DNA from: Promethearchaeota archaeon
GTDB lineage: Archaea; Asgardarchaeota; Lokiarchaeia; Sigyniarchaeales; SOKP01
Assembly (NCBI GenBank): GCA_029838195.1
Contig: JALGVJ010000007.1
Location: 1-64,000 of the forward strand
Direction of reading: 5' to 3'
DNA: 64,000 bases
Of this stretch, positions 1 through 64,000 are shown piece after piece (positions within the stretch are counted from its first letter, which is position 1; each line of letters opens with the position of its first letter). Both the position numbers and the translations under genes were made by a program. The notes beneath the pieces are model-generated. The model searched no databases. It was not told the DNA's origin and was given only the letters and a program-made list of their open reading frames with translations.

Positions 1-77
1 AGCAATACAGGGAATTTGACGTGGATGTGAATAAGCATGTTCGACAAAAAATAAAAAAAAGCGAGGCCGCAATTTAG
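1..77 (+). CDS. 3' end of an upstream gene (partial, ...QYREFDVDVNKHVRQKIKKSEAAI*)
   Basis: Frame open from the window edge to TAG at 75-77; no recognisable motif. Confidence 0.3.
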   Translation, partial: QYREFDVDVNKHVRQKIKKSEAAI

Positions 78-310
78 TCGGAGGTGAGATTAATTTGCTA
101 CCTCATAAAAAAAATAAATATAATCAGACGATGTTACGAAAAACAAATATTTATTAAATCTACAAAAAAACTCTAATGAAAAGTGTTATATTGATCATAA
201 ATTAAAAAGATTTTTATAAATAAATAACTAATATTATTATTTAAAATTCAAATACAAAATTCACTAAATCACTCGTTAGGTGGAATTAGCATTAAAGAAG
301 ATTAAAAAAA

Positions 311-2053
311 ATGAAAATAAAATCAATAGAAATTCATAATTTTAGGTCAATAAAAGATGCTAAATTTAACCTTCATGATTATAATATCCTAGTTGGAGCT
401 AATAATTCAGGTAAGACAAATATTCTAACGACATTACGTATCTTCTACGAAGATAAAATAAAATTTGAGGAAGAAAGAGATTTCCCTAAATTTCCTACTG
501 ATGATAATGAAAGTTGGATTGAGATAGAATATCAATTAACAGACGATGAGTTTGAAAATTTAAAAGAGGAATATAAAAATCCTAATAATATTCTTAAAGT
601 CAGAAAATATCTTAAAGATGGTGATAATACAAATAGAGTTAAAACCTCTCAAAGTAATATATATGCATATGAAAATGGCAAACTATCAACAAATTTATTT
701 TATGGAGCAAAAAATATTTCCCAAGCAAAATTGGGAACCATGATCCATATTCCCGAAGTACAAAAATTAGATGATACATTAAAACTAACTGGACCTTCTC
801 CTTTAAGGGATACATTAAATTTTGTTATGAAGAAAGTTATTGAATCAAGTAAATCATTCCAATCTTTAAATGAAGCATTTGAAATGTTCAATCAGGAATT
901 TAAAGAAGAGTCCTCCAAAGATGGATTTTCATTGAATAAGCTTAAATCAAATATTAATGAAGAGTTAAAAGAGTGGGGAGTAGAATTTGATATAAACATA
1001 AATCCTGTTCAAGTTGGGAATATAATAAAGAACTTAATCTCCCATAATTTTAAAGATAAAAAATTGAACCAAGAATTAGATATTAATCTTTATGGGCAGG
1101 GATTGCAAAGACATTTAATATATATACTCATAAGACTCTCTGCGGAATATAGGGAAAAAAAAGAAATTCATAAGAAGAAAGAATTTTCACCGGAGCTTAC
1201 TCTAATTTTATTTGAAGAACCCGAAGCATTCTTACATCCAACTCAACAAGAAATCCTTAATGATAGTTTAAAAATATTATCTTCTGAAGAAAGACAACAG
1301 ATTATTATATCTACTCACTCTCCACTTTTTGTAAGTAAGAACATCGAAGATATCTCTTCCTTAATAAAATTAAAGAAAGATAATACAATCACTAATGTTT
1401 TTCAAGTATCTGAAAACCTACGTAACAATTTAATTGAACAAAATAATGAATTGGCACAAATGCTTAAAGATAAATTAAATAACCCATCAGTTAATGAAAG
1501 TACAAAAAGAAGGATTAGACGTATATTAGGTAATACTCCAAATGAAAAAAGGATAGAAGAAGAGGCAATTAGATACCTATTATGGTTGGATTCAGAAAGA
1601 TGTGCTGCCTTTTATGCGGACAAAGTGTTGATCTGTGAAGGAGCTACAGAAAAAATTTTTATTAATTACCTTATCAAGAACAAATGGAAAAAACTAAGAC
1701 AAAAAAGACTTTATGTTTTAGATGCAATGGGAAAATTCAATATTCACAGATATATGAATCTTTTTCAAGCAATGGGAATATACCATTCCGTTTTAGCTGA
1801 TAAAGATAAAAACGCGGATGTTCATAGATTCATTAACAAATTTATTGAAGATAATAAAAATGAATATACTATTGCTATTGATTTCTTCGATAAAAAAATA
1901 GAAGATTATCTTGGAATTAGTACTCCACCAGAGAATAGGAGGGACAAAAAACCTCTTAATGTAATATGGCATTATAAGAATAATGGGATTTCAAAAGAAA
2001 AAATAGATGATTTTCGAATAAAAATAGAAAAGTTATTAGGCGAGAATTTTTAG
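311..2053 (+). CDS. OLD-family ATP-dependent endonuclease (ABC ATPase + TOPRIM)
   Basis: Walker A GANNSGKT, signature-like YGQGLQR, Walker B/D-loop LILFEEPEAFLHP, H-loop ISTHSP, TOPRIM motifs ICEGATE and LADKD. Confidence 0.9.
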   Translation: MKIKSIEIHNFRSIKDAKFNLHDYNILVGANNSGKTNILTTLRIFYEDKIKFEEERDFPKFPTDDNESWIEIEYQLTDDEFENLKEEYKNPNNILKVRKYLKDGDNTNRVKTSQSNIYAYENGKLSTNLFYGAKNISQAKLGTMIHIPEVQKLDDTLKLTGPSPLRDTLNFVMKKVIESSKSFQSLNEAFEMFNQEFKEESSKDGFSLNKLKSNINEELKEWGVEFDININPVQVGNIIKNLISHNFKDKKLNQELDINLYGQGLQRHLIYILIRLSAEYREKKEIHKKKEFSPELTLILFEEPEAFLHPTQQEILNDSLKILSSEERQQIIISTHSPLFVSKNIEDISSLIKLKKDNTITNVFQVSENLRNNLIEQNNELAQMLKDKLNNPSVNESTKRRIRRILGNTPNEKRIEEEAIRYLLWLDSERCAAFYADKVLICEGATEKIFINYLIKNKWKKLRQKRLYVLDAMGKFNIHRYMNLFQAMGIYHSVLADKDKNADVHRFINKFIEDNKNEYTIAIDFFDKKIEDYLGISTPPENRRDKKPLNVIWHYKNNGISKEKIDDFRIKIEKLLGENF

Positions 2054-2446
2054 TTGATTATAACTAAAAAATTCTTATTTAATATCATGGCAGAATAATG
2101 ATTTTCTAATAATATTGTATATATTATTACCCCCCTAAATCTTCAAAAGTGGTTTATTATATTTATGAAGTACGTATAATGGAAGTTCTTCAAAATGAAT
2201 TTCTTCTTTTCCATCTAATGAAGTAAAATAAATTAATTTATGTTCTTGAAATCCAAACATAAATGTCTCAATATCCTCTATTTTTAAGAGTAATTAAATA
2301 AATAGTAGAGTTAATCATATAGTAAATCTTTTAAATTCTTAAATGAGATTTTTAAAAAAGGATCATATATTTATATTTTAAACCAATAATATTGAGATAA
2401 TATCACGGATCAATTAAAAATTTAATTTAATCTAAATAAAAAAGAT

Positions 2447-3040
2447 ATGACAGAAACCAACGCATTAAATCTTCATTCGTATATAGTTCTTAAAATTTTA
2501 AATGCGTTAGAACAAGAACCAATTAATTCAAAAATTTTATTGCAAAAAATTGCATTTTTAATTCTGAGAAAATATAAACAACTTTTCAATTATGCTGATT
2601 TTAAACCCCATAAATTTGGACCATATAGTGCATCTCTTGAACAAACTTTAGAGGAACTTGAAAATTTAGATGAAGTTAAAGTTAGCAAGAAAGAAGGAAT
2701 AAAAATTACTCCTAAAGGTGAAAAATTCTTAAAAGAACTCGAGGCTTTTATAGATTCTCAAAATCTTCCCAAAATAGAAGATTTTGAAGGTTTTATAGTA
2801 AATATTAAAAGAGATTTTAAAGATTTTAGTAGAAATGAAATTCTTGCTTTTATTTATAAAAGTTTCCCTGATTATATTAGTTCTTCTATAGAAGCTGATA
2901 AGATTGACTATGAGAAGGAATTTCTTAAATTATACGAAAAAGGTAAGCTAGGAATCTCGAAAATAGCTGAATTATTAAATTGGAGCTATGATAAAGTTTA
3001 TGACTATATTAAAAATCATGGAAAGTTAGTAATACAATGA
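2447..3040 (+). CDS. Putative antitoxin: DUF4065/SocA-like wHTH fused to a UPF0175-like C-terminal HTH
   Basis: LQKIAFL and PHKFGPYS motifs; C-terminal LYEKGKLGISKIAELLNWS; ATGA overlap with the PIN gene. Confidence 0.7.
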   Translation: MTETNALNLHSYIVLKILNALEQEPINSKILLQKIAFLILRKYKQLFNYADFKPHKFGPYSASLEQTLEELENLDEVKVSKKEGIKITPKGEKFLKELEAFIDSQNLPKIEDFEGFIVNIKRDFKDFSRNEILAFIYKSFPDYISSSIEADKIDYEKEFLKLYEKGKLGISKIAELLNWSYDKVYDYIKNHGKLVIQ

Positions 3041-3531
3041 AGATAAAGAAGATATATGATGCAAACGTGCTCATTTTTATTTTAGAAGAAATGAATTTTT
3101 CAGAAATAATTTTACTTTGGAATCAAAATCCCAGATATGAACAATGGACGACATGTGAAGTTAATAATGAAGTAAAGAAAAAAGCTCGTTCAAAATTAGA
3201 TGAATTAATTAAAAAAAAAATATTAAAAGTCTTCAAACCAGTTTCTAAAATCAAGTTAAAACATATTCAAATAAAGTATCCAACACTTTCTATTCCAGAT
3301 TGTTCATTACTATATTATTGTAAACAGATAAACAATTGCATATGTTTAACAACTGATAGACCTCTCAGAAATTATTTAACTAGAAATAATATTCCTCTTG
3401 CTGGAATGGTAGGTATATATAATAAATTAAGAAATGATAAGTCCTTTCCTTTAAATAATATTAATAAAAAATTTTATCCATTATTTAAGAATAAAAGAGT
3501 TTTTCCTCAAGATTTCATAGAAAATCCGTAA
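3037..3531 (+). CDS. PIN-domain ribonuclease (VapC/DUF3368-like toxin)
   Basis: Acidic PIN motifs YDANVL, EVNNE, LSIPD, LTTDRPL; coupled to the upstream gene. Confidence 0.8.
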   Translation: MKIKKIYDANVLIFILEEMNFSEIILLWNQNPRYEQWTTCEVNNEVKKKARSKLDELIKKKILKVFKPVSKIKLKHIQIKYPTLSIPDCSLLYYCKQINNCICLTTDRPLRNYLTRNNIPLAGMVGIYNKLRNDKSFPLNNINKKFYPLFKNKRVFPQDFIENP

Positions 3532-4744
3532 TCGCTCTGCTTTTAATAAAGCCATCAAGACCTCGAATTTTTCTATGAATATCTTCTTGAATAATTGATT
3601 TCTGGTTTAATACTTCAAGAATCGATTCATTGTTCATTATAAAATTATGAAGAATATTAAATTCTAGATTCATATTTCCATAATTGAATTTTTTTCTAAA
3701 TTCCATTCTTGAATTATAAGATGCGCAGGAAAAGTCCGAAAAATCTGGATATATTAAGGGATTTTTGAAAATATCATTAAAGTGATTCATATCTAATATC
3801 CTATGATAAGCATAATCTTCTGTATTTAGAAGATTAGTATTTTGAGGGCTCTTTTTCTTTTCTGTTTTTCCTTTTATTTTCTTTTTTTTTTTACCAGAAA
3901 CCCCTCCTCCTACAATATGATTAATCCCAAGAAAATCTGTCGCAATGGCAGGAAGAATCATATCTTCTGCAGGATAAGGTTTGTACCAATATCTATTCAC
4001 CGGTAATCTAAGATTTAAAATATATTTAATAGATTCATTGAAGAATTCTCTATCAATTCTATAAAGAGTTCTTAATAATTGAAAATAATGAGGATAAAAT
4101 TTAGTTAGTCCAGATCCACAAAAATCAAAACAAAACATTTGAATTCCAAGTCTATAATATAAATCAACTACTTGTGGAATAAAACCTTGCGGTATGGGGG
4201 GTATGATTCCCATAATCGGTTTATTATTTAATGTATCATAAATATTGAAAGTGCGTTGGAGGAAATCTAAAAATGTTGTTAAAACATTATTATTGTTTAT
4301 AACGTTTTGGATATCTCTAATAAGTGGGAATGTAAATATATCTGTATGCAATCTAACAGAGTCAATAATAAATTCAATTAAGCGATTATTGAATTTATTA
4401 AAAGGATTTCTCTCAAAATTGTCAAATTTAAATGATAAAAAGAAAATTTTGGATGTAGATCTTATATTTTGAGAATCTTGGGATTTAATTTTTGAAATGA
4501 AGCTATTAGAAATTTTAGTATCAAAAGGTGCATTCTCTATATCTGAAATTTTAATTGTATTCCAAATTTCATAAAACTCGTTATGTTGAATATTTGCTAC
4601 ATGGAAATTAGCAATTGAAGAATGTTTTAAAGAAAGAGGTGTTTGAAACCTTTTGCCATTGATTTCAATCTCTTTGGCATAATAATAAATATCGTTATCT
4701 TTTTCAATTCTTCTAATATTCAATGGCATTAATATAATATACAC
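3515..4744 (-). CDS. Divergent tRNA-guanine transglycosylase (TGT/DpdA)-fold-like protein
   Basis: N-terminal EINGKRFQTP like the TGT start, KPIMGIIP, FCFDF, DFLG and a C-terminal helix where TGT has HN; no Zn-binding Cys cluster. Confidence 0.45.
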   Translation of the reverse strand: MYIILMPLNIRRIEKDNDIYYYAKEIEINGKRFQTPLSLKHSSIANFHVANIQHNEFYEIWNTIKISDIENAPFDTKISNSFISKIKSQDSQNIRSTSKIFFLSFKFDNFERNPFNKFNNRLIEFIIDSVRLHTDIFTFPLIRDIQNVINNNNVLTTFLDFLQRTFNIYDTLNNKPIMGIIPPIPQGFIPQVVDLYYRLGIQMFCFDFCGSGLTKFYPHYFQLLRTLYRIDREFFNESIKYILNLRLPVNRYWYKPYPAEDMILPAIATDFLGINHIVGGGVSGKKKKKIKGKTEKKKSPQNTNLLNTEDYAYHRILDMNHFNDIFKNPLIYPDFSDFSCASYNSRMEFRKKFNYGNMNLEFNILHNFIMNNESILEVLNQKSIIQEDIHRKIRGLDGFIKSRAITDFL

Positions 4745-5238
4745 AAAAGATTATAATAAAATTATTGCAAGTTCTATAGGTTATTAAATTTTTTTTTGTA
4801 CGAATTAACTTTGAAATTTTTTCTTTCTGGCTTTTCAACCCTGTTGATTTATATTTGTTTATTTATTTATTCTTATTCATTTAATGCACTAATGCTACAA
4901 AAAACGCTTAAATTCCTAATTAATAAAAAAGAGAGAATTGATCCCGCCCCCTTACCAATACTTAATAGTCTCTCGAGCTGAAATTCAAGCAATTAAACAT
5001 CGCTGACATCGTGCGGAACTACTATTTTGGATTGTTGTAGCATCGCTCTTGCTTTGCCGTAAAATTAAGACAATTCCATTTATATCTTCTGCTCCATCCC
5101 TGGTTCTCTTATTTGATTCTATAATGAAAATGGCATTGACTTAATGATATCATCCATTTAGGCAGTTTTATCAATTAACCCAAAAATTAAGAGCCTGCTA
5201 AAAAGAAGATAAGAAAATAGAAAGATGTATCTCACCCC

Positions 5239-8200
5239 TCATTCCTTAACAACATAATCTCCATCAATCGCAAGACTTAAACTGCTTTCCTCTTCTAACT
5301 CATCGCCCTTAAGGGTGATGATATTCATTAATTTTAGATAATTTATATTTAACAATTTTGCTAATTTTTTAATTTTAATCTTATCAGTTTTCTTAAACAC
5401 TTCAAAAATTTTTTTCAAAACATTTTCTGTATTTTTAATTTCTATTTTTTTCTTTAAAAATTGAACCTCTCGCTTAATATTAATGATATCAATCCCATAA
5501 GATGAGTTTAATTTATTTGAATTTAATTTTATCCAATCTTCGATGATGTAATTGATAATTGAAGATGGAGAATCTCCAAAAACTCTTAGTAAATTCTTTA
5601 TGATTATAGCATTAAATAAATTTAAATTGATAGTACCCATAACAATTTCTGAATTTTTTTCTTCTTTAGAACTAGACATAATTTCAAACTCCTTAAAACT
5701 AATTTTTTTGATTCCATCTTGAGAATCAATATTATGCATTATAGATCGTAGTTGCTTCACAATTTTAGGAATATTTATTCTATAAGATGATATTAGTATG
5801 TTTGAATTTGTTTTTATCCAATCCGTGATGATATAATTTATAACGGAAGATTGAGAATTCCCAAATGTCCCTTGTAACCGCTCTAAAATGATGTTGTTAA
5901 TTAATTTTAAATTAATAGCCATTTTAACTGATTTTATATTTTTTTCTTTTTTATAAACAGACAGCATTTTAAAAATATCAAAAGGAAAATTATATGGGTT
6001 CGTAATAAACATCATTAATTCAGCCCTTTCCATAAAGCAGGTCAAATTCTTACCTGTCACGCGAGTGGAGGTGAAAACGAATGGAAACCTTAAAATATTA
6101 TTTAATTCAATTTTTTCTTTTTTATTATTTAGATTCCCAAACAATGATTTTATGTTATTTATTGAACCTTTAAACAAAGAACAAATATCTGATGATATTT
6201 CAAAATCATGATTATCATCAATATAAATCTTGATTGATTTATTCTTCTCATCAAATATTATATCATCTTTAAACCACATTTCATTTTTCTTTATATAAAA
6301 TTTCCCTTTATTAATATTAAATCCAATACGAGAAATGAGATAATTCTTATCCATATCACAGAAATAATTACCATGGATTATCTCACCGGTCTTTTTATCG
6401 TAAAAGCCTTCTTGAACCTTAGGATACTCAATACCAGTTTTATCCTTAATAATCTTAACACGATCACCTCTTAAACCCATTTTCATTATTCCAATATTAC
6501 CTTTATCATCATAAACAAAACCATATTTCTCATTTGCCAATTCTCCAACCGTACAATCTTTAAGCGGTTTAATAATCGTACCATCATCATTAAATAAATA
6601 AAAATCTTTAATATCTTTCTTTTTTAATATATTAATGATATTTTCAACAGTGAAATCTTTATTTAGTGATTTAACATGAACATTCAAATATCTTTTATAT
6701 CTGAACTCAAATCGATTCAGTACAGGATTAAATACTAAATATTTATCAATGTTATTTAGAAATTCATTAAACGATTTTTGAAAAAATAATTTAATTGATT
6801 TATTAAAAGTATGAGGATCTAAACCTGCAAAACCTTCTTTTTCCGAAAACATATTAATGATTTTTTCTTGAACTTTCTTTATAATAGTAAAATTTGTAAT
6901 CAAATCCTTGATACGTTTTATTACTTTTTCTTTATTTATTTTATTTTGTTTTTGAAAAATTGTTATATCACTATTAATAATTTGGGCAAGAATTTCATAA
7001 TATGCTTCCATACTATTCCCCGTGATAAGGGAATAAGCTTTAATTAACCATGAACGATTTATACTGAATAATTGTCGAATGGCTTCTACTATCTGATTTG
7101 GCGTAAATGGACCAACTAAAGGAATCAAGGAATTAACATCAATTTCTAAAGGATATTTTTTGCTTTTGTTATTCTCATAAACATCCCAAGCAACATATTC
7201 ATGAGCATAAGCCATCATTAATAGAATTTGAGATACCGCATCTTTTAATCTGCTAATTTTTATAGGTTTTAAAGAATTTTTATCTTCATTGGAAATAAAA
7301 TATAATATAATTCTATTCAACTTTTCATCTTTTCTCATTCCGAATGACATAAACCCATCAAAAAAATTTCGGATTGATTTAATTAATTTTGATGCTTTAA
7401 AATTTAATCCAAGATAATTTTTAAAGAAATATTTAAGATAAGTGTCTGATCTTATGAGTTTTCTAAAATCTTCTTTTTTATTGCTATGAACAAGATATTG
7501 AATAGCATGGGTAAATTTAATCGTATTAAATTCTAGTTTACAAAATGTAATGGCACATAATCGTGTTAAAATATATGTTATCGCAAATTTTTCTAATTCT
7601 GACCCCATTAAAGAGATAAACGTATTGGTATAAGATGGAAATAAGGAATTAGATGAATCTTCAAACGCATTAGCAAAATAATCCATAAAATTCTTAATAA
7701 TATCTGCATTGTTGAATTTTTTATTAAATTCCTCGAAAAACATTCTTTTAATTTCGTTATCGTGATTACTTAAAATATGTTTTAATTTTTCAATTAATTC
7801 TTCTCGAATTTTTACGGGAGTTTGATGAGTATCAATATCCAAAATATCTAAAACTTGCCTTACAATAAATTCATAAAAAAATTTTTCGAAAATAGATTTA
7901 AATGATTTACTATACTTAAACATCATTTTTTTAAGAGGTTGAGAGTAATGCATTGAATAAAGAGATTTTTTATTATAAGAACTTGTCATAATTTCTTTGA
8001 AAAATTCTATATCATAAATACTTGCACCATTATAATAAAGAAAATTAATTATTTCATCGTTATTAACGAGATGAGAAAACCACTCATTTAAATTCTTATC
8101 AACCTTATTAAAATCCAAGTTCATTGCACTTCTATATAAGGAACGAAGTTTATACCCCCCAGGATTTATATATTTATTATTCAATAAATTCACTATTTTC

Positions 8201-11200
8201 TCCATAAATTTATCTGCAATTTTAGCATTCTCATCAGCAGCAAAAAGAAACTCTACATTTCCGACTCCTCGAAAGACTCGAGCAATCTTAAAAAAATAGA
8301 TGAGATTAGGATATTTGTTTTCTAAATATTTTTGAATATCTATCTGAATATTATCTTTATCTTCTTCTCTGCAAACAAATATTCGCACTACATACCTATC
8401 ATAATCGATACCCACTTTATCTAAAATATCTTTTATTGAATCTTTTTCTTGAATAATCTTATTTTCGATTTTAAGTCCAGGTTGAAGGAAAATTTCCTCC
8501 ATAATTAATTTATTTTCTTGTCTCGATCGATATTGGACAAATAAACCAAAATTTTTTAAGTTCCTCCCTTGAGTTATTTCATATTTATGAATTATTTGTC
8601 CAAATGTTATACTATCTTTTTCTTTCTCGGAAAGAATAAGGTTATCAATACCAATTATGCGTCCATCTTTATCATTTTTAATAAGTAAAATACTATATTT
8701 CTTTTTTTTATCATCTATAGTATCATTTTCAATTATTTTTTCTTTTTTTATTTTTATTTCAATATTATCATTAAATCCTATTTTTACTTCCTTTATTAGC
8801 TCTTTATTTCTATTAAACTTTCTTTCATAATATTCCATTGCTTTGTAATGAAAGAACGCATTACGTAATCGAGGTATGAATTCCTCTTCTTTCCATCGAT
8901 TTAAATATATGCGATTTCTAAGCGGTGAATGCGAAGTCAATCCATTTTTTAGTTCACTAAATAATCTGAAAATCATTTCATGAGAACCCTCAATCTTTCC
9001 AAGTTCCATCTCAAGGAGCACAAGAACTTTATGTTCTTCTAAAGTAAGAGCCTTTTTGGTTTGTTTAGATCTCAAATTCGTGATTAATTCATTATAATCA
9101 TTTATTTTTAAAAACAATTGAATCATTTCCTTTAACTCATCTTGCTCCTTATTGTCAAAAACTGAATCGTCCTCTTGTAGCCAATTTTCAAATAAATTTA
9201 TCCATTCTTCTTTTTCTTTCCTTATATTTTTGGAAAGTAGTTTTTTCTTGAGCCACTCCTTAAACTTTTTTGTTTCTTTACCTTTCCTCACGGGAATGCC
9301 ATTCGTCTCTTTTTTATATTGTTCATAATATTTCTTGATGGGCTCTTGTTGTTTAAATCTAAGAATTCGCAATTCTCTTTCTTCTGGAGTGAGAAAATTC
9401 ATTTTTTCAAGTAGCATTAACTGATCACTCAGAAAAGCAGGGAAATCTTGTTCATGAGAATTAATCCTTGTTTCATCTTTTTCAATAAAAGAATAATAGA
9501 ATTTTTGAAAACGCCAAAAATAATTAAAGAGGTTTCTCTCTATCATAGAAAGTTCCTTAATTTTTTCCTCCAATTCGAAAAATATCTCTCTCTCTTTCTT
9601 TAGAATGTACGAAGTCCGCAAATAATGGAGTAATTGTTTATATAATCCAAATTCAGTCTCCATTTCCTCATATTTTTTTAAGTATAAAATTAACTTATTT
9701 TTCATATTCCTTTTCAAATTTTTCGAGCGTGTAATCCAATCTGTTAAAATAGTTATCCATTCCTTGTTCTTTTTTTTATTTTCTTGTTTTTCAAATCTCC
9801 TGAAGATGACACCTTCCATTCGCTTATAAAATGAGAATCGTCTATAAAAATATGGTATAAAAGTGTTATACATCCAATGTTTTCGAAAATAAGAATTTTG
9901 CATGAAAGGGTTGCGAACTAATTCATTTTTAAAAGCCTTGAAAGATTCAAATATCAGTTCTTCATGCAATTTGGTCTTTTCAAACTCTATTTCGAGAAAC
10001 ATCAAAAATTCTTTCTCTTTCTCGGTAAACGATTTTTTCTCCTTTAATTTTCTAAAAATAAGACGATAAACTTTTATTTTTTCATATTTCTTAAGTAAGC
10101 GGTCGATTTCCCTTAAGTCTTCTTTCATAAAAATGTCATAATCCCGAAGGCTTTCTCTAAATGCATTAATCCATTTTTCTTCGGTCTTTTCATGCTTTAC
10201 AAAGAGCTCTTTTATAATCTTTTCCTTAAACTCTTTTATTTCTTTTAATTTTCCTTTAGGATCATCCTTTAGTAACTTTTTAACTTCTTTTAACCGATGT
10301 ACTAAGAAAGTAGGGAATCGTTTTTCATGAGCTTGAAGCTTTTTTTCATCATCTTTCTCCTTCCAATAAAAATAATGATCTCGAAATTTAGAAAAACTAT
10401 TATAAATAACTCTTTCTTCCACAGGAAGAGACTCGAAAAACTCTGAAAGTTTGGTTAACATATCTCTTCCTTCTTCTGATATTTTGGATCTGCGAAAATA
10501 TTCAAGCAATTTTACATAAAATTCATGTACACTATGAATTTTTTCATATTTTTCAAGAAGCGATTTAATTTCTTGTTTATCCTCTTCAGAGAGCTCGTCC
10601 GCGTTTTCTATCCATTTTAACAAAAGAGCCACCCAATCTTCATGCTTTCTTTCCTTTTTTTGTTCTTTTAACTCTTTTATTTCTTTTTTAGTTTTTTTAC
10701 CTTGCTCCTTGTCTTTTTCATCGAGTTTTTTATTTTCTTGGTCGTTGTCTTTATGGTTTTCTTGTACGTAATCAGAAATTTTTCCAAAACGGGGTTTTTT
10801 ACGCTTCGAGAATTTCGTTTTTTTATGAATTTCATTTGTCTCTATCTTGCGCTCTTGCTTGACTTCTGTAACTCTTTTCTCGCTGATAGGATCGGCTTTT
10901 ATTTCCTTATTAATTTCCTTTGCTCTTTCTCGTGATGAACCTAATTTTTCGCTAATGACTTTATTTTTTACTTCTTCTTCTTTATTCGTTTCGATTTGAG
11001 TTTTCTCTTGAGTGCTTTCTTCTTTCACGTTTTCTTTTAGTAATTGTTCCTCCATGATTTCTGTTTTTACTTCTTGCGTGCTCTCTTGAGTACCCTCTTC
11101 TTTCACGTTTTCTTTTGGTAATTGTTCCTCCATGATTTCTGTTTTTACTTCTTGCGTGCTCTCTTGAATACCCTCTTCTTTCATATCCTCTTTTTCTTTA

Positions 11201-12552
11201 GATATGGCAATAGTAATAGTACCCCCTTTCTGAGCCATTTCCGAATATTCCTTCATTTCTTTCTCAGTGGGCATCTCGTCCTCTCTTTTAATTTTCTCGG
11301 TTTGAACAATCTCATTATTTTTTTCTGCTTTAAAAGAGGGTTTTATATCATAAATCAAGACATCTTTTTGATCATATAGGCCTTTTTCTGCCTCTTGCTC
11401 ATCTCGTAATTTTTTAATTTCTTCCATGGAAGGCGCGGGCTTTCCATCAAATTTCATTTCCTTAGCATCAAGTACCAGTATATCTTTTACTCTGAAATTC
11501 TCTTTAAATAATTCTTTATAAGCTTGTTCAAACTCAAATTTCTTGTACCACTTATCGTACCATTCTTTAAACTTTTCATCCTTTTGTTCTTTTTCTATTT
11601 CCCAAACTAAATAATTAACTTCCTTTTCAAACTCTTTTACCTCCGCATCATGATTCGCATCTTGATTTGCTTCTGCTCCTATTTCAGTTTTTATTTCATT
11701 CATTCCTTGAGATTCATAATTGATTCTGTCATTATTTTGGCTTTCTTTTAAGTTTGTTTCTAATTCGTCTAATTCTCTAGATTCTGGTATCTTTTCTTCG
11801 TCTTCAATGAAATTTTCTTCTAATTCTTCTTCTACTCTCTCATTTTCCACATCAATATCGTGCTCTTTTAAAGACACTTCATGTTCGGCGAATTCTTCAT
11901 CAATTTCTAAATCGTCAAATTCCCTAAATTCTGGTATCTTTTCATCATCTTCAATGAAATTTTCTTCTAATTCTTCTTCTACTCTCTCATTTTCCACATC
12001 AAGTTCATGTTCCTTTAAAGTCTCTTCATCTTCAATGAAATTTTCTTCTAATTCTTCTTCTACTCTCTCATTTTCCACATCAAGTACATGTTCTTTCAAA
12101 GTCTCTTCATCTTCAATGAAATTTTCTTCTAATTCTTCTTCTACTCTCTCATTTTCCACATCAAGTACATGTTCTTTCAAAGTCTCTTCATCTTTGGCGA
12201 ATTCTTCATCAATTTCTGTTATATCTAATTCTTGTTCATCCAATTGGTCTAGTTCTCTCTCGGATTCGTCTATATCAAAGCATTCCTCCTCTAATTCTTC
12301 ATTTATTTTCTCAACTTCTTCCAAATTAATATTCTCTTCTTCTAATTCCTCGCATTCTTCATTTATATCCTCAAAATCAAGAGTTTCTTCTTTGAGATTT
12401 TCGCTCTCCTCTTCAACTTCCTCTATAAATGAATCATCATCTTTTAATTCCTCATTAATTTCTTCTGCTTCATTTAGATCAATATCAATGTCTTCACTAT
12501 CGCTAACTATCTCTTCTTGTTCTTTTCCTTCATCCTCACTAAATTCTTTCAT
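5239..12552 (-). CDS. Giant 2437-aa protein: acidic repeat N-terminus, four helical repeats, AT-rich C-terminal region, two RHH-like units plus wHTH at the end
   Basis: Uninterrupted ORF with GAGGT SD; internal repeats visible at protein and DNA level. Confidence 0.85.
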   Translation of the reverse strand: MKEFSEDEGKEQEEIVSDSEDIDIDLNEAEEINEELKDDDSFIEEVEEESENLKEETLDFEDINEECEELEEENINLEEVEKINEELEEECFDIDESERELDQLDEQELDITEIDEEFAKDEETLKEHVLDVENERVEEELEENFIEDEETLKEHVLDVENERVEEELEENFIEDEETLKEHELDVENERVEEELEENFIEDDEKIPEFREFDDLEIDEEFAEHEVSLKEHDIDVENERVEEELEENFIEDEEKIPESRELDELETNLKESQNNDRINYESQGMNEIKTEIGAEANQDANHDAEVKEFEKEVNYLVWEIEKEQKDEKFKEWYDKWYKKFEFEQAYKELFKENFRVKDILVLDAKEMKFDGKPAPSMEEIKKLRDEQEAEKGLYDQKDVLIYDIKPSFKAEKNNEIVQTEKIKREDEMPTEKEMKEYSEMAQKGGTITIAISKEKEDMKEEGIQESTQEVKTEIMEEQLPKENVKEEGTQESTQEVKTEIMEEQLLKENVKEESTQEKTQIETNKEEEVKNKVISEKLGSSRERAKEINKEIKADPISEKRVTEVKQERKIETNEIHKKTKFSKRKKPRFGKISDYVQENHKDNDQENKKLDEKDKEQGKKTKKEIKELKEQKKERKHEDWVALLLKWIENADELSEEDKQEIKSLLEKYEKIHSVHEFYVKLLEYFRRSKISEEGRDMLTKLSEFFESLPVEERVIYNSFSKFRDHYFYWKEKDDEKKLQAHEKRFPTFLVHRLKEVKKLLKDDPKGKLKEIKEFKEKIIKELFVKHEKTEEKWINAFRESLRDYDIFMKEDLREIDRLLKKYEKIKVYRLIFRKLKEKKSFTEKEKEFLMFLEIEFEKTKLHEELIFESFKAFKNELVRNPFMQNSYFRKHWMYNTFIPYFYRRFSFYKRMEGVIFRRFEKQENKKKNKEWITILTDWITRSKNLKRNMKNKLILYLKKYEEMETEFGLYKQLLHYLRTSYILKKEREIFFELEEKIKELSMIERNLFNYFWRFQKFYYSFIEKDETRINSHEQDFPAFLSDQLMLLEKMNFLTPEERELRILRFKQQEPIKKYYEQYKKETNGIPVRKGKETKKFKEWLKKKLLSKNIRKEKEEWINLFENWLQEDDSVFDNKEQDELKEMIQLFLKINDYNELITNLRSKQTKKALTLEEHKVLVLLEMELGKIEGSHEMIFRLFSELKNGLTSHSPLRNRIYLNRWKEEEFIPRLRNAFFHYKAMEYYERKFNRNKELIKEVKIGFNDNIEIKIKKEKIIENDTIDDKKKKYSILLIKNDKDGRIIGIDNLILSEKEKDSITFGQIIHKYEITQGRNLKNFGLFVQYRSRQENKLIMEEIFLQPGLKIENKIIQEKDSIKDILDKVGIDYDRYVVRIFVCREEDKDNIQIDIQKYLENKYPNLIYFFKIARVFRGVGNVEFLFAADENAKIADKFMEKIVNLLNNKYINPGGYKLRSLYRSAMNLDFNKVDKNLNEWFSHLVNNDEIINFLYYNGASIYDIEFFKEIMTSSYNKKSLYSMHYSQPLKKMMFKYSKSFKSIFEKFFYEFIVRQVLDILDIDTHQTPVKIREELIEKLKHILSNHDNEIKRMFFEEFNKKFNNADIIKNFMDYFANAFEDSSNSLFPSYTNTFISLMGSELEKFAITYILTRLCAITFCKLEFNTIKFTHAIQYLVHSNKKEDFRKLIRSDTYLKYFFKNYLGLNFKASKLIKSIRNFFDGFMSFGMRKDEKLNRIILYFISNEDKNSLKPIKISRLKDAVSQILLMMAYAHEYVAWDVYENNKSKKYPLEIDVNSLIPLVGPFTPNQIVEAIRQLFSINRSWLIKAYSLITGNSMEAYYEILAQIINSDITIFQKQNKINKEKVIKRIKDLITNFTIIKKVQEKIINMFSEKEGFAGLDPHTFNKSIKLFFQKSFNEFLNNIDKYLVFNPVLNRFEFRYKRYLNVHVKSLNKDFTVENIINILKKKDIKDFYLFNDDGTIIKPLKDCTVGELANEKYGFVYDDKGNIGIMKMGLRGDRVKIIKDKTGIEYPKVQEGFYDKKTGEIIHGNYFCDMDKNYLISRIGFNINKGKFYIKKNEMWFKDDIIFDEKNKSIKIYIDDNHDFEISSDICSLFKGSINNIKSLFGNLNNKKEKIELNNILRFPFVFTSTRVTGKNLTCFMERAELMMFITNPYNFPFDIFKMLSVYKKEKNIKSVKMAINLKLINNIILERLQGTFGNSQSSVINYIITDWIKTNSNILISSYRINIPKIVKQLRSIMHNIDSQDGIKKISFKEFEIMSSSKEEKNSEIVMGTINLNLFNAIIIKNLLRVFGDSPSSIINYIIEDWIKLNSNKLNSSYGIDIINIKREVQFLKKKIEIKNTENVLKKIFEVFKKTDKIKIKKLAKLLNINYLKLMNIITLKGDELEEESSLSLAIDGDYVVKE
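11010..11182 (-). repeat. In-frame 78-bp tandem repeat (EEGxQESTQEVKTEIMEEQLxKENVK), about 2.3 copies
   Basis: Near-identical DNA copies inside the giant ORF. Confidence 0.85.
11775..12192 (-). repeat. In-frame 81-bp repeat (DEETLKEHVLDVENERVEEELEENFIE), 3 tandem copies plus 1 offset copy
   Basis: tcttcaatgaaattttcttctaattcttc starts at 11801, 11948, 12029 and 12110. Confidence 0.9.
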
Positions 12553-12606
12553 GATATTTGATACCTCAAGCTTTTCATAGAGGAAGCTTATTGAAAAATA
12601 AATTTG

Positions 12607-14562
12607 TTATAAATCTATTTCTTTAGTACGGATTTCATATCGTTCTCCCGTTCTCCCATTAATCACGTATGCGTGTCGATCTTTTAAAAATGATAAATAA
12701 TCACGATCTTCTAAATTAGAAGTGAATCGTAGAATGCACTCATCATCCAATCGAAACAATACTTTCAAGCTAGGAAGCTTTGTCACGCATTCAAAAAGTG
12801 TAGATGGAAGCTGGTCTGCAAGAATGAATCCTAATCCTTTAGCTCGAAATTCTTGCATTAATTGAGTAAAGATCTTTTCTAATTCATCTCGGGCAATATC
12901 AATATCATCATTATACATGCGATACATGGATTTTTTCGTGATTTGATGTGCTTCATCAATGAAGATCAGGTTTTTAAGAGAAGGTGATTCCATGTCAGGC
13001 ATTAAAGTCCTAATAGTTTGAAAGATCGCATTAGATAATAGCAATTTCGTATACGCACTACACATTGAAAGATCCACAAAAACAGATTTCCCCTCAAACC
13101 AATCTTTTAACCACGTTGGCGGTTCATAATTAGGAAGTAAGTCCATTGTTTGAAGCAGAGTTGGCGTTTTAACCACCACTAATACTCGATTTTTAAGAGC
13201 ACGCAAGATGGAAAGCTGAAATTCCTCGTGATATGGATTTTTTTTGAACCATAATAATATTCCAGAAAATAAAAGATCCAAGGAAGGAAGCTTTCCCCGC
13301 TCTTTCAAGTAAGAATTCATGACTAAGTAAGTGATTTTATTTACGGGAGTGCGTAAACCCAAGCTTGCCGCAAGATATGTTGCCGTTTCTTGTAATTCCT
13401 TATCAAAATAATCACCTTTAACAAAATATGGAATTTTAAGTTCGGGATCTCCATACTTTAACACCTTATCTGCCGGATAAAATTGCTCCTGATTACCTTT
13501 TCCCAAATTTAAATATAATCGGCCCACGTGTAATGCTTTCTCGTGAAATTCTTTTGAAATTTGATAAATTAACCGAGTTTTTCCCACTCCGGGAATGCCT
13601 CCAATGAACATGGATTGAGAAAATTGATTTACTTCAATTAATGCGGGATGATCCGTTAAAACACCAGTTTTTACAATGTCCCCCAAATAAATGTAATTCC
13701 TATCTTCTTTTGAAATGGGTAAGTAATGAATGTTTTCTATTCGAGGGATGCTTGCATAGGGTAAAGGTAAGCGGGAAGAAATGTAAAAATCAATGATCCC
13801 TTGCGATGCGAAACCCGGCTTTTTGCTTTCAGGAATTCTATCTGCAATTTTACCAAAGAATCTCCCCGTTTCTATTTGTTCTGGGTTTTCCCAAAATACA
13901 TCTTTTAATAATATTTTTGCCCACGTATTTTTAGAGGTGGGAATTAAACGTGCAGGTTCTCCTCTTTCATTTATAATATCCGTGATTAAATATCGCAACA
14001 TGCCTTCGATTTCAGCGGGTTCTCCAGATATTCTTGAAGTTTTTAGAGGATCTTTTTGAATGGCCACGTATATCTTGATTTTAAAATCATGACGTTGAAA
14101 TTCAAAATTAATTGGCAGAATACCTTTTGGTACAACAGCATCAGATTGCTGCCATAACACGTAAGCTAAAATGATATAATGCGTTTTAAAATAAAATAAA
14201 TCAATGAACTTATTAAATAAGGGGAGCTTACCCGCATAAATAGGGAGTGGAAGAGAGATTTCTTGAAAAGGTATTATTCGTTTTAAATAGTTTGAAGTGA
14301 GGGGCAAGGTAGATATCTTGCCGTAAAGTCCAGGAAATTTTCCCTTTAAAAAGTATAAAAATGCTTTTGCTTTCGCTACAGCTTCTGCTTCCGTTTCTCC
14401 ATTAAATAAAAAACTCCAAGAGAAAGTATCTTTAATTAATAATTCCATGGTATAAACGGTATTATCACAGAAAGGATTACAAAGCCAAGAAACCTTATTT
14501 TCTTCAGCCTGATGATTTCCGGGAATTTGAGTGATGCTTACTCTAGCTTGGAACAAGTTTAT
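12607..14562 (-). CDS. HerA/FtsK-superfamily (DUF87/VirD4-like) ATPase with intact motifs
   Basis: Walker A GIPGVGKT, VFVDLS, Walker B LIFIDEAH, EFRAKGLGFILADQLPS; AGGAGG SD at about 14571-14576 favours a start at 14562 (ATA) or 14556 (TTG) over 14643. Confidence 0.85.
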   Translation of the reverse strand: MNLFQARVSITQIPGNHQAEENKVSWLCNPFCDNTVYTMELLIKDTFSWSFLFNGETEAEAVAKAKAFLYFLKGKFPGLYGKISTLPLTSNYLKRIIPFQEISLPLPIYAGKLPLFNKFIDLFYFKTHYIILAYVLWQQSDAVVPKGILPINFEFQRHDFKIKIYVAIQKDPLKTSRISGEPAEIEGMLRYLITDIINERGEPARLIPTSKNTWAKILLKDVFWENPEQIETGRFFGKIADRIPESKKPGFASQGIIDFYISSRLPLPYASIPRIENIHYLPISKEDRNYIYLGDIVKTGVLTDHPALIEVNQFSQSMFIGGIPGVGKTRLIYQISKEFHEKALHVGRLYLNLGKGNQEQFYPADKVLKYGDPELKIPYFVKGDYFDKELQETATYLAASLGLRTPVNKITYLVMNSYLKERGKLPSLDLLFSGILLWFKKNPYHEEFQLSILRALKNRVLVVVKTPTLLQTMDLLPNYEPPTWLKDWFEGKSVFVDLSMCSAYTKLLLSNAIFQTIRTLMPDMESPSLKNLIFIDEAHQITKKSMYRMYNDDIDIARDELEKIFTQLMQEFRAKGLGFILADQLPSTLFECVTKLPSLKVLFRLDDECILRFTSNLEDRDYLSFLKDRHAYVINGRTGERYEIRTKEIDL

Positions 14563-14665
14563 TCTAATTACCTCCTTAATTTTCTTAAAATATCTACATG
14601 ATGAATTAATCTTGATGAGAATATTTAAATAAAAAAAACACAATTTTACGATTCTCCTTCAATCA

Positions 14666-15358
14666 TTAAGAAAAACGAGATCTAGATTTTATTCTTGCAA
14701 TTTTATGATAATGAATTGTAAAAATACGTATAACATGATAGAGGCTTTTTATAGAGTATTTCCAACAGTAATATAATACCATTCCAATGAGCACCATGAA
14801 GAATTCATGAATTAAACTATATTGAAACGTCTCAATTAAATACCAAGTCGTAAAAAAGGACAATGCTGCTAAAAAGAGCTGATAAAAAGAATATTTCACA
14901 TTGGCTTTAAAAGCACATGGAATGGCAAGCAAGTCAATGGCAGAAGGTGCAGCGGAAAGAAAGATGGAAATCATTAATATAAGATTCAAGAAAAATAGTA
15001 AAACGGGTAGATTAGGCTGGAAAAGTTGAGTTAATAAATAACAAAATAGATAATATGAGCAAACTAAAGGTGCAAAGCTAATGAAAATGGCTTGTAAAAA
15101 CGTGAGCTTCTCATGGTCCATGGCTTTATACCCTTTATATTGGATTCTTTTTTTCCCAGATTCAGGATTTTGCAACCTTTCGATGATTTTTATTTCTCTT
15201 ACGGGAGCAAAAGTAACCAAGCAGGCGGCAAGATGAATGATTTCATGAATGATTAGCCCAATAATCGCCAACATCCTAAAGATTTTGCCAAAAGGACCTC
15301 CTAACCATCGTGTCAAGATATAGGAAATAATATACGAGAAGAGAATAAAAAAAATCAT
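14666..15358 (-). CDS. Membrane zinc metallopeptidase (M50/DUF3267-like)
   Basis: HEIIH, ISFAPL and APSAID motifs with several TM segments; GAGGTGA SD suggests an in-frame start near 15379-15382. Confidence 0.75.
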   Translation of the reverse strand: MIFFILFSYIISYILTRWLGGPFGKIFRMLAIIGLIIHEIIHLAACLVTFAPVREIKIIERLQNPESGKKRIQYKGYKAMDHEKLTFLQAIFISFAPLVCSYYLFCYLLTQLFQPNLPVLLFFLNLILMISIFLSAAPSAIDLLAIPCAFKANVKYSFYQLFLAALSFFTTWYLIETFQYSLIHEFFMVLIGMVLYYCWKYSIKSLYHVIRIFTIHYHKIARIKSRSRFS

Positions 15359-15825
15359 GAAAATGAAATCTTCAAGAATGATTTTCTCACCTCACTTCTA
15401 TTTTTATTATTCAAATTTATCTTAACACTTATAAAAAAAAATTAAAAATAGCAGTTTCAAAGGAGGTAAAAAATGGATTTTTTCTTTTTATACTTCTTAA
15501 TTATATCTAAATCATGAACGATGTAGATATAATCTTTAAAAAATTTCATAAAATTCTTGATGTATTGAAAAAGTTCAAGTACAATAAAGGCAAGAAACTA
15601 AATCTTAATATCTTTTTTTCTTAAAATATGACGTATTATAATTTAATTTTAATTTTTAAGTAAATTTTCTCTTTTCCTTGTGTTTTTTGAAATTGATTAA
15701 AATTAGTCAGATTATTTATCTTCTATTTTTTATTTGTGATAATTTTTCTTTTAAATAGAATGACTGATCTTTAAGTAATAACCATTCAATTAATTGAGAA
15801 ATTTTAAAATGAAAAAATAAAATAC

Positions 15826-16059
15826 ATGAAAAGAGAAATTTTAAAAATGAATTTGCAATCACTAATGAAATTAATTGAGTTTTTACTTGCTATAGGCTCT
15901 ATTTTGGGACTATTAGGACTTATCGTAGGACTCTTCTGGTTAATCCTAATGGGATCCCGTCATAGGGATAATGCTCTTTTTTTTATTTTTATATGCCTGC
16001 TCTTACTAATCGTGTGCGGCTGGAATACAGGCTTGCGATATTTTAGGATTAACATTTAA
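15826..16059 (+). CDS. Small 2-TM membrane protein (pilin/VirB2-like topology)
   Basis: Two hydrophobic helices around a short basic loop; resembles the 21981 and 22376 ORFs. Confidence 0.65.
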   Translation: MKREILKMNLQSLMKLIEFLLAIGSILGLLGLIVGLFWLILMGSRHRDNALFFIFICLLLLIVCGWNTGLRYFRINI

Positions 16060-16252
16060 TTATAATTGTTTGAGTCGCTTAACAGGAAAATGTTCGGAAG
16101 CTTGAATCCACGCGCACGCATGACGTGATCCGAGTAAATGATAGACTAAATAGAATACAAGATTGGTTTTCCCGCTTCCTGCTTTCCCCTTGAAATAAAT
16201 GATATTTTCCCGTTTTAAAATAAATAAAATATCTTGTATGAAGTCTTTTTTA

Positions 16253-16609
16253 TTAATATTTTATAAACTTATTTTTTCTTTTTTTCGAGCCATTATTAGT
16301 TTCTCTTAAAGCTTGTAAAACCCGTTTCTCAACATTATCATGAGATCTATCAGGCAAGGTAATAGTATTATCACGTTTGGAAGGATTATTTTCCGCATTT
16401 TTAAGATTCATGGCTAATAACATTAATGGTAACCATTTATCCGTTCCATCAGAAGATTTTCCTTTTATTTTCAAGTGTTTTTTGTATTTTACGAAAATGA
16501 AATAACCAAAAATAACACACGTGATATAAATGACATATTGGGGATTGGTTTGAATGAGCACGACTAAGAACATTATCAAGATTAAATAGAATAAACACTT
16601 AAACGTCAT
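16253..16609 (-). CDS. Small membrane protein (2 TM plus basic cytoplasmic tail)
   Basis: GAGGTGG SD places the start at ATG 16609 (MTFKCL); hydrophobic N-terminus. Confidence 0.65.
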   Translation of the reverse strand: MTFKCLFYLILIMFLVVLIQTNPQYVIYITCVIFGYFIFVKYKKHLKIKGKSSDGTDKWLPLMLLAMNLKNAENNPSKRDNTITLPDRSHDNVEKRVLQALRETNNGSKKRKNKFIKY

Positions 16610-17305
16610 TTTTTTGATACCACCTCTTGCATGATATTTAAATCCTTTCAATCTATATAAAGAAAAAAAGTTCTATCACGAAAATAGAAGAAAAAATACT
16701 CATTTGAACATTGTTTATTTTCTTGTGAGAAATTATATTAAAGAAAAGATTTTGTGAAATTAATTTATATTTAAATCAGCTAATCAATTTTTAGAATTAT
16801 TCTAAGTTTTATATGATAAAGAAATGATAAATTTAAGAGAAGATTGTTGTTTAACCGTTTTCCTCTAGGATTTAAAAAAGCCCATATTATCAAAATTCTA
16901 ATATTTCACGATGCCTTTTCATACCTAATATTTTGAGAGAAGAACCCAAATACTCATCAAGATTATCAAATCAAGGAGAGCAAGATTACATTAAATATTC
17001 TAATATATTCAATATTTTGGAAGAATAAGCACAATTATTTCTGAAGAGAATTAAATATTACCATTCTTAAATGAATAGCTTTAATTTAAAAAATTTTAAT
17101 CTCAAAATAAGTCCCAAAGTGATCAACACTTTTTGTGAGATTGATTTTTCGCTAAATATTGTTCATTTATTGGGATATAGAATGAAATTATTCTATCATA
17201 AAAATAAAGGATATTAAAAATGATGTCAAAACCGTAAAGCTTAAAAGGCACACTCCCCCCAGTATATTTCCTTAAGAAAAAGTGTAAAATGAGTTGTGAT
17301 AGAAA

Positions 17306-18664
17306 ATGGCATCCCAAACTCATAAAAATTTAGTTTTTATGGATTTCTTGACTTGTGATGTCTGTGGTTCGATGGATATTGCCGAAACAATGGAAGGTTA
17401 TACTTGTAGGAATTGTGGTATTGTACTCAACATGAAACGCTTGGAATATAACAGGCCATATAACGAAGCTTGCTTACAACACGCACCCCTTAATTCGACC
17501 CAGATTGGAACTAAACAAGAACGCCTGAGTCATGCAAGATCTCCCCATTTACAAAGATTAAACAAAATTCATTCAATTTCTACCAAGTCAAAAGAAGTTT
17601 TTAGCTTAGATACTGCAAGGAGGGAAATCCCTCGTCTTTTAGAGATCCTTGGTTATTCTACATTGGAGATGAATCAAGATATCTTAAAAAAAGTAAAAAT
17701 CGTGTGGAAAAAAATAGAAAAAGGAACAAAATTTAGAAATGTGGAAAAATTAGTCCCTGCCGTGATCTACATTTATTTTAAGATTAAATGCCTCTCCATT
17801 AATAAGTCCAAGCTTTTGGAGAATTCTAAACTCTCGAAAAAAGAATTCTATGGTGCTATAATGACCGTCCTTCGATTTCTAGACCATGAGGTGAGAATTG
17901 CTTATATCAAAAGAACTAGAAAACGATATTGTAAGCAAAAAGTTTTACGAATAGCAGAAGAATTTGGTTTGGGAATGGATTACTATCATCAAGCCGTGGC
18001 GCTCATGTATAAATTATGGGACATCATTCAAAACACGAAAGAAGATGTCATCGTGGGATTAGCATGTAGCCTAATCGCTTTAACTCCTGAATATAGAAAA
18101 AAAATTACGGTTTCTAAAATATGTGCTCGTATAGGCATTCAGATGTCCACTGTTCAAAGTCAGGTAAAAAAACGCATCATTGAGAGGTTCCAGATTCCCG
18201 GATTTTCAAGTCTCGTGAAATCTGCAAACCTCATTGAAAGAATCTTAAAAAAATTGGGCATTTTAAAAGAAAAACTCAGTCATCAGGGTCAGAAAAAAAT
18301 TCATGGTGATGAAAACCAAAGTAATGAGAAACAAGATATCAAAAGAAAAGCGGAAATCAGTTTAGAAGAAAAGGAAGAGGATGCTATTAAAATAATTAAA
18401 GCATTTGAATTAGACACAATAGTTTCGAAAAATAACATAACTAAAAATGCACTTTATATTTTAAAGAGCAGCAATGGAAATCATAGATATCTATTATTAC
18501 TTGACGAAAACAATAAAAAACAAGGTCATTTTCAAAGGTTTAAAAGACGATTTCAGAAAAAATCAAATCTTGGAGTAAATCATCAAGAAAGAATTTTTAG
18601 TTTTCCTTTTAAAAAAGTTAATGCGATTTTAAAATTTAAAACAAGTAAAGGCCCTCCTGAATGA
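17306..18664 (+). CDS. Divergent transcription factor IIB (TFB) paralogue with a C-terminal extension
   Basis: Zn ribbon CDVC...CRNC, two cyclin-fold repeats (LVPAVIYIY; KICARIGIQMSTV), ends in KGPPE. Confidence 0.8.
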   Translation: MASQTHKNLVFMDFLTCDVCGSMDIAETMEGYTCRNCGIVLNMKRLEYNRPYNEACLQHAPLNSTQIGTKQERLSHARSPHLQRLNKIHSISTKSKEVFSLDTARREIPRLLEILGYSTLEMNQDILKKVKIVWKKIEKGTKFRNVEKLVPAVIYIYFKIKCLSINKSKLLENSKLSKKEFYGAIMTVLRFLDHEVRIAYIKRTRKRYCKQKVLRIAEEFGLGMDYYHQAVALMYKLWDIIQNTKEDVIVGLACSLIALTPEYRKKITVSKICARIGIQMSTVQSQVKKRIIERFQIPGFSSLVKSANLIERILKKLGILKEKLSHQGQKKIHGDENQSNEKQDIKRKAEISLEEKEEDAIKIIKAFELDTIVSKNNITKNALYILKSSNGNHRYLLLLDENNKKQGHFQRFKRRFQKKSNLGVNHQERIFSFPFKKVNAILKFKTSKGPPE

Positions 18665-18678
18665 GAAGATAAAATTTT

Positions 18679-19743
18679 TTAAGTTTGTAGGTCTAAAGAT
18701 ACTTTCTTGCGCGTGTAAATTAAGGCTATAATTGCTGTTGATATTAAACCAACTGTTCCCCACGTGTATAATGTTTGAATTTGTGGGGGTATCTTTCCCT
18801 TGAGGATCGTAGTATTTTCTTTTGGTGTAGCTGTATCATTGGTAGAAGGCCGTTCTTCTTTTTTCGGGTTATCATCCTCATCATCGCCTGTTTCATTATT
18901 CCCATTAGATGCAGATTGATTATTAATAGGAATAGTAGAATTACTAGGGATATCCTCCGATATTTCTCGTTCTTCCACGACCTTGTATAAAAAATTAAAA
19001 GGAACTAAATTTGTCTCTAATTCAAACCAAAACTCATAGGTGCCGTTAATGGCAGTACCTAAAAACGTGGATATGGTTTCACCTATTTGTGGCATGCTCT
19101 CATTAAATAATAGCAGAAATTCTGTATCATTCACATCTGGAGCCCGAGCCCAGAAGGTTAGATAGATTCCAAGGGTTAAATTTTCTTGAAACGTGGAAAC
19201 TCGGCTGAAATGAAAGCGGTACATGGTATCCGTTCGTACCGTGAGATTGAAATGATGGAGGGTAGTGGTGCGGTTTATCTTGAGGACATCAAACGCCATT
19301 GTATTGCTTAAGTCTATTAAATCTTCTGCTCGATAAATAGAGATGTAAATATTCATGTTGAGCAAGCATTCCACGTGAAATATGACCACGTGCGTGCCAT
19401 TTCTTGCCGCCACGAAGGGTACTTCTTTCACATAGCCATAAGCGGATTCTCCGCTCAATGCGGCGTAGAAAATATCGTATACAGGGTCTTGAGTGGTATC
19501 GTTGATTTGGATGCTGAGATTACACGCATGCGGAGTCACCACTTCCATGCGGATGTAGTAGGTTTTATTTTCCTTGAACTGAACCGCTCTAACCAAGTCC
19601 TCGGAAGGGGCGTGAAAGGTAAATACCTTATCCACCAAGATTTCGTCTGAGGAAAAAGCCTTACTCTCTACTGGTAATTGCAAGACACCCATGAATAGTA
19701 GGCTGAAACCAATAATCACGCTTATCAATTTTGTTTTTTTCAT
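18679..19743 (-). CDS. Secreted/surface glycoprotein with a C-terminal membrane anchor
   Basis: Signal peptide, beta-rich domains, many NxS/T sequons, low-complexity linker, TM followed by RKK. Confidence 0.8.
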   Translation of the reverse strand: MKKTKLISVIIGFSLLFMGVLQLPVESKAFSSDEILVDKVFTFHAPSEDLVRAVQFKENKTYYIRMEVVTPHACNLSIQINDTTQDPVYDIFYAALSGESAYGYVKEVPFVAARNGTHVVIFHVECLLNMNIYISIYRAEDLIDLSNTMAFDVLKINRTTTLHHFNLTVRTDTMYRFHFSRVSTFQENLTLGIYLTFWARAPDVNDTEFLLLFNESMPQIGETISTFLGTAINGTYEFWFELETNLVPFNFLYKVVEEREISEDIPSNSTIPINNQSASNGNNETGDDEDDNPKKEERPSTNDTATPKENTTILKGKIPPQIQTLYTWGTVGLISTAIIALIYTRKKVSLDLQT

Positions 19744-19762
19744 ATTTAGCCCTCTGGTTCAT

Positions 19763-21787
19763 TCATTCAAAAAATTTGCTTTCATTTTCATTTTCCTCTT
19801 TCTTCTCTTCATTTTCTTGTATATTTTTTTGTTTTTTTGCTTTATTGAGGTATGGGTCAAGTGTAAATTGTTTTAGTAGAGTTAATACTGGAGATGCATT
19901 GCTAATTGAGCGTTCTCTTAAGAATTGTTCGAACATGCCATTTTCAAAAATTTTTTGTAGAGAATTTACTTTTTTTCTTTCTAGATAAATTTTTCGCGAG
20001 AAATAGGGTTGAAGTAGTGTTTTTTTTAACAATGCACGTTTAGATAAGGCAATTTTTCCAGTATAAAAAAGGATCATCGTGTAGAAAATGAAGGTCATGA
20101 GCCCTCCAAGAATGATCATGGGTTTGAAAGGCATGTCCTCCAGCAGCAGTGTGAAAAGACATGAAAGTCCCATCATGAAAATAAACGGAGATATACATGA
20201 TGTGATTTTTAGATTACGATGTAAGGTTGCAAGATATTCTTTATTCATGGAGTTCACGGTTTCTTTTTCGAGGACATGTATAGCAATGAGTTTTTTTTCC
20301 AAATAATCAAGAAAAGATTTAAGGGAAGTAAGGTTTCCATTTAAAGAGTGAAAATACATGTTATATTTATGATTATAACAGTAAGTCATCTTGCTATTTG
20401 CGATTTTAACATTCGCATTAGTGAGATGTAAGGCAAACGGATATATCTTCACTTTTTTATTTTTATTTTTATTATTATTTGAATACAGTTGCATGGTAAT
20501 TTTATTGTATTTCAGGGGAAATCCCAGAGCACTGGAAAGTTTTTCAATATATTTTTTATCTCCTTTTAAGATTTTTTTATGTAAGTCAAGCTGTTGAGAA
20601 TAAAGGAAATTAAAATTGCATGAATTGAGATTGCCGGAGAAAGTGGAGGAATCTATTAGGCGAACAGAACGCAGTGATACTAAATAAGTAGTATTGTTCA
20701 TGCTTGTATCTTGTTCCAATGACACGTGTATTAGAGGAATTAGAATCATGTTATCATGATGCAAGGGTTTGGTCATTAACAATTGTATTTTACTTGAATC
20801 ACTTGAGTCTTCTTCAATGGAGGGTTCGAAAAGTACATAGTTCCTTTTTTTCAGCAGTTTTTCTATTTTTTTTAGTTTTTTTTCATGGGTTGAATTGGTT
20901 AAAGTGAGTTCTAAAACACCTTTTTTATTTTCTGCTTTTTGTTGTTTTCGTTGTTTTGGCTTTTTAAACTCTAATTCTTCTTGAGACTTAAAATCTTTTT
21001 CAATGTTTGGTTGAGGGGCTGTATCATGTATTGATTGTTCCTGAAAGAGGGATAGTGATGGTTTTATTGATGAAAGAGAGTTTTCTAATTTGGATATTTT
21101 ATTGCCGAAAGAGAGGTGTTTTTTTAATGTTTTAATTTTAGCGTATCTTTTTTTATTGCTCGGTTTTTTAATTAATTTAGAAGTAGGCATGCTAGAAGCG
21201 GATATCTCGGGTTTTTCTTGAAGAGAACTATCATCATCTTCCAGAAATTCTCCAATAGATTTTCGAATGGGGTCTATGGGAGAATTGGAAATGATGTCAG
21301 CTATTAAAGAATTTTCATTTATAATCGTGTTATTTTCTAAAAAATCGTTAGTAAAATTTTCATCCAATCCATTTTCTATTAATTCCATCTCTCTCTTTTC
21401 GTCAGTCGTATTTTCTTTGATTTCTTCAATGGTATCTCTTGAAAGATTCTCGATATCTGCTTCCGTTGTTAAAGATTCTTTCTTTTGATTTATTTTCAGG
21501 CTTTTTTCTTCATTTTTAAGCACTTTCTCTTCTCGATCTACATGCTGTTTTAGACCACGTCCTTGGATCACAGTAAGTAAATAGTTTTTAGCTTCATTAA
21601 TTAGTGAGACCGCCTTTTTTTCTCCTATACCTTTTATTGAGACGAGGAAATTTTTTTCAGCTTGAGCCAAGTCTTTAATGTCGAGAATTCCTGCTTGTTT
21701 CAAGGATTCTGCTGTTTTTTCCCCGATGGATTTTATTTGAGTTAATTTGAGGTCCTCATTTTGATCGATAAGTGGTTGAGTTATCAT
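19763..21787 (-). CDS. Helix-hairpin-helix DNA-binding protein with two C-terminal TM helices
   Basis: LTQIKSIGEKTAESL and LVSIKGIGEKKAVSLI HhH pair; long charged linker; 2 TM segments near the C-terminus. Confidence 0.8.
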   Translation of the reverse strand: MITQPLIDQNEDLKLTQIKSIGEKTAESLKQAGILDIKDLAQAEKNFLVSIKGIGEKKAVSLINEAKNYLLTVIQGRGLKQHVDREEKVLKNEEKSLKINQKKESLTTEADIENLSRDTIEEIKENTTDEKREMELIENGLDENFTNDFLENNTIINENSLIADIISNSPIDPIRKSIGEFLEDDDSSLQEKPEISASSMPTSKLIKKPSNKKRYAKIKTLKKHLSFGNKISKLENSLSSIKPSLSLFQEQSIHDTAPQPNIEKDFKSQEELEFKKPKQRKQQKAENKKGVLELTLTNSTHEKKLKKIEKLLKKRNYVLFEPSIEEDSSDSSKIQLLMTKPLHHDNMILIPLIHVSLEQDTSMNNTTYLVSLRSVRLIDSSTFSGNLNSCNFNFLYSQQLDLHKKILKGDKKYIEKLSSALGFPLKYNKITMQLYSNNNKNKNKKVKIYPFALHLTNANVKIANSKMTYCYNHKYNMYFHSLNGNLTSLKSFLDYLEKKLIAIHVLEKETVNSMNKEYLATLHRNLKITSCISPFIFMMGLSCLFTLLLEDMPFKPMIILGGLMTFIFYTMILFYTGKIALSKRALLKKTLLQPYFSRKIYLERKKVNSLQKIFENGMFEQFLRERSISNASPVLTLLKQFTLDPYLNKAKKQKNIQENEEKKEENENESKFFE

Positions 21788-21835
21788 GTTAAAATACTAC
21801 TTTTCATGAAAGTATTTAAATAAAAAGATAGGGTT

Positions 21836-21914
21836 GGGACTTGTTTCGAACTAAAAATGGATTTTTTCTTTAAATTTAAATAAAAAATGAGGAAAGAAAA
21901 AATCCAAAAGTCCC
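21836..21914. repeat. Nested inverted repeat: tggattttttcttt/aaagaaaaaatcca (14 bp) inside gggactt/aagtccc
   Basis: Arms at 21858-21871 and 21893-21906; outer arms at 21836-21842 and 21908-21914. Confidence 0.6.
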
Positions 21915-21980
21915 TTCAGTCTCAATTCTTGTCATTTTGAAATTAGCAATAAAACTGTGATAATTAGCTAGTTTTTATCC

Positions 21981-22283
21981 TTATTGATATCCCCTGGAAA
22001 GAGTAGGGTCGCGTTCAAAAAAATTGAACATGTAATTATTTAATGAAAAGGATACGATCATGCCACCAATTATTAATAAAATAACACCGATTACCATAGT
22101 TTTTATACCTTTTGAACCGCTTCCACATATCACCGTTAATAGACCCCAAATGATTATGAATGTTCCAGCAAGTATTAATAGATTACTAATTATTTGAAAA
22201 ATTTGATCCGTAATAGTTCCAAGAGAGAAACTTACTCTTATTAGATATGTTATACCCATTAATATTTTATTTTTATATTCCAT
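21981..22283 (-). CDS. Small 2-TM membrane protein (pilin/VirB2-like)
   Basis: LILAGTFIIIWGL...GSKGIKTMVIGVILLIIG; apparent paralogue of the 22376 ORF. Confidence 0.7.
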   Translation of the reverse strand: MEYKNKILMGITYLIRVSFSLGTITDQIFQIISNLLILAGTFIIIWGLLTVICGSGSKGIKTMVIGVILLIIGGMIVSFSLNNYMFNFFERDPTLSRGYQ

Positions 22284-22375
22284 TTTCTCACTTTTTTTTC
22301 TAAAAATTTTATTAAAAAATTTCTTGAGATCATTATTTTGTTTTTCCTTATAAAGAAAAATTTTTAAAAAAAAAT

Positions 22376-22699
22376 TTAAGAAAGATTAAAGAAGATATGA
22401 AGAAACAAGAAATAACGAAACATTGAGCCTAATAATAGGATGAGAAAGCCCTTAATTAAGGTTTTCAAACCTTTTAAACCACGTTCACCTTTTAGCGAAA
22501 TAAGGCCCCAAACAATCGAGAGCAAACCAATAATTAGTAACATATTACCAATCTCCACAAAAATCCTGTTTATCAAGAATTCCGCGGAAAATCTTATTTG
22601 AGAGCGCCATGTTGTTCCGAAAAAAGGATATATCACGAATAAGAACAATAATATGAATAAAATCATATATTGCATGAAACTTAACCTTCTATTTTTCAT
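22376..22699 (-). CDS. Small 3-TM membrane protein (pilin/VirB2-like C-terminal hairpin)
   Basis: GGAGG SD favours ATG 22699; LLIIGLLSIVWGL...GLKGLKTLIKGFLILLLG. Confidence 0.7.
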   Translation of the reverse strand: MKNRRLSFMQYMILFILLFLFVIYPFFGTTWRSQIRFSAEFLINRIFVEIGNMLLIIGLLSIVWGLISLKGERGLKGLKTLIKGFLILLLGSMFRYFLFLHIFFNLS

Positions 22700-22753
22700 T
22701 ACAATTCCTCCTTTTTCTTTTTTCAATGTAATTTACTTGTTAAATAACATTAT

Positions 22754-23047
22754 ATGAAGAACCTTAATAAAAGAAAAAAATTCAAAAATTCAAAATTGAA
22801 AAATTTGAAATTTATCAGTTTGAATTATGCGAGCCCTTTGATTCAAGTCTCTCGGCAATTCAAGAATCCTACCTTCCGATATCACCTCATTATCTGGGGA
22901 TATGCCTTAGTTTCCTTAATTCTCATTCTCATTGGAACGTACATGTACCAATTTTATTTCAGAGGATTTATTATTTTTATCGGGGTCATTTTAACCATGC
23001 TTTCTTTGCTTCTTCTTAATTTAAATAAACCTTATAACACCACATAA
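22754..23047 (+). CDS. Small 2-TM membrane protein
   Basis: Two hydrophobic segments in the C-terminal half; start uncertain. Confidence 0.5.
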   Translation: MKNLNKRKKFKNSKLKNLKFISLNYASPLIQVSRQFKNPTFRYHLIIWGYALVSLILILIGTYMYQFYFRGFIIFIGVILTMLSLLLLNLNKPYNTT

Positions 23048-23378
23048 AAATGAGCATTCATGAATATTTTTGAATTAGAAAAGGAGTTCACGAGAAATAT
23101 TGAATCTTTTCTCTTTTGTAATGAAAATTAGCATGAATTTTTTGGAAATCTATTAAATATTCATGGAAAATAAGGCTGTAATGGATTTGACATCTTTTGA
23201 TTAAGATGATATATCATGTACGATTTGTAATGGAAAAAAATTTTTTATTTTGAAAATTCAAATTTTTCTTTCTTTATTTTTTATTTAAATAGATTTATCT
23301 TATATGGGGATAAATATAATTTTTTATCGGAAATTTTCATGAAATTTAATTAAAATCAATGAATGAAGGAAATTTATC

Positions 23379-26300
23379 ATGGTATCGAAAAAGAAAAATA
23401 AAAATATAACTCCTGAAGATGTGATGAAATTTCTATTAGAAGCAAATAAGCCCGGTTCAGAATATCACCTATGGGACGTGAATCCCTCATATAGAGATTT
23501 TAATATGGGTATTACCATATTACGATTTGTCGTGGCAATAGCATTAATGTATTCTTTTTTATCTTTTCTTGGTAATTTAGATATTCCTTTTTACCTATTC
23601 ATCACGTGCTCATTGGGTATGACATTGCTTTTTTTATATGCGTTTAGTGCGGAATGGTTTTCGCTTAGAACCTTGTTCAGGCGACTGTTAAATAAAGAGA
23701 TTATATATAGGCCTTTCGAGGATTTGGTATTTTGGAAAGTAAAATCTCATGATGAGATGATTTTTTTTTCTAATAAACGAGAGCTCACGCACGTGGGAAT
23801 GGGCGTGTTCAGAACGGAGATCTTGCCTGAAAACGTGTCAGCATCATTTATATCTGTATTATCGACACTAGCAGGTAAAGCGATACGCATTCCTTTTACC
23901 TATCAAGTCATACAAGTGCCCAGACATTCTGTATTACGAGATCAAACCTTCCAATTGTTAAAAGAGGATGAGAAAAGTGCGAAAAAAACCACGCTCACGA
24001 GAGTTTTAATCAGCATTCCCGTAGGCTTAACCGGAGTTGTTTTCACCTCTTCACTTTTAGAAGATTTAACTAATGAATTAAATCGACGTCTTAATATTTT
24101 TAAAACTCTTGTATTTCAGTATTTTCATCATTATAAATTGACATTACTTGAAGGAGATGAATTGGTGTTTTCGTTGAGAATGTTTTTCTTGCCCGTTAAT
24201 CTTGAAGAGTCTCATGAAAAACAAAAAAATGAAATGAGAAATTTAACAAGATTTTTCACTAAATTCATTGAGCCCATCTTACGAAGCATGTTCTTTGTGC
24301 TCTTTTTCTTTCTTTGGTATTTAGGATTAGCGTTTTATGGCATTGAAGATTGGATCATTGATATCTCCATTGTTATTTTTTTTATTGCTATTTTATTTAC
24401 ATGGTGGAGAAGACCATTATTCTTGCTTACTTATCCCTTCCTAAGAAATCATCCAGAGATAGCGGTAATTAATCCATTTCATCGCATAAAATTTTATCAA
24501 TATCATAGATATCCCGACATGCTTTTCATTCAATTCGGTTCTAAAAAAATGGTCATGCGAATGATGAATTTGCGGAATTTATTATATCCTCATTACGTGA
24601 ACATGTCCAAATTTTTAAGAGCCATCATGGGACATGGAATACGTTTCAGCTACACTCTCATTAATTCACCCTTGAGCGTTAAAGATATCTCCAAAGAACT
24701 CAAGAAAAGTTCATTTTTAGCAAAAAATCCCTTATTATTTCAAAAACACATGAAGGAATATGAGAAAGAAAATTATCTGAGTCGTCATGGTGGATTTTAT
24801 CGCTCCATGCTATTGTTATCGGTTCAAATTCATATTGAAAAGCAGTATATATCGAAGGAAGATTTGGAATTCATTAATGAAGAAATGGAAAAACAAGCAA
24901 ATATTCTTTCTACAAGTTTTCTGACTTCTTCTTATTCACAGAATTTACGGGTTGAATTCTTGCGGTCCCAAAAATTAGTCATGGGAACAGCCGTTCAAAT
25001 GTTAAAAACCAAGATGATACGCACCTTCGGAACGTCCTTGATTTATCAAGTCATGCAGGGTACTGAACTGCAAGCGTTTTTTGACATGCCCGATGAATTG
25101 AAAAAAGCCGTTGCCACGAAAATAGGCTCGGAGTTTTTAACTCCTTTAGATTTAGAAAATTTCATTACAATCGGACATGCCATTGATTTGGAGCATCATG
25201 GCAAGCAAGTGCCCGCAGGTTTTACGGAAGAACAGTTGGATGCTTTGCTCATTAGTCATGGTACGGAAGAACAACGGCAAGCACTTCTCATGAACATTGT
25301 AAAAGAATTAGTGATTCGAGATCGTCCTTGCATTATTTTTGATTTTCATGGGGATTGGTCCAAGCTCATTCGTTATTTTGATCAATATCAAGTTCAAGAT
25401 GGGAATGGAGAATATAAGAATCCATTTAGAGATAAGTTTTCTTATTACGCTATTGGCATAAATTTCATTTTAAATTTATTTCATTCAGGAATAAAGAATG
25501 ATCCCAACAATGTTCATTATTTAGAGTATTTTTACAAGTCCTTTTGTCTTACATTTAAAAAATCTCCTGCTAATGCAACTTATCTTCGTAAAATCGTGGA
25601 AGAATCCCTTGATCGAGAGATATCTGCCAATGGTATTGCAATGGGAAATGATACTAGTTATTTGCAACCCAACTTTTTTTCGAGGAATGATAATTCTTCA
25701 GGGTCCATATTGGATCTATTGGACGAAATCAAAAATACCAGATGGCTACGATTTTCGGAATCAGAAGGGCAAGTATCCGAGGACTTAGATTTCCCTCTGA
25801 AAGAAGCTGTTGAATCGAAAAAAACCATCATCATTGATTTATCCCGTTTATACTTTTTGCGTTATCGAGTGTTTGCAATGTTCATGCTCTTTTCTAGATT
25901 CCTTCACTATTATCATTATCATAGACCATCGATTAAAAAATACTTCGTGCTCCCTAATGCGGATTATTTTTTTAATAAGAAATTCATAGAAAATATTTTT
26001 CATGATGATTACACCACCATTGATATGTTTATAAATCCGATAAAAAAGGCACGAATGGGTATTCTCTGTTCGGTTGCGGATATTTCTCGCGTTCACTCTC
26101 AATTCATTAATTATTTCTCTAATTTCGCTACTTTCCGGCTGCAAAATAATGAAAACTATTCTCTTGTGACCCATCTAATGAACATTGACACCACTCATCA
26201 GCGGGGCCTATTGAGCAAGACAAGACATGATTCGCTTCAGTTGTCATATTTGCGTGTGCTTCCCGAAGATCAAGTCATTATCAAGCGGAATGATAATGAT

Positions 26301-27299
26301 TATCCCTTTCCAGTAGAAATGGAGTGGAAAATAATTAAAGAAGTAAACCCTTTATCAGTGAACGAGCTTTCTAAATGGTTTGATATCCCTTCAAAAATGC
26401 AGCAAATTCGTGGTTCTCTAAAATCTACTCTATTTGAAAAAGATTTAGGAAAGTTTAAGGATTTTATTCCCGAAATTATTCAGTTTTTTGAAGCTATCAA
26501 ATCCATGGAACAAGTGGGCAATCTTTATGAAGCTACCTTGAAAGCATATCTTTTAGAGGTAATGAAAGAAAAAGCAATGAATCTTCCTAATATGACCAAT
26601 CGCCGCTTACAGCAACTTCGTGATGAATTATTCAAGATTTTAAAGGAGCATCAATATTTAGAGGAGCATTTTCCGCCTACCGCCGCAGGTTCTCAAACCA
26701 TTCGTCCCTCGTTTAAGATTGGAGAGCAGTATTATAAAGCTCTTGACGATTATCAATCGTATAAAATGGAATCTAAAACGTCTACAGAATTACATACTAA
26801 TACAAGCATGTCTAATGAACTTACTTTAGAAAAGGAAAAAGATACTCCGGAAAAGGAAAAAATCGAACAAAACTTTAGAGATTTTGAACGCAAGCTTGCA
26901 GAAAGTAGTGGAATGCTCTTATATCATTTATATAAAATGAGTAAATATTATAAGGAAGGAGAATACCAAAAGATTATTTCCATGGGACATGAGAGTTATC
27001 GTGATTTCATGAGTCGAGCAAGAAGCTTTTATCTTCAATATTTGGGCAATATTATAGGCATGAACTTGGAGGCATTCTTGAATACTTTTGCAAAATCTAT
27101 TGGTACATCTAGGAAAAAATTGGATGCGTTAAATGAATTACTATTACGGGAAAATGGACAATTCCGACAAGAATCTTTAGAAACTCGGGCGAAAAAAGTG
27201 TTTGATGCTTTAAATAAGATATATCATCAAATTAAAGACTTACCTCATATTTCATCACGTCATTCGGAACATCCAACAGAAAATAGAATTCAAAATTAA
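23379..27299 (+). CDS. Membrane VirB4/HerA-like protein with a duplicated N-terminal module and a degenerate ATPase domain
   Basis: Two (2TM + alpha/beta) modules; HerA-like ITIG, IIFDFHGDW, TIIIDLS, FATFRL; Walker A replaced by SHGTEEQR and Walker B by VLPNAD. Confidence 0.75.
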   Translation: MVSKKKNKNITPEDVMKFLLEANKPGSEYHLWDVNPSYRDFNMGITILRFVVAIALMYSFLSFLGNLDIPFYLFITCSLGMTLLFLYAFSAEWFSLRTLFRRLLNKEIIYRPFEDLVFWKVKSHDEMIFFSNKRELTHVGMGVFRTEILPENVSASFISVLSTLAGKAIRIPFTYQVIQVPRHSVLRDQTFQLLKEDEKSAKKTTLTRVLISIPVGLTGVVFTSSLLEDLTNELNRRLNIFKTLVFQYFHHYKLTLLEGDELVFSLRMFFLPVNLEESHEKQKNEMRNLTRFFTKFIEPILRSMFFVLFFFLWYLGLAFYGIEDWIIDISIVIFFIAILFTWWRRPLFLLTYPFLRNHPEIAVINPFHRIKFYQYHRYPDMLFIQFGSKKMVMRMMNLRNLLYPHYVNMSKFLRAIMGHGIRFSYTLINSPLSVKDISKELKKSSFLAKNPLLFQKHMKEYEKENYLSRHGGFYRSMLLLSVQIHIEKQYISKEDLEFINEEMEKQANILSTSFLTSSYSQNLRVEFLRSQKLVMGTAVQMLKTKMIRTFGTSLIYQVMQGTELQAFFDMPDELKKAVATKIGSEFLTPLDLENFITIGHAIDLEHHGKQVPAGFTEEQLDALLISHGTEEQRQALLMNIVKELVIRDRPCIIFDFHGDWSKLIRYFDQYQVQDGNGEYKNPFRDKFSYYAIGINFILNLFHSGIKNDPNNVHYLEYFYKSFCLTFKKSPANATYLRKIVEESLDREISANGIAMGNDTSYLQPNFFSRNDNSSGSILDLLDEIKNTRWLRFSESEGQVSEDLDFPLKEAVESKKTIIIDLSRLYFLRYRVFAMFMLFSRFLHYYHYHRPSIKKYFVLPNADYFFNKKFIENIFHDDYTTIDMFINPIKKARMGILCSVADISRVHSQFINYFSNFATFRLQNNENYSLVTHLMNIDTTHQRGLLSKTRHDSLQLSYLRVLPEDQVIIKRNDNDYPFPVEMEWKIIKEVNPLSVNELSKWFDIPSKMQQIRGSLKSTLFEKDLGKFKDFIPEIIQFFEAIKSMEQVGNLYEATLKAYLLEVMKEKAMNLPNMTNRRLQQLRDELFKILKEHQYLEEHFPPTAAGSQTIRPSFKIGEQYYKALDDYQSYKMESKTSTELHTNTSMSNELTLEKEKDTPEKEKIEQNFRDFERKLAESSGMLLYHLYKMSKYYKEGEYQKIISMGHESYRDFMSRARSFYLQYLGNIIGMNLEAFLNTFAKSIGTSRKKLDALNELLLRENGQFRQESLETRAKKVFDALNKIYHQIKDLPHISSRHSEHPTENRIQN

Positions 27300-27485
27300 T
27301 CCAAAATTAAGGTAAAATAGTTTTTTTTATTTTTTATATCTAAATACTATTTAATGGGATTATCACGCAAAAAATATACTTTTTCTAAAGCTATTTTATT
27401 AATTCTGAGGAAATCTTAAAATAGATGAAATTCTCTTGAAATATTAAAGTGTAAAAGAGAACAAAGTTCTCGTAATTTCAAGCAT

Positions 27486-27544
27486 ATTTTGAGTAATTTG
27501 TCTCAATTTTCTAACCGAATAAAATAATCATTATTATTAAACAA
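27486..27544 (+). repeat. 59-bp direct repeat, left copy
   Basis: attttgagtaatttgtctcaattttctaaccgaataaaataatcattattattaaacaa; 55/59 identical to 31618-31676. Confidence 0.9.
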
Positions 27545-27720
27545 AAAAGAGTGAAAATATTAAGATAAACATAGGCGATGTTCATGAACATGGCATAAAA
27601 GAGAGGGAGAATTTTAAGAGAAATCTTAAGATGAATCAATGATTACCCTTTTCTCAATTTCTTTAAATGCTATTAAATTATTATTTTTCTTAATCAATAA
27701 AAGTTGAAAATAGTATATTC

Positions 27721-29721
27721 TTATGGTCTTATATAATTCTCATCAGCTGGGAAAAGGGGTAAATATCCTTTTTCTTTAAATTCCTCAACTTTTTTCTTAA
27801 TTTCTTCAAATGCAATTAATCTATTATTAGCTATATCTATTCCCCAAAATTCTAATTCAAAATTTCTTTGATTGTGTTTTTTAAGAATGTGATTTTGTTT
27901 TTTAAGAATGTCATGATTTTTTAATTTTCCTTCAATTTCATGTAAATGATTTATTAACGTGATATTCTCTAGTACAATATTTAATCTCCTTATTGGTTGC
28001 CCTTCATATTTTTTAATAGTTTCATCAATTTTTTTTATAGGTAATATTCCTTGCCCAAATAAAGTTTCAATTTCAAATACTTCATTAGGAAATTTTTCAG
28101 CATTATTTTTAATGTAGATATCCGGAACGATTTCAGCCTCATTACCTAATTCATGTTCAACTTGCACGAATTTTCGCATTTCAGGTAAATCTTCCTTGTT
28201 CTTTAAACCTAAAGATTCTAAGAGGAATTTTACCGTAAAGAGTTTTAAATTATAGTGAACCTCCGATTCTTCATTGTTTCTTGATCTACTCGTAATCTCT
28301 ATAAAAGGTTCTACTTGAATTGATTGAAAATAATCTTCATATTTATTTAATGTAAAATTAAAGATGTCGTCAAAATTTATGTTGTCATTTAAATCAAAAT
28401 GATTTTTCAATTCAGTTTCCGATATATCTATAAAACCCCATAAAAGTGGACAAATTCTTATTTTTGCTTCAAAATCGTCCAGTAAGGCATTATTTGAGGA
28501 AAGGGAGATAATTTCTATTTTGTGTTCTCTTGGGAGATACTCGTCTGATATTAAGTCAAGATTCTTAAATATAATATATTCCAAATCCCGTGTATATGAT
28601 TCTTCCAACCAATTTCTAATCTGTTCCTTGTTTTCTTTTTTCAATTCCCGGCTATGTTGATAATCTATGGTTAATATTTTATTTTCTTCGTCAATTCGAT
28701 AGTTTATTAATTCGTTAATAAAAGTTTTAAAATTAGTATGTTTAATAGCAATTGGAAATCCCCCTTTAATTTCTCGATAGAATCTTTTTAATAATTCTTC
28801 CAATGTCCCTGTAAAAGCATCATTGTGATCTTTTAAATAAATTAATACGGGTTTATCTCTTAAGTTTTTAACAGGAATTCCTAAAATGGGTTCTTTTTTA
28901 AGCTCCTTTATTTCTTCATTATAAGTTCCACTTGAGTCTTCATTTCCTAAAGGTTTTCCTTCTAATGCGAGCTCATCTTTTGTGTCTTTAGTAGAACTTT
29001 CTAAAACGGTTTCTTTTTCATCCTCTCTAATTTTTCCATTACCAGTTCCACTTGAGTCTTCATTTCCTAAAGTTTTTCCTTCAAATTCTTTTTTTGGGAG
29101 ATGAGGAGGAGTATTATTGGGTCTTGTTTGAATCAATGGTAAATTCATAGTTAAATTTCTTATTTCATAATCGGTTGATTTTAAAGATTTAACTTCAATC
29201 AGGATTATTTCATTTTCTTCAAGAGGTCGAGTTTCTTTAATTTCAATTATTTTAGTGTTTAACTTGATTTTTTTCGTGTTAACATAAAGCGGTTTTGCTT
29301 CAATCGGGATTATTTCATTTTCTTCAAGAGGTCGAATTTTTTTAATTTCAATTATTTTAGTGTTTAACTTGATTTTTTTCGCGTTAACATAAAGTGGTTT
29401 TGTTTCAATAATCGGAATGGGAGATGTATAATTAATTTGAAATTGCTCATTGCCATTAGCTTTTAAATCTTTTTCTTCTCCCCACTGTTTTTTTGTTTTA
29501 GAATTCTTTATTTTTGCTTCATTAATTGGAAGGGGAGATGAATAATTAATTTGAAATTGCTCAACGCTATTAGCTTTTAAATCTTTTTCTTCAATCCGCT
29601 GTTTTTTTATTTTAGAATTCTTTACCTTTTCTTTTTTTTTTTCCTTCTTATTTACTTTTTTCGATTTTCTCTTTATTTTAGGTTTCTTTTTTATTTTATA
29701 ATTTAATTTTTTCAAGAACAT
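27721..29721 (-). CDS. Protein with a repeat-expanded N-terminus and a C-terminal PD-(D/E)XK-like nuclease
   Basis: ESEVHYNLK...VEHE...VPDIY...FEIETLFG motif set; abuts the upstream gene. Confidence 0.7.
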   Translation of the reverse strand: MFLKKLNYKIKKKPKIKRKSKKVNKKEKKKEKVKNSKIKKQRIEEKDLKANSVEQFQINYSSPLPINEAKIKNSKTKKQWGEEKDLKANGNEQFQINYTSPIPIIETKPLYVNAKKIKLNTKIIEIKKIRPLEENEIIPIEAKPLYVNTKKIKLNTKIIEIKETRPLEENEIILIEVKSLKSTDYEIRNLTMNLPLIQTRPNNTPPHLPKKEFEGKTLGNEDSSGTGNGKIREDEKETVLESSTKDTKDELALEGKPLGNEDSSGTYNEEIKELKKEPILGIPVKNLRDKPVLIYLKDHNDAFTGTLEELLKRFYREIKGGFPIAIKHTNFKTFINELINYRIDEENKILTIDYQHSRELKKENKEQIRNWLEESYTRDLEYIIFKNLDLISDEYLPREHKIEIISLSSNNALLDDFEAKIRICPLLWGFIDISETELKNHFDLNDNINFDDIFNFTLNKYEDYFQSIQVEPFIEITSRSRNNEESEVHYNLKLFTVKFLLESLGLKNKEDLPEMRKFVQVEHELGNEAEIVPDIYIKNNAEKFPNEVFEIETLFGQGILPIKKIDETIKKYEGQPIRRLNIVLENITLINHLHEIEGKLKNHDILKKQNHILKKHNQRNFELEFWGIDIANNRLIAFEEIKKKVEEFKEKGYLPLFPADENYIRP
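28920..29630 (-). repeat. Three different in-frame duplications in series (periods 114, 105 and 120 bp)
   Basis: attaatttgaaattgctc at 29431/29545; aagaggtcga at 29221/29326; gttccacttgagtc at 28925/29045. Confidence 0.85.
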
Positions 29722-30984
29722 TCACTCTCGCACGCTAAATTTATAAAAAATACCATTATTTCGTTCATTGCTAGTTAATGAATAGTCCTCACGAATTTCA
29801 CTAACTCTAAATAAATCTAAAATATCTAAAAATAAGTAAGGTGCAATTATATTTATAAAATCTCGAATATCTATGTTAACTCTATATTCTCTGAATCTAT
29901 CTTTAGTATTTTTTGAGTAATGATTATTGATATATGTTATGGTAGTCCCTAGTAGTACAAAATAATATGGTTTGACATCTTTTACCTTTCCTATAAAAAA
30001 TTTTTTTTTTTTAGGGTTATAGTCGTAGTCATAGTCAATTATTAAACTTAAAGGAAAAGAAAGATTTCTTTTTCTAAAGTTTTCAGAATGTCGATTTACC
30101 TCTGATTCTATAAGGTCTAAATAATCTTCTTTAAGATCTATTGGATCTTCTATTAAAATGAAGTCATCAATTGAGTAAAAAGAGCTATGAAATTTTTTTT
30201 CAATCAAATCTAATAAGGAATAAATTGCGTTACCTAAGCCATGTTCTTTGTATCCCCATAATGTAAACTTTTTTTCTTCCATATCATCTTGGAGCGGAAA
30301 AGTTAATTTTGGTTCTAATTCTAAAATATTTTCAGCTAGTTGTTCGAAATTTGATTGTAACTTTGGATAGGCTTGGAGTAAATAAAAATAAGGAGCTAAA
30401 TGAAAATTCCTAATAAAGAAAGTTTGTTGATTATACGAAGGATGAAATTTCAGAATATTAGTGTAAAGATCTTTTAGCAATTCTACAATTTTTTCAGGAT
30501 TCTTAATTATTTCATTTATTTCTTGGGAACTAATTAGGGGAGAATCAATTTTTAAAGACCTAATAATAGGTTTTATTCTTTTTATAATTTCCTTAATGAA
30601 ATCCATAAACTCGTTTTCTTCAAACACGCATCTTACATTTTCTTTTTCAAAAGGATCTTCACCTATACTTTTAAAATAAATATATTCTTTTCTCGTAAAA
30701 TCAATACCAAAAATCAAATTAACTAATTTAGCTAAACTATAACCCTCAAATTCTCCTTTTTCATTAACTCCTCCTAAAAGAAATCTTTGTAAATTTTCCT
30801 CATTATTATCAAAGCATTCTTTCAAATTTTCAGTGAACTTTTCCTTTAAAATTTTTTCTAATTCCCTGAAATATAAGGCTATTTTTAAAATTGGGACTAT
30901 GTAATTTTTTACATAAGTTTTCCATACTTCCTTATTTAAATAATCAAAATTGATTATATCATCATATGTCAATCTACATGTCAT
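29722..30984 (-). CDS. Hypothetical protein, partner of the nuclease gene
   Basis: 420-aa ORF whose stop directly abuts the next ATG. Confidence 0.8.
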   Translation of the reverse strand: MTCRLTYDDIINFDYLNKEVWKTYVKNYIVPILKIALYFRELEKILKEKFTENLKECFDNNEENLQRFLLGGVNEKGEFEGYSLAKLVNLIFGIDFTRKEYIYFKSIGEDPFEKENVRCVFEENEFMDFIKEIIKRIKPIIRSLKIDSPLISSQEINEIIKNPEKIVELLKDLYTNILKFHPSYNQQTFFIRNFHLAPYFYLLQAYPKLQSNFEQLAENILELEPKLTFPLQDDMEEKKFTLWGYKEHGLGNAIYSLLDLIEKKFHSSFYSIDDFILIEDPIDLKEDYLDLIESEVNRHSENFRKRNLSFPLSLIIDYDYDYNPKKKKFFIGKVKDVKPYYFVLLGTTITYINNHYSKNTKDRFREYRVNIDIRDFINIIAPYLFLDILDLFRVSEIREDYSLTSNERNNGIFYKFSVRE

Positions 30985-31282
30985 TTTTTACTTCGGTTAT
31001 TTAATTTAATTTAAAATGTTAGTTACAAAATTGTACAAAAAATTTTTGGCATATAAATTTAACTCACTTTTTAAAAAACTTGATAAAAATAGCTTATTAA
31101 CCAATCTCTTCTTTATTTTTATTATTTCTTCTTAATCAAGATTATCACATGCTTGAATTCATTAAAATAGAGAAGAATGATTATGTTTTTAAATTGAAAA
31201 GGCTTTTGAGTGCATGTATTTAAAATTCAATAATGAGGAAACTAAAAGAATTCCTCACGACATGAGTGAAAAATTTTAGCAT

Positions 31283-31435
31283 TTATTCCATAGAACTTTC
31301 CAAATCCCATATTGCACTTTGATTATCATCGATTTTACCTTCAAGTTCTTCTAATTTCATTTCAATTTGGTCTAATCGTTTTTTGATATTTTTTAATTCT
31401 TTTAACAATTTATTTTCGAGTTTTTTTAGTTCCAT
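31283..31435 (-). CDS. 50-aa coiled-coil protein (MELKKLENKLLKELKNIKKRLDQIEMKLEELEGKIDDNQSAIWDLESSME)
   Basis: Read manually (not in the ORF track); clear heptad pattern. Confidence 0.6.
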   Translation of the reverse strand: MELKKLENKLLKELKNIKKRLDQIEMKLEELEGKIDDNQSAIWDLESSME

Positions 31436-31617
31436 TTTTAATTCTTTAGTATTTTATTTTAAAAAGTGATAAAAATTTAATTAAAAAATATTATGTGTTT
31501 GTATGAGAAAGCAAATTTAATATTTATCATGTATAAATTTTGCTTAAAAATTTATAGAAATGTTTCTCTTGAAGCCTGACGGAAGCATTTATTGTATGAT
31601 TGATTGGAGAAATCATA

Positions 31618-31676
31618 ATTTTGAGTAATTTGTCTTAATTTTCTAAGCGAATAAAATAATGATTATTATTACACAA
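31618..31676 (+). repeat. 59-bp direct repeat, right copy
   Basis: attttgagtaatttgtcttaattttctaagcgaataaaataatgattattattacacaa. Confidence 0.9.
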
Positions 31677-31866
31677 TTTGATTCCAATAATTCCTTTTTT
31701 TTACATTATATTGATTAATTTTACCATTTTTTTTAATTCTGTATATTGTATTTTTGGTTTCATGTGTTTAAAGGAAGAATTTTTTTCTCTATATAATAAG
31801 ATGCCCCGAGTTGTATTTCTACAGAATAATTTTAAAAAAGATTATCTTAATTTAGAAAATAACCAA

Positions 31867-31945
31867 TTCTTGAATAATGTCGACTCTTGAATATTACTTC
31901 TGAATAAAGTCGGTTTCCAAACTTCATTTCTGGATAATGTCGGAT
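31867..31945 (+). promoter_or_regulatory. Three 12-bp boxes TGRATAAWGTCG at exact 30-bp spacing
   Basis: tgaataatgtcg at 31871, tgaataaagtcg at 31901, tggataatgtcg at 31931; upstream of TATA tatttaaata near 31970. Confidence 0.65.
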
Positions 31946-32058
31946 TTGTTACGGTTTATTCCTTCGAAATATTTAAATATCACGCAGAAATATATATAAT
32001 TTGTTATTAATTCATTGATAATATCACGATAATACAGAAAATAGATCGCTCTGAAAAG

Positions 32059-32709
32059 ATGGTAGAGATTTTACAGCGGAATGAAAATTTTTATACCACA
32101 AAGGAATCAGTTCTCGTAGAATTAATGAAAGAAGGGCATGATTTTTTGGAGTTATTTGACATTGATGCGGTATTGAAGCGGGAAACTATTTCCTTATTGT
32201 ATCAATTTTTCAAGAGATGTGAGAATTTTCCCCACAATGCGTTTAAATTTTTTATTGCTGGGTATTATATTATTGAGAGGCATCCGAAGGCGTTTCCGGT
32301 ACACGATTCAAAGGAAGAGTTTTGTCGTAGGTTTGGGATAAAGGTGAGTGCTTTGGACTATAGTGTAAGGCGGATTGAGGACGTCTTGCATTTGACGAGG
32401 ATATTAGATGATAAGAATTATCCATATTATTTTGATCCGAGGCGGGATATTTGTTTTTTATTGGTGAAGCAGATTGCGGTGCGGAAAGTGGATGCTGCGA
32501 TGATGGATTTTTTAGTGAAAAGCGAGTTAGTTAATTCTCATGCGTTGGCGGAGGAGTTAGTAAATGAGGTTATATTTGAGAGGAAGTTATATCCAGAGGA
32601 GCTTTTTCGTCAATTTTTTGAAATTTTCCAAGATATTATCGTGCATCTTTTGGGGCGTTATGAGGAATATAATGAATATATCAAGCTTCAGGAGAGATAT
32701 TTTATTTAA
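32059..32709 (+). CDS. Cyclin/TFIIB-fold-like helical protein
   Basis: KFFIAGYYII...KEEFCRRFGIKVSALDYSVRRI resembles one TFIIB repeat with its HTH. Confidence 0.55.
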   Translation: MVEILQRNENFYTTKESVLVELMKEGHDFLELFDIDAVLKRETISLLYQFFKRCENFPHNAFKFFIAGYYIIERHPKAFPVHDSKEEFCRRFGIKVSALDYSVRRIEDVLHLTRILDDKNYPYYFDPRRDICFLLVKQIAVRKVDAAMMDFLVKSELVNSHALAEELVNEVIFERKLYPEELFRQFFEIFQDIIVHLLGRYEEYNEYIKLQERYFI

Positions 32710-33048
32710 TCTCTTTTTTATTATTTTATTAAAATTTTTTCCCCAATCTCGTGCTCTCATTTAATTTTGATTCGTGTATTCACGCATGATGTAGCAAGAA
32801 GCTTCGCAAACATATATTGGACCGAATCGGTGGATTTTTCGGTTTAAATGGCCCATTCATTTATGTAATTCGGATTCTGTTTAAAGGGCGTGAGGTTAAT
32901 GACTCGTAAAATAATAAATAAACAATAATTAAATTTGTTATAATTGAAAAGAAACTATTTTAATATCTAAAGACGATTATTAAATTAAAAAACAATACTA
33001 ATTAAACATATTTTAAATATTTCAAATAAAAAATAGGAGAAAAGAATC

Positions 33049-34152
33049 ATGGAAAGTGAAACCATTTATCGTGCTTTGCAAAGACACCTTGATACTCTTC
33101 CCATCGGCTTTCCGGAAACGGAATCCGGCATAGAGATAAAAATCCTAAAACATCTTTTTACTCCCGAAGAGGCCGAAATGGCTACTTTTCTGGATTTTAA
33201 ATTTCAGGCTCTTGAGGTCATCCATGACCGAGTGAAGAAAAATAAAAAGGACATTTCGCTTGCTGAATTAGAAGCCATCCTTGATTCGGCAGTTTCGAAA
33301 GGCGCCATTCTTGTTAAAAAAGAAAATGGGAAAAAGCATTATGCCAATGCCATGTTCATGATCGGCATGTATGACATTCAAACGCATCGGAAAAACGAAA
33401 AGCTCTTGGAATTTTTAAATGATTCCAGTCAATTTTTTAAAGAGGCGTTTGATGAGGAGATGTTTAGCACGGGAATTAATCAATTTCGCATCGTTCCCAT
33501 AAATAAAAGCTTGACCGTGGAACATCATGTAATGTCTCACGATAATATTCGGGAAATCATTAAAAATACTAAAGGGCCAATCGTGGTGGGGCACTGCGTG
33601 TGCAGAACCAAGCAAAAATTACGGGGAGATCCTTGCAAGCAAACGAAATTACTTGAAACATGCTTTGTACTCAACGAAACTTTCGCTCAAATGTATATTG
33701 ATCAAGGTTGGGGAAGACAAATAAGTAAAGAAGAGGCGTTGGAAATTTTAGACAAAACGGAAGAGGATGGCTTAGTATTTCAGCCGGGAAATGCCCAGAG
33801 ACCTGGTTCTCTCTGCTGTTGCTGTAGTTGTTGCTGTGGCTATTTATCTGATATGAAAAAATTACCTCGGCCTGTCGATTTCCTCAAATCAAACTTCCAT
33901 GCGGAAGTGGACGCTGATGATTGCGATGGTTGTGGGATTTGCATTGATAAGTGTAATATGGAGGCGCTAACTCTTATCAACGACATTTCTACCGTGAACT
34001 TGGATAAATGCATCGGTTGCGGGGCGTGCGTGACCGCTTGTCCTTCAGAGGCCATCCAGCTTCGTGAAAAAGAAGAGAAATTCATTCCACCAGAAGATTG
34101 GGATGCATTATACACCATGATTGCGGAAAAAAAGAGAGAGCTTAAACATTAA
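33049..34152 (+). CDS. 4Fe-4S dicluster protein with an N-terminal wHTH-like region
   Basis: CVCR...C...C, CCCCSCCC, two CxxCxxCxxxC motifs. Confidence 0.85.
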   Translation: MESETIYRALQRHLDTLPIGFPETESGIEIKILKHLFTPEEAEMATFLDFKFQALEVIHDRVKKNKKDISLAELEAILDSAVSKGAILVKKENGKKHYANAMFMIGMYDIQTHRKNEKLLEFLNDSSQFFKEAFDEEMFSTGINQFRIVPINKSLTVEHHVMSHDNIREIIKNTKGPIVVGHCVCRTKQKLRGDPCKQTKLLETCFVLNETFAQMYIDQGWGRQISKEEALEILDKTEEDGLVFQPGNAQRPGSLCCCCSCCCGYLSDMKKLPRPVDFLKSNFHAEVDADDCDGCGICIDKCNMEALTLINDISTVNLDKCIGCGACVTACPSEAIQLREKEEKFIPPEDWDALYTMIAEKKRELKH

Positions 34153-34471
34153 TTTTAATTAATATTTTTTTATTTTTTTAAGAATCATGGGGGGAATATT
34201 TACATTTTTTTCTTGCTCGTTTTAAGGTCGTGGAAACTAATCGCCGATGGGAAGTTATAGAGAGAGTTAGAAAGCGATTGAATTCATGCCATCATTTTGT
34301 CAATATTATAATCAACCTTTCATTCTTAAAGAATTCAAGTAAACATGATAAAATCAGAAAAAATTAAATCAATGAATCAATAAAATGAAAAGTATTTAAA
34401 TATATAAGAAGAAAATTAATATAATCAACAATTAAAAATGATTAAATAAAGTTAAATTAGGGGAAAGAATT

Positions 34472-35896
34472 ATGAATGAGGTTACATTTGATGATAAAAT
34501 ATCGCGACATTCGACCTTAACTTTTTTTTCTTTTGCTTTTTATCAATTTCCCGCATCTTTAGTTACTACAGCCCAAACGGTCGTTTTGTTCTTCTTTTAT
34601 GAAGCCGTTATAGGATTAAATACTTGGTTAGTATTCCTTGGATTTACCATAGCAACCATTTGGGATGCTATAAACGATCCATTATTAGGGTTTCTCACTG
34701 ACAGGAACATTCGGTTAACGAAACGCTTGGGCCGGCGATTTCCGTGGATCTTATTTGGAGTAATCCCATGGTCATTCTCGCTTCTTTTCATTTACATGCC
34801 TCCTCCTCTTGATCCCGTGTCTCAAGGTTGGCTTTTAACTCTTTGGTTAATATTTGCGCTTTGTTTTTTCGATACTTTTCACACGCTCATTTATGTACAA
34901 ATTGTAGCCCTTCGTGCGGATAAATTCAGGACAGAAGAAGAACGGAGGAGATTATCTCAATTTTTTGTCCCGATCGATGCAATTTCCTCAGTTACAGGGA
35001 GTATTTTGCCACCTCTTTTTCTTGGATTGGGAGAGGGCAATGAGGGTTTTGCCATAATGGCGATCTTGATTTCCATCATCACGCTCGCCTCGTCTTTCAT
35101 CTTTTTACCGGGCACCAAAGAAGATGAGATAATGATAAAACGGTATTTTGAGCAAGAATTTAAAAGAATGGGATTTTTTACCGGTTTGAGGGAATTATTC
35201 AAATCTAAAGCGTTTATAGTATTTATTCTGACCTTTATCTTTTTCGAGATCACAATGGGCATGTTGACGGGCAACACGATATATTTAGCTACGTTTGCTT
35301 TGCGGGACTCGGATTTGACAACGGTAATTCTCTTAGTATTTCTCTTGGCAGCGATAATTTCGGTTCCCTTTTGGACTAAATTAATGAAGAAATGGGATAA
35401 TAATAAAAAGGTATTTCAAATTGGGGGGTTTGCCACGTGTCTTGCCTTGATTCCGATAACTTTTTTTGTCACGCTCGTGGACTTGTTAATATTCACGTTT
35501 ATTCTTGGATTCATGCTTGGTAGCATGTGGGCTTTACTGCTTCCCGTGATTCAACCGAATGTTTTGGACGATTTTGTGATTCAAACGAAAAAGGACCAAA
35601 AAGGAGTTTTAATAGGAATTACCACGTTTATCGTGCGTTTTTCGGCCACCATTGATGAATTAATTTTGACGATAGTTCATAATCTAACGGGGTTTTTACC
35701 AGGTTACGATACTTATGAAAAAATGGCCGCAGTTGTAGGGGACATGACACCCGTGGTCTGGGGAATTCGATGTTTGATGGGAGTCATTCCGGCACTAATC
35801 TTATTTATCGGTATTTTCATTTTCTGGAAATTTTATCCTCTCACGCAGGATAAAGTCCATCAAAATAAACTTATATTAGAAGAATTGAAATTTTAA
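34472..35896 (+). CDS. MFS transporter, GPH (MelB-like) family
   Basis: WDAINDPLLGFLTDR...GRRFPW motif; about 12 TM. Confidence 0.9.
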   Translation: MNEVTFDDKISRHSTLTFFSFAFYQFPASLVTTAQTVVLFFFYEAVIGLNTWLVFLGFTIATIWDAINDPLLGFLTDRNIRLTKRLGRRFPWILFGVIPWSFSLLFIYMPPPLDPVSQGWLLTLWLIFALCFFDTFHTLIYVQIVALRADKFRTEEERRRLSQFFVPIDAISSVTGSILPPLFLGLGEGNEGFAIMAILISIITLASSFIFLPGTKEDEIMIKRYFEQEFKRMGFFTGLRELFKSKAFIVFILTFIFFEITMGMLTGNTIYLATFALRDSDLTTVILLVFLLAAIISVPFWTKLMKKWDNNKKVFQIGGFATCLALIPITFFVTLVDLLIFTFILGFMLGSMWALLLPVIQPNVLDDFVIQTKKDQKGVLIGITTFIVRFSATIDELILTIVHNLTGFLPGYDTYEKMAAVVGDMTPVVWGIRCLMGVIPALILFIGIFIFWKFYPLTQDKVHQNKLILEELKF

Positions 35897-35989
35897 GAGA
35901 TTCAATTCTTTTTTTTATTTTTTTTTTTAATAATGGGGCAAGGGAGGTAAATTGAATTAGTTAAGGAGACGGTTCCCGCTTATTTCGGT

Positions 35990-36844
35990 TTAATCATAGG
36001 GATTTAGCCTCGTAATAATTTTTTTAATCTTGGAAAAAAATCCAAACATTAAACTTGCTTCTTTTTTCGAGATAAAAGCTCGTTCCATCATGTTTTTGAA
36101 AGCAAAGAGAACATTTCCTTTTTTGTGGGTTCTTATTTTAAGCAATTCTGTAACATCTTGAATGAACGAGTATAATTTTTCTCGATCTTCCCTCGTGGCT
36201 AATAAAACGGGTTTTTCGCCCCTTCCTATCTCTAAAACGTGAATTTTTTTAAAAATTTCGTACAAAATAATTCCACACGCATGAGAGAGGTTCAATGCCG
36301 GATAATCATTACTGGTGGGAATTCTTAAAATAATATCAGCGAGCCCAATTTCTGTATTCGTTAACCCCCGGGATTCTCTTCCGAACATGATGGCAATTTT
36401 TAGAGGATGCCGGGAGGTAGGGAATTTCAGATCATGGGGAAAAATCGCTAATCGTCTCAGATTCGTGTAACGAGTTCCGCTTGCGGTAGTACCGATTATT
36501 AAATCGAATTTTATTAAAAAATTTTTTAAATTTAAGATATATGAATCAGGATCTTTAAATTCTAATATTTTTGATGAGAACAAGACATCCTTTCCATGCA
36601 TTGCATATCCTTGAGCTTCATGACCGTGAATTCTTTCTTTCTTTACTAAGGGATTAATGAGAATTAATTTCTTAAACCCAAAATTTTTCATGAGCCGAGC
36701 GATGGACCCAATATTTCCAATAGTTTCCGGTTTGATTAATAGGATGGTAAATGACCAATCTTTATATTTATTTTTAATTCTCGTTCCTTGAAATGTAGCT
36801 AAATCTCGGAATAATTTCTTTTTATCCTTCAGAGAAAAAAACAC
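35990..36844 (-). CDS. trmJ: SPOUT tRNA methyltransferase, TrmJ/LasT family
   Basis: PETIGNIGSIARLMKNFG, FGRESRGLTNTE, YPALNLSHA. Confidence 0.85.
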   Translation of the reverse strand: MFFSLKDKKKLFRDLATFQGTRIKNKYKDWSFTILLIKPETIGNIGSIARLMKNFGFKKLILINPLVKKERIHGHEAQGYAMHGKDVLFSSKILEFKDPDSYILNLKNFLIKFDLIIGTTASGTRYTNLRRLAIFPHDLKFPTSRHPLKIAIMFGRESRGLTNTEIGLADIILRIPTSNDYPALNLSHACGIILYEIFKKIHVLEIGRGEKPVLLATREDREKLYSFIQDVTELLKIRTHKKGNVLFAFKNMMERAFISKKEASLMFGFFSKIKKIITRLNPYD

Positions 36845-37282
36845 CTATTGAATTGCTTTTTATATCCATGAAAGAATAAAAACATTAAAAAGGTATTCAT
36901 TTAATAAGAATTAAGAAACGATACGGTTCATTTTGAAATCCTTGATTAAAAACTCAATAAATTCTTCATTTTGATGACGACGGTGTTTAATTATTGAGTT
37001 TAATGAGCAGTATAATCTTTTAAGTTTTTAATATTCATTCTTTAAATAGATTTCTAAAATTTCATGTTTTAAGTTGGAATTTATCTGATTTAGCTAACGT
37101 TTTTAAATATTGAGATTTAAAACTTTTTTAAATAAAGAAATTGTTGAAGTAGGAGAAAAAACCGCATTTTTTAGTTGCATAACTTAAATTATCTTACTTT
37201 TTCAAGATCTTGTTCTTATCTTTTAAAATTTCATGGAACAATAACTTATAGAGACCTTTTTATATTTAATTTAAAATCAATT

Positions 37283-37402
37283 ACGTGTCCCTCAATAGGT
37301 TTCCTCTTTTAAAAAATCAGAATTTTTTTTTTCACGTCTTATTTTTTTTTAACTCTAGATTTTAAAATTCCTTTTGTATTATTTTTCCCTTGAGGGACAC
37401 GT
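37283..37402 (+). ncRNA. Candidate small RNA or MITE closed by a 13-bp perfect stem
   Basis: acgtgtccctcaa (37283-37295) / ttgagggacacgt (37390-37402); TATA-like boxes upstream and a T-tract immediately after. Confidence 0.4.
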
Positions 37403-37597
37403 TCTTTTTTATTTTTTTGAATTTTTTTTTGTTAGAAAACTTTATTCTATTCTAATTCTATGGGGCTTGATAAATGCCAACGAGGATATTCTTGCTCTTT
37501 TTTACTACCTTTTTACGTGAAATTTTGATCATTCAAGGTTTGATGAGACCCCTATTTTTGAGGGATTTTAATAATTTAATAAAAAAAATATCTTGAT

Positions 37598-39787
37598 ATG
37601 GAAAAAAAGTTAAGGTATCTTTTGATTCTAATCATTGTATCTTTTTCCATATTTTTAAGTAGTCCAGTGGTTAGAGCTGACTATTCTGTAGATTACCTAT
37701 ACGTGGAAAAAACTCACTATTTCATTGATGAGGACATGTATTTTAATTTTTCTGCATTTAATGATTATGACCCCAATCCTCCCCTTGTAGATTCTTTTTT
37801 TCAAATCCATGTAGATTATAGTGAAGGAGGAGAGCCTCGTTTAGCCACTCCCATATGGGCGAGTCCAGAATATAGAGAAGTTGGTTTCGTAAGACATGAA
37901 TTTACCATTTCGCTTACAGATTTAAATCTCACAATAGATCAAGATGAGAATCAGACTACAATATATATCAAACTACGCTATTATAATTTTGACTATTTTC
38001 ATCCTGAAAATGAAATGGATGTTTATCTTTCAAGTTATACAAAACAGGTGAACGTGAGTAAGCGAGGAACTGGTTGTTTTACCTTAAATGCATTACAAAT
38101 GGATCGGGATGAATATTATTTTAAAAATTCAATGAGGATCAACACTTCTTTTTCCCTTAATTACACGGTAAAGCCGGGTGAAAATCATGCCAAAATTCAG
38201 TATAGGATTTTAAATATTTCTGATGCCATCCTTTGGAATAGTGCGTGGTATAATAAATCAAAACCTCAATTGGATTTTCACGTGAATCTTTCTAATCTAC
38301 ATCTTTCCATTACTGAGCCCCGTCATTTTTTAAAGATATTCATTAACTATTCTTTTCACGTAAATGATACGGGCTCGATTTACATGGAACAATATACCAT
38401 TCCTTTTAATATTTCGACTGATCCTTTAGATAATATTAAGATGAGCTATCTTTATGTTGAAACTCCTTCTTATTATTATGGAGAGCCTGTACGTTTTGGC
38501 TTTTCCTATGAAATATATGATAATTGCAACGTGCATTTTTCGTTTTCAGTAAATGTATCAAACAAGGGAACTATTTTATGGAATTCTTCAAAATATTCAG
38601 ATATACGGAAGAACATTCAATTTTCGATATATTCACATGAAATCTTACTTCATATGGAAGAGAATCAAGAAATATTCTCTATTTCTTTCTTTTTTCATTT
38701 CAACCATTCTGAAGCGATTTATTTAGTTAATACCACAAATTTTATCTTGTTGAAGAGTAATATCTCATGTACTCTTAATTATAATTCCACGCTAGAATAT
38801 TTCCAAAATCAAATAATTGATTTAAATCTTTCTAATCTCTATAATGCCTCGTTGCCATTATTCGGAAATTGTACATTTAAAGTTCAAAACAGCGAAATTG
38901 TAAAGGAAGTCAATGATAATCGGGTTAATTTCACCCTTTTTTATCAAAATTTAAGTGTGGGGGTAAACACGGTTACTTTTAAGATTCATTGCGATAATCA
39001 TGAACAAATGATCATTAATCGTACCATTACATTAATAAAATTAAAGGCCTCTAATTTATCCATTGAAATTCATCATGATTCTACGATGGAAATTTTCCAG
39101 AGCCAAGAAATTCTTCTCACTTTAAAGCATGCCAAGGAGCCGTCAAGACAGCTCACCGGGAATGTTTCGCTTTCCATTATCAGAGAGGGTAAGAATGAAA
39201 CTTCTAAATTTTCAAAATCACTCATTAATAATGAGGTAGTATTTCCCATATCGCATGATAATCTGAGTATCGGAATTAACAATTTAATTTTCATAATTGA
39301 GTGTGAAGGATTTGAAGAGGTACAAATAAAGAAGATAATCGAATTATCAAAATTAAATGTTACAATGATGGTTAATTTAACCATCACGGAAGAATGGATT
39401 AAGGGTACAGCATTATTTAAATACAAGCAACATGAGATATTTCATGAACTTAAAAATGGGAAAATTATTCTTATTTTAATTGCAAATAATTCGGTAATTA
39501 ATAAAACCATTTACACGACAAATGAAAGTGGAATCATTTCATTCTTTCAGGAAATTCCGCCCGATATTATTACGTTAATCATTGAATATAGGGGAAACGA
39601 TTATTTAACAAGGATACAAAAAGAATTCATGATTGATAATCGAAAAGAGATATCGCTTGTAGAACGATATCCGTTTTTAGGATTTTCTTCCATAATTGCG
39701 CTCGTTGGCCTGATAATGGGTTATGTAATTTATAAAAATAAAGATAAAGGACAGGTTGATTTAGAAAAATATATTTTTAGAAAATAG
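37598..39787 (+). CDS. Cell-surface glycoprotein with repeated beta-sandwich-like domains
   Basis: Signal peptide ending VRA, recurring LYVE..YY and ILWNS units, many sequons, C-terminal TM. Confidence 0.8.
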   Translation: MEKKLRYLLILIIVSFSIFLSSPVVRADYSVDYLYVEKTHYFIDEDMYFNFSAFNDYDPNPPLVDSFFQIHVDYSEGGEPRLATPIWASPEYREVGFVRHEFTISLTDLNLTIDQDENQTTIYIKLRYYNFDYFHPENEMDVYLSSYTKQVNVSKRGTGCFTLNALQMDRDEYYFKNSMRINTSFSLNYTVKPGENHAKIQYRILNISDAILWNSAWYNKSKPQLDFHVNLSNLHLSITEPRHFLKIFINYSFHVNDTGSIYMEQYTIPFNISTDPLDNIKMSYLYVETPSYYYGEPVRFGFSYEIYDNCNVHFSFSVNVSNKGTILWNSSKYSDIRKNIQFSIYSHEILLHMEENQEIFSISFFFHFNHSEAIYLVNTTNFILLKSNISCTLNYNSTLEYFQNQIIDLNLSNLYNASLPLFGNCTFKVQNSEIVKEVNDNRVNFTLFYQNLSVGVNTVTFKIHCDNHEQMIINRTITLIKLKASNLSIEIHHDSTMEIFQSQEILLTLKHAKEPSRQLTGNVSLSIIREGKNETSKFSKSLINNEVVFPISHDNLSIGINNLIFIIECEGFEEVQIKKIIELSKLNVTMMVNLTITEEWIKGTALFKYKQHEIFHELKNGKIILILIANNSVINKTIYTTNESGIISFFQEIPPDIITLIIEYRGNDYLTRIQKEFMIDNRKEISLVERYPFLGFSSIIALVGLIMGYVIYKNKDKGQVDLEKYIFRK

Positions 39788-40129
39788 GGATTTTAAGATG
39801 ATATTAAAGATCCCTTTAATTCATGGTAAAGAAATGATTGAAAATAAAAAAACGGGTGTTTTATACTTAACCTTTTCTTGTGAAAATTCAAGTTTCAGTA
39901 TTCACGATTAGCATTTTTTTTTTGTTCAATAAAAATAAAATTGTAAAATTCGGAATATGATCTAAAATCATGGGAATAATACTCTATTTTTTTAAGAAGA
40001 GTTTCATTTAAAATACGTGATTTTTATATATCTATTAAGTAGTAAAATTAACATGATTAATTAATTTAAACAAATTAGGTACATTTTTCAAATCTTCCCC
40101 CGAATTTACAATATATTCCTTTAATAAAG

Positions 40130-40735
40130 ATGAAAAAGGCGGCTGTATTAAAAAATTTGGAAGAAATTATTAATTTCATTAATATTAGCAATGAAACGAT
40201 GACTCTTGTCGAGTGGAAGTCTCCTCGCTCTTTCAAGAGTTTCATTTTAGATTTAAACATAATAAAAGAACATGCGACGGAGAATATATTCTTCCATTTA
40301 AACAAGGGAAACTTGAAAATCGTTCATATTAGAAAAGAAGATTTAATATATACCATAGGAGCGGAAAGTCATGTTCAATATCAGATTTTAGAAGCGATTT
40401 TAGAACACGTGTATCAGAGTTTTAATGAAACTTATGATATTAAAACCATTTTCTCTTCCTACTTAGATGTAAATCCAATCATTTTTAAGAATTTTAAAAA
40501 TGAGTTAGATAATATAATGAATAATTTTGATGAGTTAAATTTAATTCAAAAGGCAGATGTCTACTGTCCTGCATGCAAAAAGATGATGCCTGTTTATATA
40601 AAGAAAAGTATAATTAAAAACGCGGAGTTCTTTCCCATTCCCATCGTATACTCTCATCAAGGTCATGCTATTTTAATTTATGTGGACCAAAATTTGGATA
40701 TTAGAGGCGTGGAGTTAGTATCTATTACGGGTTAA
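40130..40735 (+). CDS. Longin-like domain plus a Zn-binding C-terminal domain
   Basis: Longin-like pattern (KIVHIRKEDLIYTIGA...LEAILEHV...F); CPAC...H..H. Confidence 0.6.
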   Translation: MKKAAVLKNLEEIINFINISNETMTLVEWKSPRSFKSFILDLNIIKEHATENIFFHLNKGNLKIVHIRKEDLIYTIGAESHVQYQILEAILEHVYQSFNETYDIKTIFSSYLDVNPIIFKNFKNELDNIMNNFDELNLIQKADVYCPACKKMMPVYIKKSIIKNAEFFPIPIVYSHQGHAILIYVDQNLDIRGVELVSITG

Positions 40736-40821
40736 ACTAAAATTTAATTTAAAAGTCATGAAAATCTTTTAATAAATAAATGAATTTAAACCGAAATTTT
40801 CCCTATGAAAGGAAAAACATA

Positions 40822-40965
40822 ATGGCAGATAAAGAAAATATCTTGATATGCAAGTATTGTGGCAGAGAAATTGAGGAGGAGGAAGCTATTTACGTTGAGG
40901 GAGAACCATACTGCTCAGATTGTTATTCAGAAGCAGAATTTTATTCAGATATCCCCGACGATTAA
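40822..40965 (+). CDS. 47-aa zinc-finger protein
   Basis: CKYC-x17-CSDC; AGGA SD before ATG 40822. Confidence 0.7.
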   Translation: MADKENILICKYCGREIEEEEAIYVEGEPYCSDCYSEAEFYSDIPDD

Positions 40966-41115
40966 ATATTTCAGATTTTTTCCCATAAAAAACGTACATC
41001 TCTCATTTTTTATTTAGTTTAAATAATCAAAAACCCTAAATAAATAGAATTTTATATAATTAGTTTTTTTTTATATCAATAATTAAGGTTCACGTTTAGA
41101 TAAAAAGCACGTGAT

Positions 41116-42144
41116 TTGAAATTTACCATGAAAGATGAGCCCAATTCTGAAAAGCAATATTATTATGAAGGAATTGTAAAGAAAACTAAAATGGGTTCAA
41201 TTACAATTCCTAAAGAGATTAGAGAGGATCTTTTTGAAAAAGAAGCGGAAGTCTATTTCAAATTATTAATTCCATTGGATAAAAAAAAGTTAATTTTACA
41301 GGTGCTTTCAAAAGAAGAGGCTGACGAATTCTTACAAAAAAGCAAAAAATTGAAGCCAGAAAAAATCCTTGGCGTGTCTAAAAAGGGAAAAAAAGCGATT
41401 TCTCCCTCAATGAAGGCTAAACTTGAACCGGCGTGGTCTACTTATTTTACCTATGATTTTGAAAACCAAGCAAAAGTGAAGGCGATATTAGAATCAGCAT
41501 TTTATAAATTCGCAGAAAATCCCCCCAATTTAGAGGATGCAATGGGTAGAATAAAATATGTACTAGTATCGTATCTCACGTCTATAAAAACCGAAAATGC
41601 GAAATTATATTTTGCGGTAGAAAAATTTTTACTTGATGTTGTTGAGAAATTTAATCTTCCGAACCTCTTGGATTGGATTTTTGAAAAAATGATTCCCAAT
41701 ATTGAAAGTAAATTTCTTTATGAATTAGGATTGCTCGAATTAATTGAATGTTCCATTAAATTTGAACGATGGGAAAAGGTGGAATTATATATTTTTTACG
41801 TGTTGAAAAATATAGATAGTTATTCTGCTTCTGAAAGCTATAATATCATGAATTCCTTTAAGCAGTTAGTAAAAAAGTTAAAATGGGTTAAAAGGACAGA
41901 GAAAATTGATGTTTTGTTAAAAGAAAAATTGTTGGAATATGGTCAAAAAGTATTTGATGATATTGATTATAAAATTCAAATTGTTGAATTTTTGGAAGAT
42001 TTAAATTACATTGAGTTAGCATACAAATTAGCGAAAGAAATTCAATTATCTCTTCCACAAGATAGTCCTAGAGTAGAATTAGTAAGAAAATTGGTGAAAA
42101 GACTTCATATTACACCCATTACCGAGAAAAAGCAAACATTTTAG
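41116..42144 (+). CDS. AbrB/SpoVT-like N-terminal domain fused to an alpha-solenoid
   Basis: GSITIPKEIREDL motif; the rest is helical. Confidence 0.65.
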   Translation: MKFTMKDEPNSEKQYYYEGIVKKTKMGSITIPKEIREDLFEKEAEVYFKLLIPLDKKKLILQVLSKEEADEFLQKSKKLKPEKILGVSKKGKKAISPSMKAKLEPAWSTYFTYDFENQAKVKAILESAFYKFAENPPNLEDAMGRIKYVLVSYLTSIKTENAKLYFAVEKFLLDVVEKFNLPNLLDWIFEKMIPNIESKFLYELGLLELIECSIKFERWEKVELYIFYVLKNIDSYSASESYNIMNSFKQLVKKLKWVKRTEKIDVLLKEKLLEYGQKVFDDIDYKIQIVEFLEDLNYIELAYKLAKEIQLSLPQDSPRVELVRKLVKRLHITPITEKKQTF

Positions 42145-42239
42145 TGAAATAATTGGGCATTGCATTTAATTTCAAGGACCTTTCAAAAATGAGAGAGTTT
42201 ATACGTGGAAATCTCAAGAGGATTTAAATTTTCTAAATA

Positions 42240-43424
42240 TCATGGATTTTCTTCTTTTAATTTTTCTTCAATCCGCCTTTTCTCTTGTTCCAGTATTTTC
42301 CTTTCCTTATCTTGGAGTTCTTTTTTTTTTAATTCCAACTCTACTTGAGCAAGCATTCTTTCTTTCTCAAGCAATTCTTCTTTATGTCTTAATGCTTTTT
42401 CTTTCTCGTTTAATTCTTTTTCCTCTAATGCTTTTTCCCTTGCTTTGAGTTCAATTTTTTTCTTTTTTAATTCAAGTTCTTTTTTTTTCAATTCTAATTC
42501 TTTTTCTCTTATTTCTTGTTCTCGTCGACTTAATTCTTCAGAATCTAACTCAAGAACTTGATTTTCTTTAATCTCACTTTCTTTTTTATCAGGGCTGACG
42601 ATATCTTTTTTAGCCGCTACTGTATCTTCAGATTTTATTAGAGGTTCTTTGGTTCCTTCCTCTACTTTAATAATTTTTTCCTCTTCATCCTTTTCTTTAA
42701 TAGCGTGAGGGACTTCCTCTTTCCTTCCTACTTTTTCTTCGATTAATTGCTCTTTTTTTGTTTTAGGTTCTTCTTCTAAAATTTTATCAATTTTTTCCAC
42801 GGATACAATTGATTTTAGAATATTATCAATTTTTTCTTTTAAGGCTTCGTTATCGGGATTTTTTTTAAGAAAATTTGTCAATATTTTGGTAATGAGCGAC
42901 GGCGATTTATTTCCTATGATTTTTAATAATTGGATTGTCTTATTAACTACAAAATCTTTTTCATCATTCAATTTCTCAACTATATTCATTAAAAGCTTTT
43001 CATCTTCGATTCTAGTATTTCCACCTTCAATAAAAATTAATAGTTGTAGTAAAGCTTCTCTTACATTGGGATCTTCGGAATTCAATAATTCTTCTGCATA
43101 AGGAAAAAATAAATTTGCCTCATTCTCACACATGGATTTCAATAATAATAAAAAGGAATACCGTAGGAGTGAATCTTTTTTCGATAAGTGATTCAATAAA
43201 TATGGAATGTCTATGATTAAATGTTCTATGAGAAATCGTAAGACCGTCCGTCCTGCGAATTCCTTTAATATGGTTTCAATAACATTTTCCATGCGTTCAA
43301 TATAATCCTCTTCAGTAGCCTGATTGAGATACGCTCCTATTTCTTTTACAGCATCATCGATTCTTCCTTCCTTTACAATTTCTTGAATATTTTTCATTTC
43401 TTTTGCATCTTTATTACTGATCAT
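42240..43424 (-). CDS. HEAT/ARM-repeat protein with a long C-terminal coiled coil
   Basis: LLNSEDPNVREA and KLNDEKDFVV repeats; E/K-rich heptads. Confidence 0.8.
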   Translation of the reverse strand: MISNKDAKEMKNIQEIVKEGRIDDAVKEIGAYLNQATEEDYIERMENVIETILKEFAGRTVLRFLIEHLIIDIPYLLNHLSKKDSLLRYSFLLLLKSMCENEANLFFPYAEELLNSEDPNVREALLQLLIFIEGGNTRIEDEKLLMNIVEKLNDEKDFVVNKTIQLLKIIGNKSPSLITKILTNFLKKNPDNEALKEKIDNILKSIVSVEKIDKILEEEPKTKKEQLIEEKVGRKEEVPHAIKEKDEEEKIIKVEEGTKEPLIKSEDTVAAKKDIVSPDKKESEIKENQVLELDSEELSRREQEIREKELELKKKELELKKKKIELKAREKALEEKELNEKEKALRHKEELLEKERMLAQVELELKKKELQDKERKILEQEKRRIEEKLKEENP

Positions 43425-43461
43425 GAATTAAATCTCCCCTTTCTCATAAATTTTAAAAATT

Positions 43462-44485
43462 TTATTTTTTTTCCACTAAATAATCTTCTAAATTTACAAC
43501 ATAATAATCTTGGTAAATTCTGTTCACAAAATCAAATATTGTACGTAAATCTCTAAATTTAATGGGTACCCTCCTTTTATTATTATCATAACTAGGAGAT
43601 GTGGGTATGATATTTAATTTTATCTGTAAATTATTATTTTGATCATGAATTAAATTAATCTCTTCACAAATAAAAGATAATTTCTCGATATCATTCGCAA
43701 ACTCTCCCAAAAAATACTGATCATATTTCGAATTTTCTTCAAACAAACCATTATTCGACACCTTTACTAATATCTCACGAGGTATTTTCGTAATTAATTC
43801 CACGCGCTCATCAGGAATTAATCGTAATAAAACATCGGGATAATGAACAGAACAATAAAAATATATAAGCCCATGAAGTAATTCTAAGGAATAGATGACT
43901 TCTCGATTGGCATTGCATAATGCATAATTTTTATTCAAGAATAAAACATGAATACGATCTTCAAAAAAGAAAATTAAATAATTTTTTTCTTCTGTTAGGT
44001 AGTATTTAAAATTCTCTTTCTCAACATGAATTCTATGGTCAAATATTTCAAAAGCATAGTCCCATTGTTTAAAAGCAATAAATTTATTTAATTTTCTATA
44101 ATCTCCGTGAAAGAATACGTCAAAAAAATCAACTATGTATAAATACGTGTCATGAGGGAAATATATAACGGTTTTACCTCTAAATTGCCTTTCAATAATG
44201 CCCTTCTGGATCTTATAACAAAATTTTGGGATATCCTCTATTTTTAAACCACTCTTGATGCGCAAATTGAGTAAAAAGCGTCTTGTACAAGAGGGTGTAA
44301 GAGTGCAAGCAATTTTAGACATGGAGTTAATAATCACATGAAGCATGTGCCATTCTATCTATTTGGCACTCTTCGAAACACAACTTGTCAATTCGCTTTA
44401 TCAATAATTCCAACAGCTCAGAATTATACTTCTCATTATAAGAAGTTTCTAAAAAATTTAACAAGTGGTTTGGTTCCAGCGGCAT
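43462..44485 (-). CDS. Cys-motif hypothetical protein interrupted by a 40/52-nt structured insertion (ORFs 44327-44485 and 43462-44346)
   Basis: MPLEPNH...CFEECQIDR joins IACTLTPSCTRR in frame if 44314-44353 is removed; TATA about 28 bp upstream of 44485. Confidence 0.65.
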
Positions 44486-44810
44486 GATAGAGGATTTTAA
44501 ATGTAATTAAGATTATAATTTATAATCTATTTCATGATAATTTATTGAATAATAATTAATCTATTTTATGATAGGAAATCCTTTATCAAAAAATTTTAAT
44601 AACATCGCCCCATTCCGTTTTCTTGCTTATTTCAATCCTATATTGTTCCAATTAACGGGGACTCTAATTAAATGCATTATAAAACAAGTTAAATTATTTC
44701 AAATCTCCGATCTCCAACATTTTGAATTCAAATACTTATATTTTTTTACTTTTTTAACTTTTATTAAGTAAAAAGAGTCAAATTCGAAAAAAGCATAAAT
44801 TAAAGGGGTC

Positions 44811-46292
44811 ATGCTGAGACAAGTTCACGTGTTTCATGAAGGGAAGCATCTATTTACCCATAGTCTTGCTTTAGGTTTTGGAAAAGAAGAATTGGATAAA
44901 GTAAAAGAAGTAATTGACGAATATATCTCTTACCCAATTCCAGGGAAAACACATCATCGACCTCTTTCTAACTACCAGATTTTTCACCAAGGAAAAGGAA
45001 ATATATATTTTTTATTTGTTGCGGATTTAATTGACTCTATTAATTACATGGAAAAATTAGTTAATAGAACTTTAGAAAAGTTTTCGGAACTCTTTTCGGA
45101 TCCCTTAGAAATTCAACAACAATTAGAAAAAAGGGAAAAATTTATCGCCTTCCTTAATGATCTACAGAAAGAAATGCATTCTAAAATTGCTATAGCAGGA
45201 CCGATTAAATCCGGCAAAACCACTCTCTATAATCTTCTGAAGAGTGGAGAAGAAAGAACACTCATGAATTTTGCAAAGATATCTAATTTTGTAATTAGTA
45301 ATTTAACCTTTGATTTTTGGGATTTTCAACTGCAAGATAATTTTTCATTGCTATGGTCAAAATTTTTAAGCGGCTCAGACCTTATCATTTTATTAATTGA
45401 TGTATCTAATTATAATCTCAAAATTATCAATCATTTTTTGAGTTTTCAAAAAAAAGAAGCTCGATTTTCAAAATTCCTTTTCCTTGCCAACAAGATTGAT
45501 TTAATCAAGAACGTAGAAATCGAATTAGAAAAAATTAAAAAAGATTTAAAAATAAAGGAGTTGATATCCATATCTCTTTCTGAAAACGGCGCAATAAAAA
45601 AAGTCACGACCGCTATCCGAAATACTTTAGGATTAAAAGAAGTGCTTCCGGAGAATTTCGAAACTCTCATGAAAGAAGCTGAGCAATTAGAAAAGGAGCA
45701 TAAATTTGTCTCTGCCATAGCTAAATATAAAAATCTCATCCAAATTTGTAATAGAGTACAAGATTTCTCATATATTAATAACTTTAGGCAAAAAGTAGAA
45801 GAATTAACTGAAAAATTACGGCAAACCGTCGAAAAGAAAAAAGAACAAGAAAAAAAAATTAAATTTGAAGTCCCCGAGCAAATACAATTTAAATATAGAG
45901 TTAAAACAAAATCTCTGCCTCAATCTACTCCTAAAGCGGCAACGACGCTTCAAGAAAAAACGCAACAATCCCCACCGCCATCTAAATTTAAATCCAAATT
46001 AAAACCTTCAGATTTCATTATCGATCTCGAGCCTTTAAGAAAAGACGAAATGATTAAAAAGAAGATAATAGAAACTTCTCATAAAAAAATTGTCCCTGTA
46101 AAGCCGGAGGACTTAAAAAGTGAGGAAGATTATCCAAAAGCACTGCAAAGAATGATATCAAATAGAGGCAGTTATTTAAGTTTAAATTTAACTAAACAAT
46201 ATTTAGAGGAAGTTAAAGAAATCCTCGGCAGGCCCCTGACATTTGAGGACTTGCTAAATTTAGCAGATCAATTCGTTCAGAAGGATCAATAA
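44811..46292 (+). CDS. Longin-like domain + small GTPase (Arf/Rab-like) + helical bundle and tail
   Basis: G1 GPIKSGKT, degenerate G3 WDFQLQ, G4 NKID; N-terminal longin pattern. Confidence 0.8.
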   Translation: MLRQVHVFHEGKHLFTHSLALGFGKEELDKVKEVIDEYISYPIPGKTHHRPLSNYQIFHQGKGNIYFLFVADLIDSINYMEKLVNRTLEKFSELFSDPLEIQQQLEKREKFIAFLNDLQKEMHSKIAIAGPIKSGKTTLYNLLKSGEERTLMNFAKISNFVISNLTFDFWDFQLQDNFSLLWSKFLSGSDLIILLIDVSNYNLKIINHFLSFQKKEARFSKFLFLANKIDLIKNVEIELEKIKKDLKIKELISISLSENGAIKKVTTAIRNTLGLKEVLPENFETLMKEAEQLEKEHKFVSAIAKYKNLIQICNRVQDFSYINNFRQKVEELTEKLRQTVEKKKEQEKKIKFEVPEQIQFKYRVKTKSLPQSTPKAATTLQEKTQQSPPPSKFKSKLKPSDFIIDLEPLRKDEMIKKKIIETSHKKIVPVKPEDLKSEEDYPKALQRMISNRGSYLSLNLTKQYLEEVKEILGRPLTFEDLLNLADQFVQKDQ

Positions 46293-46400
46293 AAAAAATG
46301 TATTGTTAATCCTAAAAAACATTAATTTTCTACCCCCAATAAACATTCTCATTGTATCTACGTATTAAACAGGAAAATTTTTTCTTGTAGGTAACCAAAC

Positions 46401-47240
46401 ATGTCAGCGGCACTTGAGATAAGAAAAATTGCAATAATTTATTTTTCTCCCACAGGCAATACTGGAATAATCGCAGAGGAAATTTACCGGCAATTGATGT
46501 CCGCTAATGTTAGGGTGGATTTAATTGATATAACTATTCCTAAAAATCGAGAAAATCTTTCCAATTTATTTAATCATGATTTTATTATTTTTGGGTTTCC
46601 CATCTATTATAGACGAGCCCCTCAATTAATTAGAACATGGATAAGGACTTTGAAAAAAAAAGAAAGAAAATGTGCTGTTTACTTTACCTATGGTGGCGTG
46701 ACAACTGGTGTTGCACTTCAAGACATGGCGTGCCTCTTAATGGACCGTGGATTTGGTTTATTAGCCGCGGCTGAATTTTTAGGTCAACATACTTTCAACC
46801 TCGCGGGATGGAATTTAATGAAAGATCGACCGAATGAAGAAGATAAAAACTTGGCAAGAACATTTGCTCGTGAAATTTTGAATAAACTTGTCGACAAGAA
46901 TACTAAACCGATATGTTTTGAACCCCTTTCGGAGCAGGAGAATAAAAAATTTGATAAGAAATCTCGATCCACAAGAAGAATAATACCAATACCCTATATC
47001 ATTCCAAAAGAATGCGTGAATTGTGGAAATTGTGAAACACATTGCCCAACGGGAGCAATTAATATCGAAAAATTCGAGATTAACAGGAAAAGTTGTATTA
47101 GATGCCTTAAATGCATGACCCTTTGCCCAGAAAATGCTATTAAAATAAAGAACATGAGTAAATTATTGGAATTCCTTAAAACACGACATGACTTATCAGA
47201 AATAACTTTAGGTAAAAAAAAAAGCAAGCTCTATTTGTAA
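46401..47240 (+). CDS. EFR1-type flavodoxin-ferredoxin fusion
   Basis: YFSPTGNT, GFPIY, FTYGG, two CxxCxxCxxxCP motifs. Confidence 0.9.
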   Translation: MSAALEIRKIAIIYFSPTGNTGIIAEEIYRQLMSANVRVDLIDITIPKNRENLSNLFNHDFIIFGFPIYYRRAPQLIRTWIRTLKKKERKCAVYFTYGGVTTGVALQDMACLLMDRGFGLLAAAEFLGQHTFNLAGWNLMKDRPNEEDKNLARTFAREILNKLVDKNTKPICFEPLSEQENKKFDKKSRSTRRIIPIPYIIPKECVNCGNCETHCPTGAINIEKFEINRKSCIRCLKCMTLCPENAIKIKNMSKLLEFLKTRHDLSEITLGKKKSKLYL

Positions 47241-47712
47241 AAATTCCAATCATGGTTATAAATTATAAGCAGTATTTCTATTCCCGTATTTAATTAATAG
47301 AAAAATTTTCCTTTTTCCTAATATAAGGTGAGCTAACTGATTTATAGATACTAAAGTTATTATTAATATCAATTTATTTTTTTTAAAAAAATGGTTCCAC
47401 TGAGTAAACGCTAAAATGAGTTATTTTCATGAATTTATAACTCATGAAGATAATTTTTAACAAGATCTCATGATAAATTAAATTAAAGAATTTAACGTAG
47501 GGATTTCAGATAGAAAATTAAGTGAGAAACCGACCCATGATATGAACTGCTGGTAATTTTGTTTCTTTATTCCTAAAAATTAGTAAGTTTAAGTGCCTTA
47601 AATCATGATATGATTTATAGGAATTAACTTGAAATTAATAAAACAACATCTAAATCAGAAGGATCGCTTATATAACCATCTTGAATTGAACATATTCATG
47701 AGTAGATGAAAA

Positions 47713-49206
47713 ATGAGTAAAATCCCTGAGTTAAGAGAACATTTCAGTAAAATAATGACTTTAAAATATATCTATAACGTGCTTGATTACGACCAGCAGG
47801 TATTCATGCCGAAAGGCTCCGTTAAAGGAAGAGCCGAACAAATTGCCCTCATTCAAGAACTCATCCATGAGATGATAATCGCACCCAAAACTACATCTCT
47901 TATTGAACGAGCTGAAAAAATTCCCAATTTAGAGCTCATCGATGCTGCAGTTCTAAGAGAAGCAAAAAGGGAGCATGAACAAGCTATTCGATTACCCGGT
48001 AAATTGGTAAAAGAAATTGCAAAAACCTCTTCTTTAGGCCATCAAGCATGGGAAACCGCCCGAGAAAAAAATGATTTTAAGATTTTTAAACCCTTATTAG
48101 AAAGAATGATTGAATTACAAATAGAAAAAGCAGAAAAACTTGAAACCCATCCCTCCTTATATTCCACCTTGATTGACCTCTACGAACCCGGGGCCACCCA
48201 TGAATGGCTAGAAAATATTTTTAAAAAGCTTAAAAAGCACTTGATTAGAATTTTAACTGCATTAGAAAATGCACCTGATAAACCCGATGATTCCATTCTA
48301 AAAAAACACTACGATAAGGAAAAGCAATGGAAATTTAGTTTAGAAATCTTGAAAAAATTGAATTTCAATTTTAACCACGGACGTCAAGATCTATCCGCTC
48401 ATCCCTTCACATCTTCTTTATCTTCCGTTGATGTCCGAATAACTACGCGGATTTGGGAAAACTTTCTCCCCGCTTGCCTCTTCGGAGCCATTCATGAATG
48501 CGGTCATGCCCTTTATGAAATGAACTTAATGGAAGAAATTCACTCCACGAATTTGGCCATGGGCACCTCAATGGGCATGCATGAAGCCATGTCTCGATTA
48601 CATGAAAATATTCTCGGAAGAAGTAAAGAATTTTGGACTTATTGGTACCCCAAATTACAATCTTATTTCCCAGAACATCTCAAAAATTTTCCAGAATCTG
48701 AATTTTATCGTGCAATTAACGTGGTAAAACCTTCCTTGATTAGAGTAGAAGCAGACGAGGTTACCTATGGCCTTCATATCATTTTACGATTTGAATTGGA
48801 GAAAATGTTAATTGAAAATAATCTCTCGGTGGATGAAATACCCGAAACATGGAATGATAAATCGGAAGAATTATTAGGAATAAAACCGCCAAATGATTCT
48901 CTGGGCGTTCTCCAAGACGTGCATTGGTCTGCGGGCTTCTTCGGATACTTCCCAACGTATAGTTTAGGAAATCTCTATGCCTCTCAAATTCATGCCACCC
49001 TCCTCAAAAACCATCCTGATTTACCCGAAAAGATTAAAAATGGAGATTATTCTATATTGTTTACCTTTCTTAAAGAAAATGTATTTCAATACGGCAAGAT
49101 CTTTCACCCTAGAGAATTATTAATAAGAATAACCGGAGAAGATTTAAACCCAAGCCATTTCGTTCACTATTTAGAAAAAAAATTTTACCCTATTCATAGC
49201 ATTTGA
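47713..49206 (+). CDS. Carboxypeptidase M32 (Taq-like)
   Basis: HPF, DVRITTR, HECGH, IRVEADE, GVLQDVHW, GYFPTY. Confidence 0.95.
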   Translation: MSKIPELREHFSKIMTLKYIYNVLDYDQQVFMPKGSVKGRAEQIALIQELIHEMIIAPKTTSLIERAEKIPNLELIDAAVLREAKREHEQAIRLPGKLVKEIAKTSSLGHQAWETAREKNDFKIFKPLLERMIELQIEKAEKLETHPSLYSTLIDLYEPGATHEWLENIFKKLKKHLIRILTALENAPDKPDDSILKKHYDKEKQWKFSLEILKKLNFNFNHGRQDLSAHPFTSSLSSVDVRITTRIWENFLPACLFGAIHECGHALYEMNLMEEIHSTNLAMGTSMGMHEAMSRLHENILGRSKEFWTYWYPKLQSYFPEHLKNFPESEFYRAINVVKPSLIRVEADEVTYGLHIILRFELEKMLIENNLSVDEIPETWNDKSEELLGIKPPNDSLGVLQDVHWSAGFFGYFPTYSLGNLYASQIHATLLKNHPDLPEKIKNGDYSILFTFLKENVFQYGKIFHPRELLIRITGEDLNPSHFVHYLEKKFYPIHSI

Positions 49207-49338
49207 TGCTATCATCCTTTCCTTGCGAATTTATCTATTTAGCAAAATCTTTACTTTTTATATTCGCAAATCACAAGAGCTTTTTAAAATCCCTCCTTGA
49301 AATAAATATTTATATATTGTAAGAAATAATGGAAAATT

Positions 49339-50778
49339 ATGGAAGAAAAAATAAATCTCCCCGAAGAAATCGTACCTCGAAAATCAAAATTAGCATTCGC
49401 TTTCGGAGGACTCGCAAATGACATTTTAAACGGATTTGTATTCTCAAATATCACGTTTTATTATAATACTAAGCTTGGACTTGATGCTACTCTCCTTGGA
49501 ATTGCGTGGTTGATTTTTGCTATATGGAACACGCTAAATGACCCACTTATCTCTTATATAATTGATAATACCCGGACAAAATTAGGCCGGCGAATTCCAT
49601 ACATCCGTTATGGAAGTTTTCTCTATGGTGCGGCCTTTATTTTTTGTTGGTTTCCCATTGCGCCCATTGGAAATGATATCGGTCTTTTCTTTAATTTTTT
49701 AGCCGCACTTTTCATCTTAGATACAATGTTCACATTCGTGGGATGTTGCTTTTTTTCGCTACCAAATGAAATAGCAATTACTGCCAAGCAAAGGGGTAGT
49801 ATCGTGGTATATCGAACAATTATTGGATTCATTAATACAATCTTAGGAGTCGTTTTACCCATCATGCTTTTAACAGGACAAGAAGGCATTCCTGATATCT
49901 TTTATATTAGCACTATCATTATTGGAGTTGGATCAGCATTATTACTATATTTCACTTCATTTTTTTATAAAGAGAACATTTTTGCTCAATTACAGCCACA
50001 TGAACCCTTTATTGAAGGGTTGAGATTAACTCTTAAAAACAAACCTTTTTGGATTTATGCCATTCCCGCCTTCTTGATTACTCTTGTATATCCTGTTTTC
50101 TCTACAGGCTTGTTATATTACGTGGATTACGTTGTTATCGGGCAGGACATCATGATTTTCCTCATTATATTTCTCTTGTCTATTATAGGAGGTTCACTAT
50201 TTTTTCCCCGAAAAATCGAGGCATGGGGGGGTAAAAGATTAATGATGTACAGTTTATTGATGATATCCGTGGGTTTTGGGATTCTTTTTTTCATTGGACG
50301 TAATGCGATGCTGGCTATTATTCCTTTTGTCGTAATTGGGTTTTTCTTTGCCGGAGCGTCTATAGCTAATGGCATTCTTATAGGAGATGTAATCGACAAC
50401 GATGAACTTATTACTGGTAAGCGGAGAGAAGCTATATACGGGGGTGTTAACGCAATTATTACAAAGCCGGCTATCTCTCTCGCCAATTGGATGTTTTTAT
50501 CAACGCTAACCCTTTTTAATTTTCAAGAACCAATGATCGTAAATGGAATAGCCGTGAAACAACCGCAAACAGATCTGGGTATTACAGGAATCTTAGTTGC
50601 TTTTTGCCTTTTACCGGCTTTTTTTATTAGTCTAGGTGCCTTGGCTGTTCATTGGTTTCCGTTGGAAGGATCTGAATGGCTAAAGAAAAAAGCTTATCTC
50701 ATGAAATTACACGAACAAAAAGAACGGGAATATTTAGAGCAAATAACAAAACAGAAGCCTTTCATGAACAAAGGGTGA
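49339..50778 (+). CDS. MFS transporter, GPH family
   Basis: WNTLNDPL...GRRIPY; DELITGKRREAIYGG. Confidence 0.9.
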   Translation: MEEKINLPEEIVPRKSKLAFAFGGLANDILNGFVFSNITFYYNTKLGLDATLLGIAWLIFAIWNTLNDPLISYIIDNTRTKLGRRIPYIRYGSFLYGAAFIFCWFPIAPIGNDIGLFFNFLAALFILDTMFTFVGCCFFSLPNEIAITAKQRGSIVVYRTIIGFINTILGVVLPIMLLTGQEGIPDIFYISTIIIGVGSALLLYFTSFFYKENIFAQLQPHEPFIEGLRLTLKNKPFWIYAIPAFLITLVYPVFSTGLLYYVDYVVIGQDIMIFLIIFLLSIIGGSLFFPRKIEAWGGKRLMMYSLLMISVGFGILFFIGRNAMLAIIPFVVIGFFFAGASIANGILIGDVIDNDELITGKRREAIYGGVNAIITKPAISLANWMFLSTLTLFNFQEPMIVNGIAVKQPQTDLGITGILVAFCLLPAFFISLGALAVHWFPLEGSEWLKKKAYLMKLHEQKEREYLEQITKQKPFMNKG

Positions 50779-51032
50779 TGAAAAGATTCATAATTCTTCA
50801 TTTATTAATGAAATTATCCTAAAAAAGAAAGTTTTATTTTTTTTTTAAAAAGCATTCTAATTAATTTCAGTTAATCAAGTCATTTGGCCTATTAAAATAA
50901 ATCATGTTTAAATACTTTTAATAAAATTATTGTCATATTAACTTTGAATCATAAAATTGGAAAATTTTTTTTTTCAATTATTTAAAAAGAATATTATTTT
51001 TCATGAAAAAAAAAATGAATGAACTAGGACTC

Positions 51033-51899
51033 TCATTCTAATTTACTCCCACATTCTTTACAAAATTTATCTTCTTTCATGATTTCGGCGCCGCAATAAG
51101 GACACGTGATCTTTTCTGCTATGGGTGATTGTTTTAATAAAAGTTGATTAGTGGGCTCGAATGAAGGTTGAAAATCAAGTTTTTCTGGTGATTGAATAGG
51201 AAATGTTTTTTGAGCTCTTAATCCAGCATATCTTATTGCTTTCCTTTTTCTTGCTCTATTACTGAGTACGTGCTCAATAATTTCATTAGGTATGATTAAA
51301 ATTATCATGGTAGTTAAAAAAATTATTCCACTCAGGTAATTTTGGTGAATAAAACTTATTATTGCTGATATTATAAATATAATTAAAATTATTGTTGCAA
51401 TTAAGTTAGATATGATTCTAATTATTTTTTCATTCCGTGTATAATCTTTAAATTTAACTTTAAATTCTTTGGGGGAAATAGATAAAGTTTCAGTCTCTCT
51501 TTGAAATTCTTTGCTTGAAATTGACGCTTCAGGAATTTCAGCATGTTCTTGTAATTGTAATTGAGGAGAAGGTGGTTGTTGCATTGTTGATTGATGTCGC
51601 TGCATAGATGGTATCTGAAGAGCTGTTTTTTTCTTTCTATCGTTTTGAAGCAACCATTTCTCATATTCCTTCGTCAATTTCCCATCTTTTAAGGGTTGTA
51701 AACTTGTTTCTCGTGTAAAATTTTCTTGATTTTTTGGTGAATCAAGGGTGTAAAGGTATTTCAGATTTTTTTGATGAGTAATAATCGTGTAACTAGTTAT
51801 TAAAATAATAATTATAGGGAGAGCAATATACCAATACGCTATTAATAAAATGAATAGAATTATTAATCCAATGCAACAAAGATAGCAACTACATGGCAT
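51033..51899 (-). CDS. Membrane protein with a C-terminal double zinc ribbon
   Basis: TM segments; CPYC...CKEC. Confidence 0.75.
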   Translation of the reverse strand: MPCSCYLCCIGLIILFILLIAYWYIALPIIIILITSYTIITHQKNLKYLYTLDSPKNQENFTRETSLQPLKDGKLTKEYEKWLLQNDRKKKTALQIPSMQRHQSTMQQPPSPQLQLQEHAEIPEASISSKEFQRETETLSISPKEFKVKFKDYTRNEKIIRIISNLIATIILIIFIISAIISFIHQNYLSGIIFLTTMIILIIPNEIIEHVLSNRARKRKAIRYAGLRAQKTFPIQSPEKLDFQPSFEPTNQLLLKQSPIAEKITCPYCGAEIMKEDKFCKECGSKLE

Positions 51900-52455
51900 T
51901 AATGGTCCTTTTTTTACTACTTTTTTCTCTTCCGAGATTTAGACCCCCTTCAATCCCATCTTACTTAATTTTAAATTTAATTTTAAGTAAATTTACTTTG
52001 AAATTTCAATAATAATTTTAATTAATACATTAGAAAATGTATAAATTACATATTTAAAAGTTATGGAAGAATTCACTAATTTCCATTAATAGGAATGAGA
52101 TATAAATAATAATTATTTTAGTAATTTAAAAATTAAATTGGATTTATTAAAATGAAAATTTTTATATTTTCATGTTTTTAATCATATTGATAAAAGTAAA
52201 ACCTTATTATTTTAAGACTTTTTCTTCCAATGGAATTAATTTCTTAAAAATGTATTTAAATCATTATTATACGGGATAAAAAAGTTTTTATAAATTCATG
52301 ATTTAAAAGTAAGGAACAAACAAGAAAACATTGTTTAATTAAAAATAATCCATTTTTACTTTAAGGAAGATCAATAGAAAAATTAAATATAAATATTCAC
52401 GAGATCATTTTCTTAAATAAGAACAGTATTATTATGATTAAAAAATAAAACCTAT

Positions 52456-52476
52456 AATGCTTGATAAGCAAGCATT
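52456..52476. promoter_or_regulatory. Perfect 8-bp inverted repeat overlapping the TATA of the Rab-like gene
   Basis: aatgcttg-ataag-caagcatt adjoining cctataa. Confidence 0.45.
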
Positions 52477-52502
52477 GAAAATAGTAAATAAGGAAAATAA
52501 TC

Positions 52503-53486
52503 TTGATTGTCAGCGAAATAAACATTAAACTCGTGATTTTCGGGTTAGGAGGAGTTGGAAAAACGTCAATCGTGAATAGCTTCTTAGGACAGCAGATATC
52601 TACCAAATATTTTCCCACAATAGGGTCGAGCATTTCAAAAAAAGAATATAGATTGCCTAAGCATCTCATTCGCGTGAATATTTGGGATATTGGTGGCCAG
52701 AGAGCATTCAATCCCCTAAATCCCGTATTTTTTACCAATAATGATGCGGCATTTTTAGTTTTTGACCTATCCAATTCTGAAGAATCCATTAAGGAATTAA
52801 GGGACGTGTATTTACCGAGTTTAGTTGAAAAATCTGAAAACTGCATTATATTAGTGTTAGGAAATAAATTAGATTTAATTACGAATGATGAGGAGTTAAG
52901 GAAGGTCACGCGAGAGAATGAGATTCACAGTCTGCCGCTTGCTTATGTTTCTGCTTTAGAGAATAAAAATATCAAGGAAGTATTCGAGCTCATTGTGTAT
53001 AATGTCTTATTAGATATTGAGAGCATGCGCCCTTCTAAAAAGATCGCGGGAGTTGCCGAAGCGTTTTTAACTCATATCGGAAAGAAAAAAGAAGATTTAG
53101 AACGCGTGTTAATCAATAAAGGAGAGGTAGATACCTTAAATTTGGAAGACATAACTGTATCAAAAGAAGAGGAGGTTGCTGTAGGCACGGGTGAAGATTT
53201 GATTCCCTTTGAAATAGAACGGGTTCCACCTGCTCGGCCACTTCGGGAAGATATTGCTGATAGGCTTGATGAGTATCTAGAGAAGTTACTTGAATACAAT
53301 ACCAAAATGCTGAATTGGATAAAAGACAAGGTTTTAAATTTAAAAAAAACACCGATTGATCAGTTAGATCAATTAATTGACATGACGGCAAATGAAGTAG
53401 AATCGTTTAAAGATGATTTTGAACATCACGTAAAAAAAATATTTAAACCGGAAGAAGTAGAGGAAATGGAAGCCAAAAGTGAATGA
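52503..53486 (+). CDS. Rab-like small GTPase with a C-terminal helical domain
   Basis: GLGGVGKT, PTIG, WDIGGQ, NKLD, SAL. Confidence 0.9.
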   Translation: MIVSEINIKLVIFGLGGVGKTSIVNSFLGQQISTKYFPTIGSSISKKEYRLPKHLIRVNIWDIGGQRAFNPLNPVFFTNNDAAFLVFDLSNSEESIKELRDVYLPSLVEKSENCIILVLGNKLDLITNDEELRKVTRENEIHSLPLAYVSALENKNIKEVFELIVYNVLLDIESMRPSKKIAGVAEAFLTHIGKKKEDLERVLINKGEVDTLNLEDITVSKEEEVAVGTGEDLIPFEIERVPPARPLREDIADRLDEYLEKLLEYNTKMLNWIKDKVLNLKKTPIDQLDQLIDMTANEVESFKDDFEHHVKKIFKPEEVEEMEAKSE

Positions 53487-53515
53487 ATAATAATTATTTA
53501 AGAGCGTGATAAAAA

Positions 53516-53725
53516 ATAGTAAGCAAACAAGAAACACGCAAGAAGAGCCAAGAAATAGTGGAACATTTCGTGAAAAATCTGGATGCCGTTAAAGAATCCA
53601 TCATGAAATTAAGCACTCAACCGGTCGATAATATCATCAATGCGATTGAAGAAACTTCAAAAAAATTATCTTTAATGGAAAAAGAATTTTCGAAAGATTA
53701 TTTTTCCTTAACTCAAGAAAAATAA
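53516..53725 (+). CDS. 69-aa helical protein similar to the GTPase C-terminal domain (ATA start, or GTG at 53558)
   Basis: Read manually; GTGA SD; KLSTQPVDNIINAIEETS aligns with NLKKTPIDQLDQLIDMTA. Confidence 0.7.
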   Translation: MVSKQETRKKSQEIVEHFVKNLDAVKESIMKLSTQPVDNIINAIEETSKKLSLMEKEFSKDYFSLTQEK

Positions 53726-53783
53726 GGACCTAATGAAGATAAATCCAATAGCTAGCTTCATATAAAGATTTGAGGGAATAAAA

Positions 53784-54431
53784 ATGTTTAAAAAAAAATT
53801 GACTGAAGTATCCGTTAAAGATTTCGAAAAAGTAATTGAGAAAGTAGAAGATCTAGATAAAAAATTTCTCGAAAGAAAAATTGTAATCGATGACCAACTT
53901 GAACGCATTCAAAATGAACTGGCCGAAATAAAAGAATTATTCGCCTTGAATAAAAAATTAGTAGAGAAAGATAAAGGATATGAGGACAGGATTGCTAATT
54001 TAAGGGCAGAAATAGATGAAATTAAAACTCAGCTCGTTCAAAATCACCAAGATATAGAAGATCATATCAAGACGCAAGAAGAAATAATCGTGAGCTTGGT
54101 AAATAAGTTTAATGACCAATCCTTATCTAAATTCAACCAAATAACTGCTGAATTGGAAGAATTAAAAGACCAGCAAGATGTATTGAGAATTTCTTACACG
54201 ATTAATGAAAAAAAATTAATGGAGAAGATAAAAGAAACGGTTTCTGAGGAAATACATAAAGCTGTACGGGAAAAAGAAAAAGAAATATTAATGAATCTCT
54301 GGATTCGAGAGTTAAGAGAGATTCTTTCTAATTTCGAAAAACTAAAACAAGCACAACCAAAAGAATTTCTCATTCAAATTAATCAAATTGCAGACACCAT
54401 CGAGTCTTTCAAGAAAAAACTCGAAGCATGA
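53784..54431 (+). CDS. Coiled-coil protein
   Basis: Heptad-rich; its C-terminus shares the LK..I...A...ESFK motif with the GTPase. Confidence 0.8.
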   Translation: MFKKKLTEVSVKDFEKVIEKVEDLDKKFLERKIVIDDQLERIQNELAEIKELFALNKKLVEKDKGYEDRIANLRAEIDEIKTQLVQNHQDIEDHIKTQEEIIVSLVNKFNDQSLSKFNQITAELEELKDQQDVLRISYTINEKKLMEKIKETVSEEIHKAVREKEKEILMNLWIRELREILSNFEKLKQAQPKEFLIQINQIADTIESFKKKLEA

Positions 54432-54483
54432 AATTTTCTTTTTCACGATCCAATAAAATTAGAAAGAAAAAAGAAGTTAACTT

Positions 54484-55626
54484 TTAGTTTTTTATTTTGG
54501 GGGGCGGAATATAGACCCTTCGAGGTTTTTCTAATAAACCAATTGCTCCTTCAGGACAAAAATGAGCACAGATTCCGCATCCTAAGCATAGGCTTTCATC
54601 CACGCTTGCTATATTTTTCTCATTTATTTCAATAGCATTTATGGGACATTTTTCAACGCATGTTCCACAAGCCTTACAGAGCTCAGGATTAACGGATGAT
54701 AAATAATTAGTCCAGCTTATTAGAGCCGTCATTCCCATTCGCCACCATTCGAATTCCCCGCAACAATCTCCGCAACAATTGCAAAGAGAAGTTTCAGTAC
54801 GATGTATATCCGAATGAGGATGAAAAGCTTTATGGATTAAACCGGCTTCTTCAGTTTTTTTCAAGATTTCTAAAGCTTCCTCCTTGGAGATCATGCGGGC
54901 GAAACCTTGTTCCGCACAGAATCTTGCAGATTTTCCAAAAGTAAAACAAGTTTCTCTTAGATCGGTAATTTTACAAGGTTCACTTAATAAATCTTTATGT
55001 TGTCTGCAGAAACAATGTCCAACTGCGATATCATCGAATTTTTGGATAATTTCTTCTACTTTTACTGTGGGCATTACTTGCCCTTCGGGGACTTCAATGC
55101 TTTCCTCTACTTTTATTTCTATTTCTTTTCCATCCACGGTTTTATTTAAGATTGGCACGGTTCTATCGAAAGGGGGCATTTTTTCGAACATTGGAACAAT
55201 TGTATCATAACCATTTTGAATGAATTCCGCCAACTCGTCAAATAACTTGGAAAATAATCGTGCTAATTTTTTCTCTTCTTCAGTGAATTTAATAGGCTTC
55301 ATTAAAAGATACTCAAAAAGGCCGACCATCACTAGCGGCATTAACCGATAGACCATGACGCCTTGCGAGTTGGGTTGATTAAAGATTAATCCTACTTTTG
55401 CCAAGGAATTCACGTGTTTCAAGATTTCTTCTTCTGACATTTTAGTGCTCTTTTTCAATTGGTCCATGGTCTGCGATACCTTTCTCCGAAACGCTATGAT
55501 AAAATCCAAATCATCTTCATTAATCGTCATTTGAAGTATTTCCAAGAGCGTATCGTTTATGGGAAAAGGGAATTGACCCGCATTAATTATTACTCTTGCG
55601 GCTTTTTTATATTTTTCTAATGACAT
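54484..55626 (-). CDS. 4Fe-4S dicluster protein, paralogue of the 33049 ORF
   Basis: CFCR, CNCCGDCC, two CxxCxxCxxxCP motifs. Confidence 0.85.
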   Translation of the reverse strand: MSLEKYKKAARVIINAGQFPFPINDTLLEILQMTINEDDLDFIIAFRRKVSQTMDQLKKSTKMSEEEILKHVNSLAKVGLIFNQPNSQGVMVYRLMPLVMVGLFEYLLMKPIKFTEEEKKLARLFSKLFDELAEFIQNGYDTIVPMFEKMPPFDRTVPILNKTVDGKEIEIKVEESIEVPEGQVMPTVKVEEIIQKFDDIAVGHCFCRQHKDLLSEPCKITDLRETCFTFGKSARFCAEQGFARMISKEEALEILKKTEEAGLIHKAFHPHSDIHRTETSLCNCCGDCCGEFEWWRMGMTALISWTNYLSSVNPELCKACGTCVEKCPINAIEINEKNIASVDESLCLGCGICAHFCPEGAIGLLEKPRRVYIPPPKIKN

Positions 55627-55849
55627 GTTGAGTTTTGTTTAAAGTAATTTTAGGATTAAGTGATCAAAATTGTTCATTTCGTTATAAAATTTAACTTTTA
55701 CTAAGTCATTATATACAAGAAACAATCAAGAAAAGTTTTTTTTAAACCTTTTGAAGTTAAATTCCTAAATTAGGATAAATTTCCTAATTTTCGTGTCGTA
55801 AAAGAATATATAAGATGGGGATATAATATTCTTTAAACAAGGTGAAAAT

Positions 55850-56008
55850 ATGGAAGAATTTGAAAATAAACCGGATTATGCAAAGCCTGAGGAAATACAT
55901 GGGGCAATTGGAAAAATATTATGGGGTAAAAAAGGAAAGAAATTTACCATGGGCAAATTAATAATGGGGTTCTTGAAAAAACGAATTTTCGGAGGGAAGA
56001 GGAAATAA
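55850..56008 (+). CDS. 52-aa basic protein leading the corrinoid operon
   Basis: AGGTGA SD; TAATG overlap with the next gene; MEEFENKPDYAKPEEIHG...FGGKRK. Confidence 0.65.
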   Translation: MEEFENKPDYAKPEEIHGAIGKILWGKKGKKFTMGKLIMGFLKKRIFGGKRK

Positions 56009-56652
56009 TGAGTCTAAAAGAAGATTTATTAAGCGCCGTGATTGAATTAGATGAGGATAGATCGTATGATTTAGTCAAGAAAATGTTAGATAAGCAAACA
56101 GATCCTAAAGAGATCATTGAAATTTTAAGAAGAGCCGTTGAAATAATCGGAGAAAAATTCAATAAAAAAGAGTATTTTTTAACGGAATTAGTCATGGCGG
56201 GAGAAATCTTTCAGCAAGCAGCAAAGATTCTTGAACCTGCTTTAAAAAAAGGAGAAGAAGGCGAGAAATCTAGAGGAATTGTCGTCATGGGCACCGTGCA
56301 GGGTGATGTTCACGATATTGGAAAAAATATTTTTGTGACGCTTTTAAGATCAGCAGGTTATGAGGTCCATGACCTTGGAGTTGATGTTCTTCCCGAAAAA
56401 TTCATTGAGAAGGTAAAAGAAACCCATGCTAACGTTGTTGGGTATTCCGGGCTTCTCACGGTTGCGTTAGACGCCATGAAAGAGACTACCCAGGCGCTTA
56501 TTAATGAGGGCTTGCGAGATAAAGTTAAAATCATCATTGGCGGGTTTCCCGTTGACGAAATGTGGATGAAAGAGGCCATGGCTGACGCATTTACTGATAA
56601 TGCTTTTGAAGGTGTTAAAATCGTGAATAATTGGTTAAAGGAGGGAACTTAA
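56008..56652 (+). CDS. Corrinoid (B12-binding) methyl-carrier protein, MtaC/MtbC-like
   Basis: Cap domain plus GDVHDIGKN, SGL and IIGG motifs. Confidence 0.9.
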   Translation: MSLKEDLLSAVIELDEDRSYDLVKKMLDKQTDPKEIIEILRRAVEIIGEKFNKKEYFLTELVMAGEIFQQAAKILEPALKKGEEGEKSRGIVVMGTVQGDVHDIGKNIFVTLLRSAGYEVHDLGVDVLPEKFIEKVKETHANVVGYSGLLTVALDAMKETTQALINEGLRDKVKIIIGGFPVDEMWMKEAMADAFTDNAFEGVKIVNNWLKEGT

Positions 56653-56653
56653 A

Positions 56654-57805
56654 ATGAGCCCTATCCAAGAAGAAGCCATGACCTCGGTAGAACGGGTCAT
56701 GACGGCTTTAAAATTGAAAGAAGCTGATAGAGTGCCTGTTTGGCCTCTTATCGATTTCCTTCAGGTCCAGTATTATGATATAACGGCTCAAGAAATGATT
56801 GAAAATCCTGAAAAAGCTCAAGCCGCAATGGAATGGATCTATAATGAAATGGGTGGCTTTGATATTGCAATGGCTGGAGGGGGAATGTTCATGCAATATT
56901 TCAATCCATTTCCTGACTTTTTTTCCATATTCTATCTCGATTGGAGATTACCCGGCCGAATGCTTCCTGTAAATGCCTCACCTCAACTATATGAAAGAGC
57001 CTTAGATGATCCTCTTTTAAAACCGGAAGATTATGATAGAATATTAAATGAGGGCTTATTTTGGCTTGCCAACTTCAATAGAGCGGGATTTAAGGATTTA
57101 ATGACAATTCCGAAAATTGCACCTAAGGTTGCCGAAAATACCGTGAAATGGTGGACTCATTTTAAAGTACCTACTTTTAATGATGGTGCAGCTATTACTC
57201 CTTTTGATTTATTATCGGTTTTTCGAGGATCGACCAATTTCATGAAAGATATTTATCGCCACGCAGATAAAATAATCGAAGTGAGTGATTTTTTAATTGA
57301 CAACGTGATTCTCATGGGAGAATATGGTCCCAGCCAAATGGGGGGAAAAACGATATTAATTGGGGGTGCAAGAGGAAGTGCTGATTTTATTTCAATAAAG
57401 CATTTCGAAAAGTTATTCTGGCCATATTTTAAGAAAATGGTAAGCACATACGTCAAGAAGGGATACATTGTTCAACTTCACATGGATACCAACTGGACGG
57501 ACAGGCTCCATTATTTCAAGGAGCTTCCAAAAGGAAAGATTTATCTTCATATTGATGAGAGAACGGATATTTTTAAGGCAAAGGAGATTTTAGGAGATCA
57601 CATGTGCATCGAAGGAAATTTAAAACCGTCGCTATTTCGGTTGGGCACGCCGCATCAGATAGAAGAAGAAACAAAAAAAATCATTGAGGGATGTGCGGAT
57701 GGCGGTGGCTTGATGGTTGGTTCGGAGATTCCTGATGATGCAAAATTGGAGAATCTAAAAGCGATGATTGATACATGTAAAACTTACGGACAGTATAGGA
57801 AATAA
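56654..57805 (+). CDS. Uroporphyrinogen-decarboxylase-fold methyltransferase (MtaA/CmuA-like)
   Basis: ERV..AL...EADRVPV, LHMD, CIEGN, ENLKAM; adjacent to the corrinoid protein. Confidence 0.85.
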   Translation: MSPIQEEAMTSVERVMTALKLKEADRVPVWPLIDFLQVQYYDITAQEMIENPEKAQAAMEWIYNEMGGFDIAMAGGGMFMQYFNPFPDFFSIFYLDWRLPGRMLPVNASPQLYERALDDPLLKPEDYDRILNEGLFWLANFNRAGFKDLMTIPKIAPKVAENTVKWWTHFKVPTFNDGAAITPFDLLSVFRGSTNFMKDIYRHADKIIEVSDFLIDNVILMGEYGPSQMGGKTILIGGARGSADFISIKHFEKLFWPYFKKMVSTYVKKGYIVQLHMDTNWTDRLHYFKELPKGKIYLHIDERTDIFKAKEILGDHMCIEGNLKPSLFRLGTPHQIEEETKKIIEGCADGGGLMVGSEIPDDAKLENLKAMIDTCKTYGQYRK

Positions 57806-58044
57806 AAGCAAATTAGCATCATAATATAATAATAATTTTTTCTTTTTCCTTGGATATTTATTATTTAAACACTGATAGGGGTTTAAAATTTAGAACAATA
57901 AATTGAAGTAGCTAAGAAGAAATAGACTAATGGGAATTAGCCGATTTCTTTAGCACTAATTATTTATTCTTATTCCACGCATAATTTTATAATGAAAACG
58001 TGATTAACGAAATTTAATATTAATTGAAAAAAGGAGAAATATCA

Positions 58045-58833
58045 TTGCCTTATCTTGACAATAATGGGATTAAGATATATTATGAGATTCATGGAAGCGG
58101 GCCGGACTTGCTATTGATTCATGGTTTTGCCTCTAATATGGAAAATAATTGGAAATCTACGAATTGGGTCAAGACTTTAAAAGATAATTATCGTTTAATC
58201 TTAATAGATAATAGAGGCCATGGAAAAAGTGATAAACCGTTGGATCCTAACTATTATGGGAATCACATGATTGAAGATATTATCGGACTAATGGACCATT
58301 TATCTATTAAGCGAGCGAATTTTTTTGGATATTCCATGGGAGCCCGTTTGACATTAAAAATAATCATTGAACATCCAGAAAGAGTCAAATCTGCTATTTT
58401 AGGAGGATTTTCAATTCCTTCTCCGGAAAATCCTCATGTTCAAGCGTTAAATTCCATAATAGTAGAAGCGCTGAGAGCTAAGAGCGTGGATGACGTTAAG
58501 CATCCTATTGGGCAACAATTTCGAAGATTTGCTGAATCAACGGGTGAAAATTTATTAGCATTAGCAGCAGTAGTAGAAAGTTTTGGAAGAGAAGTGGACC
58601 CTAATTTTAGTTCCATGACCAAAATTAAAAAAACTTTAAAAAAAATTAGGGTACCCATTCTCTCTGTTTGCGGTTCTGATGACTTGTTATTGCAGAACAA
58701 GACGTTATTTGCTGAGCTCATTCCTGGAGCGTGTCATTTTCAAATTCAAGGGAAAGATCATTTAACGGTTGTTCTGGATCCCAGATTTCATTTAATTGTA
58801 AAAACTTTTTTAAATTATATCAATAGAAAGTAG
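58045..58833 (+). CDS. Alpha/beta hydrolase
   Basis: HGF, DNRGHG, GYSMG, GSDD, DH; AGGAG SD favours TTG 58045. Confidence 0.9.
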   Translation: MPYLDNNGIKIYYEIHGSGPDLLLIHGFASNMENNWKSTNWVKTLKDNYRLILIDNRGHGKSDKPLDPNYYGNHMIEDIIGLMDHLSIKRANFFGYSMGARLTLKIIIEHPERVKSAILGGFSIPSPENPHVQALNSIIVEALRAKSVDDVKHPIGQQFRRFAESTGENLLALAAVVESFGREVDPNFSSMTKIKKTLKKIRVPILSVCGSDDLLLQNKTLFAELIPGACHFQIQGKDHLTVVLDPRFHLIVKTFLNYINRK

Positions 58834-58851
58834 CAAGGGGAGGAATATAAA

Positions 58852-60084
58852 ATGGAATCAAAAAAGAATAAAAATGAAGAAAGAAATATTAGTTCAATCA
58901 AGGTATTAGGACAAAAAGAAGTAGTTTTCAATGAACCAATTAAAGGTGTTCATTGTGCAATTCAAATCATTTCTGGATGCGCCTGGATTGAAACTACGGA
59001 GGGCATCGTATTAATCGATACTTTATTAACCATAGATGCAGCAAAAAAGGTGCTCGAGAAAATTAAAGGAAAAATAAAGTACATTATATACACGCATGGG
59101 CATCAAGATCATGTGGGAGGGGCTCGTGCGTTTCTTTCTTCCCATGAACCAGAAATCATTGCTAATAAATATCTTGTTGATAGACTTGATAAATATAAAA
59201 TATTAGCTCCTTATCGAGCAAGAATTAGTGCCCAACAGTTTGGCATTCCGGAACAGCCCGTTATATATAATTACGTGTATCCTACGAAAACTTTCTTAGG
59301 AGAAATGAAATTTAAATTAGGTGATAAAACATTTGAACTTTATACAGAGCGGGCAGAAACCGATGATGCTTGTTGGGTATACGTTCCGGAGTTGGAAGCT
59401 GCATTTGTCGGGGATTTATTAATAGGAAGTTTTCCTAATATCGGCAATCCTTGGAAGCCCACGCGCTTCGCTTTGGACTGGGTAAAAGCATTAGAAAGAG
59501 TACGATCTAAAAATCCAAAATATATTTTCTATAGTGGAGCCGGAAATCATTATAAGGGAAAAAGAGCCATGAAAGCGTTAGATCACACGATTGAAGCGAT
59601 AAAAATCTTACACGATCAAGTCGTGGACATGATAAACCAAGATATTCCTTTAACTGAAATGATTCATCAAATCAAACTTCCGGAACATCTTGAAAATAGT
59701 CCATTTCTTCGGCAGAGATATTCCCGTCCCGAATTTTTTGTATATAATGTTTATAGATGGTATCACGGCTATTTTGACGGAAATCCGGCCCACCTTCTTC
59801 CAAGACCGGAACGAGAAGTGATGAATGAGATATATTCCCTGATAGGGAATCCTCGTAAAATTTTAGAACGGGCAAGAAGTTTACATGAGCAAGGACAAAC
59901 CCAATTAGCCCTTCAAATTTTAGACATATTAATTCAAGCCATACCTGATCATTTGGAAGCCCGAAAAATGAGGATGGATTTCTTGAAACAATTAAGGAAG
60001 GAAGATTATTGCTTGATGTCTCGCAACACATGGGTATATTTCATGAAAAAAGATAAAGAGTTTATAGAGAAACATTCCTCATGA
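58852..60084 (+). CDS. Alkyl-sulfatase-like metallo-beta-lactamase with a dimerisation domain
   Basis: THGHQDH, ETDD, FPNIGNP, YHGYFDGNPAHL. Confidence 0.85.
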   Translation: MESKKNKNEERNISSIKVLGQKEVVFNEPIKGVHCAIQIISGCAWIETTEGIVLIDTLLTIDAAKKVLEKIKGKIKYIIYTHGHQDHVGGARAFLSSHEPEIIANKYLVDRLDKYKILAPYRARISAQQFGIPEQPVIYNYVYPTKTFLGEMKFKLGDKTFELYTERAETDDACWVYVPELEAAFVGDLLIGSFPNIGNPWKPTRFALDWVKALERVRSKNPKYIFYSGAGNHYKGKRAMKALDHTIEAIKILHDQVVDMINQDIPLTEMIHQIKLPEHLENSPFLRQRYSRPEFFVYNVYRWYHGYFDGNPAHLLPRPEREVMNEIYSLIGNPRKILERARSLHEQGQTQLALQILDILIQAIPDHLEARKMRMDFLKQLRKEDYCLMSRNTWVYFMKKDKEFIEKHSS

Positions 60085-60175
60085 ATAATTAACGATTAAT
60101 AATTAATATTAAAATAAATTGAACCATGACATTCATTAATACCAGCGATTAATATTTACATTTAATAGAAGGATC

Positions 60176-61498
60176 ATGACAAAAGTTTTAATTGTAGGAC
60201 ACGGTGCAAGAGAACATGTAATTGGAGAATCATTAGTGAAAGGAGGAGCAACATTACATGCTTTCATGAGTTTCAAGAATGCGGGTTTAGAAGATTTAAG
60301 TCAAGGACGCGTAAAGATTCATTCTGAGACGGATTTTAAAGAGATTGGCTCTTATTGCAAGGCTAATCATATTGATTTTGCAGTGATAGGGCCGGAAGCT
60401 CCTCTCTGCGTGGGCATTGTAGACGCTTTAGAAAAAAGGGGCATTCCTTGCGTAGGACCTCGTATTGAAGCAGCACAAATAGAAGGCTCCAAAGTATTCA
60501 TGAGGTCGTTATTAGCTAAATATAATATTCGTTCTAATGTTAAAAGCAAGATGTTTCAATCGTTAGAAGGAGTCAGCGACTATATTGATGAGATGGGAGA
60601 GGAAAATATTGTGGTAAAACCCGAAGGATTAACAGGAGGAAAAGGTGTGAAAGTATATGGAGATCACTTATTTTCTAAAGATGATATTATGAAATATTGT
60701 GAGGAATTGATAGAGAAAAAGAGCAGATTTTTATTAGAGGAGCGCTTGGATGGGGAAGAATTTACTTTACAAACCTTTGTAGATGGTAAGAACGTGATAA
60801 AGACACCCTTAGTACAAGACCATAAGAGGGCGTATGAAAACGATGAGGGACCGAATACAGGAGGCATGGGCTCATATTCCATGGAGAATCATCTCTTACC
60901 GTTCATTTCTGAACAGGATGTATGCCTTGCCCTAGAAGATATGAAACAAGTAGTTCATGCGATAAAGAAAGAGACGGGGATGGAATATAAAGGATTTTTA
61001 TATGGGCAATTCATGAAAACCGCAAATGGGATTAAATTAATTGAATTCAATGCACGCTTAGGAGATCCAGAAGCCATGAATATTTTACCCTTATTAACTA
61101 CAAATTTTGTAGAGATTTGTTGGGGAATCATTCACGGAACTCTCACGTCCCGCGTGAGCTTTGAAAACAAGGCCACTGTTTGTAAATATCTTGCTCCTGA
61201 AGGATATCCGGAATCGCCTAAAAAAGATCAAAAAGTTGAAATCGATCATGAAAAAATAAAACAAATTGGAGCAAGATATTATTATGCTTCCGTCTATAAA
61301 AAAGGCAATGATATTTATTCCACGACCTCAAGAGCAATGGGCGTGCTGGGTATCGCAGAAACTCTAGAAAAAGCGGAGAGAATTGCAGAAGAGGGAGTAC
61401 AATGCATAAAAGGGAATCTATTTCATAGAAAAGACGTGGGAACTCGTGCATTATTACAAAAAAGAATTAATCACATGAATTCCCTCTTGGGGAAATAG
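60176..61498 (+). CDS. purD: Phosphoribosylamine-glycine ligase
   Basis: GHGAREH, GPEAPL, GLTGGKGV, QDHKRAY...GPNTGGMGS, EFNARLGDPE. Confidence 0.97.
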   Translation: MTKVLIVGHGAREHVIGESLVKGGATLHAFMSFKNAGLEDLSQGRVKIHSETDFKEIGSYCKANHIDFAVIGPEAPLCVGIVDALEKRGIPCVGPRIEAAQIEGSKVFMRSLLAKYNIRSNVKSKMFQSLEGVSDYIDEMGEENIVVKPEGLTGGKGVKVYGDHLFSKDDIMKYCEELIEKKSRFLLEERLDGEEFTLQTFVDGKNVIKTPLVQDHKRAYENDEGPNTGGMGSYSMENHLLPFISEQDVCLALEDMKQVVHAIKKETGMEYKGFLYGQFMKTANGIKLIEFNARLGDPEAMNILPLLTTNFVEICWGIIHGTLTSRVSFENKATVCKYLAPEGYPESPKKDQKVEIDHEKIKQIGARYYYASVYKKGNDIYSTTSRAMGVLGIAETLEKAERIAEEGVQCIKGNLFHRKDVGTRALLQKRINHMNSLLGK

Positions 61499-61597
61499 CT
61501 CTTGTTTCTTTTTTATAAAATGCTCAAAAATTTAATGTGAAATTATTTTTTATAATAATAAATTTATAATGCGAGCCTTCTGACTAATTCATGAATC

Positions 61598-62107
61598 ATG
61601 TACTATCATAAAAATCAAAATAAACTTTTGAATAATTTATTAAAACAATTATTTCATGAAAAGGATTGGAAAAGTAGAGCTGAGGCCGCTCGACAATTAG
61701 GTTTCCTTAAAGATGGGAGAGCAACAAATCTTTTATGTAGGGCTTTGAATTCTGAAAAAGATCCTAATGTCGTCATGAAAATTATTGAAGCCATGGGAAA
61801 TATAGGCGATCCTAAGGCAACCATGAAGATTATCGAAAAATTAAAAGAAGAATCTGAAAAAGCAATTGTCAATAAATATTTTATCATTAATGCGATTGAA
61901 GCATTGAAAAAATTAAAAGATAAGAGAGCCTTAATCTTTATTGGACATTACATAAATTCCGAGGATGATGAATTAAGAGAAATTGCTAAAAATGCTTTTG
62001 AAATCATTGAGCCTGCAAGAATTATCATTTGCCCGTATTGCTATACAAAAATTGATCTTGATTCCAAATTCTGTAAGGAGTGTGGAGAAAAGTTATTTTT
62101 TAAATAA
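61598..62107 (+). CDS. HEAT (PBS-lyase-like) repeat protein with a C-terminal double zinc ribbon
   Basis: RAEAARQLG, IIEAMGNIGD; CPYC...CKEC. Confidence 0.85.
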   Translation: MYYHKNQNKLLNNLLKQLFHEKDWKSRAEAARQLGFLKDGRATNLLCRALNSEKDPNVVMKIIEAMGNIGDPKATMKIIEKLKEESEKAIVNKYFIINAIEALKKLKDKRALIFIGHYINSEDDELREIAKNAFEIIEPARIIICPYCYTKIDLDSKFCKECGEKLFFK

Positions 62108-62289
62108 GATAATTAAATAATATTAGAGCCAAGTAGAAATCTTAACCCTTGAGATTGTTTATATCTTAATTTTTCAGAGAAGACCCCTTTTCTCAAAAAT
62201 AATAATTAATTAATAACTAAATTAAAAAGCCTTCCAGATTCATTTTTAGTATTAAATTTGAAAATAATGCTAACAGAAAGGAAATCTTC

Positions 62290-63396
62290 ATGAAAAAAAA
62301 TGTTTGTTGCTGGGATTTAGAAGGCCCCATCAGTGTTTTGGATTTTGCTGCGGAAATCGGAAGAATGTTAGGGAAAAAATCGGAATTAAATCTCAGTAAC
62401 TATGATATGGGGGAATTTTTTTCCATGATCTCTCTCTATGATGATTATTTAATCGAGGAGCAGGGTGTAAAAGAAAAATTAGGGATACCCGAATACCAAC
62501 CTGGTGATACGCTAAGAATAATGGCCCCAATGTATGTTGCCTGTTTCTCTAGCGGGGAATTAGAAAATTTAGCAAGACAAAACTTAGGAATCTTGCCCGG
62601 CTGTAAAGAATTAATGATGGTTTTACATGAAAATTGGGATGTTTACGTGATTTCTACGAGCTATACTCAATTCGCTTATAATGTTGCCAGAGAATTAAAT
62701 ATCCCTGAAGATCACGTGTATTGTACGGAATTAAACGTGGAGGAGTTGCGTGAGGGGCTGGTAAACATTGAGAAAGAAGTGAATGTTTTAGTTAAAGAAA
62801 TCTTTCAAAAATATCTTGATAACAACAAGAATTTAACCTCTATTATAGAAGATCTAAATACTTTCTTTTGGAGCGGAAACGAGTCGGATTATTTAAAAAT
62901 TATGAATAAAGTAAAAGTTAGAGGAGGCAAACGAAAAGAATTAGCAGTAGAAGAAATTTCAGAGAAAACCGGCATTCCAATTTCAAACATGATTGCACTC
63001 GGCGATTCGATTACAGATATTAACATGCTTCAAAGATTAAAAGACGATGGAGGGATTGCAGTTTCATTTAATGGTAATCGCTTTTCGGTAAAACGTGCAA
63101 ATATTGCAATTACTACCCCAAATAGTTTAGGAGCCTTACCCATATTTGAATTTAAAGATAATATTGTTGAATTCTTAAAAACATGGGAAGAGCATCAAGA
63201 CCAATTTAAAAATAATCCTAAAAACATTCCGAAGGACTTGATTTCTGAATTTGCGCGAAAGAAATTTATTAAACATGATTTTGTTCCCATGATTCATGAT
63301 TTACGTGCTAAAAATGAAGAGGAATTAAAAGCTATCATTGAACAACAAGTTGTCATGAGAAAAAGGGTAAGAGGATGGGTGGGATCGCTTGGATAA
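62290..63396 (+). CDS. Archaeal HAD-superfamily hydrolase (COG4030/EhaR-like)
   Basis: WDLEGP, ISTSY, GDSITD, SFNGN. Confidence 0.8.
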   Translation: MKKNVCCWDLEGPISVLDFAAEIGRMLGKKSELNLSNYDMGEFFSMISLYDDYLIEEQGVKEKLGIPEYQPGDTLRIMAPMYVACFSSGELENLARQNLGILPGCKELMMVLHENWDVYVISTSYTQFAYNVARELNIPEDHVYCTELNVEELREGLVNIEKEVNVLVKEIFQKYLDNNKNLTSIIEDLNTFFWSGNESDYLKIMNKVKVRGGKRKELAVEEISEKTGIPISNMIALGDSITDINMLQRLKDDGGIAVSFNGNRFSVKRANIAITTPNSLGALPIFEFKDNIVEFLKTWEEHQDQFKNNPKNIPKDLISEFARKKFIKHDFVPMIHDLRAKNEEELKAIIEQQVVMRKRVRGWVGSLG

Positions 63397-63520
63397 AATA
63401 ATCCCATTATTCATTAGAAATTCTAAAAATAATGGATAAAATAGGTATTATTTTACCGATTGAATCTCAGAAGAAATTGCTTGACGCCTTTCCGTGCTTG
63501 CTCGTGAGAGGCAGATTAAT

Positions 63521-64000
63521 TCAAATTTGACGATTCTTGACTAATTTTTTAAAATTTTTTCTTCCTACATAGAGCTTTAAAATTCGAGAAAAGAGCAAAA
63601 CATCCACGTAGAAAACAATAATTCCATATAAAAGGAGGATATATAAGGTTAAATTAAAGAGAATTAATGAAAAATATAGAAGCCACGTTGAATATAATAA
63701 AAAAAGGATGATGAGAAGATAAGCGATCATTCTTCTTTTTGATTCTTTTAAGTAAGTTCCCTTTGAAAGAAATTCTTGGCAGTTACAACATGTTAACGTT
63801 AACTCGACATCATATTTCTCTTTAAAATATAGTTTTTGAATGATTGTAAACATGCGTTCAATTCGGATGCCACATAAAGCACATTTAAATCTCTTGGATT
63901 CTTTAGATAAAATTTTATCAAGTCTCGCTTTCGAAAAATAACATTCATCATTTTGATAATGACTACACGTCTTACAGGTCAATTTGAGTTCTAAAAATTG
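63521..64000 (-). CDS. Zn-binding membrane protein, 5' end outside the window
   Basis: Several Cys pairs and two C-terminal TMs; the frame stays open to the window edge. Confidence 0.7.
   Translation of the reverse strand, partial: QFLELKLTCKTCSHYQNDECYFSKARLDKILSKESKRFKCALCGIRIERMFTIIQKLYFKEKYDVELTLTCCNCQEFLSKGTYLKESKRRMIAYLLIILFLLYSTWLLYFSLILFNLTLYILLLYGIIVFYVDVLLFSRILKLYVGRKNFKKLVKNRQI

What the first reader, a model, noticed from the sequence alone, without database searches (positions are those of the whole stretch)
5239..32709. Candidate undescribed Ced/T4SS-like transfer or secretion system with its own TFB
Seen: one cluster holds an intact HerA-type ATPase, a membrane VirB4-like pseudo-ATPase, three similar 2-TM hairpin proteins, two more small membrane proteins, a HEXXH membrane peptidase, a membrane-anchored HhH protein, a surface glycoprotein, a divergent TFB, a second cyclin-fold protein and a giant repeat protein. 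No relaxase or integrase is visible. Known: the Sulfolobales Ced DNA-import system uses a HerA/VirB4-like ATPase (CedB) and a VirB2-like pilin (CedA1) and is activated through the TFB paralogue TFB3. Inference: this is a chromosomal Asgard analogue for cell-cell DNA exchange or for export of the giant protein.
Basis: partly seen in the sequence, partly recalled or inferred. Interest (0 to 1): 0.9.

Follow-up and report, generated by a model that had tools for sequence, protein, structure and literature searches.

The report
Satellite cassette of Asgard recombination island
This 26-kb block in a Loki-type Asgard archaeon is not a self-standing DNA-import machine but an inserted, integrase-free cassette that copies membrane and regulatory genes of the host's putative DNA-exchange island and adds a motor ATPase plus a giant protein whose relatives end in DNA-cutting domains, so it probably spreads by cutting and repair when cells swap DNA.

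Summary
The genes are real and intact. The 1,306-aa membrane protein folds like VirB4 but has lost its ATPase motifs; the HerA-type ATPase is intact and is not the NurA repair enzyme. The cluster is not a complete Ced/T4SS: it lacks a CedA/VirB6-like channel and the genes that flank the dead VirB4 in 27 of 29 relatives. Most of it is a compacted, purifying-selected second copy of a larger island (contig C89) holding RadA, Hef, Hel308 and FEN1 paralogues, with the same rare T-rich promoter and divergent TFB. The block splits a gene pair adjacent in 24 of 24 relatives, so it is an insertion. Its own core, HerA plus the giant protein, recurs in 33 of 111 related genomes, at up to 10-11 sites, often bracketed by diverged duplicates of host gene ends; the giants share a carrier region but end in LAGLIDADG, HNH or other nuclease-like domains. 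Best reading: a homing-type satellite exploiting a TFB-controlled DNA-exchange programme (0.5); toxin export is the main rival. DNA transfer, cutting and expression are untested. The scan already noted the island and the ATPase-nuclease module in other genomes; no paper found describes either.

The parts
5239..12552 (-). Giant 2,437-aa protein: hyper-acidic repeats (about 1-560), four helical carrier repeats (616-1243, the last with the family motif), a region shared with C-terminal parts of 9,000-14,000-aa Asgard proteins that holds a PD-(D/E)xK-like motif (E1654, D1732, E1756, K1758; motif level only), then RHH domains
5239..5700 (-). In-frame tail of the giant = the host RHH-winged-helix gene that lies beside the cyclin-fold gene in relatives; left boundary and probable target site. 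A partial second RHH copy lies at 5725-5982
12607..14556 (-). Intact soluble HerA/VirB4-superfamily ATPase (649 aa from a TTG start) of the cassette clade, 54 nt upstream of the giant
14622..14635 (-). Island-type promoter (T-rich element plus TATA) upstream of the ATPase
14666..15358 (-). HEXXH membrane peptidase, M50B-like; precedes HerA in related cassettes
15847..16059 (+). 70-aa two-TM hairpin, family 1
16253..16609 (-). Small membrane protein, 86% identical to the C89 copy; island promoter at 16667
17306..18664 (+). Divergent full-length TFB (Zn ribbon, two cyclin repeats, altered HTH, C-terminal extension); 80% identical to the C89 copy
18679..19743 (-). Surface glycoprotein with N-terminal signal and C-terminal anchor
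19763..21787 (-). HhH-domain membrane protein; its C-terminal half is homologous to the island's operon-leading membrane protein; island promoter at 21826
21981..22283 (-). Two-TM hairpin, family 2
22376..22699 (-). Three-TM hairpin, family 2
22754..23047 (+). 97-aa two-TM orphan; no homologue found in the loci fetched
23379..27299 (+). VirB4-fold pseudo-ATPase: duplicated TM-TM+ferredoxin-like module, dead HerA-like domain, C-terminal winged helix; island promoter at 23278
27486..27544 (.). 59-nt direct repeat, left copy (93% identical to 31618-31676)
27721..30984 (-). Two-gene cargo (666 and 420 aa) of unknown function, also beside the C89/C79 copy; the 666-aa gene was found in only 1 of 130 other genomes
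31618..31676 (.). 59-nt direct repeat, right copy
32059..32709 (+). Host cyclin-fold gene: right flank, not part of the cassette

Best explanation
The block from about 5,700 to 31,700 is an inserted, integrase-free satellite cassette of a Lokiarchaeal recombination/DNA-exchange island. Shown: it is an insertion; most of its genes are second copies of island genes under the island's promoter; its core (HEXXH peptidase, HerA ATPase, giant) recurs at many unrelated sites in relatives, several bracketed by diverged duplicates of host gene ends, with variable nuclease-type tips on the giant. Inferred: the divergent TFB switches on T-rich promoters during a cell-contact or damage programme; the dead VirB4 and small membrane proteins act as scaffold of an exchange apparatus whose other parts come from the main island; the live ATPase couples the giant or its DNA to that apparatus; the giant's nuclease cuts the empty target allele, and the island's RadA/Hef/Hel308/FEN1 repair copies the cassette in, using the carried piece of the target gene as homology arm (homing). 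In this copy the target was the RHH-winged-helix gene, now fused to the giant.
For: Insertion: RHH-wH and cyclin-fold genes are neighbours in 24/24 relatives but 26 kb apart here. Duplicate of island parts: 77-94% nucleotide identity to pieces up to 50 kb apart on C89/C79, dN/dS 0.2-0.5, dS 0.09-1.3. Shared promoter: 29 of 63 genome-wide sites fall in the island copies, 1.5 expected, including one before the ATPase. Parent island carries RadA, Hef, Hel308, FEN1 and GTPase paralogues. Mobility: giants in 33/111 genomes at E<1e-10, on 10-11 contigs in G177 and G295 with different flanks; most HerA-linked VirB4-like proteins form one clade (support 100) mixing three genera while island copies follow genus. 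Gene-end duplicates of 66-470 nt at 76-89% identity bracket six cassettes. Tips: LAGLIDADG in 10/40, DUF4379 in 4, phage HNH/endonuclease families in up to 5; the same flank goes with the same tip across genomes. No consistent immunity-like gene follows. LAGLIDADG and GIY-YIG do not occur in the held text of the polymorphic-toxin survey PMC3482391.
Against: The window's own giant has no family-level nuclease hit; its nuclease rests on four residues in a six-sequence alignment, and that region comes from giant secreted, toxin-like proteins. No duplicated gene-end scar was found at the window's right boundary. Several large cassettes show no bracket within the DNA fetched. The window's VirB4-like gene is sister to the genome's own C89 copy, not to the mobile clade, so local duplication contributed. 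About half of the giants with upstream DNA have no HerA before them. The promoter motif was derived from these same upstream regions. No DNA transfer, cleavage or expression data exist.
Confidence: 0.5

Rival explanations
1. Polymorphic-effector export: the live ATPase and dead VirB4 form a T7SS/T4SS-like exporter, and the giant is a contact-delivered nuclease toxin, kept inactive by its acidic region until the HEXXH peptidase or export removes it.
For: Conserved N-terminus with variable nuclease tips is the classic layout. The window's tip is shared with C-terminal parts of 9,000-14,000-aa proteins with glycine-rich helices, followed by LRR genes in two loci. The VirB4-like N-module weakly matches EccC domains (Z 8.7-9.7).
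Against: No consistent immunity gene or orphan-tip array follows the giants. LAGLIDADG and intein-type tips are typical of homing elements. It does not explain gene-end duplicates or tip-site coupling.
Confidence: 0.25
2. One reading: a complete, domesticated Ced/Ted-like DNA importer encoded by this cluster.
For: VirB4 fold, weak CedD hit (E 5.5e-4), conserved hairpins, dedicated TFB; split homologues lie next to Hel308/RadA genes in other Asgard families.
Against: No 6-7-TM channel; the operon partners present in 27/29 relatives are missing here; no CedD match over cut-off in the genome; the block is an insertion. The idea fits the C89 island better than this window.
Confidence: 0.12
3. Neutral segmental duplication, or a co-binned relative's island, with the ATPase-giant pair adjacent by chance.
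For: The bin has 7.9% contamination and the pieces have mixed ages.
Against: Only island genes are duplicated between C49 and C89, and C49 has typical tetranucleotide usage with single-copy flanks. All frames are intact under purifying selection. TFB, hairpins, HEXXH, HerA and giant recur together in G021, G257, G320 and G013.
Confidence: 0.08

Closest known systems
Ced (Sulfolobales) and Ted (Thermoproteales) DNA-import systems (PMC9905601, PMC11823120)
   Same: VirB4/HerA-type ATPase folds, small two-TM proteins, no relaxase, link to homologous recombination.
   Different: The VirB4 homologue is catalytically dead; no CedA/TedA/VirB6-like channel was found; pilin fold not shown; the block is an inserted duplicate carrying a giant nuclease-like protein.
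TFB3 regulon of Sulfolobus (PMC6101591)
   Same: A TFB paralogue associated with DNA-exchange genes.
   Different: TFB3 is short, lacks the HTH and needs TFB1. This TFB is full length with an altered HTH, sits in the cluster and goes with a T-rich element in the BRE position.
Mobile endonuclease ORFs of fungal mitochondria that carry a replacement gene end (PMC3630166), and archaeal intein homing (PMC3024317)
   Same: Integrase-free insertion with a diverged duplicate of the target gene end next to a LAGLIDADG-type nuclease; spread by cutting and recombination.
   Different: Cassettes are 5-26 kb, the nuclease is the tip of a 900-2,400-aa acidic carrier, and they bring a motor ATPase, membrane proteins and a transcription factor.
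Polymorphic toxin systems with FtsK/HerA ATPases, T7SS type (PMC3482391)
   Same: Conserved N-terminus, variable nuclease tip, adjacent HerA/FtsK-superfamily ATPase.
   Different: No immunity gene or orphan-tip array, homing-type tips, and gene-end duplications.
VirB4/TrwK of type IV secretion (PDB 7o42, 8rtd)
   Same: Best structural match over residues 111-1002 (Foldseek E 1.2e-16; Z 25.1, rmsd 12.7, 624 aligned).
   Different: Walker A and B lost, duplicated membrane module, C-terminal winged helix; no other T4SS subunit recognised.

Membership tests
Ced/Ted DNA importer | Active VirB4-like ATPase (CedB/TedB) | tested here: inconclusive
   The VirB4-fold protein is dead. The live ATPase is soluble, of the HerA superfamily and had no Ced model hit; hhalign to the VirB4-like domain 45%.
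Ced/Ted DNA importer | 6-7-TM CedA/TedA/VirB6-like channel | tested here: not met
   No ORF in the cluster has 6-7 TMs apart from the peptidase and the pseudo-ATPase with 4-5; no NCBIfam hit for the island's membrane proteins.
Ced/Ted DNA importer | VirB2/CedA1-like pilin | tested here: inconclusive
   Conserved two-TM hairpins, but no profile hit to solved pilins or Ced models; not folded.
Ced/Ted DNA importer | VirD4-like CedD | tested here: not met
   No match over the cut-off in the genome; best 91 bits against 600. Only a 62-residue weak hit on the pseudo-ATPase.
Ced/Ted DNA importer | Damage-induced DNA import between cells | not testable with these tools
   Needs a culture and marker-exchange assays.
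NurA-HerA repair system | HerA in a nurA/mre11/rad50 operon | tested here: not met
   Repair-type HerA genes lie on C89 (96.8 kb) and C87 beside Mre11/Rad50-like genes and branch apart from the cassette ATPases (support 99).
ICE / conjugative element | Integrase and relaxase | tested here: not met
   None among the cluster's large ORFs in Pfam, NCBIfam or PADLOC scans; a novel fold cannot be excluded.
Homing element with replacement gene end | Homing-class endonuclease domain | tested here: inconclusive
   Met for the family (LAGLIDADG 10/40, HNH families); motif level only for the window's giant.
Homing element with replacement gene end | Diverged duplicate of the target gene end bracketing the element | tested here: inconclusive
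   Met in six relatives. In the window only a partial second RHH copy inside the giant; no far-end scar.
Homing element with replacement gene end | Empty allele in relatives | tested here: met
   RHH-wH and cyclin-fold genes are neighbours in 24/24 relatives.
Homing element with replacement gene end | Site-specific cleavage of the empty allele | not testable with these tools
   Needs an in vitro or plasmid cleavage assay.
Polymorphic toxin system | Conserved N-terminus with variable C-terminal effector | tested here: met
Polymorphic toxin system | Adjacent immunity gene and orphan toxin cassettes | tested here: not met
   Genes after the giants are mostly convergent or housekeeping genes; in the window 490 nt of non-coding DNA and a TGT-like gene follow.
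TFB3-type factor | Truncated TFB lacking the HTH | tested here: not met
   Full length with an HTH region (PMC6101591).

The most novel reading that the evidence does not exclude
Lokiarchaeia have an alternative-TFB-controlled mating-like programme (VirB4-derived exchange apparatus plus private recombination enzymes), and a class of integrase-free drive elements has evolved to be expressed only within that programme, carrying their own motor ATPase, copies of the apparatus and the TFB, and a nuclease-tipped carrier that homes into host gene ends. This window would be such an element captured at the RHH-wH locus.
Probability: 0.3. Interest if true: 0.9.

Novelty: new variant of a known kind. 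Interest (0 to 1): 0.7.

Why it matters
How Asgard archaea exchange DNA is unknown and bears on the origin of eukaryotic sex. Homing elements can spread only where intact and occupied alleles meet in one cell, so nuclease cassettes wired to the island's promoter are indirect evidence that the island drives chromosome-scale exchange. The reading is testable: each nuclease tip predicts a cut site in the neighbouring gene, and a distant island sits in a complete genome (G038; its size matches cultured Promethearchaeum syntrophicum from memory, not verified). The family is also an untapped set of site-specific nucleases. Within this scan the island and the module are repeats; what this window adds is their union under one promoter type in one compact insertion.

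Tried and rejected
AlphaFold of the giant's nuclease-like region gave pLDDT 42 and its fold search best Z 5.0: uninformative. The complex prediction of ATPase with carrier repeat returned no verdict. No RNA holder was listed; three DNA runs gave only short scattered pieces. Atlas searches for the 666-aa gene and the giant region named no family. A database search for longer homologues of the giant tip found only itself. Profile comparison of the live ATPase N-terminus with the pseudo-ATPase modules was negative. Hairpin searches against PDB sequences gave only hydrophobic chance hits. GIY-YIG-like and PD-(D/E)xK-like tips seen by eye got no Pfam support, so they remain motif level. Joining C49 to C93 or C59 through the MITE could not be settled because all copies have similar A-rich flanks. 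A head-type scar upstream of the cyclin gene was sought and not found. One search was a mis-specified alignment and was not used. Literature searches found no description of the island or cassette.

Full report
VERDICT. The listed genes are real, but the block is best read as an inserted satellite cassette of a larger recombination island, not as a complete Ced/T4SS machine. The window is the start of contig C49 of a 4.5-Mb, 94-contig genome; that it is a Loki-type Asgard archaeon is my inference from gene content.

OBSERVATION. All ORFs are intact. The ATPase at 12607-14556 keeps Walker A and B, invariant in 20 homologues. It branches with other cassette ATPases, apart from the repair HerA genes beside Mre11/Rad50 on C89 and C87. 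The 1,306-aa protein has lost both Walker motifs in all 13 aligned homologues. Its model (pLDDT 77) matches TrwK/VirB4 best, over residues 111-1002, and its membrane module is duplicated. Two hairpins are related; the third is a separate family. The cyclin-fold gene at 32059 is a single-copy host gene with a canonical promoter, unlinked to the island elsewhere.

PARENT ISLAND. The pseudo-ATPase occurs in about 73 of 91 family genomes at E<1e-40, and in split form in other Asgard families next to Hel308 or RadA genes. In 27 of 29 loci it follows two small membrane genes, which themselves follow an HhH-membrane gene in the longer loci. The surrounding island carries RadA, Hef, Hel308, FEN1 and small-GTPase paralogues, surface proteins, the HEXXH gene, hairpins and the TFB. 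This genome has the full island on C89 and a partial one on C50. The window holds 77-94% identical copies of pieces that lie up to 50 kb apart on C89/C79, with dN/dS 0.2-0.5 and dS 0.09-1.3. It has none of the recombination enzymes and none of the pseudo-ATPase's operon partners, so it cannot be the whole machine. Co-binning is unlikely because only island genes are duplicated.

REGULATION. A T-rich element joined to a TATA box occurs 63 times in the genome, 29 times in 109 kb of island copies against 1.5 expected. The motif came from these upstream regions, so the enrichment is partly circular. In the window it precedes the ATPase, the 16-kb membrane gene, the HhH gene and the pseudo-ATPase. 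The island TFB is full length and its recognition helix differs from the housekeeping TFBs, unlike truncated TFB3 (PMC6101591). That it reads this promoter is inference. An earlier scan note gave this lead; I tested it here.

CORE MODULE. HEXXH-HerA-giant, with or without TFB, hairpins and pseudo-ATPase, recurs in many relatives. A profile of the giant's carrier repeat finds it in 33 of 111 family genomes at E<1e-10, on 10 contigs in G177 and 11 in G295, with unrelated flanks. Giants share an acidic N-terminus and a conserved motif but differ after it: LAGLIDADG in 10 of 40, DUF4379 zinc fingers in 4, phage HNH/endonuclease families in up to 5, one intein, one cyclin-repeat tip. Giants at the same flank share the same tip, even across genera. 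Six cassettes are bracketed by 76-89% identical duplicates of host gene ends: lipoamide dehydrogenase-like twice, CoaBC-like, an aminotransferase, a hydrolase, and the start of ribosomal protein S8 (gene names read from the sequences). Most HerA-linked pseudo-ATPases form a clade mixing three genera, whereas island copies follow genus; the window's copy is instead sister to C89's.

THIS COPY. In 24 of 24 relatives an RHH-winged-helix gene sits beside the cyclin-fold gene. Here its only full homologue is the last 150 residues of the giant, 26 kb away, so the cluster is an insertion whose giant is fused to the target gene, the same geometry as the S8 case. No far-end scar was found. The giant's middle region is shared with C-terminal parts of 9,000-14,000-aa Asgard proteins and shows a PD-(D/E)xK-like pattern, E1654 and K1758 invariant in six sequences; folding did not confirm it.

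MECHANISM. Shown: insertion, duplication under selection, shared promoter, family mobility, nuclease tips in relatives. Inferred: TFB-driven induction, scaffold role of the dead VirB4, coupling by the live ATPase, cleavage of the empty allele and repair by the island's enzymes. This resembles fungal mitochondrial endonuclease ORFs that bring a replacement gene end (PMC3630166) and archaeal intein homing, which depends on homologous recombination (PMC3024317). The main rival is toxin export; the window's own tip favours it, but missing immunity genes and the gene-end duplicates do not, and LAGLIDADG does not occur in the held text of the toxin survey.

NOVELTY. Searches found no paper on this island or cassette; the library lacks most subscription journals. 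The scan's own notes already report the island in at least seven other windows and ATPase-nuclease modules in several genomes; these are not independent support. It works like a domesticated T4SS derivative plus a homing element, but fails membership of Ced/Ted, ICEs and the NurA-HerA system. Interest 0.7.

Noticed in passing
window 311-4744: Defence-like block left of the giant: OLD-family nuclease (PADLOC Old, E 1e-61), a winged-helix plus PIN-like pair, and a TGT/DpdA-like gene.
   Followed up: partly
G000 C59 4687-4743 and 8593-8687 (L265): Two stand-alone copies (57 and 97 nt, 91-93%) of the 3' end of the RHH-wH tail, each after cargo DNA; they look like scars of repeated insertion at this gene end, and C59 may join C49 through a MITE.
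   Followed up: partly
window 1-106: End of a roughly 340-nt MITE with 20-nt terminal inverted repeats; about 30 ends in the genome, many at contig breaks.
   Followed up: partly
G344 C23, G277 C47, G257 C75 (L219, L220, L223): Open frames of 13,906, 14,557 and 9,240 codons whose C-terminal parts are shared with the window's giant and with 800-1,100-aa stand-alone genes; they look like a polymorphic-toxin family.
   Followed up: partly
G000 C47 28286-30598: Membrane-anchored, intact paralogue of the cassette ATPase with no giant next to it; a candidate motor for the main island.
   Followed up: no
L071, L072, L074, L080: Versions of the cassette ATPase with 6-7 N-terminal TM segments (907-1,032 aa), some beside the hairpin genes.
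   Followed up: no
G000 C34 (L157 1489-2274): A conserved 260-aa host membrane protein ends in the same 35-residue motif as the giants' carrier; weak hits to it occur in many family genomes.
   Followed up: no
G000 C79 3196-16239: Type III-like CRISPR-Cas genes and array lie next to the main island's end.
   Followed up: no
G000 C89 1706-5617 and 29474-32901: In this genome the pseudo-ATPase has left its operon, whose other four genes remain together 24 kb away.
   Followed up: partly
L234-L238: In other Asgard families the pseudo-ATPase is split into a membrane-module gene and a dead-ATPase gene, beside Hel308 and two small membrane genes.
   Followed up: partly
window 21874-21901 and 23263-23290: 28-nt inverted repeat (93%) around the hairpin genes; probably two opposed promoter copies, but it could allow inversion.
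   Followed up: no

What the first reader, a model, noticed from the sequence alone, without database searches (positions are those of the whole stretch)
44299..44373. Gene split by a highly structured 40/52-nt insertion: candidate mRNA intron or recoding element
Seen on the minus strand: a 52-aa ORF (ATG 44485, with TATA) stops at 44327, and the 294-aa ORF continues in another frame. Removing 44314-44353 (40 nt) gives CFEECQIDR-IACTLTPSC (327 aa). The RNA can fold: outer stem AAGAGUGC/GCACUCUU (8 bp), inner UAGA-AUGG/CCAU-G-UCUA and hairpin CACAUG/CAUGUG. A relaxed bulge-helix-bulge (CAAA/AUUG helix with one mismatch, UAG and CUU bulges) cut at canonical positions would remove 44308-44359 (52 nt) and give in-frame EECQICTL (323 aa). 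The perfect UAGA/UCUA helix cut canonically removes 38 nt and does not restore the frame. Known: BHB introns in archaeal mRNAs are rare (cbf5 in Crenarchaeota). Inference: intron, ribosomal bypass/frameshift, or a recent inactivating insertion.
Basis: partly seen in the sequence, partly recalled or inferred. Interest (0 to 1): 0.8.

Follow-up and report, generated by a model that had tools for sequence, protein, structure and literature searches.

The report
tRNA-type 40-base intron in Asgard gene
A conserved gene of unknown function in an Asgard (Lokiarchaeota-type) archaeon is interrupted by a 40-base insert with the exact shape that the archaeal tRNA-splicing enzyme cuts. The mRNA very probably has to be spliced before the full protein can be made, which published work confirms for only one archaeal coding gene (cbf5).

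Summary
On the minus strand a 52-aa ORF (44485-44327) and a 294-aa ORF (44346-43462) are two pieces of one gene. More than 200 Promethearchaeota orthologues are single ~317-aa proteins reading CFEECQIDRI-x-CTLTP, so exactly 40 nt must go, not 52 or 38.

Central helix AGAU/GUCU, with 3-nt bulges AGA and AAA and flanking helices of 3 and 4 bp, is a canonical bulge-helix-bulge motif. Cutting after the second bulge residue removes 44354-44315 and gives QIDRIACTLTP, 327 aa.

A same-genus genome carries a 39-nt insert at the same site, in frame but with a TAG. It has the same motif, and all three differing stem pairs are compensatory. Both exons are under purifying selection. Three further database entries are split after the same codon. 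The genome encodes two full-length EndA paralogues and RtcB. Contigs from two other runs bridge the insert unchanged.

No RNA data were available, so splicing is inferred, not shown.

This scan had already reported about 30-nt introns of this class in this genome and in other Asgard genomes. This one is a longer, canonical member. I judge it a new member of a known kind, confidence about 0.8.

The parts
44355..44485 (-). Exon 1 of the coding sequence (ATG 44485-44483; 43 codons plus the first two bases of the Arg codon, ending ...GAU AG)
   Evidence: ORF list. It aligns to residues 1-44 of the intact orthologues. pN 0.171 against pS 0.809 versus the same-genus relative.
44315..44354 (-). 40-nt bulge-helix-bulge intron (AAUGG...GUCUAA). 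It holds the TAA (44329-44327) that ends the exon-1 frame and an AUG (44322-44320) in frame with exon 2.
   Evidence: Script check of motif and spliced product. A 39-nt counterpart lies at the same site in G001. It is single copy in the genome.
43462..44314 (-). Exon 2 of the coding sequence (starts A AUU GCU UGC = (R)IAC..., ends with the stop at 43464-43462)
   Evidence: The spliced CDS is 984 nt, 327 aa.
44357..44360 (-). Central 4-bp helix, 5' strand AGAU (exon 1)
   Evidence: Pairs A-U, G-C, A-U, U.G with 44317-44320.
44354..44356 (-). Bulge 1 (AGA); predicted 5' cut between G44355 and A44354
   Evidence: The cut rule 'between the second and third residues of the bulges' is stated in PMC2738675.
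44350..44353 (-). Helix h', 5' strand AUGG
   Evidence: Pairs with CCAU 44321-44324. In G001 it is AUGU/ACAU, a compensatory change.
44335..44349 (-). Intron hairpin CACAUG-CUU-CAUGUG
   Evidence: In G001 it is AGCAUG-UUU-CAUGCU, with two compensatory pairs.
44325..44334 (-). Unpaired intron linker AUUAUUAACU
   Evidence: It has diverged and is one base shorter in G001, as expected for an unconstrained loop.
44321..44324 (-). Helix h', 3' strand CCAU
44317..44320 (-). Central helix, 3' strand GUCU (intron)
44314..44316 (-). Bulge 2 (AAA); predicted 3' cut between A44315 and A44314
44361..44363 (-). Helix h, 5' strand AAU (exon 1), pairing with AUU 44311-44313 (exon 2)
   Evidence: 3 bp in G000; 2 bp (U-A, G.U) in G001.
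44311..44313 (-). Helix h, 3' strand AUU (exon 2)
44366..44373 (-). Outer exon-exon helix, 5' strand AAGAGUGC (codons of E-E-C)
   Evidence: 8/8 Watson-Crick pairs with 44299-44306 in both intron carriers; 4-7 of 8 pairs in 16 intronless orthologues.
44299..44306 (-). Outer exon-exon helix, 3' strand GCACUCUU (codons of C-T-L)

Best explanation
The gene at 43462-44485 (minus strand) encodes one 327-aa protein of a conserved, Promethearchaeota-wide family of unknown function. Its coding sequence is interrupted by a 40-nt archaeal 'tRNA-type' intron. In the pre-mRNA the exon-intron borders fold into a canonical helix-bulge-helix-bulge-helix motif, with 3-nt bulges AGA and AAA separated by the 4-bp helix AGAU/GUCU. 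This is clamped by a 3-bp helix and a further 8-bp exon-exon helix. The host's splicing endonuclease EndA (two full-length paralogues, consistent with the (alpha-beta)2 type reported for Asgard) is predicted to cut after the second residue of each bulge. RtcB is predicted to join the exons and probably circularise the intron. The joined message reads ...GAU AG|A AUU GCU... = QIDRIACTLTP. Shown here: the motif, its exact register, its conservation with compensatory changes, selection on both exons, and the presence of the enzymes. Inferred: that cutting and ligation take place in the cell.
For: (1) More than 200 orthologues are single ~317-aa proteins reading CFEECQIDRI-x-CTLTP; 22 of 24 family genomes searched have the gene intact, and only G000 and same-genus G001 are split. 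(2) A canonical hBHBh' is present, and cuts after the second bulge residue remove 44354-44315 and give LCFEECQIDRIACTLTPS; the cut rule is stated in PMC2738675. A motif of this strength has a frequency of 4.5e-5 per position and length in this genome. (3) G001 has a 39-nt insert at the same nucleotide with the same bulges and central helix. Its three differing stem pairs are all compensatory (G-C>U-A, C-G>A-U, A-U>G-C), while the unpaired linker has diverged and changed length. Because 40 nt shifts the frame and 39 nt keeps it but carries a TAG, only excision serves both. (4) Exon 1 shows pN 0.171 against pS 0.809 and exon 2 shows 0.228 against 0.691, so both are under purifying selection at saturated synonymous divergence. 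(5) Three more database mini-ORFs end just after QIDR: P0121, on the contig of the 87%-identical P0002, plus P0122 and P0123. The split proteins form one clade (97/92) sister to the intact P0004. (6) EndA paralogues of 202 and 199 aa and RtcB are encoded. (7) Contigs of two other runs bridge the insert with no differences. (8) In the same genome a 30-nt BHB insert splits a DeoC-family aldolase gene, and pyrG lies in two frames.
Against: No RNA evidence was available: no RNA run holds the sequence. The canonical BHB conformer is not the minimum-energy fold in isolation; it lies 2.5 kcal/mol (G000) and 4.4 kcal/mol (G001) above it. An AUG inside the intron is in frame with exon 2 in at least three lineages, so separate translation of a 286-aa product cannot be excluded. 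Covariation rests on only two DNA sequences from one genus. Extra synonymous conservation around the joint is weak (P 0.03-0.07). A genome-wide strict motif plus ORF-fusion scan shows no excess over a mirrored decoy.
Confidence: 0.8

Rival explanations
1. Split gene. The insert is never removed. The cell makes a 52-aa N-terminal peptide and, from the AUG inside the insert, a 286-aa protein (MSKIACTLTP...), which may work separately or assemble.
For: The intronic AUG 44322-44320 is in frame with exon 2 in G000, G001 and P0002, and annotators call the 286-aa ORF. Both pieces are under purifying selection, which this model also predicts.
Against: It does not explain the canonical BHB in the exact restoring register, or the three compensatory pairs set against a diverged loop. 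No Shine-Dalgarno-like element precedes the intronic AUG, whereas the downstream gene has GGGGAG before its ATG. The four invariant cysteines C36, C40, C47 and C53 would be divided between two chains. The AUG is itself made of the conserved h' and central-helix bases, so its conservation needs no coding explanation.
Confidence: 0.1
2. Decaying gene. The insert is an inactivating insertion (a small mobile element with target duplication AAT) and the gene is a pseudogene.
For: A 3-base direct repeat AAU lies at both borders. The insert carries a stop codon.
Against: The insert is shared by species with saturated synonymous divergence, while exon 1 keeps its start codon and frame and shows pN/pS about 0.2. 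It is single copy in the genome. It has no terminal inverted repeats beyond the BHB stems. There are no further lesions in either species.
Confidence: 0.04
3. Translational recoding. Ribosomes frameshift or hop over the insert, as in T4 gene 60 bypassing.
For: There is a stop soon after the break and a stable hairpin in the gap, as in gene 60.
Against: The take-off codon AGA has no matching landing codon; the codon before the resumption point is AAA. The gap is 40 nt in one species and 39 nt, in frame with a TAG, in the other, so no single frameshift fits. The structure that is conserved is the BHB, not a bypass signal.
Confidence: 0.03
4. Assembly or sequencing artefact.
For: The genome is a metagenome-assembled genome with 7.9% estimated contamination.
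Against: Contigs from two other runs of different studies bridge the insert with zero differences, and a third covers its 3' half. Homologous inserts occur in G001 and, by protein evidence, in P0002/P0121.
Confidence: 0.01

Closest known systems
BHB intron of the cbf5 (pseudouridine synthase) pre-mRNA of Crenarchaeota (Watanabe 2002; Yoshinari 2006; Yokobori 2009, PMC2738675)
   Same: A short intron inside a protein-coding sequence, with borders in a bulge-helix-bulge motif and cuts predicted between the second and third bulge residues. The host has a hetero-oligomeric EndA. Distribution among relatives is patchy, implying gain or loss.
   Different: Different phylum (Asgard/Promethearchaeota) and an unrelated gene. 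The motif here is canonical (3-4-3 with both flanking helices), whereas most cbf5 introns are described as unconventional BHB. cbf5 splicing is confirmed by cDNA; this one is not.
[quoted passage not shown]
   Same: Same motif, same predicted enzymes (EndA, RtcB), similar size range, repeated lineage-specific gains. This genome also looks tRNA-intron-rich: ARAGORN finds only 16 tRNA genes, 8 of them with introns, at 96.6% completeness.
   Different: The substrate is an mRNA. The helices h and the 8-bp clamp are built from codons, so structure and coding constrain the same bases.
About 30-nt BHB mini-introns in Asgard protein genes reported earlier by this scan (unpublished AI notes, e.g. e1-5539761 pyrG, e1-5539368 argG, e1-5540010)
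   Same: Same genome and phylum, same predicted mechanism, same type of comparative evidence. I re-found one such case myself (C90 aldolase, 30 nt) and confirmed that pyrG is in two frames.
   Different: This intron is longer (40/39 nt), with a 10-nt unpaired linker beside the hairpin. It interrupts a lineage-specific protein of unknown function rather than a housekeeping enzyme, and it is confined to one genus-level clade.
Unconventional HAC1/XBP1 mRNA splicing in eukaryotes (Ire1 cut, tRNA-ligase/RtcB joining; cited in PMC5829648 refs)
   Same: A non-spliceosomal, protein-catalysed cut at stem-loop signals in a coding mRNA, with ligation by the tRNA ligase. Removal changes the reading frame.
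   Different: The endonuclease and its signal differ (Ire1 twin stem-loops against the EndA BHB). HAC1 splicing is regulated; nothing here shows regulation.

Membership tests
Archaeal EndA-dependent (bulge-helix-bulge) intron | Two 3-nt bulges on opposite strands separated by a 4-bp helix | tested here: met
   AGAU/GUCU (one U.G pair) between bulges AGA and AAA, in both G000 and G001. The definition is given in PMC5829648 and PMC6379350.
Archaeal EndA-dependent (bulge-helix-bulge) intron | Flanking helices h (exon-exon) and h' (intron) that make the motif canonical hBHBh' | tested here: met
   h is 3 bp (2 bp in G001) plus an 8-bp outer helix; h' is 4 bp (5 bp in G001). Caveat: this conformer is 2.5-4.4 kcal/mol above the minimum-energy fold.
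Archaeal EndA-dependent (bulge-helix-bulge) intron | Cuts between the 2nd and 3rd bulge residues give a functional joined product | tested here: met
   The product reads QIDRIACTLTP, identical to the intact orthologue P0004 and matching the invariant D43 and R44. The spliced CDS is 327 aa in both species.
Archaeal EndA-dependent (bulge-helix-bulge) intron | Structure conserved in relatives through compensatory change | tested here: met
   Three of the three stem pairs that differ between G000 and G001 are compensatory, with no disrupted pair. Only two DNA sequences were available.
Archaeal EndA-dependent (bulge-helix-bulge) intron | Host encodes the splicing endonuclease and the RtcB ligase | tested here: met
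   Three PF01974 hits, two of them full-length with the N-terminal domain (202 and 199 aa), and one PF01139 hit.
Archaeal EndA-dependent (bulge-helix-bulge) intron | Spliced RNA and excised (circular) intron observed; cleavage by EndA in vitro | not testable with these tools
   No RNA run holds the sequence.
Programmed ribosomal frameshift | One fixed frame change at a slippery site, conserved among relatives | tested here: not met
   The insert shifts the frame in G000 (40 nt) but not in G001 (39 nt, with an in-frame TAG).
Translational bypass (T4 gene 60 type) | Matched take-off and landing codons flanking the gap | tested here: not met
   The take-off codon is AGA and the codon before the resumption point is AAA; no AGA or AGG lies at the landing site.
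Miniature mobile element insertion | Several copies in the genome, terminal inverted repeats | tested here: not met
   It is single copy by blastn and blastn-short.

The most novel reading that the evidence does not exclude
The intron is not only a passive interruption. Because it carries both a stop for exon 1 and a conserved AUG in frame with exon 2, spliced and unspliced messages would give different products: a 327-aa protein with all four invariant cysteines, or a 286-aa form lacking two of them. EndA/RtcB splicing could then act as a regulated switch in an Asgard archaeon, a prokaryotic counterpart of HAC1/XBP1-type unconventional splicing, within a lineage where tRNA-type splicing of mRNAs is a routine step of gene expression.
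Probability: 0.1. Interest if true: 0.85.

Novelty: new member of a known kind. Interest (0 to 1): 0.62.

Why it matters
In print, tRNA-type (BHB) introns inside archaeal coding sequences are confirmed only for cbf5 of Crenarchaeota. None of the papers I could search reports one in Asgard archaea. The one recent preprint on Asgard introns covers tRNA genes only.

This case is unusually clean. It has a canonical motif, an exact restoring register, compensatory changes, selection on both exons and an intact sister lineage. It therefore makes a good test substrate for asking whether the closest archaeal relatives of eukaryotes splice mRNAs with the tRNA machinery.

There is also a practical consequence. 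Gene callers annotate such genes as truncated: 286 aa plus a stray 52-aa ORF in three public genomes. Asgard proteomes are therefore systematically mis-predicted wherever such introns occur.

Tried and rejected
The DNA behind P0002/P0121, P0122 and P0123 could not be fetched, so covariation rests on two sequences.
- **No RNA holder listed** for the stretch. Only Logan contigs could be laid, and these cannot show splicing.
- **Pattern scan.** An exon/intron pattern scan of genome contigs and metagenome contigs gave 35 and 91 stretches. All were chance matches except the G001 contig.
- **Genome-wide scan.** A scan for strict hBHBh' plus ORF fusion gave 3410 candidates against 3356 for a mirrored decoy geometry. 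Same-strand neighbouring genes swamp the signal, so introns cannot be counted this way. Relaxed scans around pyrG and argG did not give an obvious strict motif either.
- **Shared hairpin signature.** A search for CAUG-NNN-CAUG returned 270 hits, which is noise.
- **Calibrating the cut rule** on this genome's own tRNA introns failed, because ARAGORN's models of these multi-intron genes are unreliable. I used the literature statement instead.
- **Extra synonymous conservation** around the joint is only P 0.03-0.07.
- **Protein function.** There was no Pfam hit. The AlphaFold model was decent (pLDDT 80). Foldseek found nothing with E <= 0.001, and VIA-align gave a best Z of 6.4 on a generic alpha/beta half. 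The ESM Atlas scores were 0.86 or lower.
- **Rfam** gave no hit at the site or in the window.
- **Rejected readings.** These are the 52-nt relaxed BHB (it deletes the invariant D-R-I), the 38-nt register (it breaks the frame), frameshift, bypass, mobile element, pseudogene and artefact. See the rival explanations.

Full report
**What is there.** The window is contig C49 of a 4.5-Mb, 33% G+C metagenome-assembled genome (96.6% complete, 7.9% contamination). Database relatives of its proteins are labelled Promethearchaeota, Lokiarchaeia and other Asgard names. On the minus strand a 52-aa ORF (44485-44327) is followed, in another frame, by a 294-aa ORF (44346-43462).

**One gene, and the insert is 40 nt.**
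- The long ORF has 213 database relatives. Nearly all are 315-320 aa and read ...KRIDKLCFEECQIDRI-x-CTLTP....
- In a 60-sequence alignment C36, C40, D43, R44, C47 and C53 are invariant.
- The window's exon-1 frame ends ...CFEECQIDR and then runs into a stop. The second frame resumes ...IACTLTP.
- Only removal of 40 nt restores the family sequence.

**The correct structure.**
One base over, AGAU (44360-44357) pairs with GUCU (44320-44317).
- This leaves AGA (44356-44354) and AAA (44316-44314) as 3-nt bulges on opposite strands.
- The inner helix h' is AUGG/CCAU. The outer helix h is UAA/AUU-type, 3 bp, followed by the 8-bp helix AAGAGUGC/GCACUCUU.
- This is the canonical hBHBh' motif: two 3-nt bulges separated by a 4-bp helix (PMC5829648, PMC6379350).
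[quoted passage not shown] It removes 44354-44315, exactly 40 nt, and joins GAU AG|A AUU GCU = D-R-I-A. The result is LCFEECQIDRIACTLTPS and a 327-aa product.
- At the nucleotide level the joint equals the uninterrupted sequence of an intronless orthologue (L016).
- A motif of this strength occurs at 4.5e-5 per position and length in this genome. Here it sits in the one register that works.

**Relatives.**
- Among 40 related genomes, 22 of the 24 family members searched have the gene in one frame. Only G000 and the single same-genus genome G001 are split.
- G001 (62% protein identity, conserved downstream neighbour) has an insert at the same nucleotide. It is 39 nt, in frame, with a TAG in its second codon.
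- Bulges, central helix and cut sites are identical. Canonical cuts give LCFEECQVDRIACTLTP.
- The stems differ at three pairs, and all three are compensatory: G-C to U-A in h', and C-G to A-U and A-U to G-C in the hairpin. The unpaired linker has diverged and lost a base.
- A frame-shifting insert in one species and an in-frame, stop-carrying insert in the other share only one remedy, which is excision.
- Synonymous sites between the two species are saturated (pS 0.69-0.81). Even so, exon 1 has pN 0.171 and exon 2 has pN 0.228. Both exons have therefore stayed coding since the species split.
- The 52-aa piece also has database counterparts. P0121 is 98% identical, lies on the contig of the 87%-identical 286-aa P0002, and has the same intron-encoded tail. 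P0122 and P0123 have other tails. All of them break after QIDR.
- In a maximum-likelihood tree the three truncated proteins form one clade (97/92), sister to the intact 326-aa P0004 (100/100). This is consistent with one gain in that clade.

**Machinery and context.**
- The genome encodes two full-length splicing-endonuclease paralogues (202 and 199 aa, each with N-terminal and catalytic domains), a 106-aa fragment, and RtcB. This fits the (alpha-beta)2 EndA with a broad-specificity loop reported for Asgard archaea (PMC5829648).
- ARAGORN finds only 16 tRNA genes, half of them with introns. This matches a recent preprint reporting that most tRNA genes of some Asgard lineages are interrupted (10.64898/2026.10.13.758758). 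That preprint does not treat mRNAs.
- My own scan re-found a second clean case: a 30-nt canonical BHB in a DeoC-family aldolase gene on C90. Its downstream ORF starts at profile position 33 and its upstream ORF ends ...MLAVDHG.
- pyrG lies in two frames on C56.
- Earlier notes of this scan list further mini-introns of about 30 nt in this genome and in at least 11 other Asgard genomes. I treat those as leads. They show that this class has been found before by the scan.

**Not an artefact.** Contigs of two other runs from different studies bridge the insert without a difference, and a third covers its 3' half. The insert is single copy and matches no Rfam family.

**Weak points.**
- No RNA run holds the sequence, so splicing is inferred.
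- The canonical conformer is 2.5 kcal/mol (G000) and 4.4 kcal/mol (G001) above the unconstrained minimum. In that minimum the tandem AGAUAGA lets GUCU slip by one register or pair with the bulge. The enzyme would have to select or induce the BHB.
- The AUG inside the intron is in frame with exon 2 in three lineages, so a separately translated 286-aa protein is not excluded. However, the AUG consists of conserved stem bases and has no Shine-Dalgarno-like element, unlike the next gene.
- The 8-bp exon-exon helix is perfect in both carriers and has only 4-7 of 8 pairs in 16 intronless orthologues. The two carriers are kin, and extra synonymous conservation at the joint is weak (P 0.03-0.07).
- A strict motif plus ORF-fusion scan of the genome shows no excess over a decoy. 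It says nothing either way about how many such introns exist.

**The protein.**
- It has no Pfam family.
- The AlphaFold model of the intact orthologue is confident (pLDDT 80, pTM 0.74). It shows an N-terminal helical part carrying the four cysteines and repeated alpha/beta units.
- Neither Foldseek nor VIA-align gives a specific match. The ESM Atlas gives nothing either.
- The gene lies between a divergently transcribed Arf-family small-GTPase-like gene and a HEAT-repeat gene.

**Verdict.** This is a canonical tRNA-type (BHB) intron in an Asgard mRNA. It is a new member of the kind so far confirmed in print only for crenarchaeal cbf5, and a longer member of the class this scan has already seen in the same genome. 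Confidence that it is spliced by EndA/RtcB is about 0.8. The main rival is a split gene translated as two polypeptides (about 0.1).

Noticed in passing
G000 contig C90, minus strand 22018-21989 (L165:1490-1519): A 30-nt canonical BHB insert (GAU.CAUG.gaa.[10-bp hairpin].CAUG.aau.AUU) splits a DeoC/LacD-family aldolase gene. The upstream ORF ends ...MLAVDHG. The downstream ORF matches PF01791 only from profile position 33. The fold has z -2.65.
   Followed up: partly
G000 contig C56:72204-73077 (L162, L163): The CTP synthase N-terminal domain (PF06418) is found in two pieces, in different open frames (profile positions 1-62 and 71-265). My strict BHB search did not find an obvious canonical motif there.
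   Followed up: partly
whole genome G000: ARAGORN finds only 16 tRNA genes (8 with introns, some implausibly long) in a 96.6%-complete genome, and none in the 64-kb window. This suggests that most tRNA genes are interrupted at non-canonical positions and are missed by standard callers.
   Followed up: no
G000 C1:152149-152757(-), C8:28088-28687(+), C53:22033-22353(-): There are three splicing-endonuclease ORFs: two full-length paralogues (202 and 199 aa) and a 106-aa fragment resembling the C8 protein. The fragment could be a truncated copy or DNA from a second strain (7.9% contamination).
   Followed up: partly
window 43462-44485(-) and orthologues (A2): The interrupted gene belongs to a Promethearchaeota-wide family of ~317-aa proteins with four invariant cysteines (C36, C40, C47, C53), an invariant HGDYRKLNK motif, no Pfam family and no recognisable fold match. 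The intron lies between the second and third cysteine.
   Followed up: partly
window 44811-46292(+) and 42240-43424(-): The neighbours are a 493-aa protein with an Arf-family small-GTPase domain (residues 116-262), divergently transcribed, and a 394-aa HEAT-repeat protein with a long Glu/Lys-rich tail. The HEAT-repeat neighbour is conserved in G001. This may be an Asgard 'eukaryotic signature' gene neighbourhood.
   Followed up: no
window 44354-44360 and 44314-44320 (-): The tandem AGAU-AGA in exon 1 and bulge 1 lets the 3' strand GUCU pair in two registers. The alternative continuous helix UAGAAUGG/CCAU-G-UCUA is the more stable one in G001. Whether this competition has any role, such as slowing splicing, is unknown.
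   Followed up: partly
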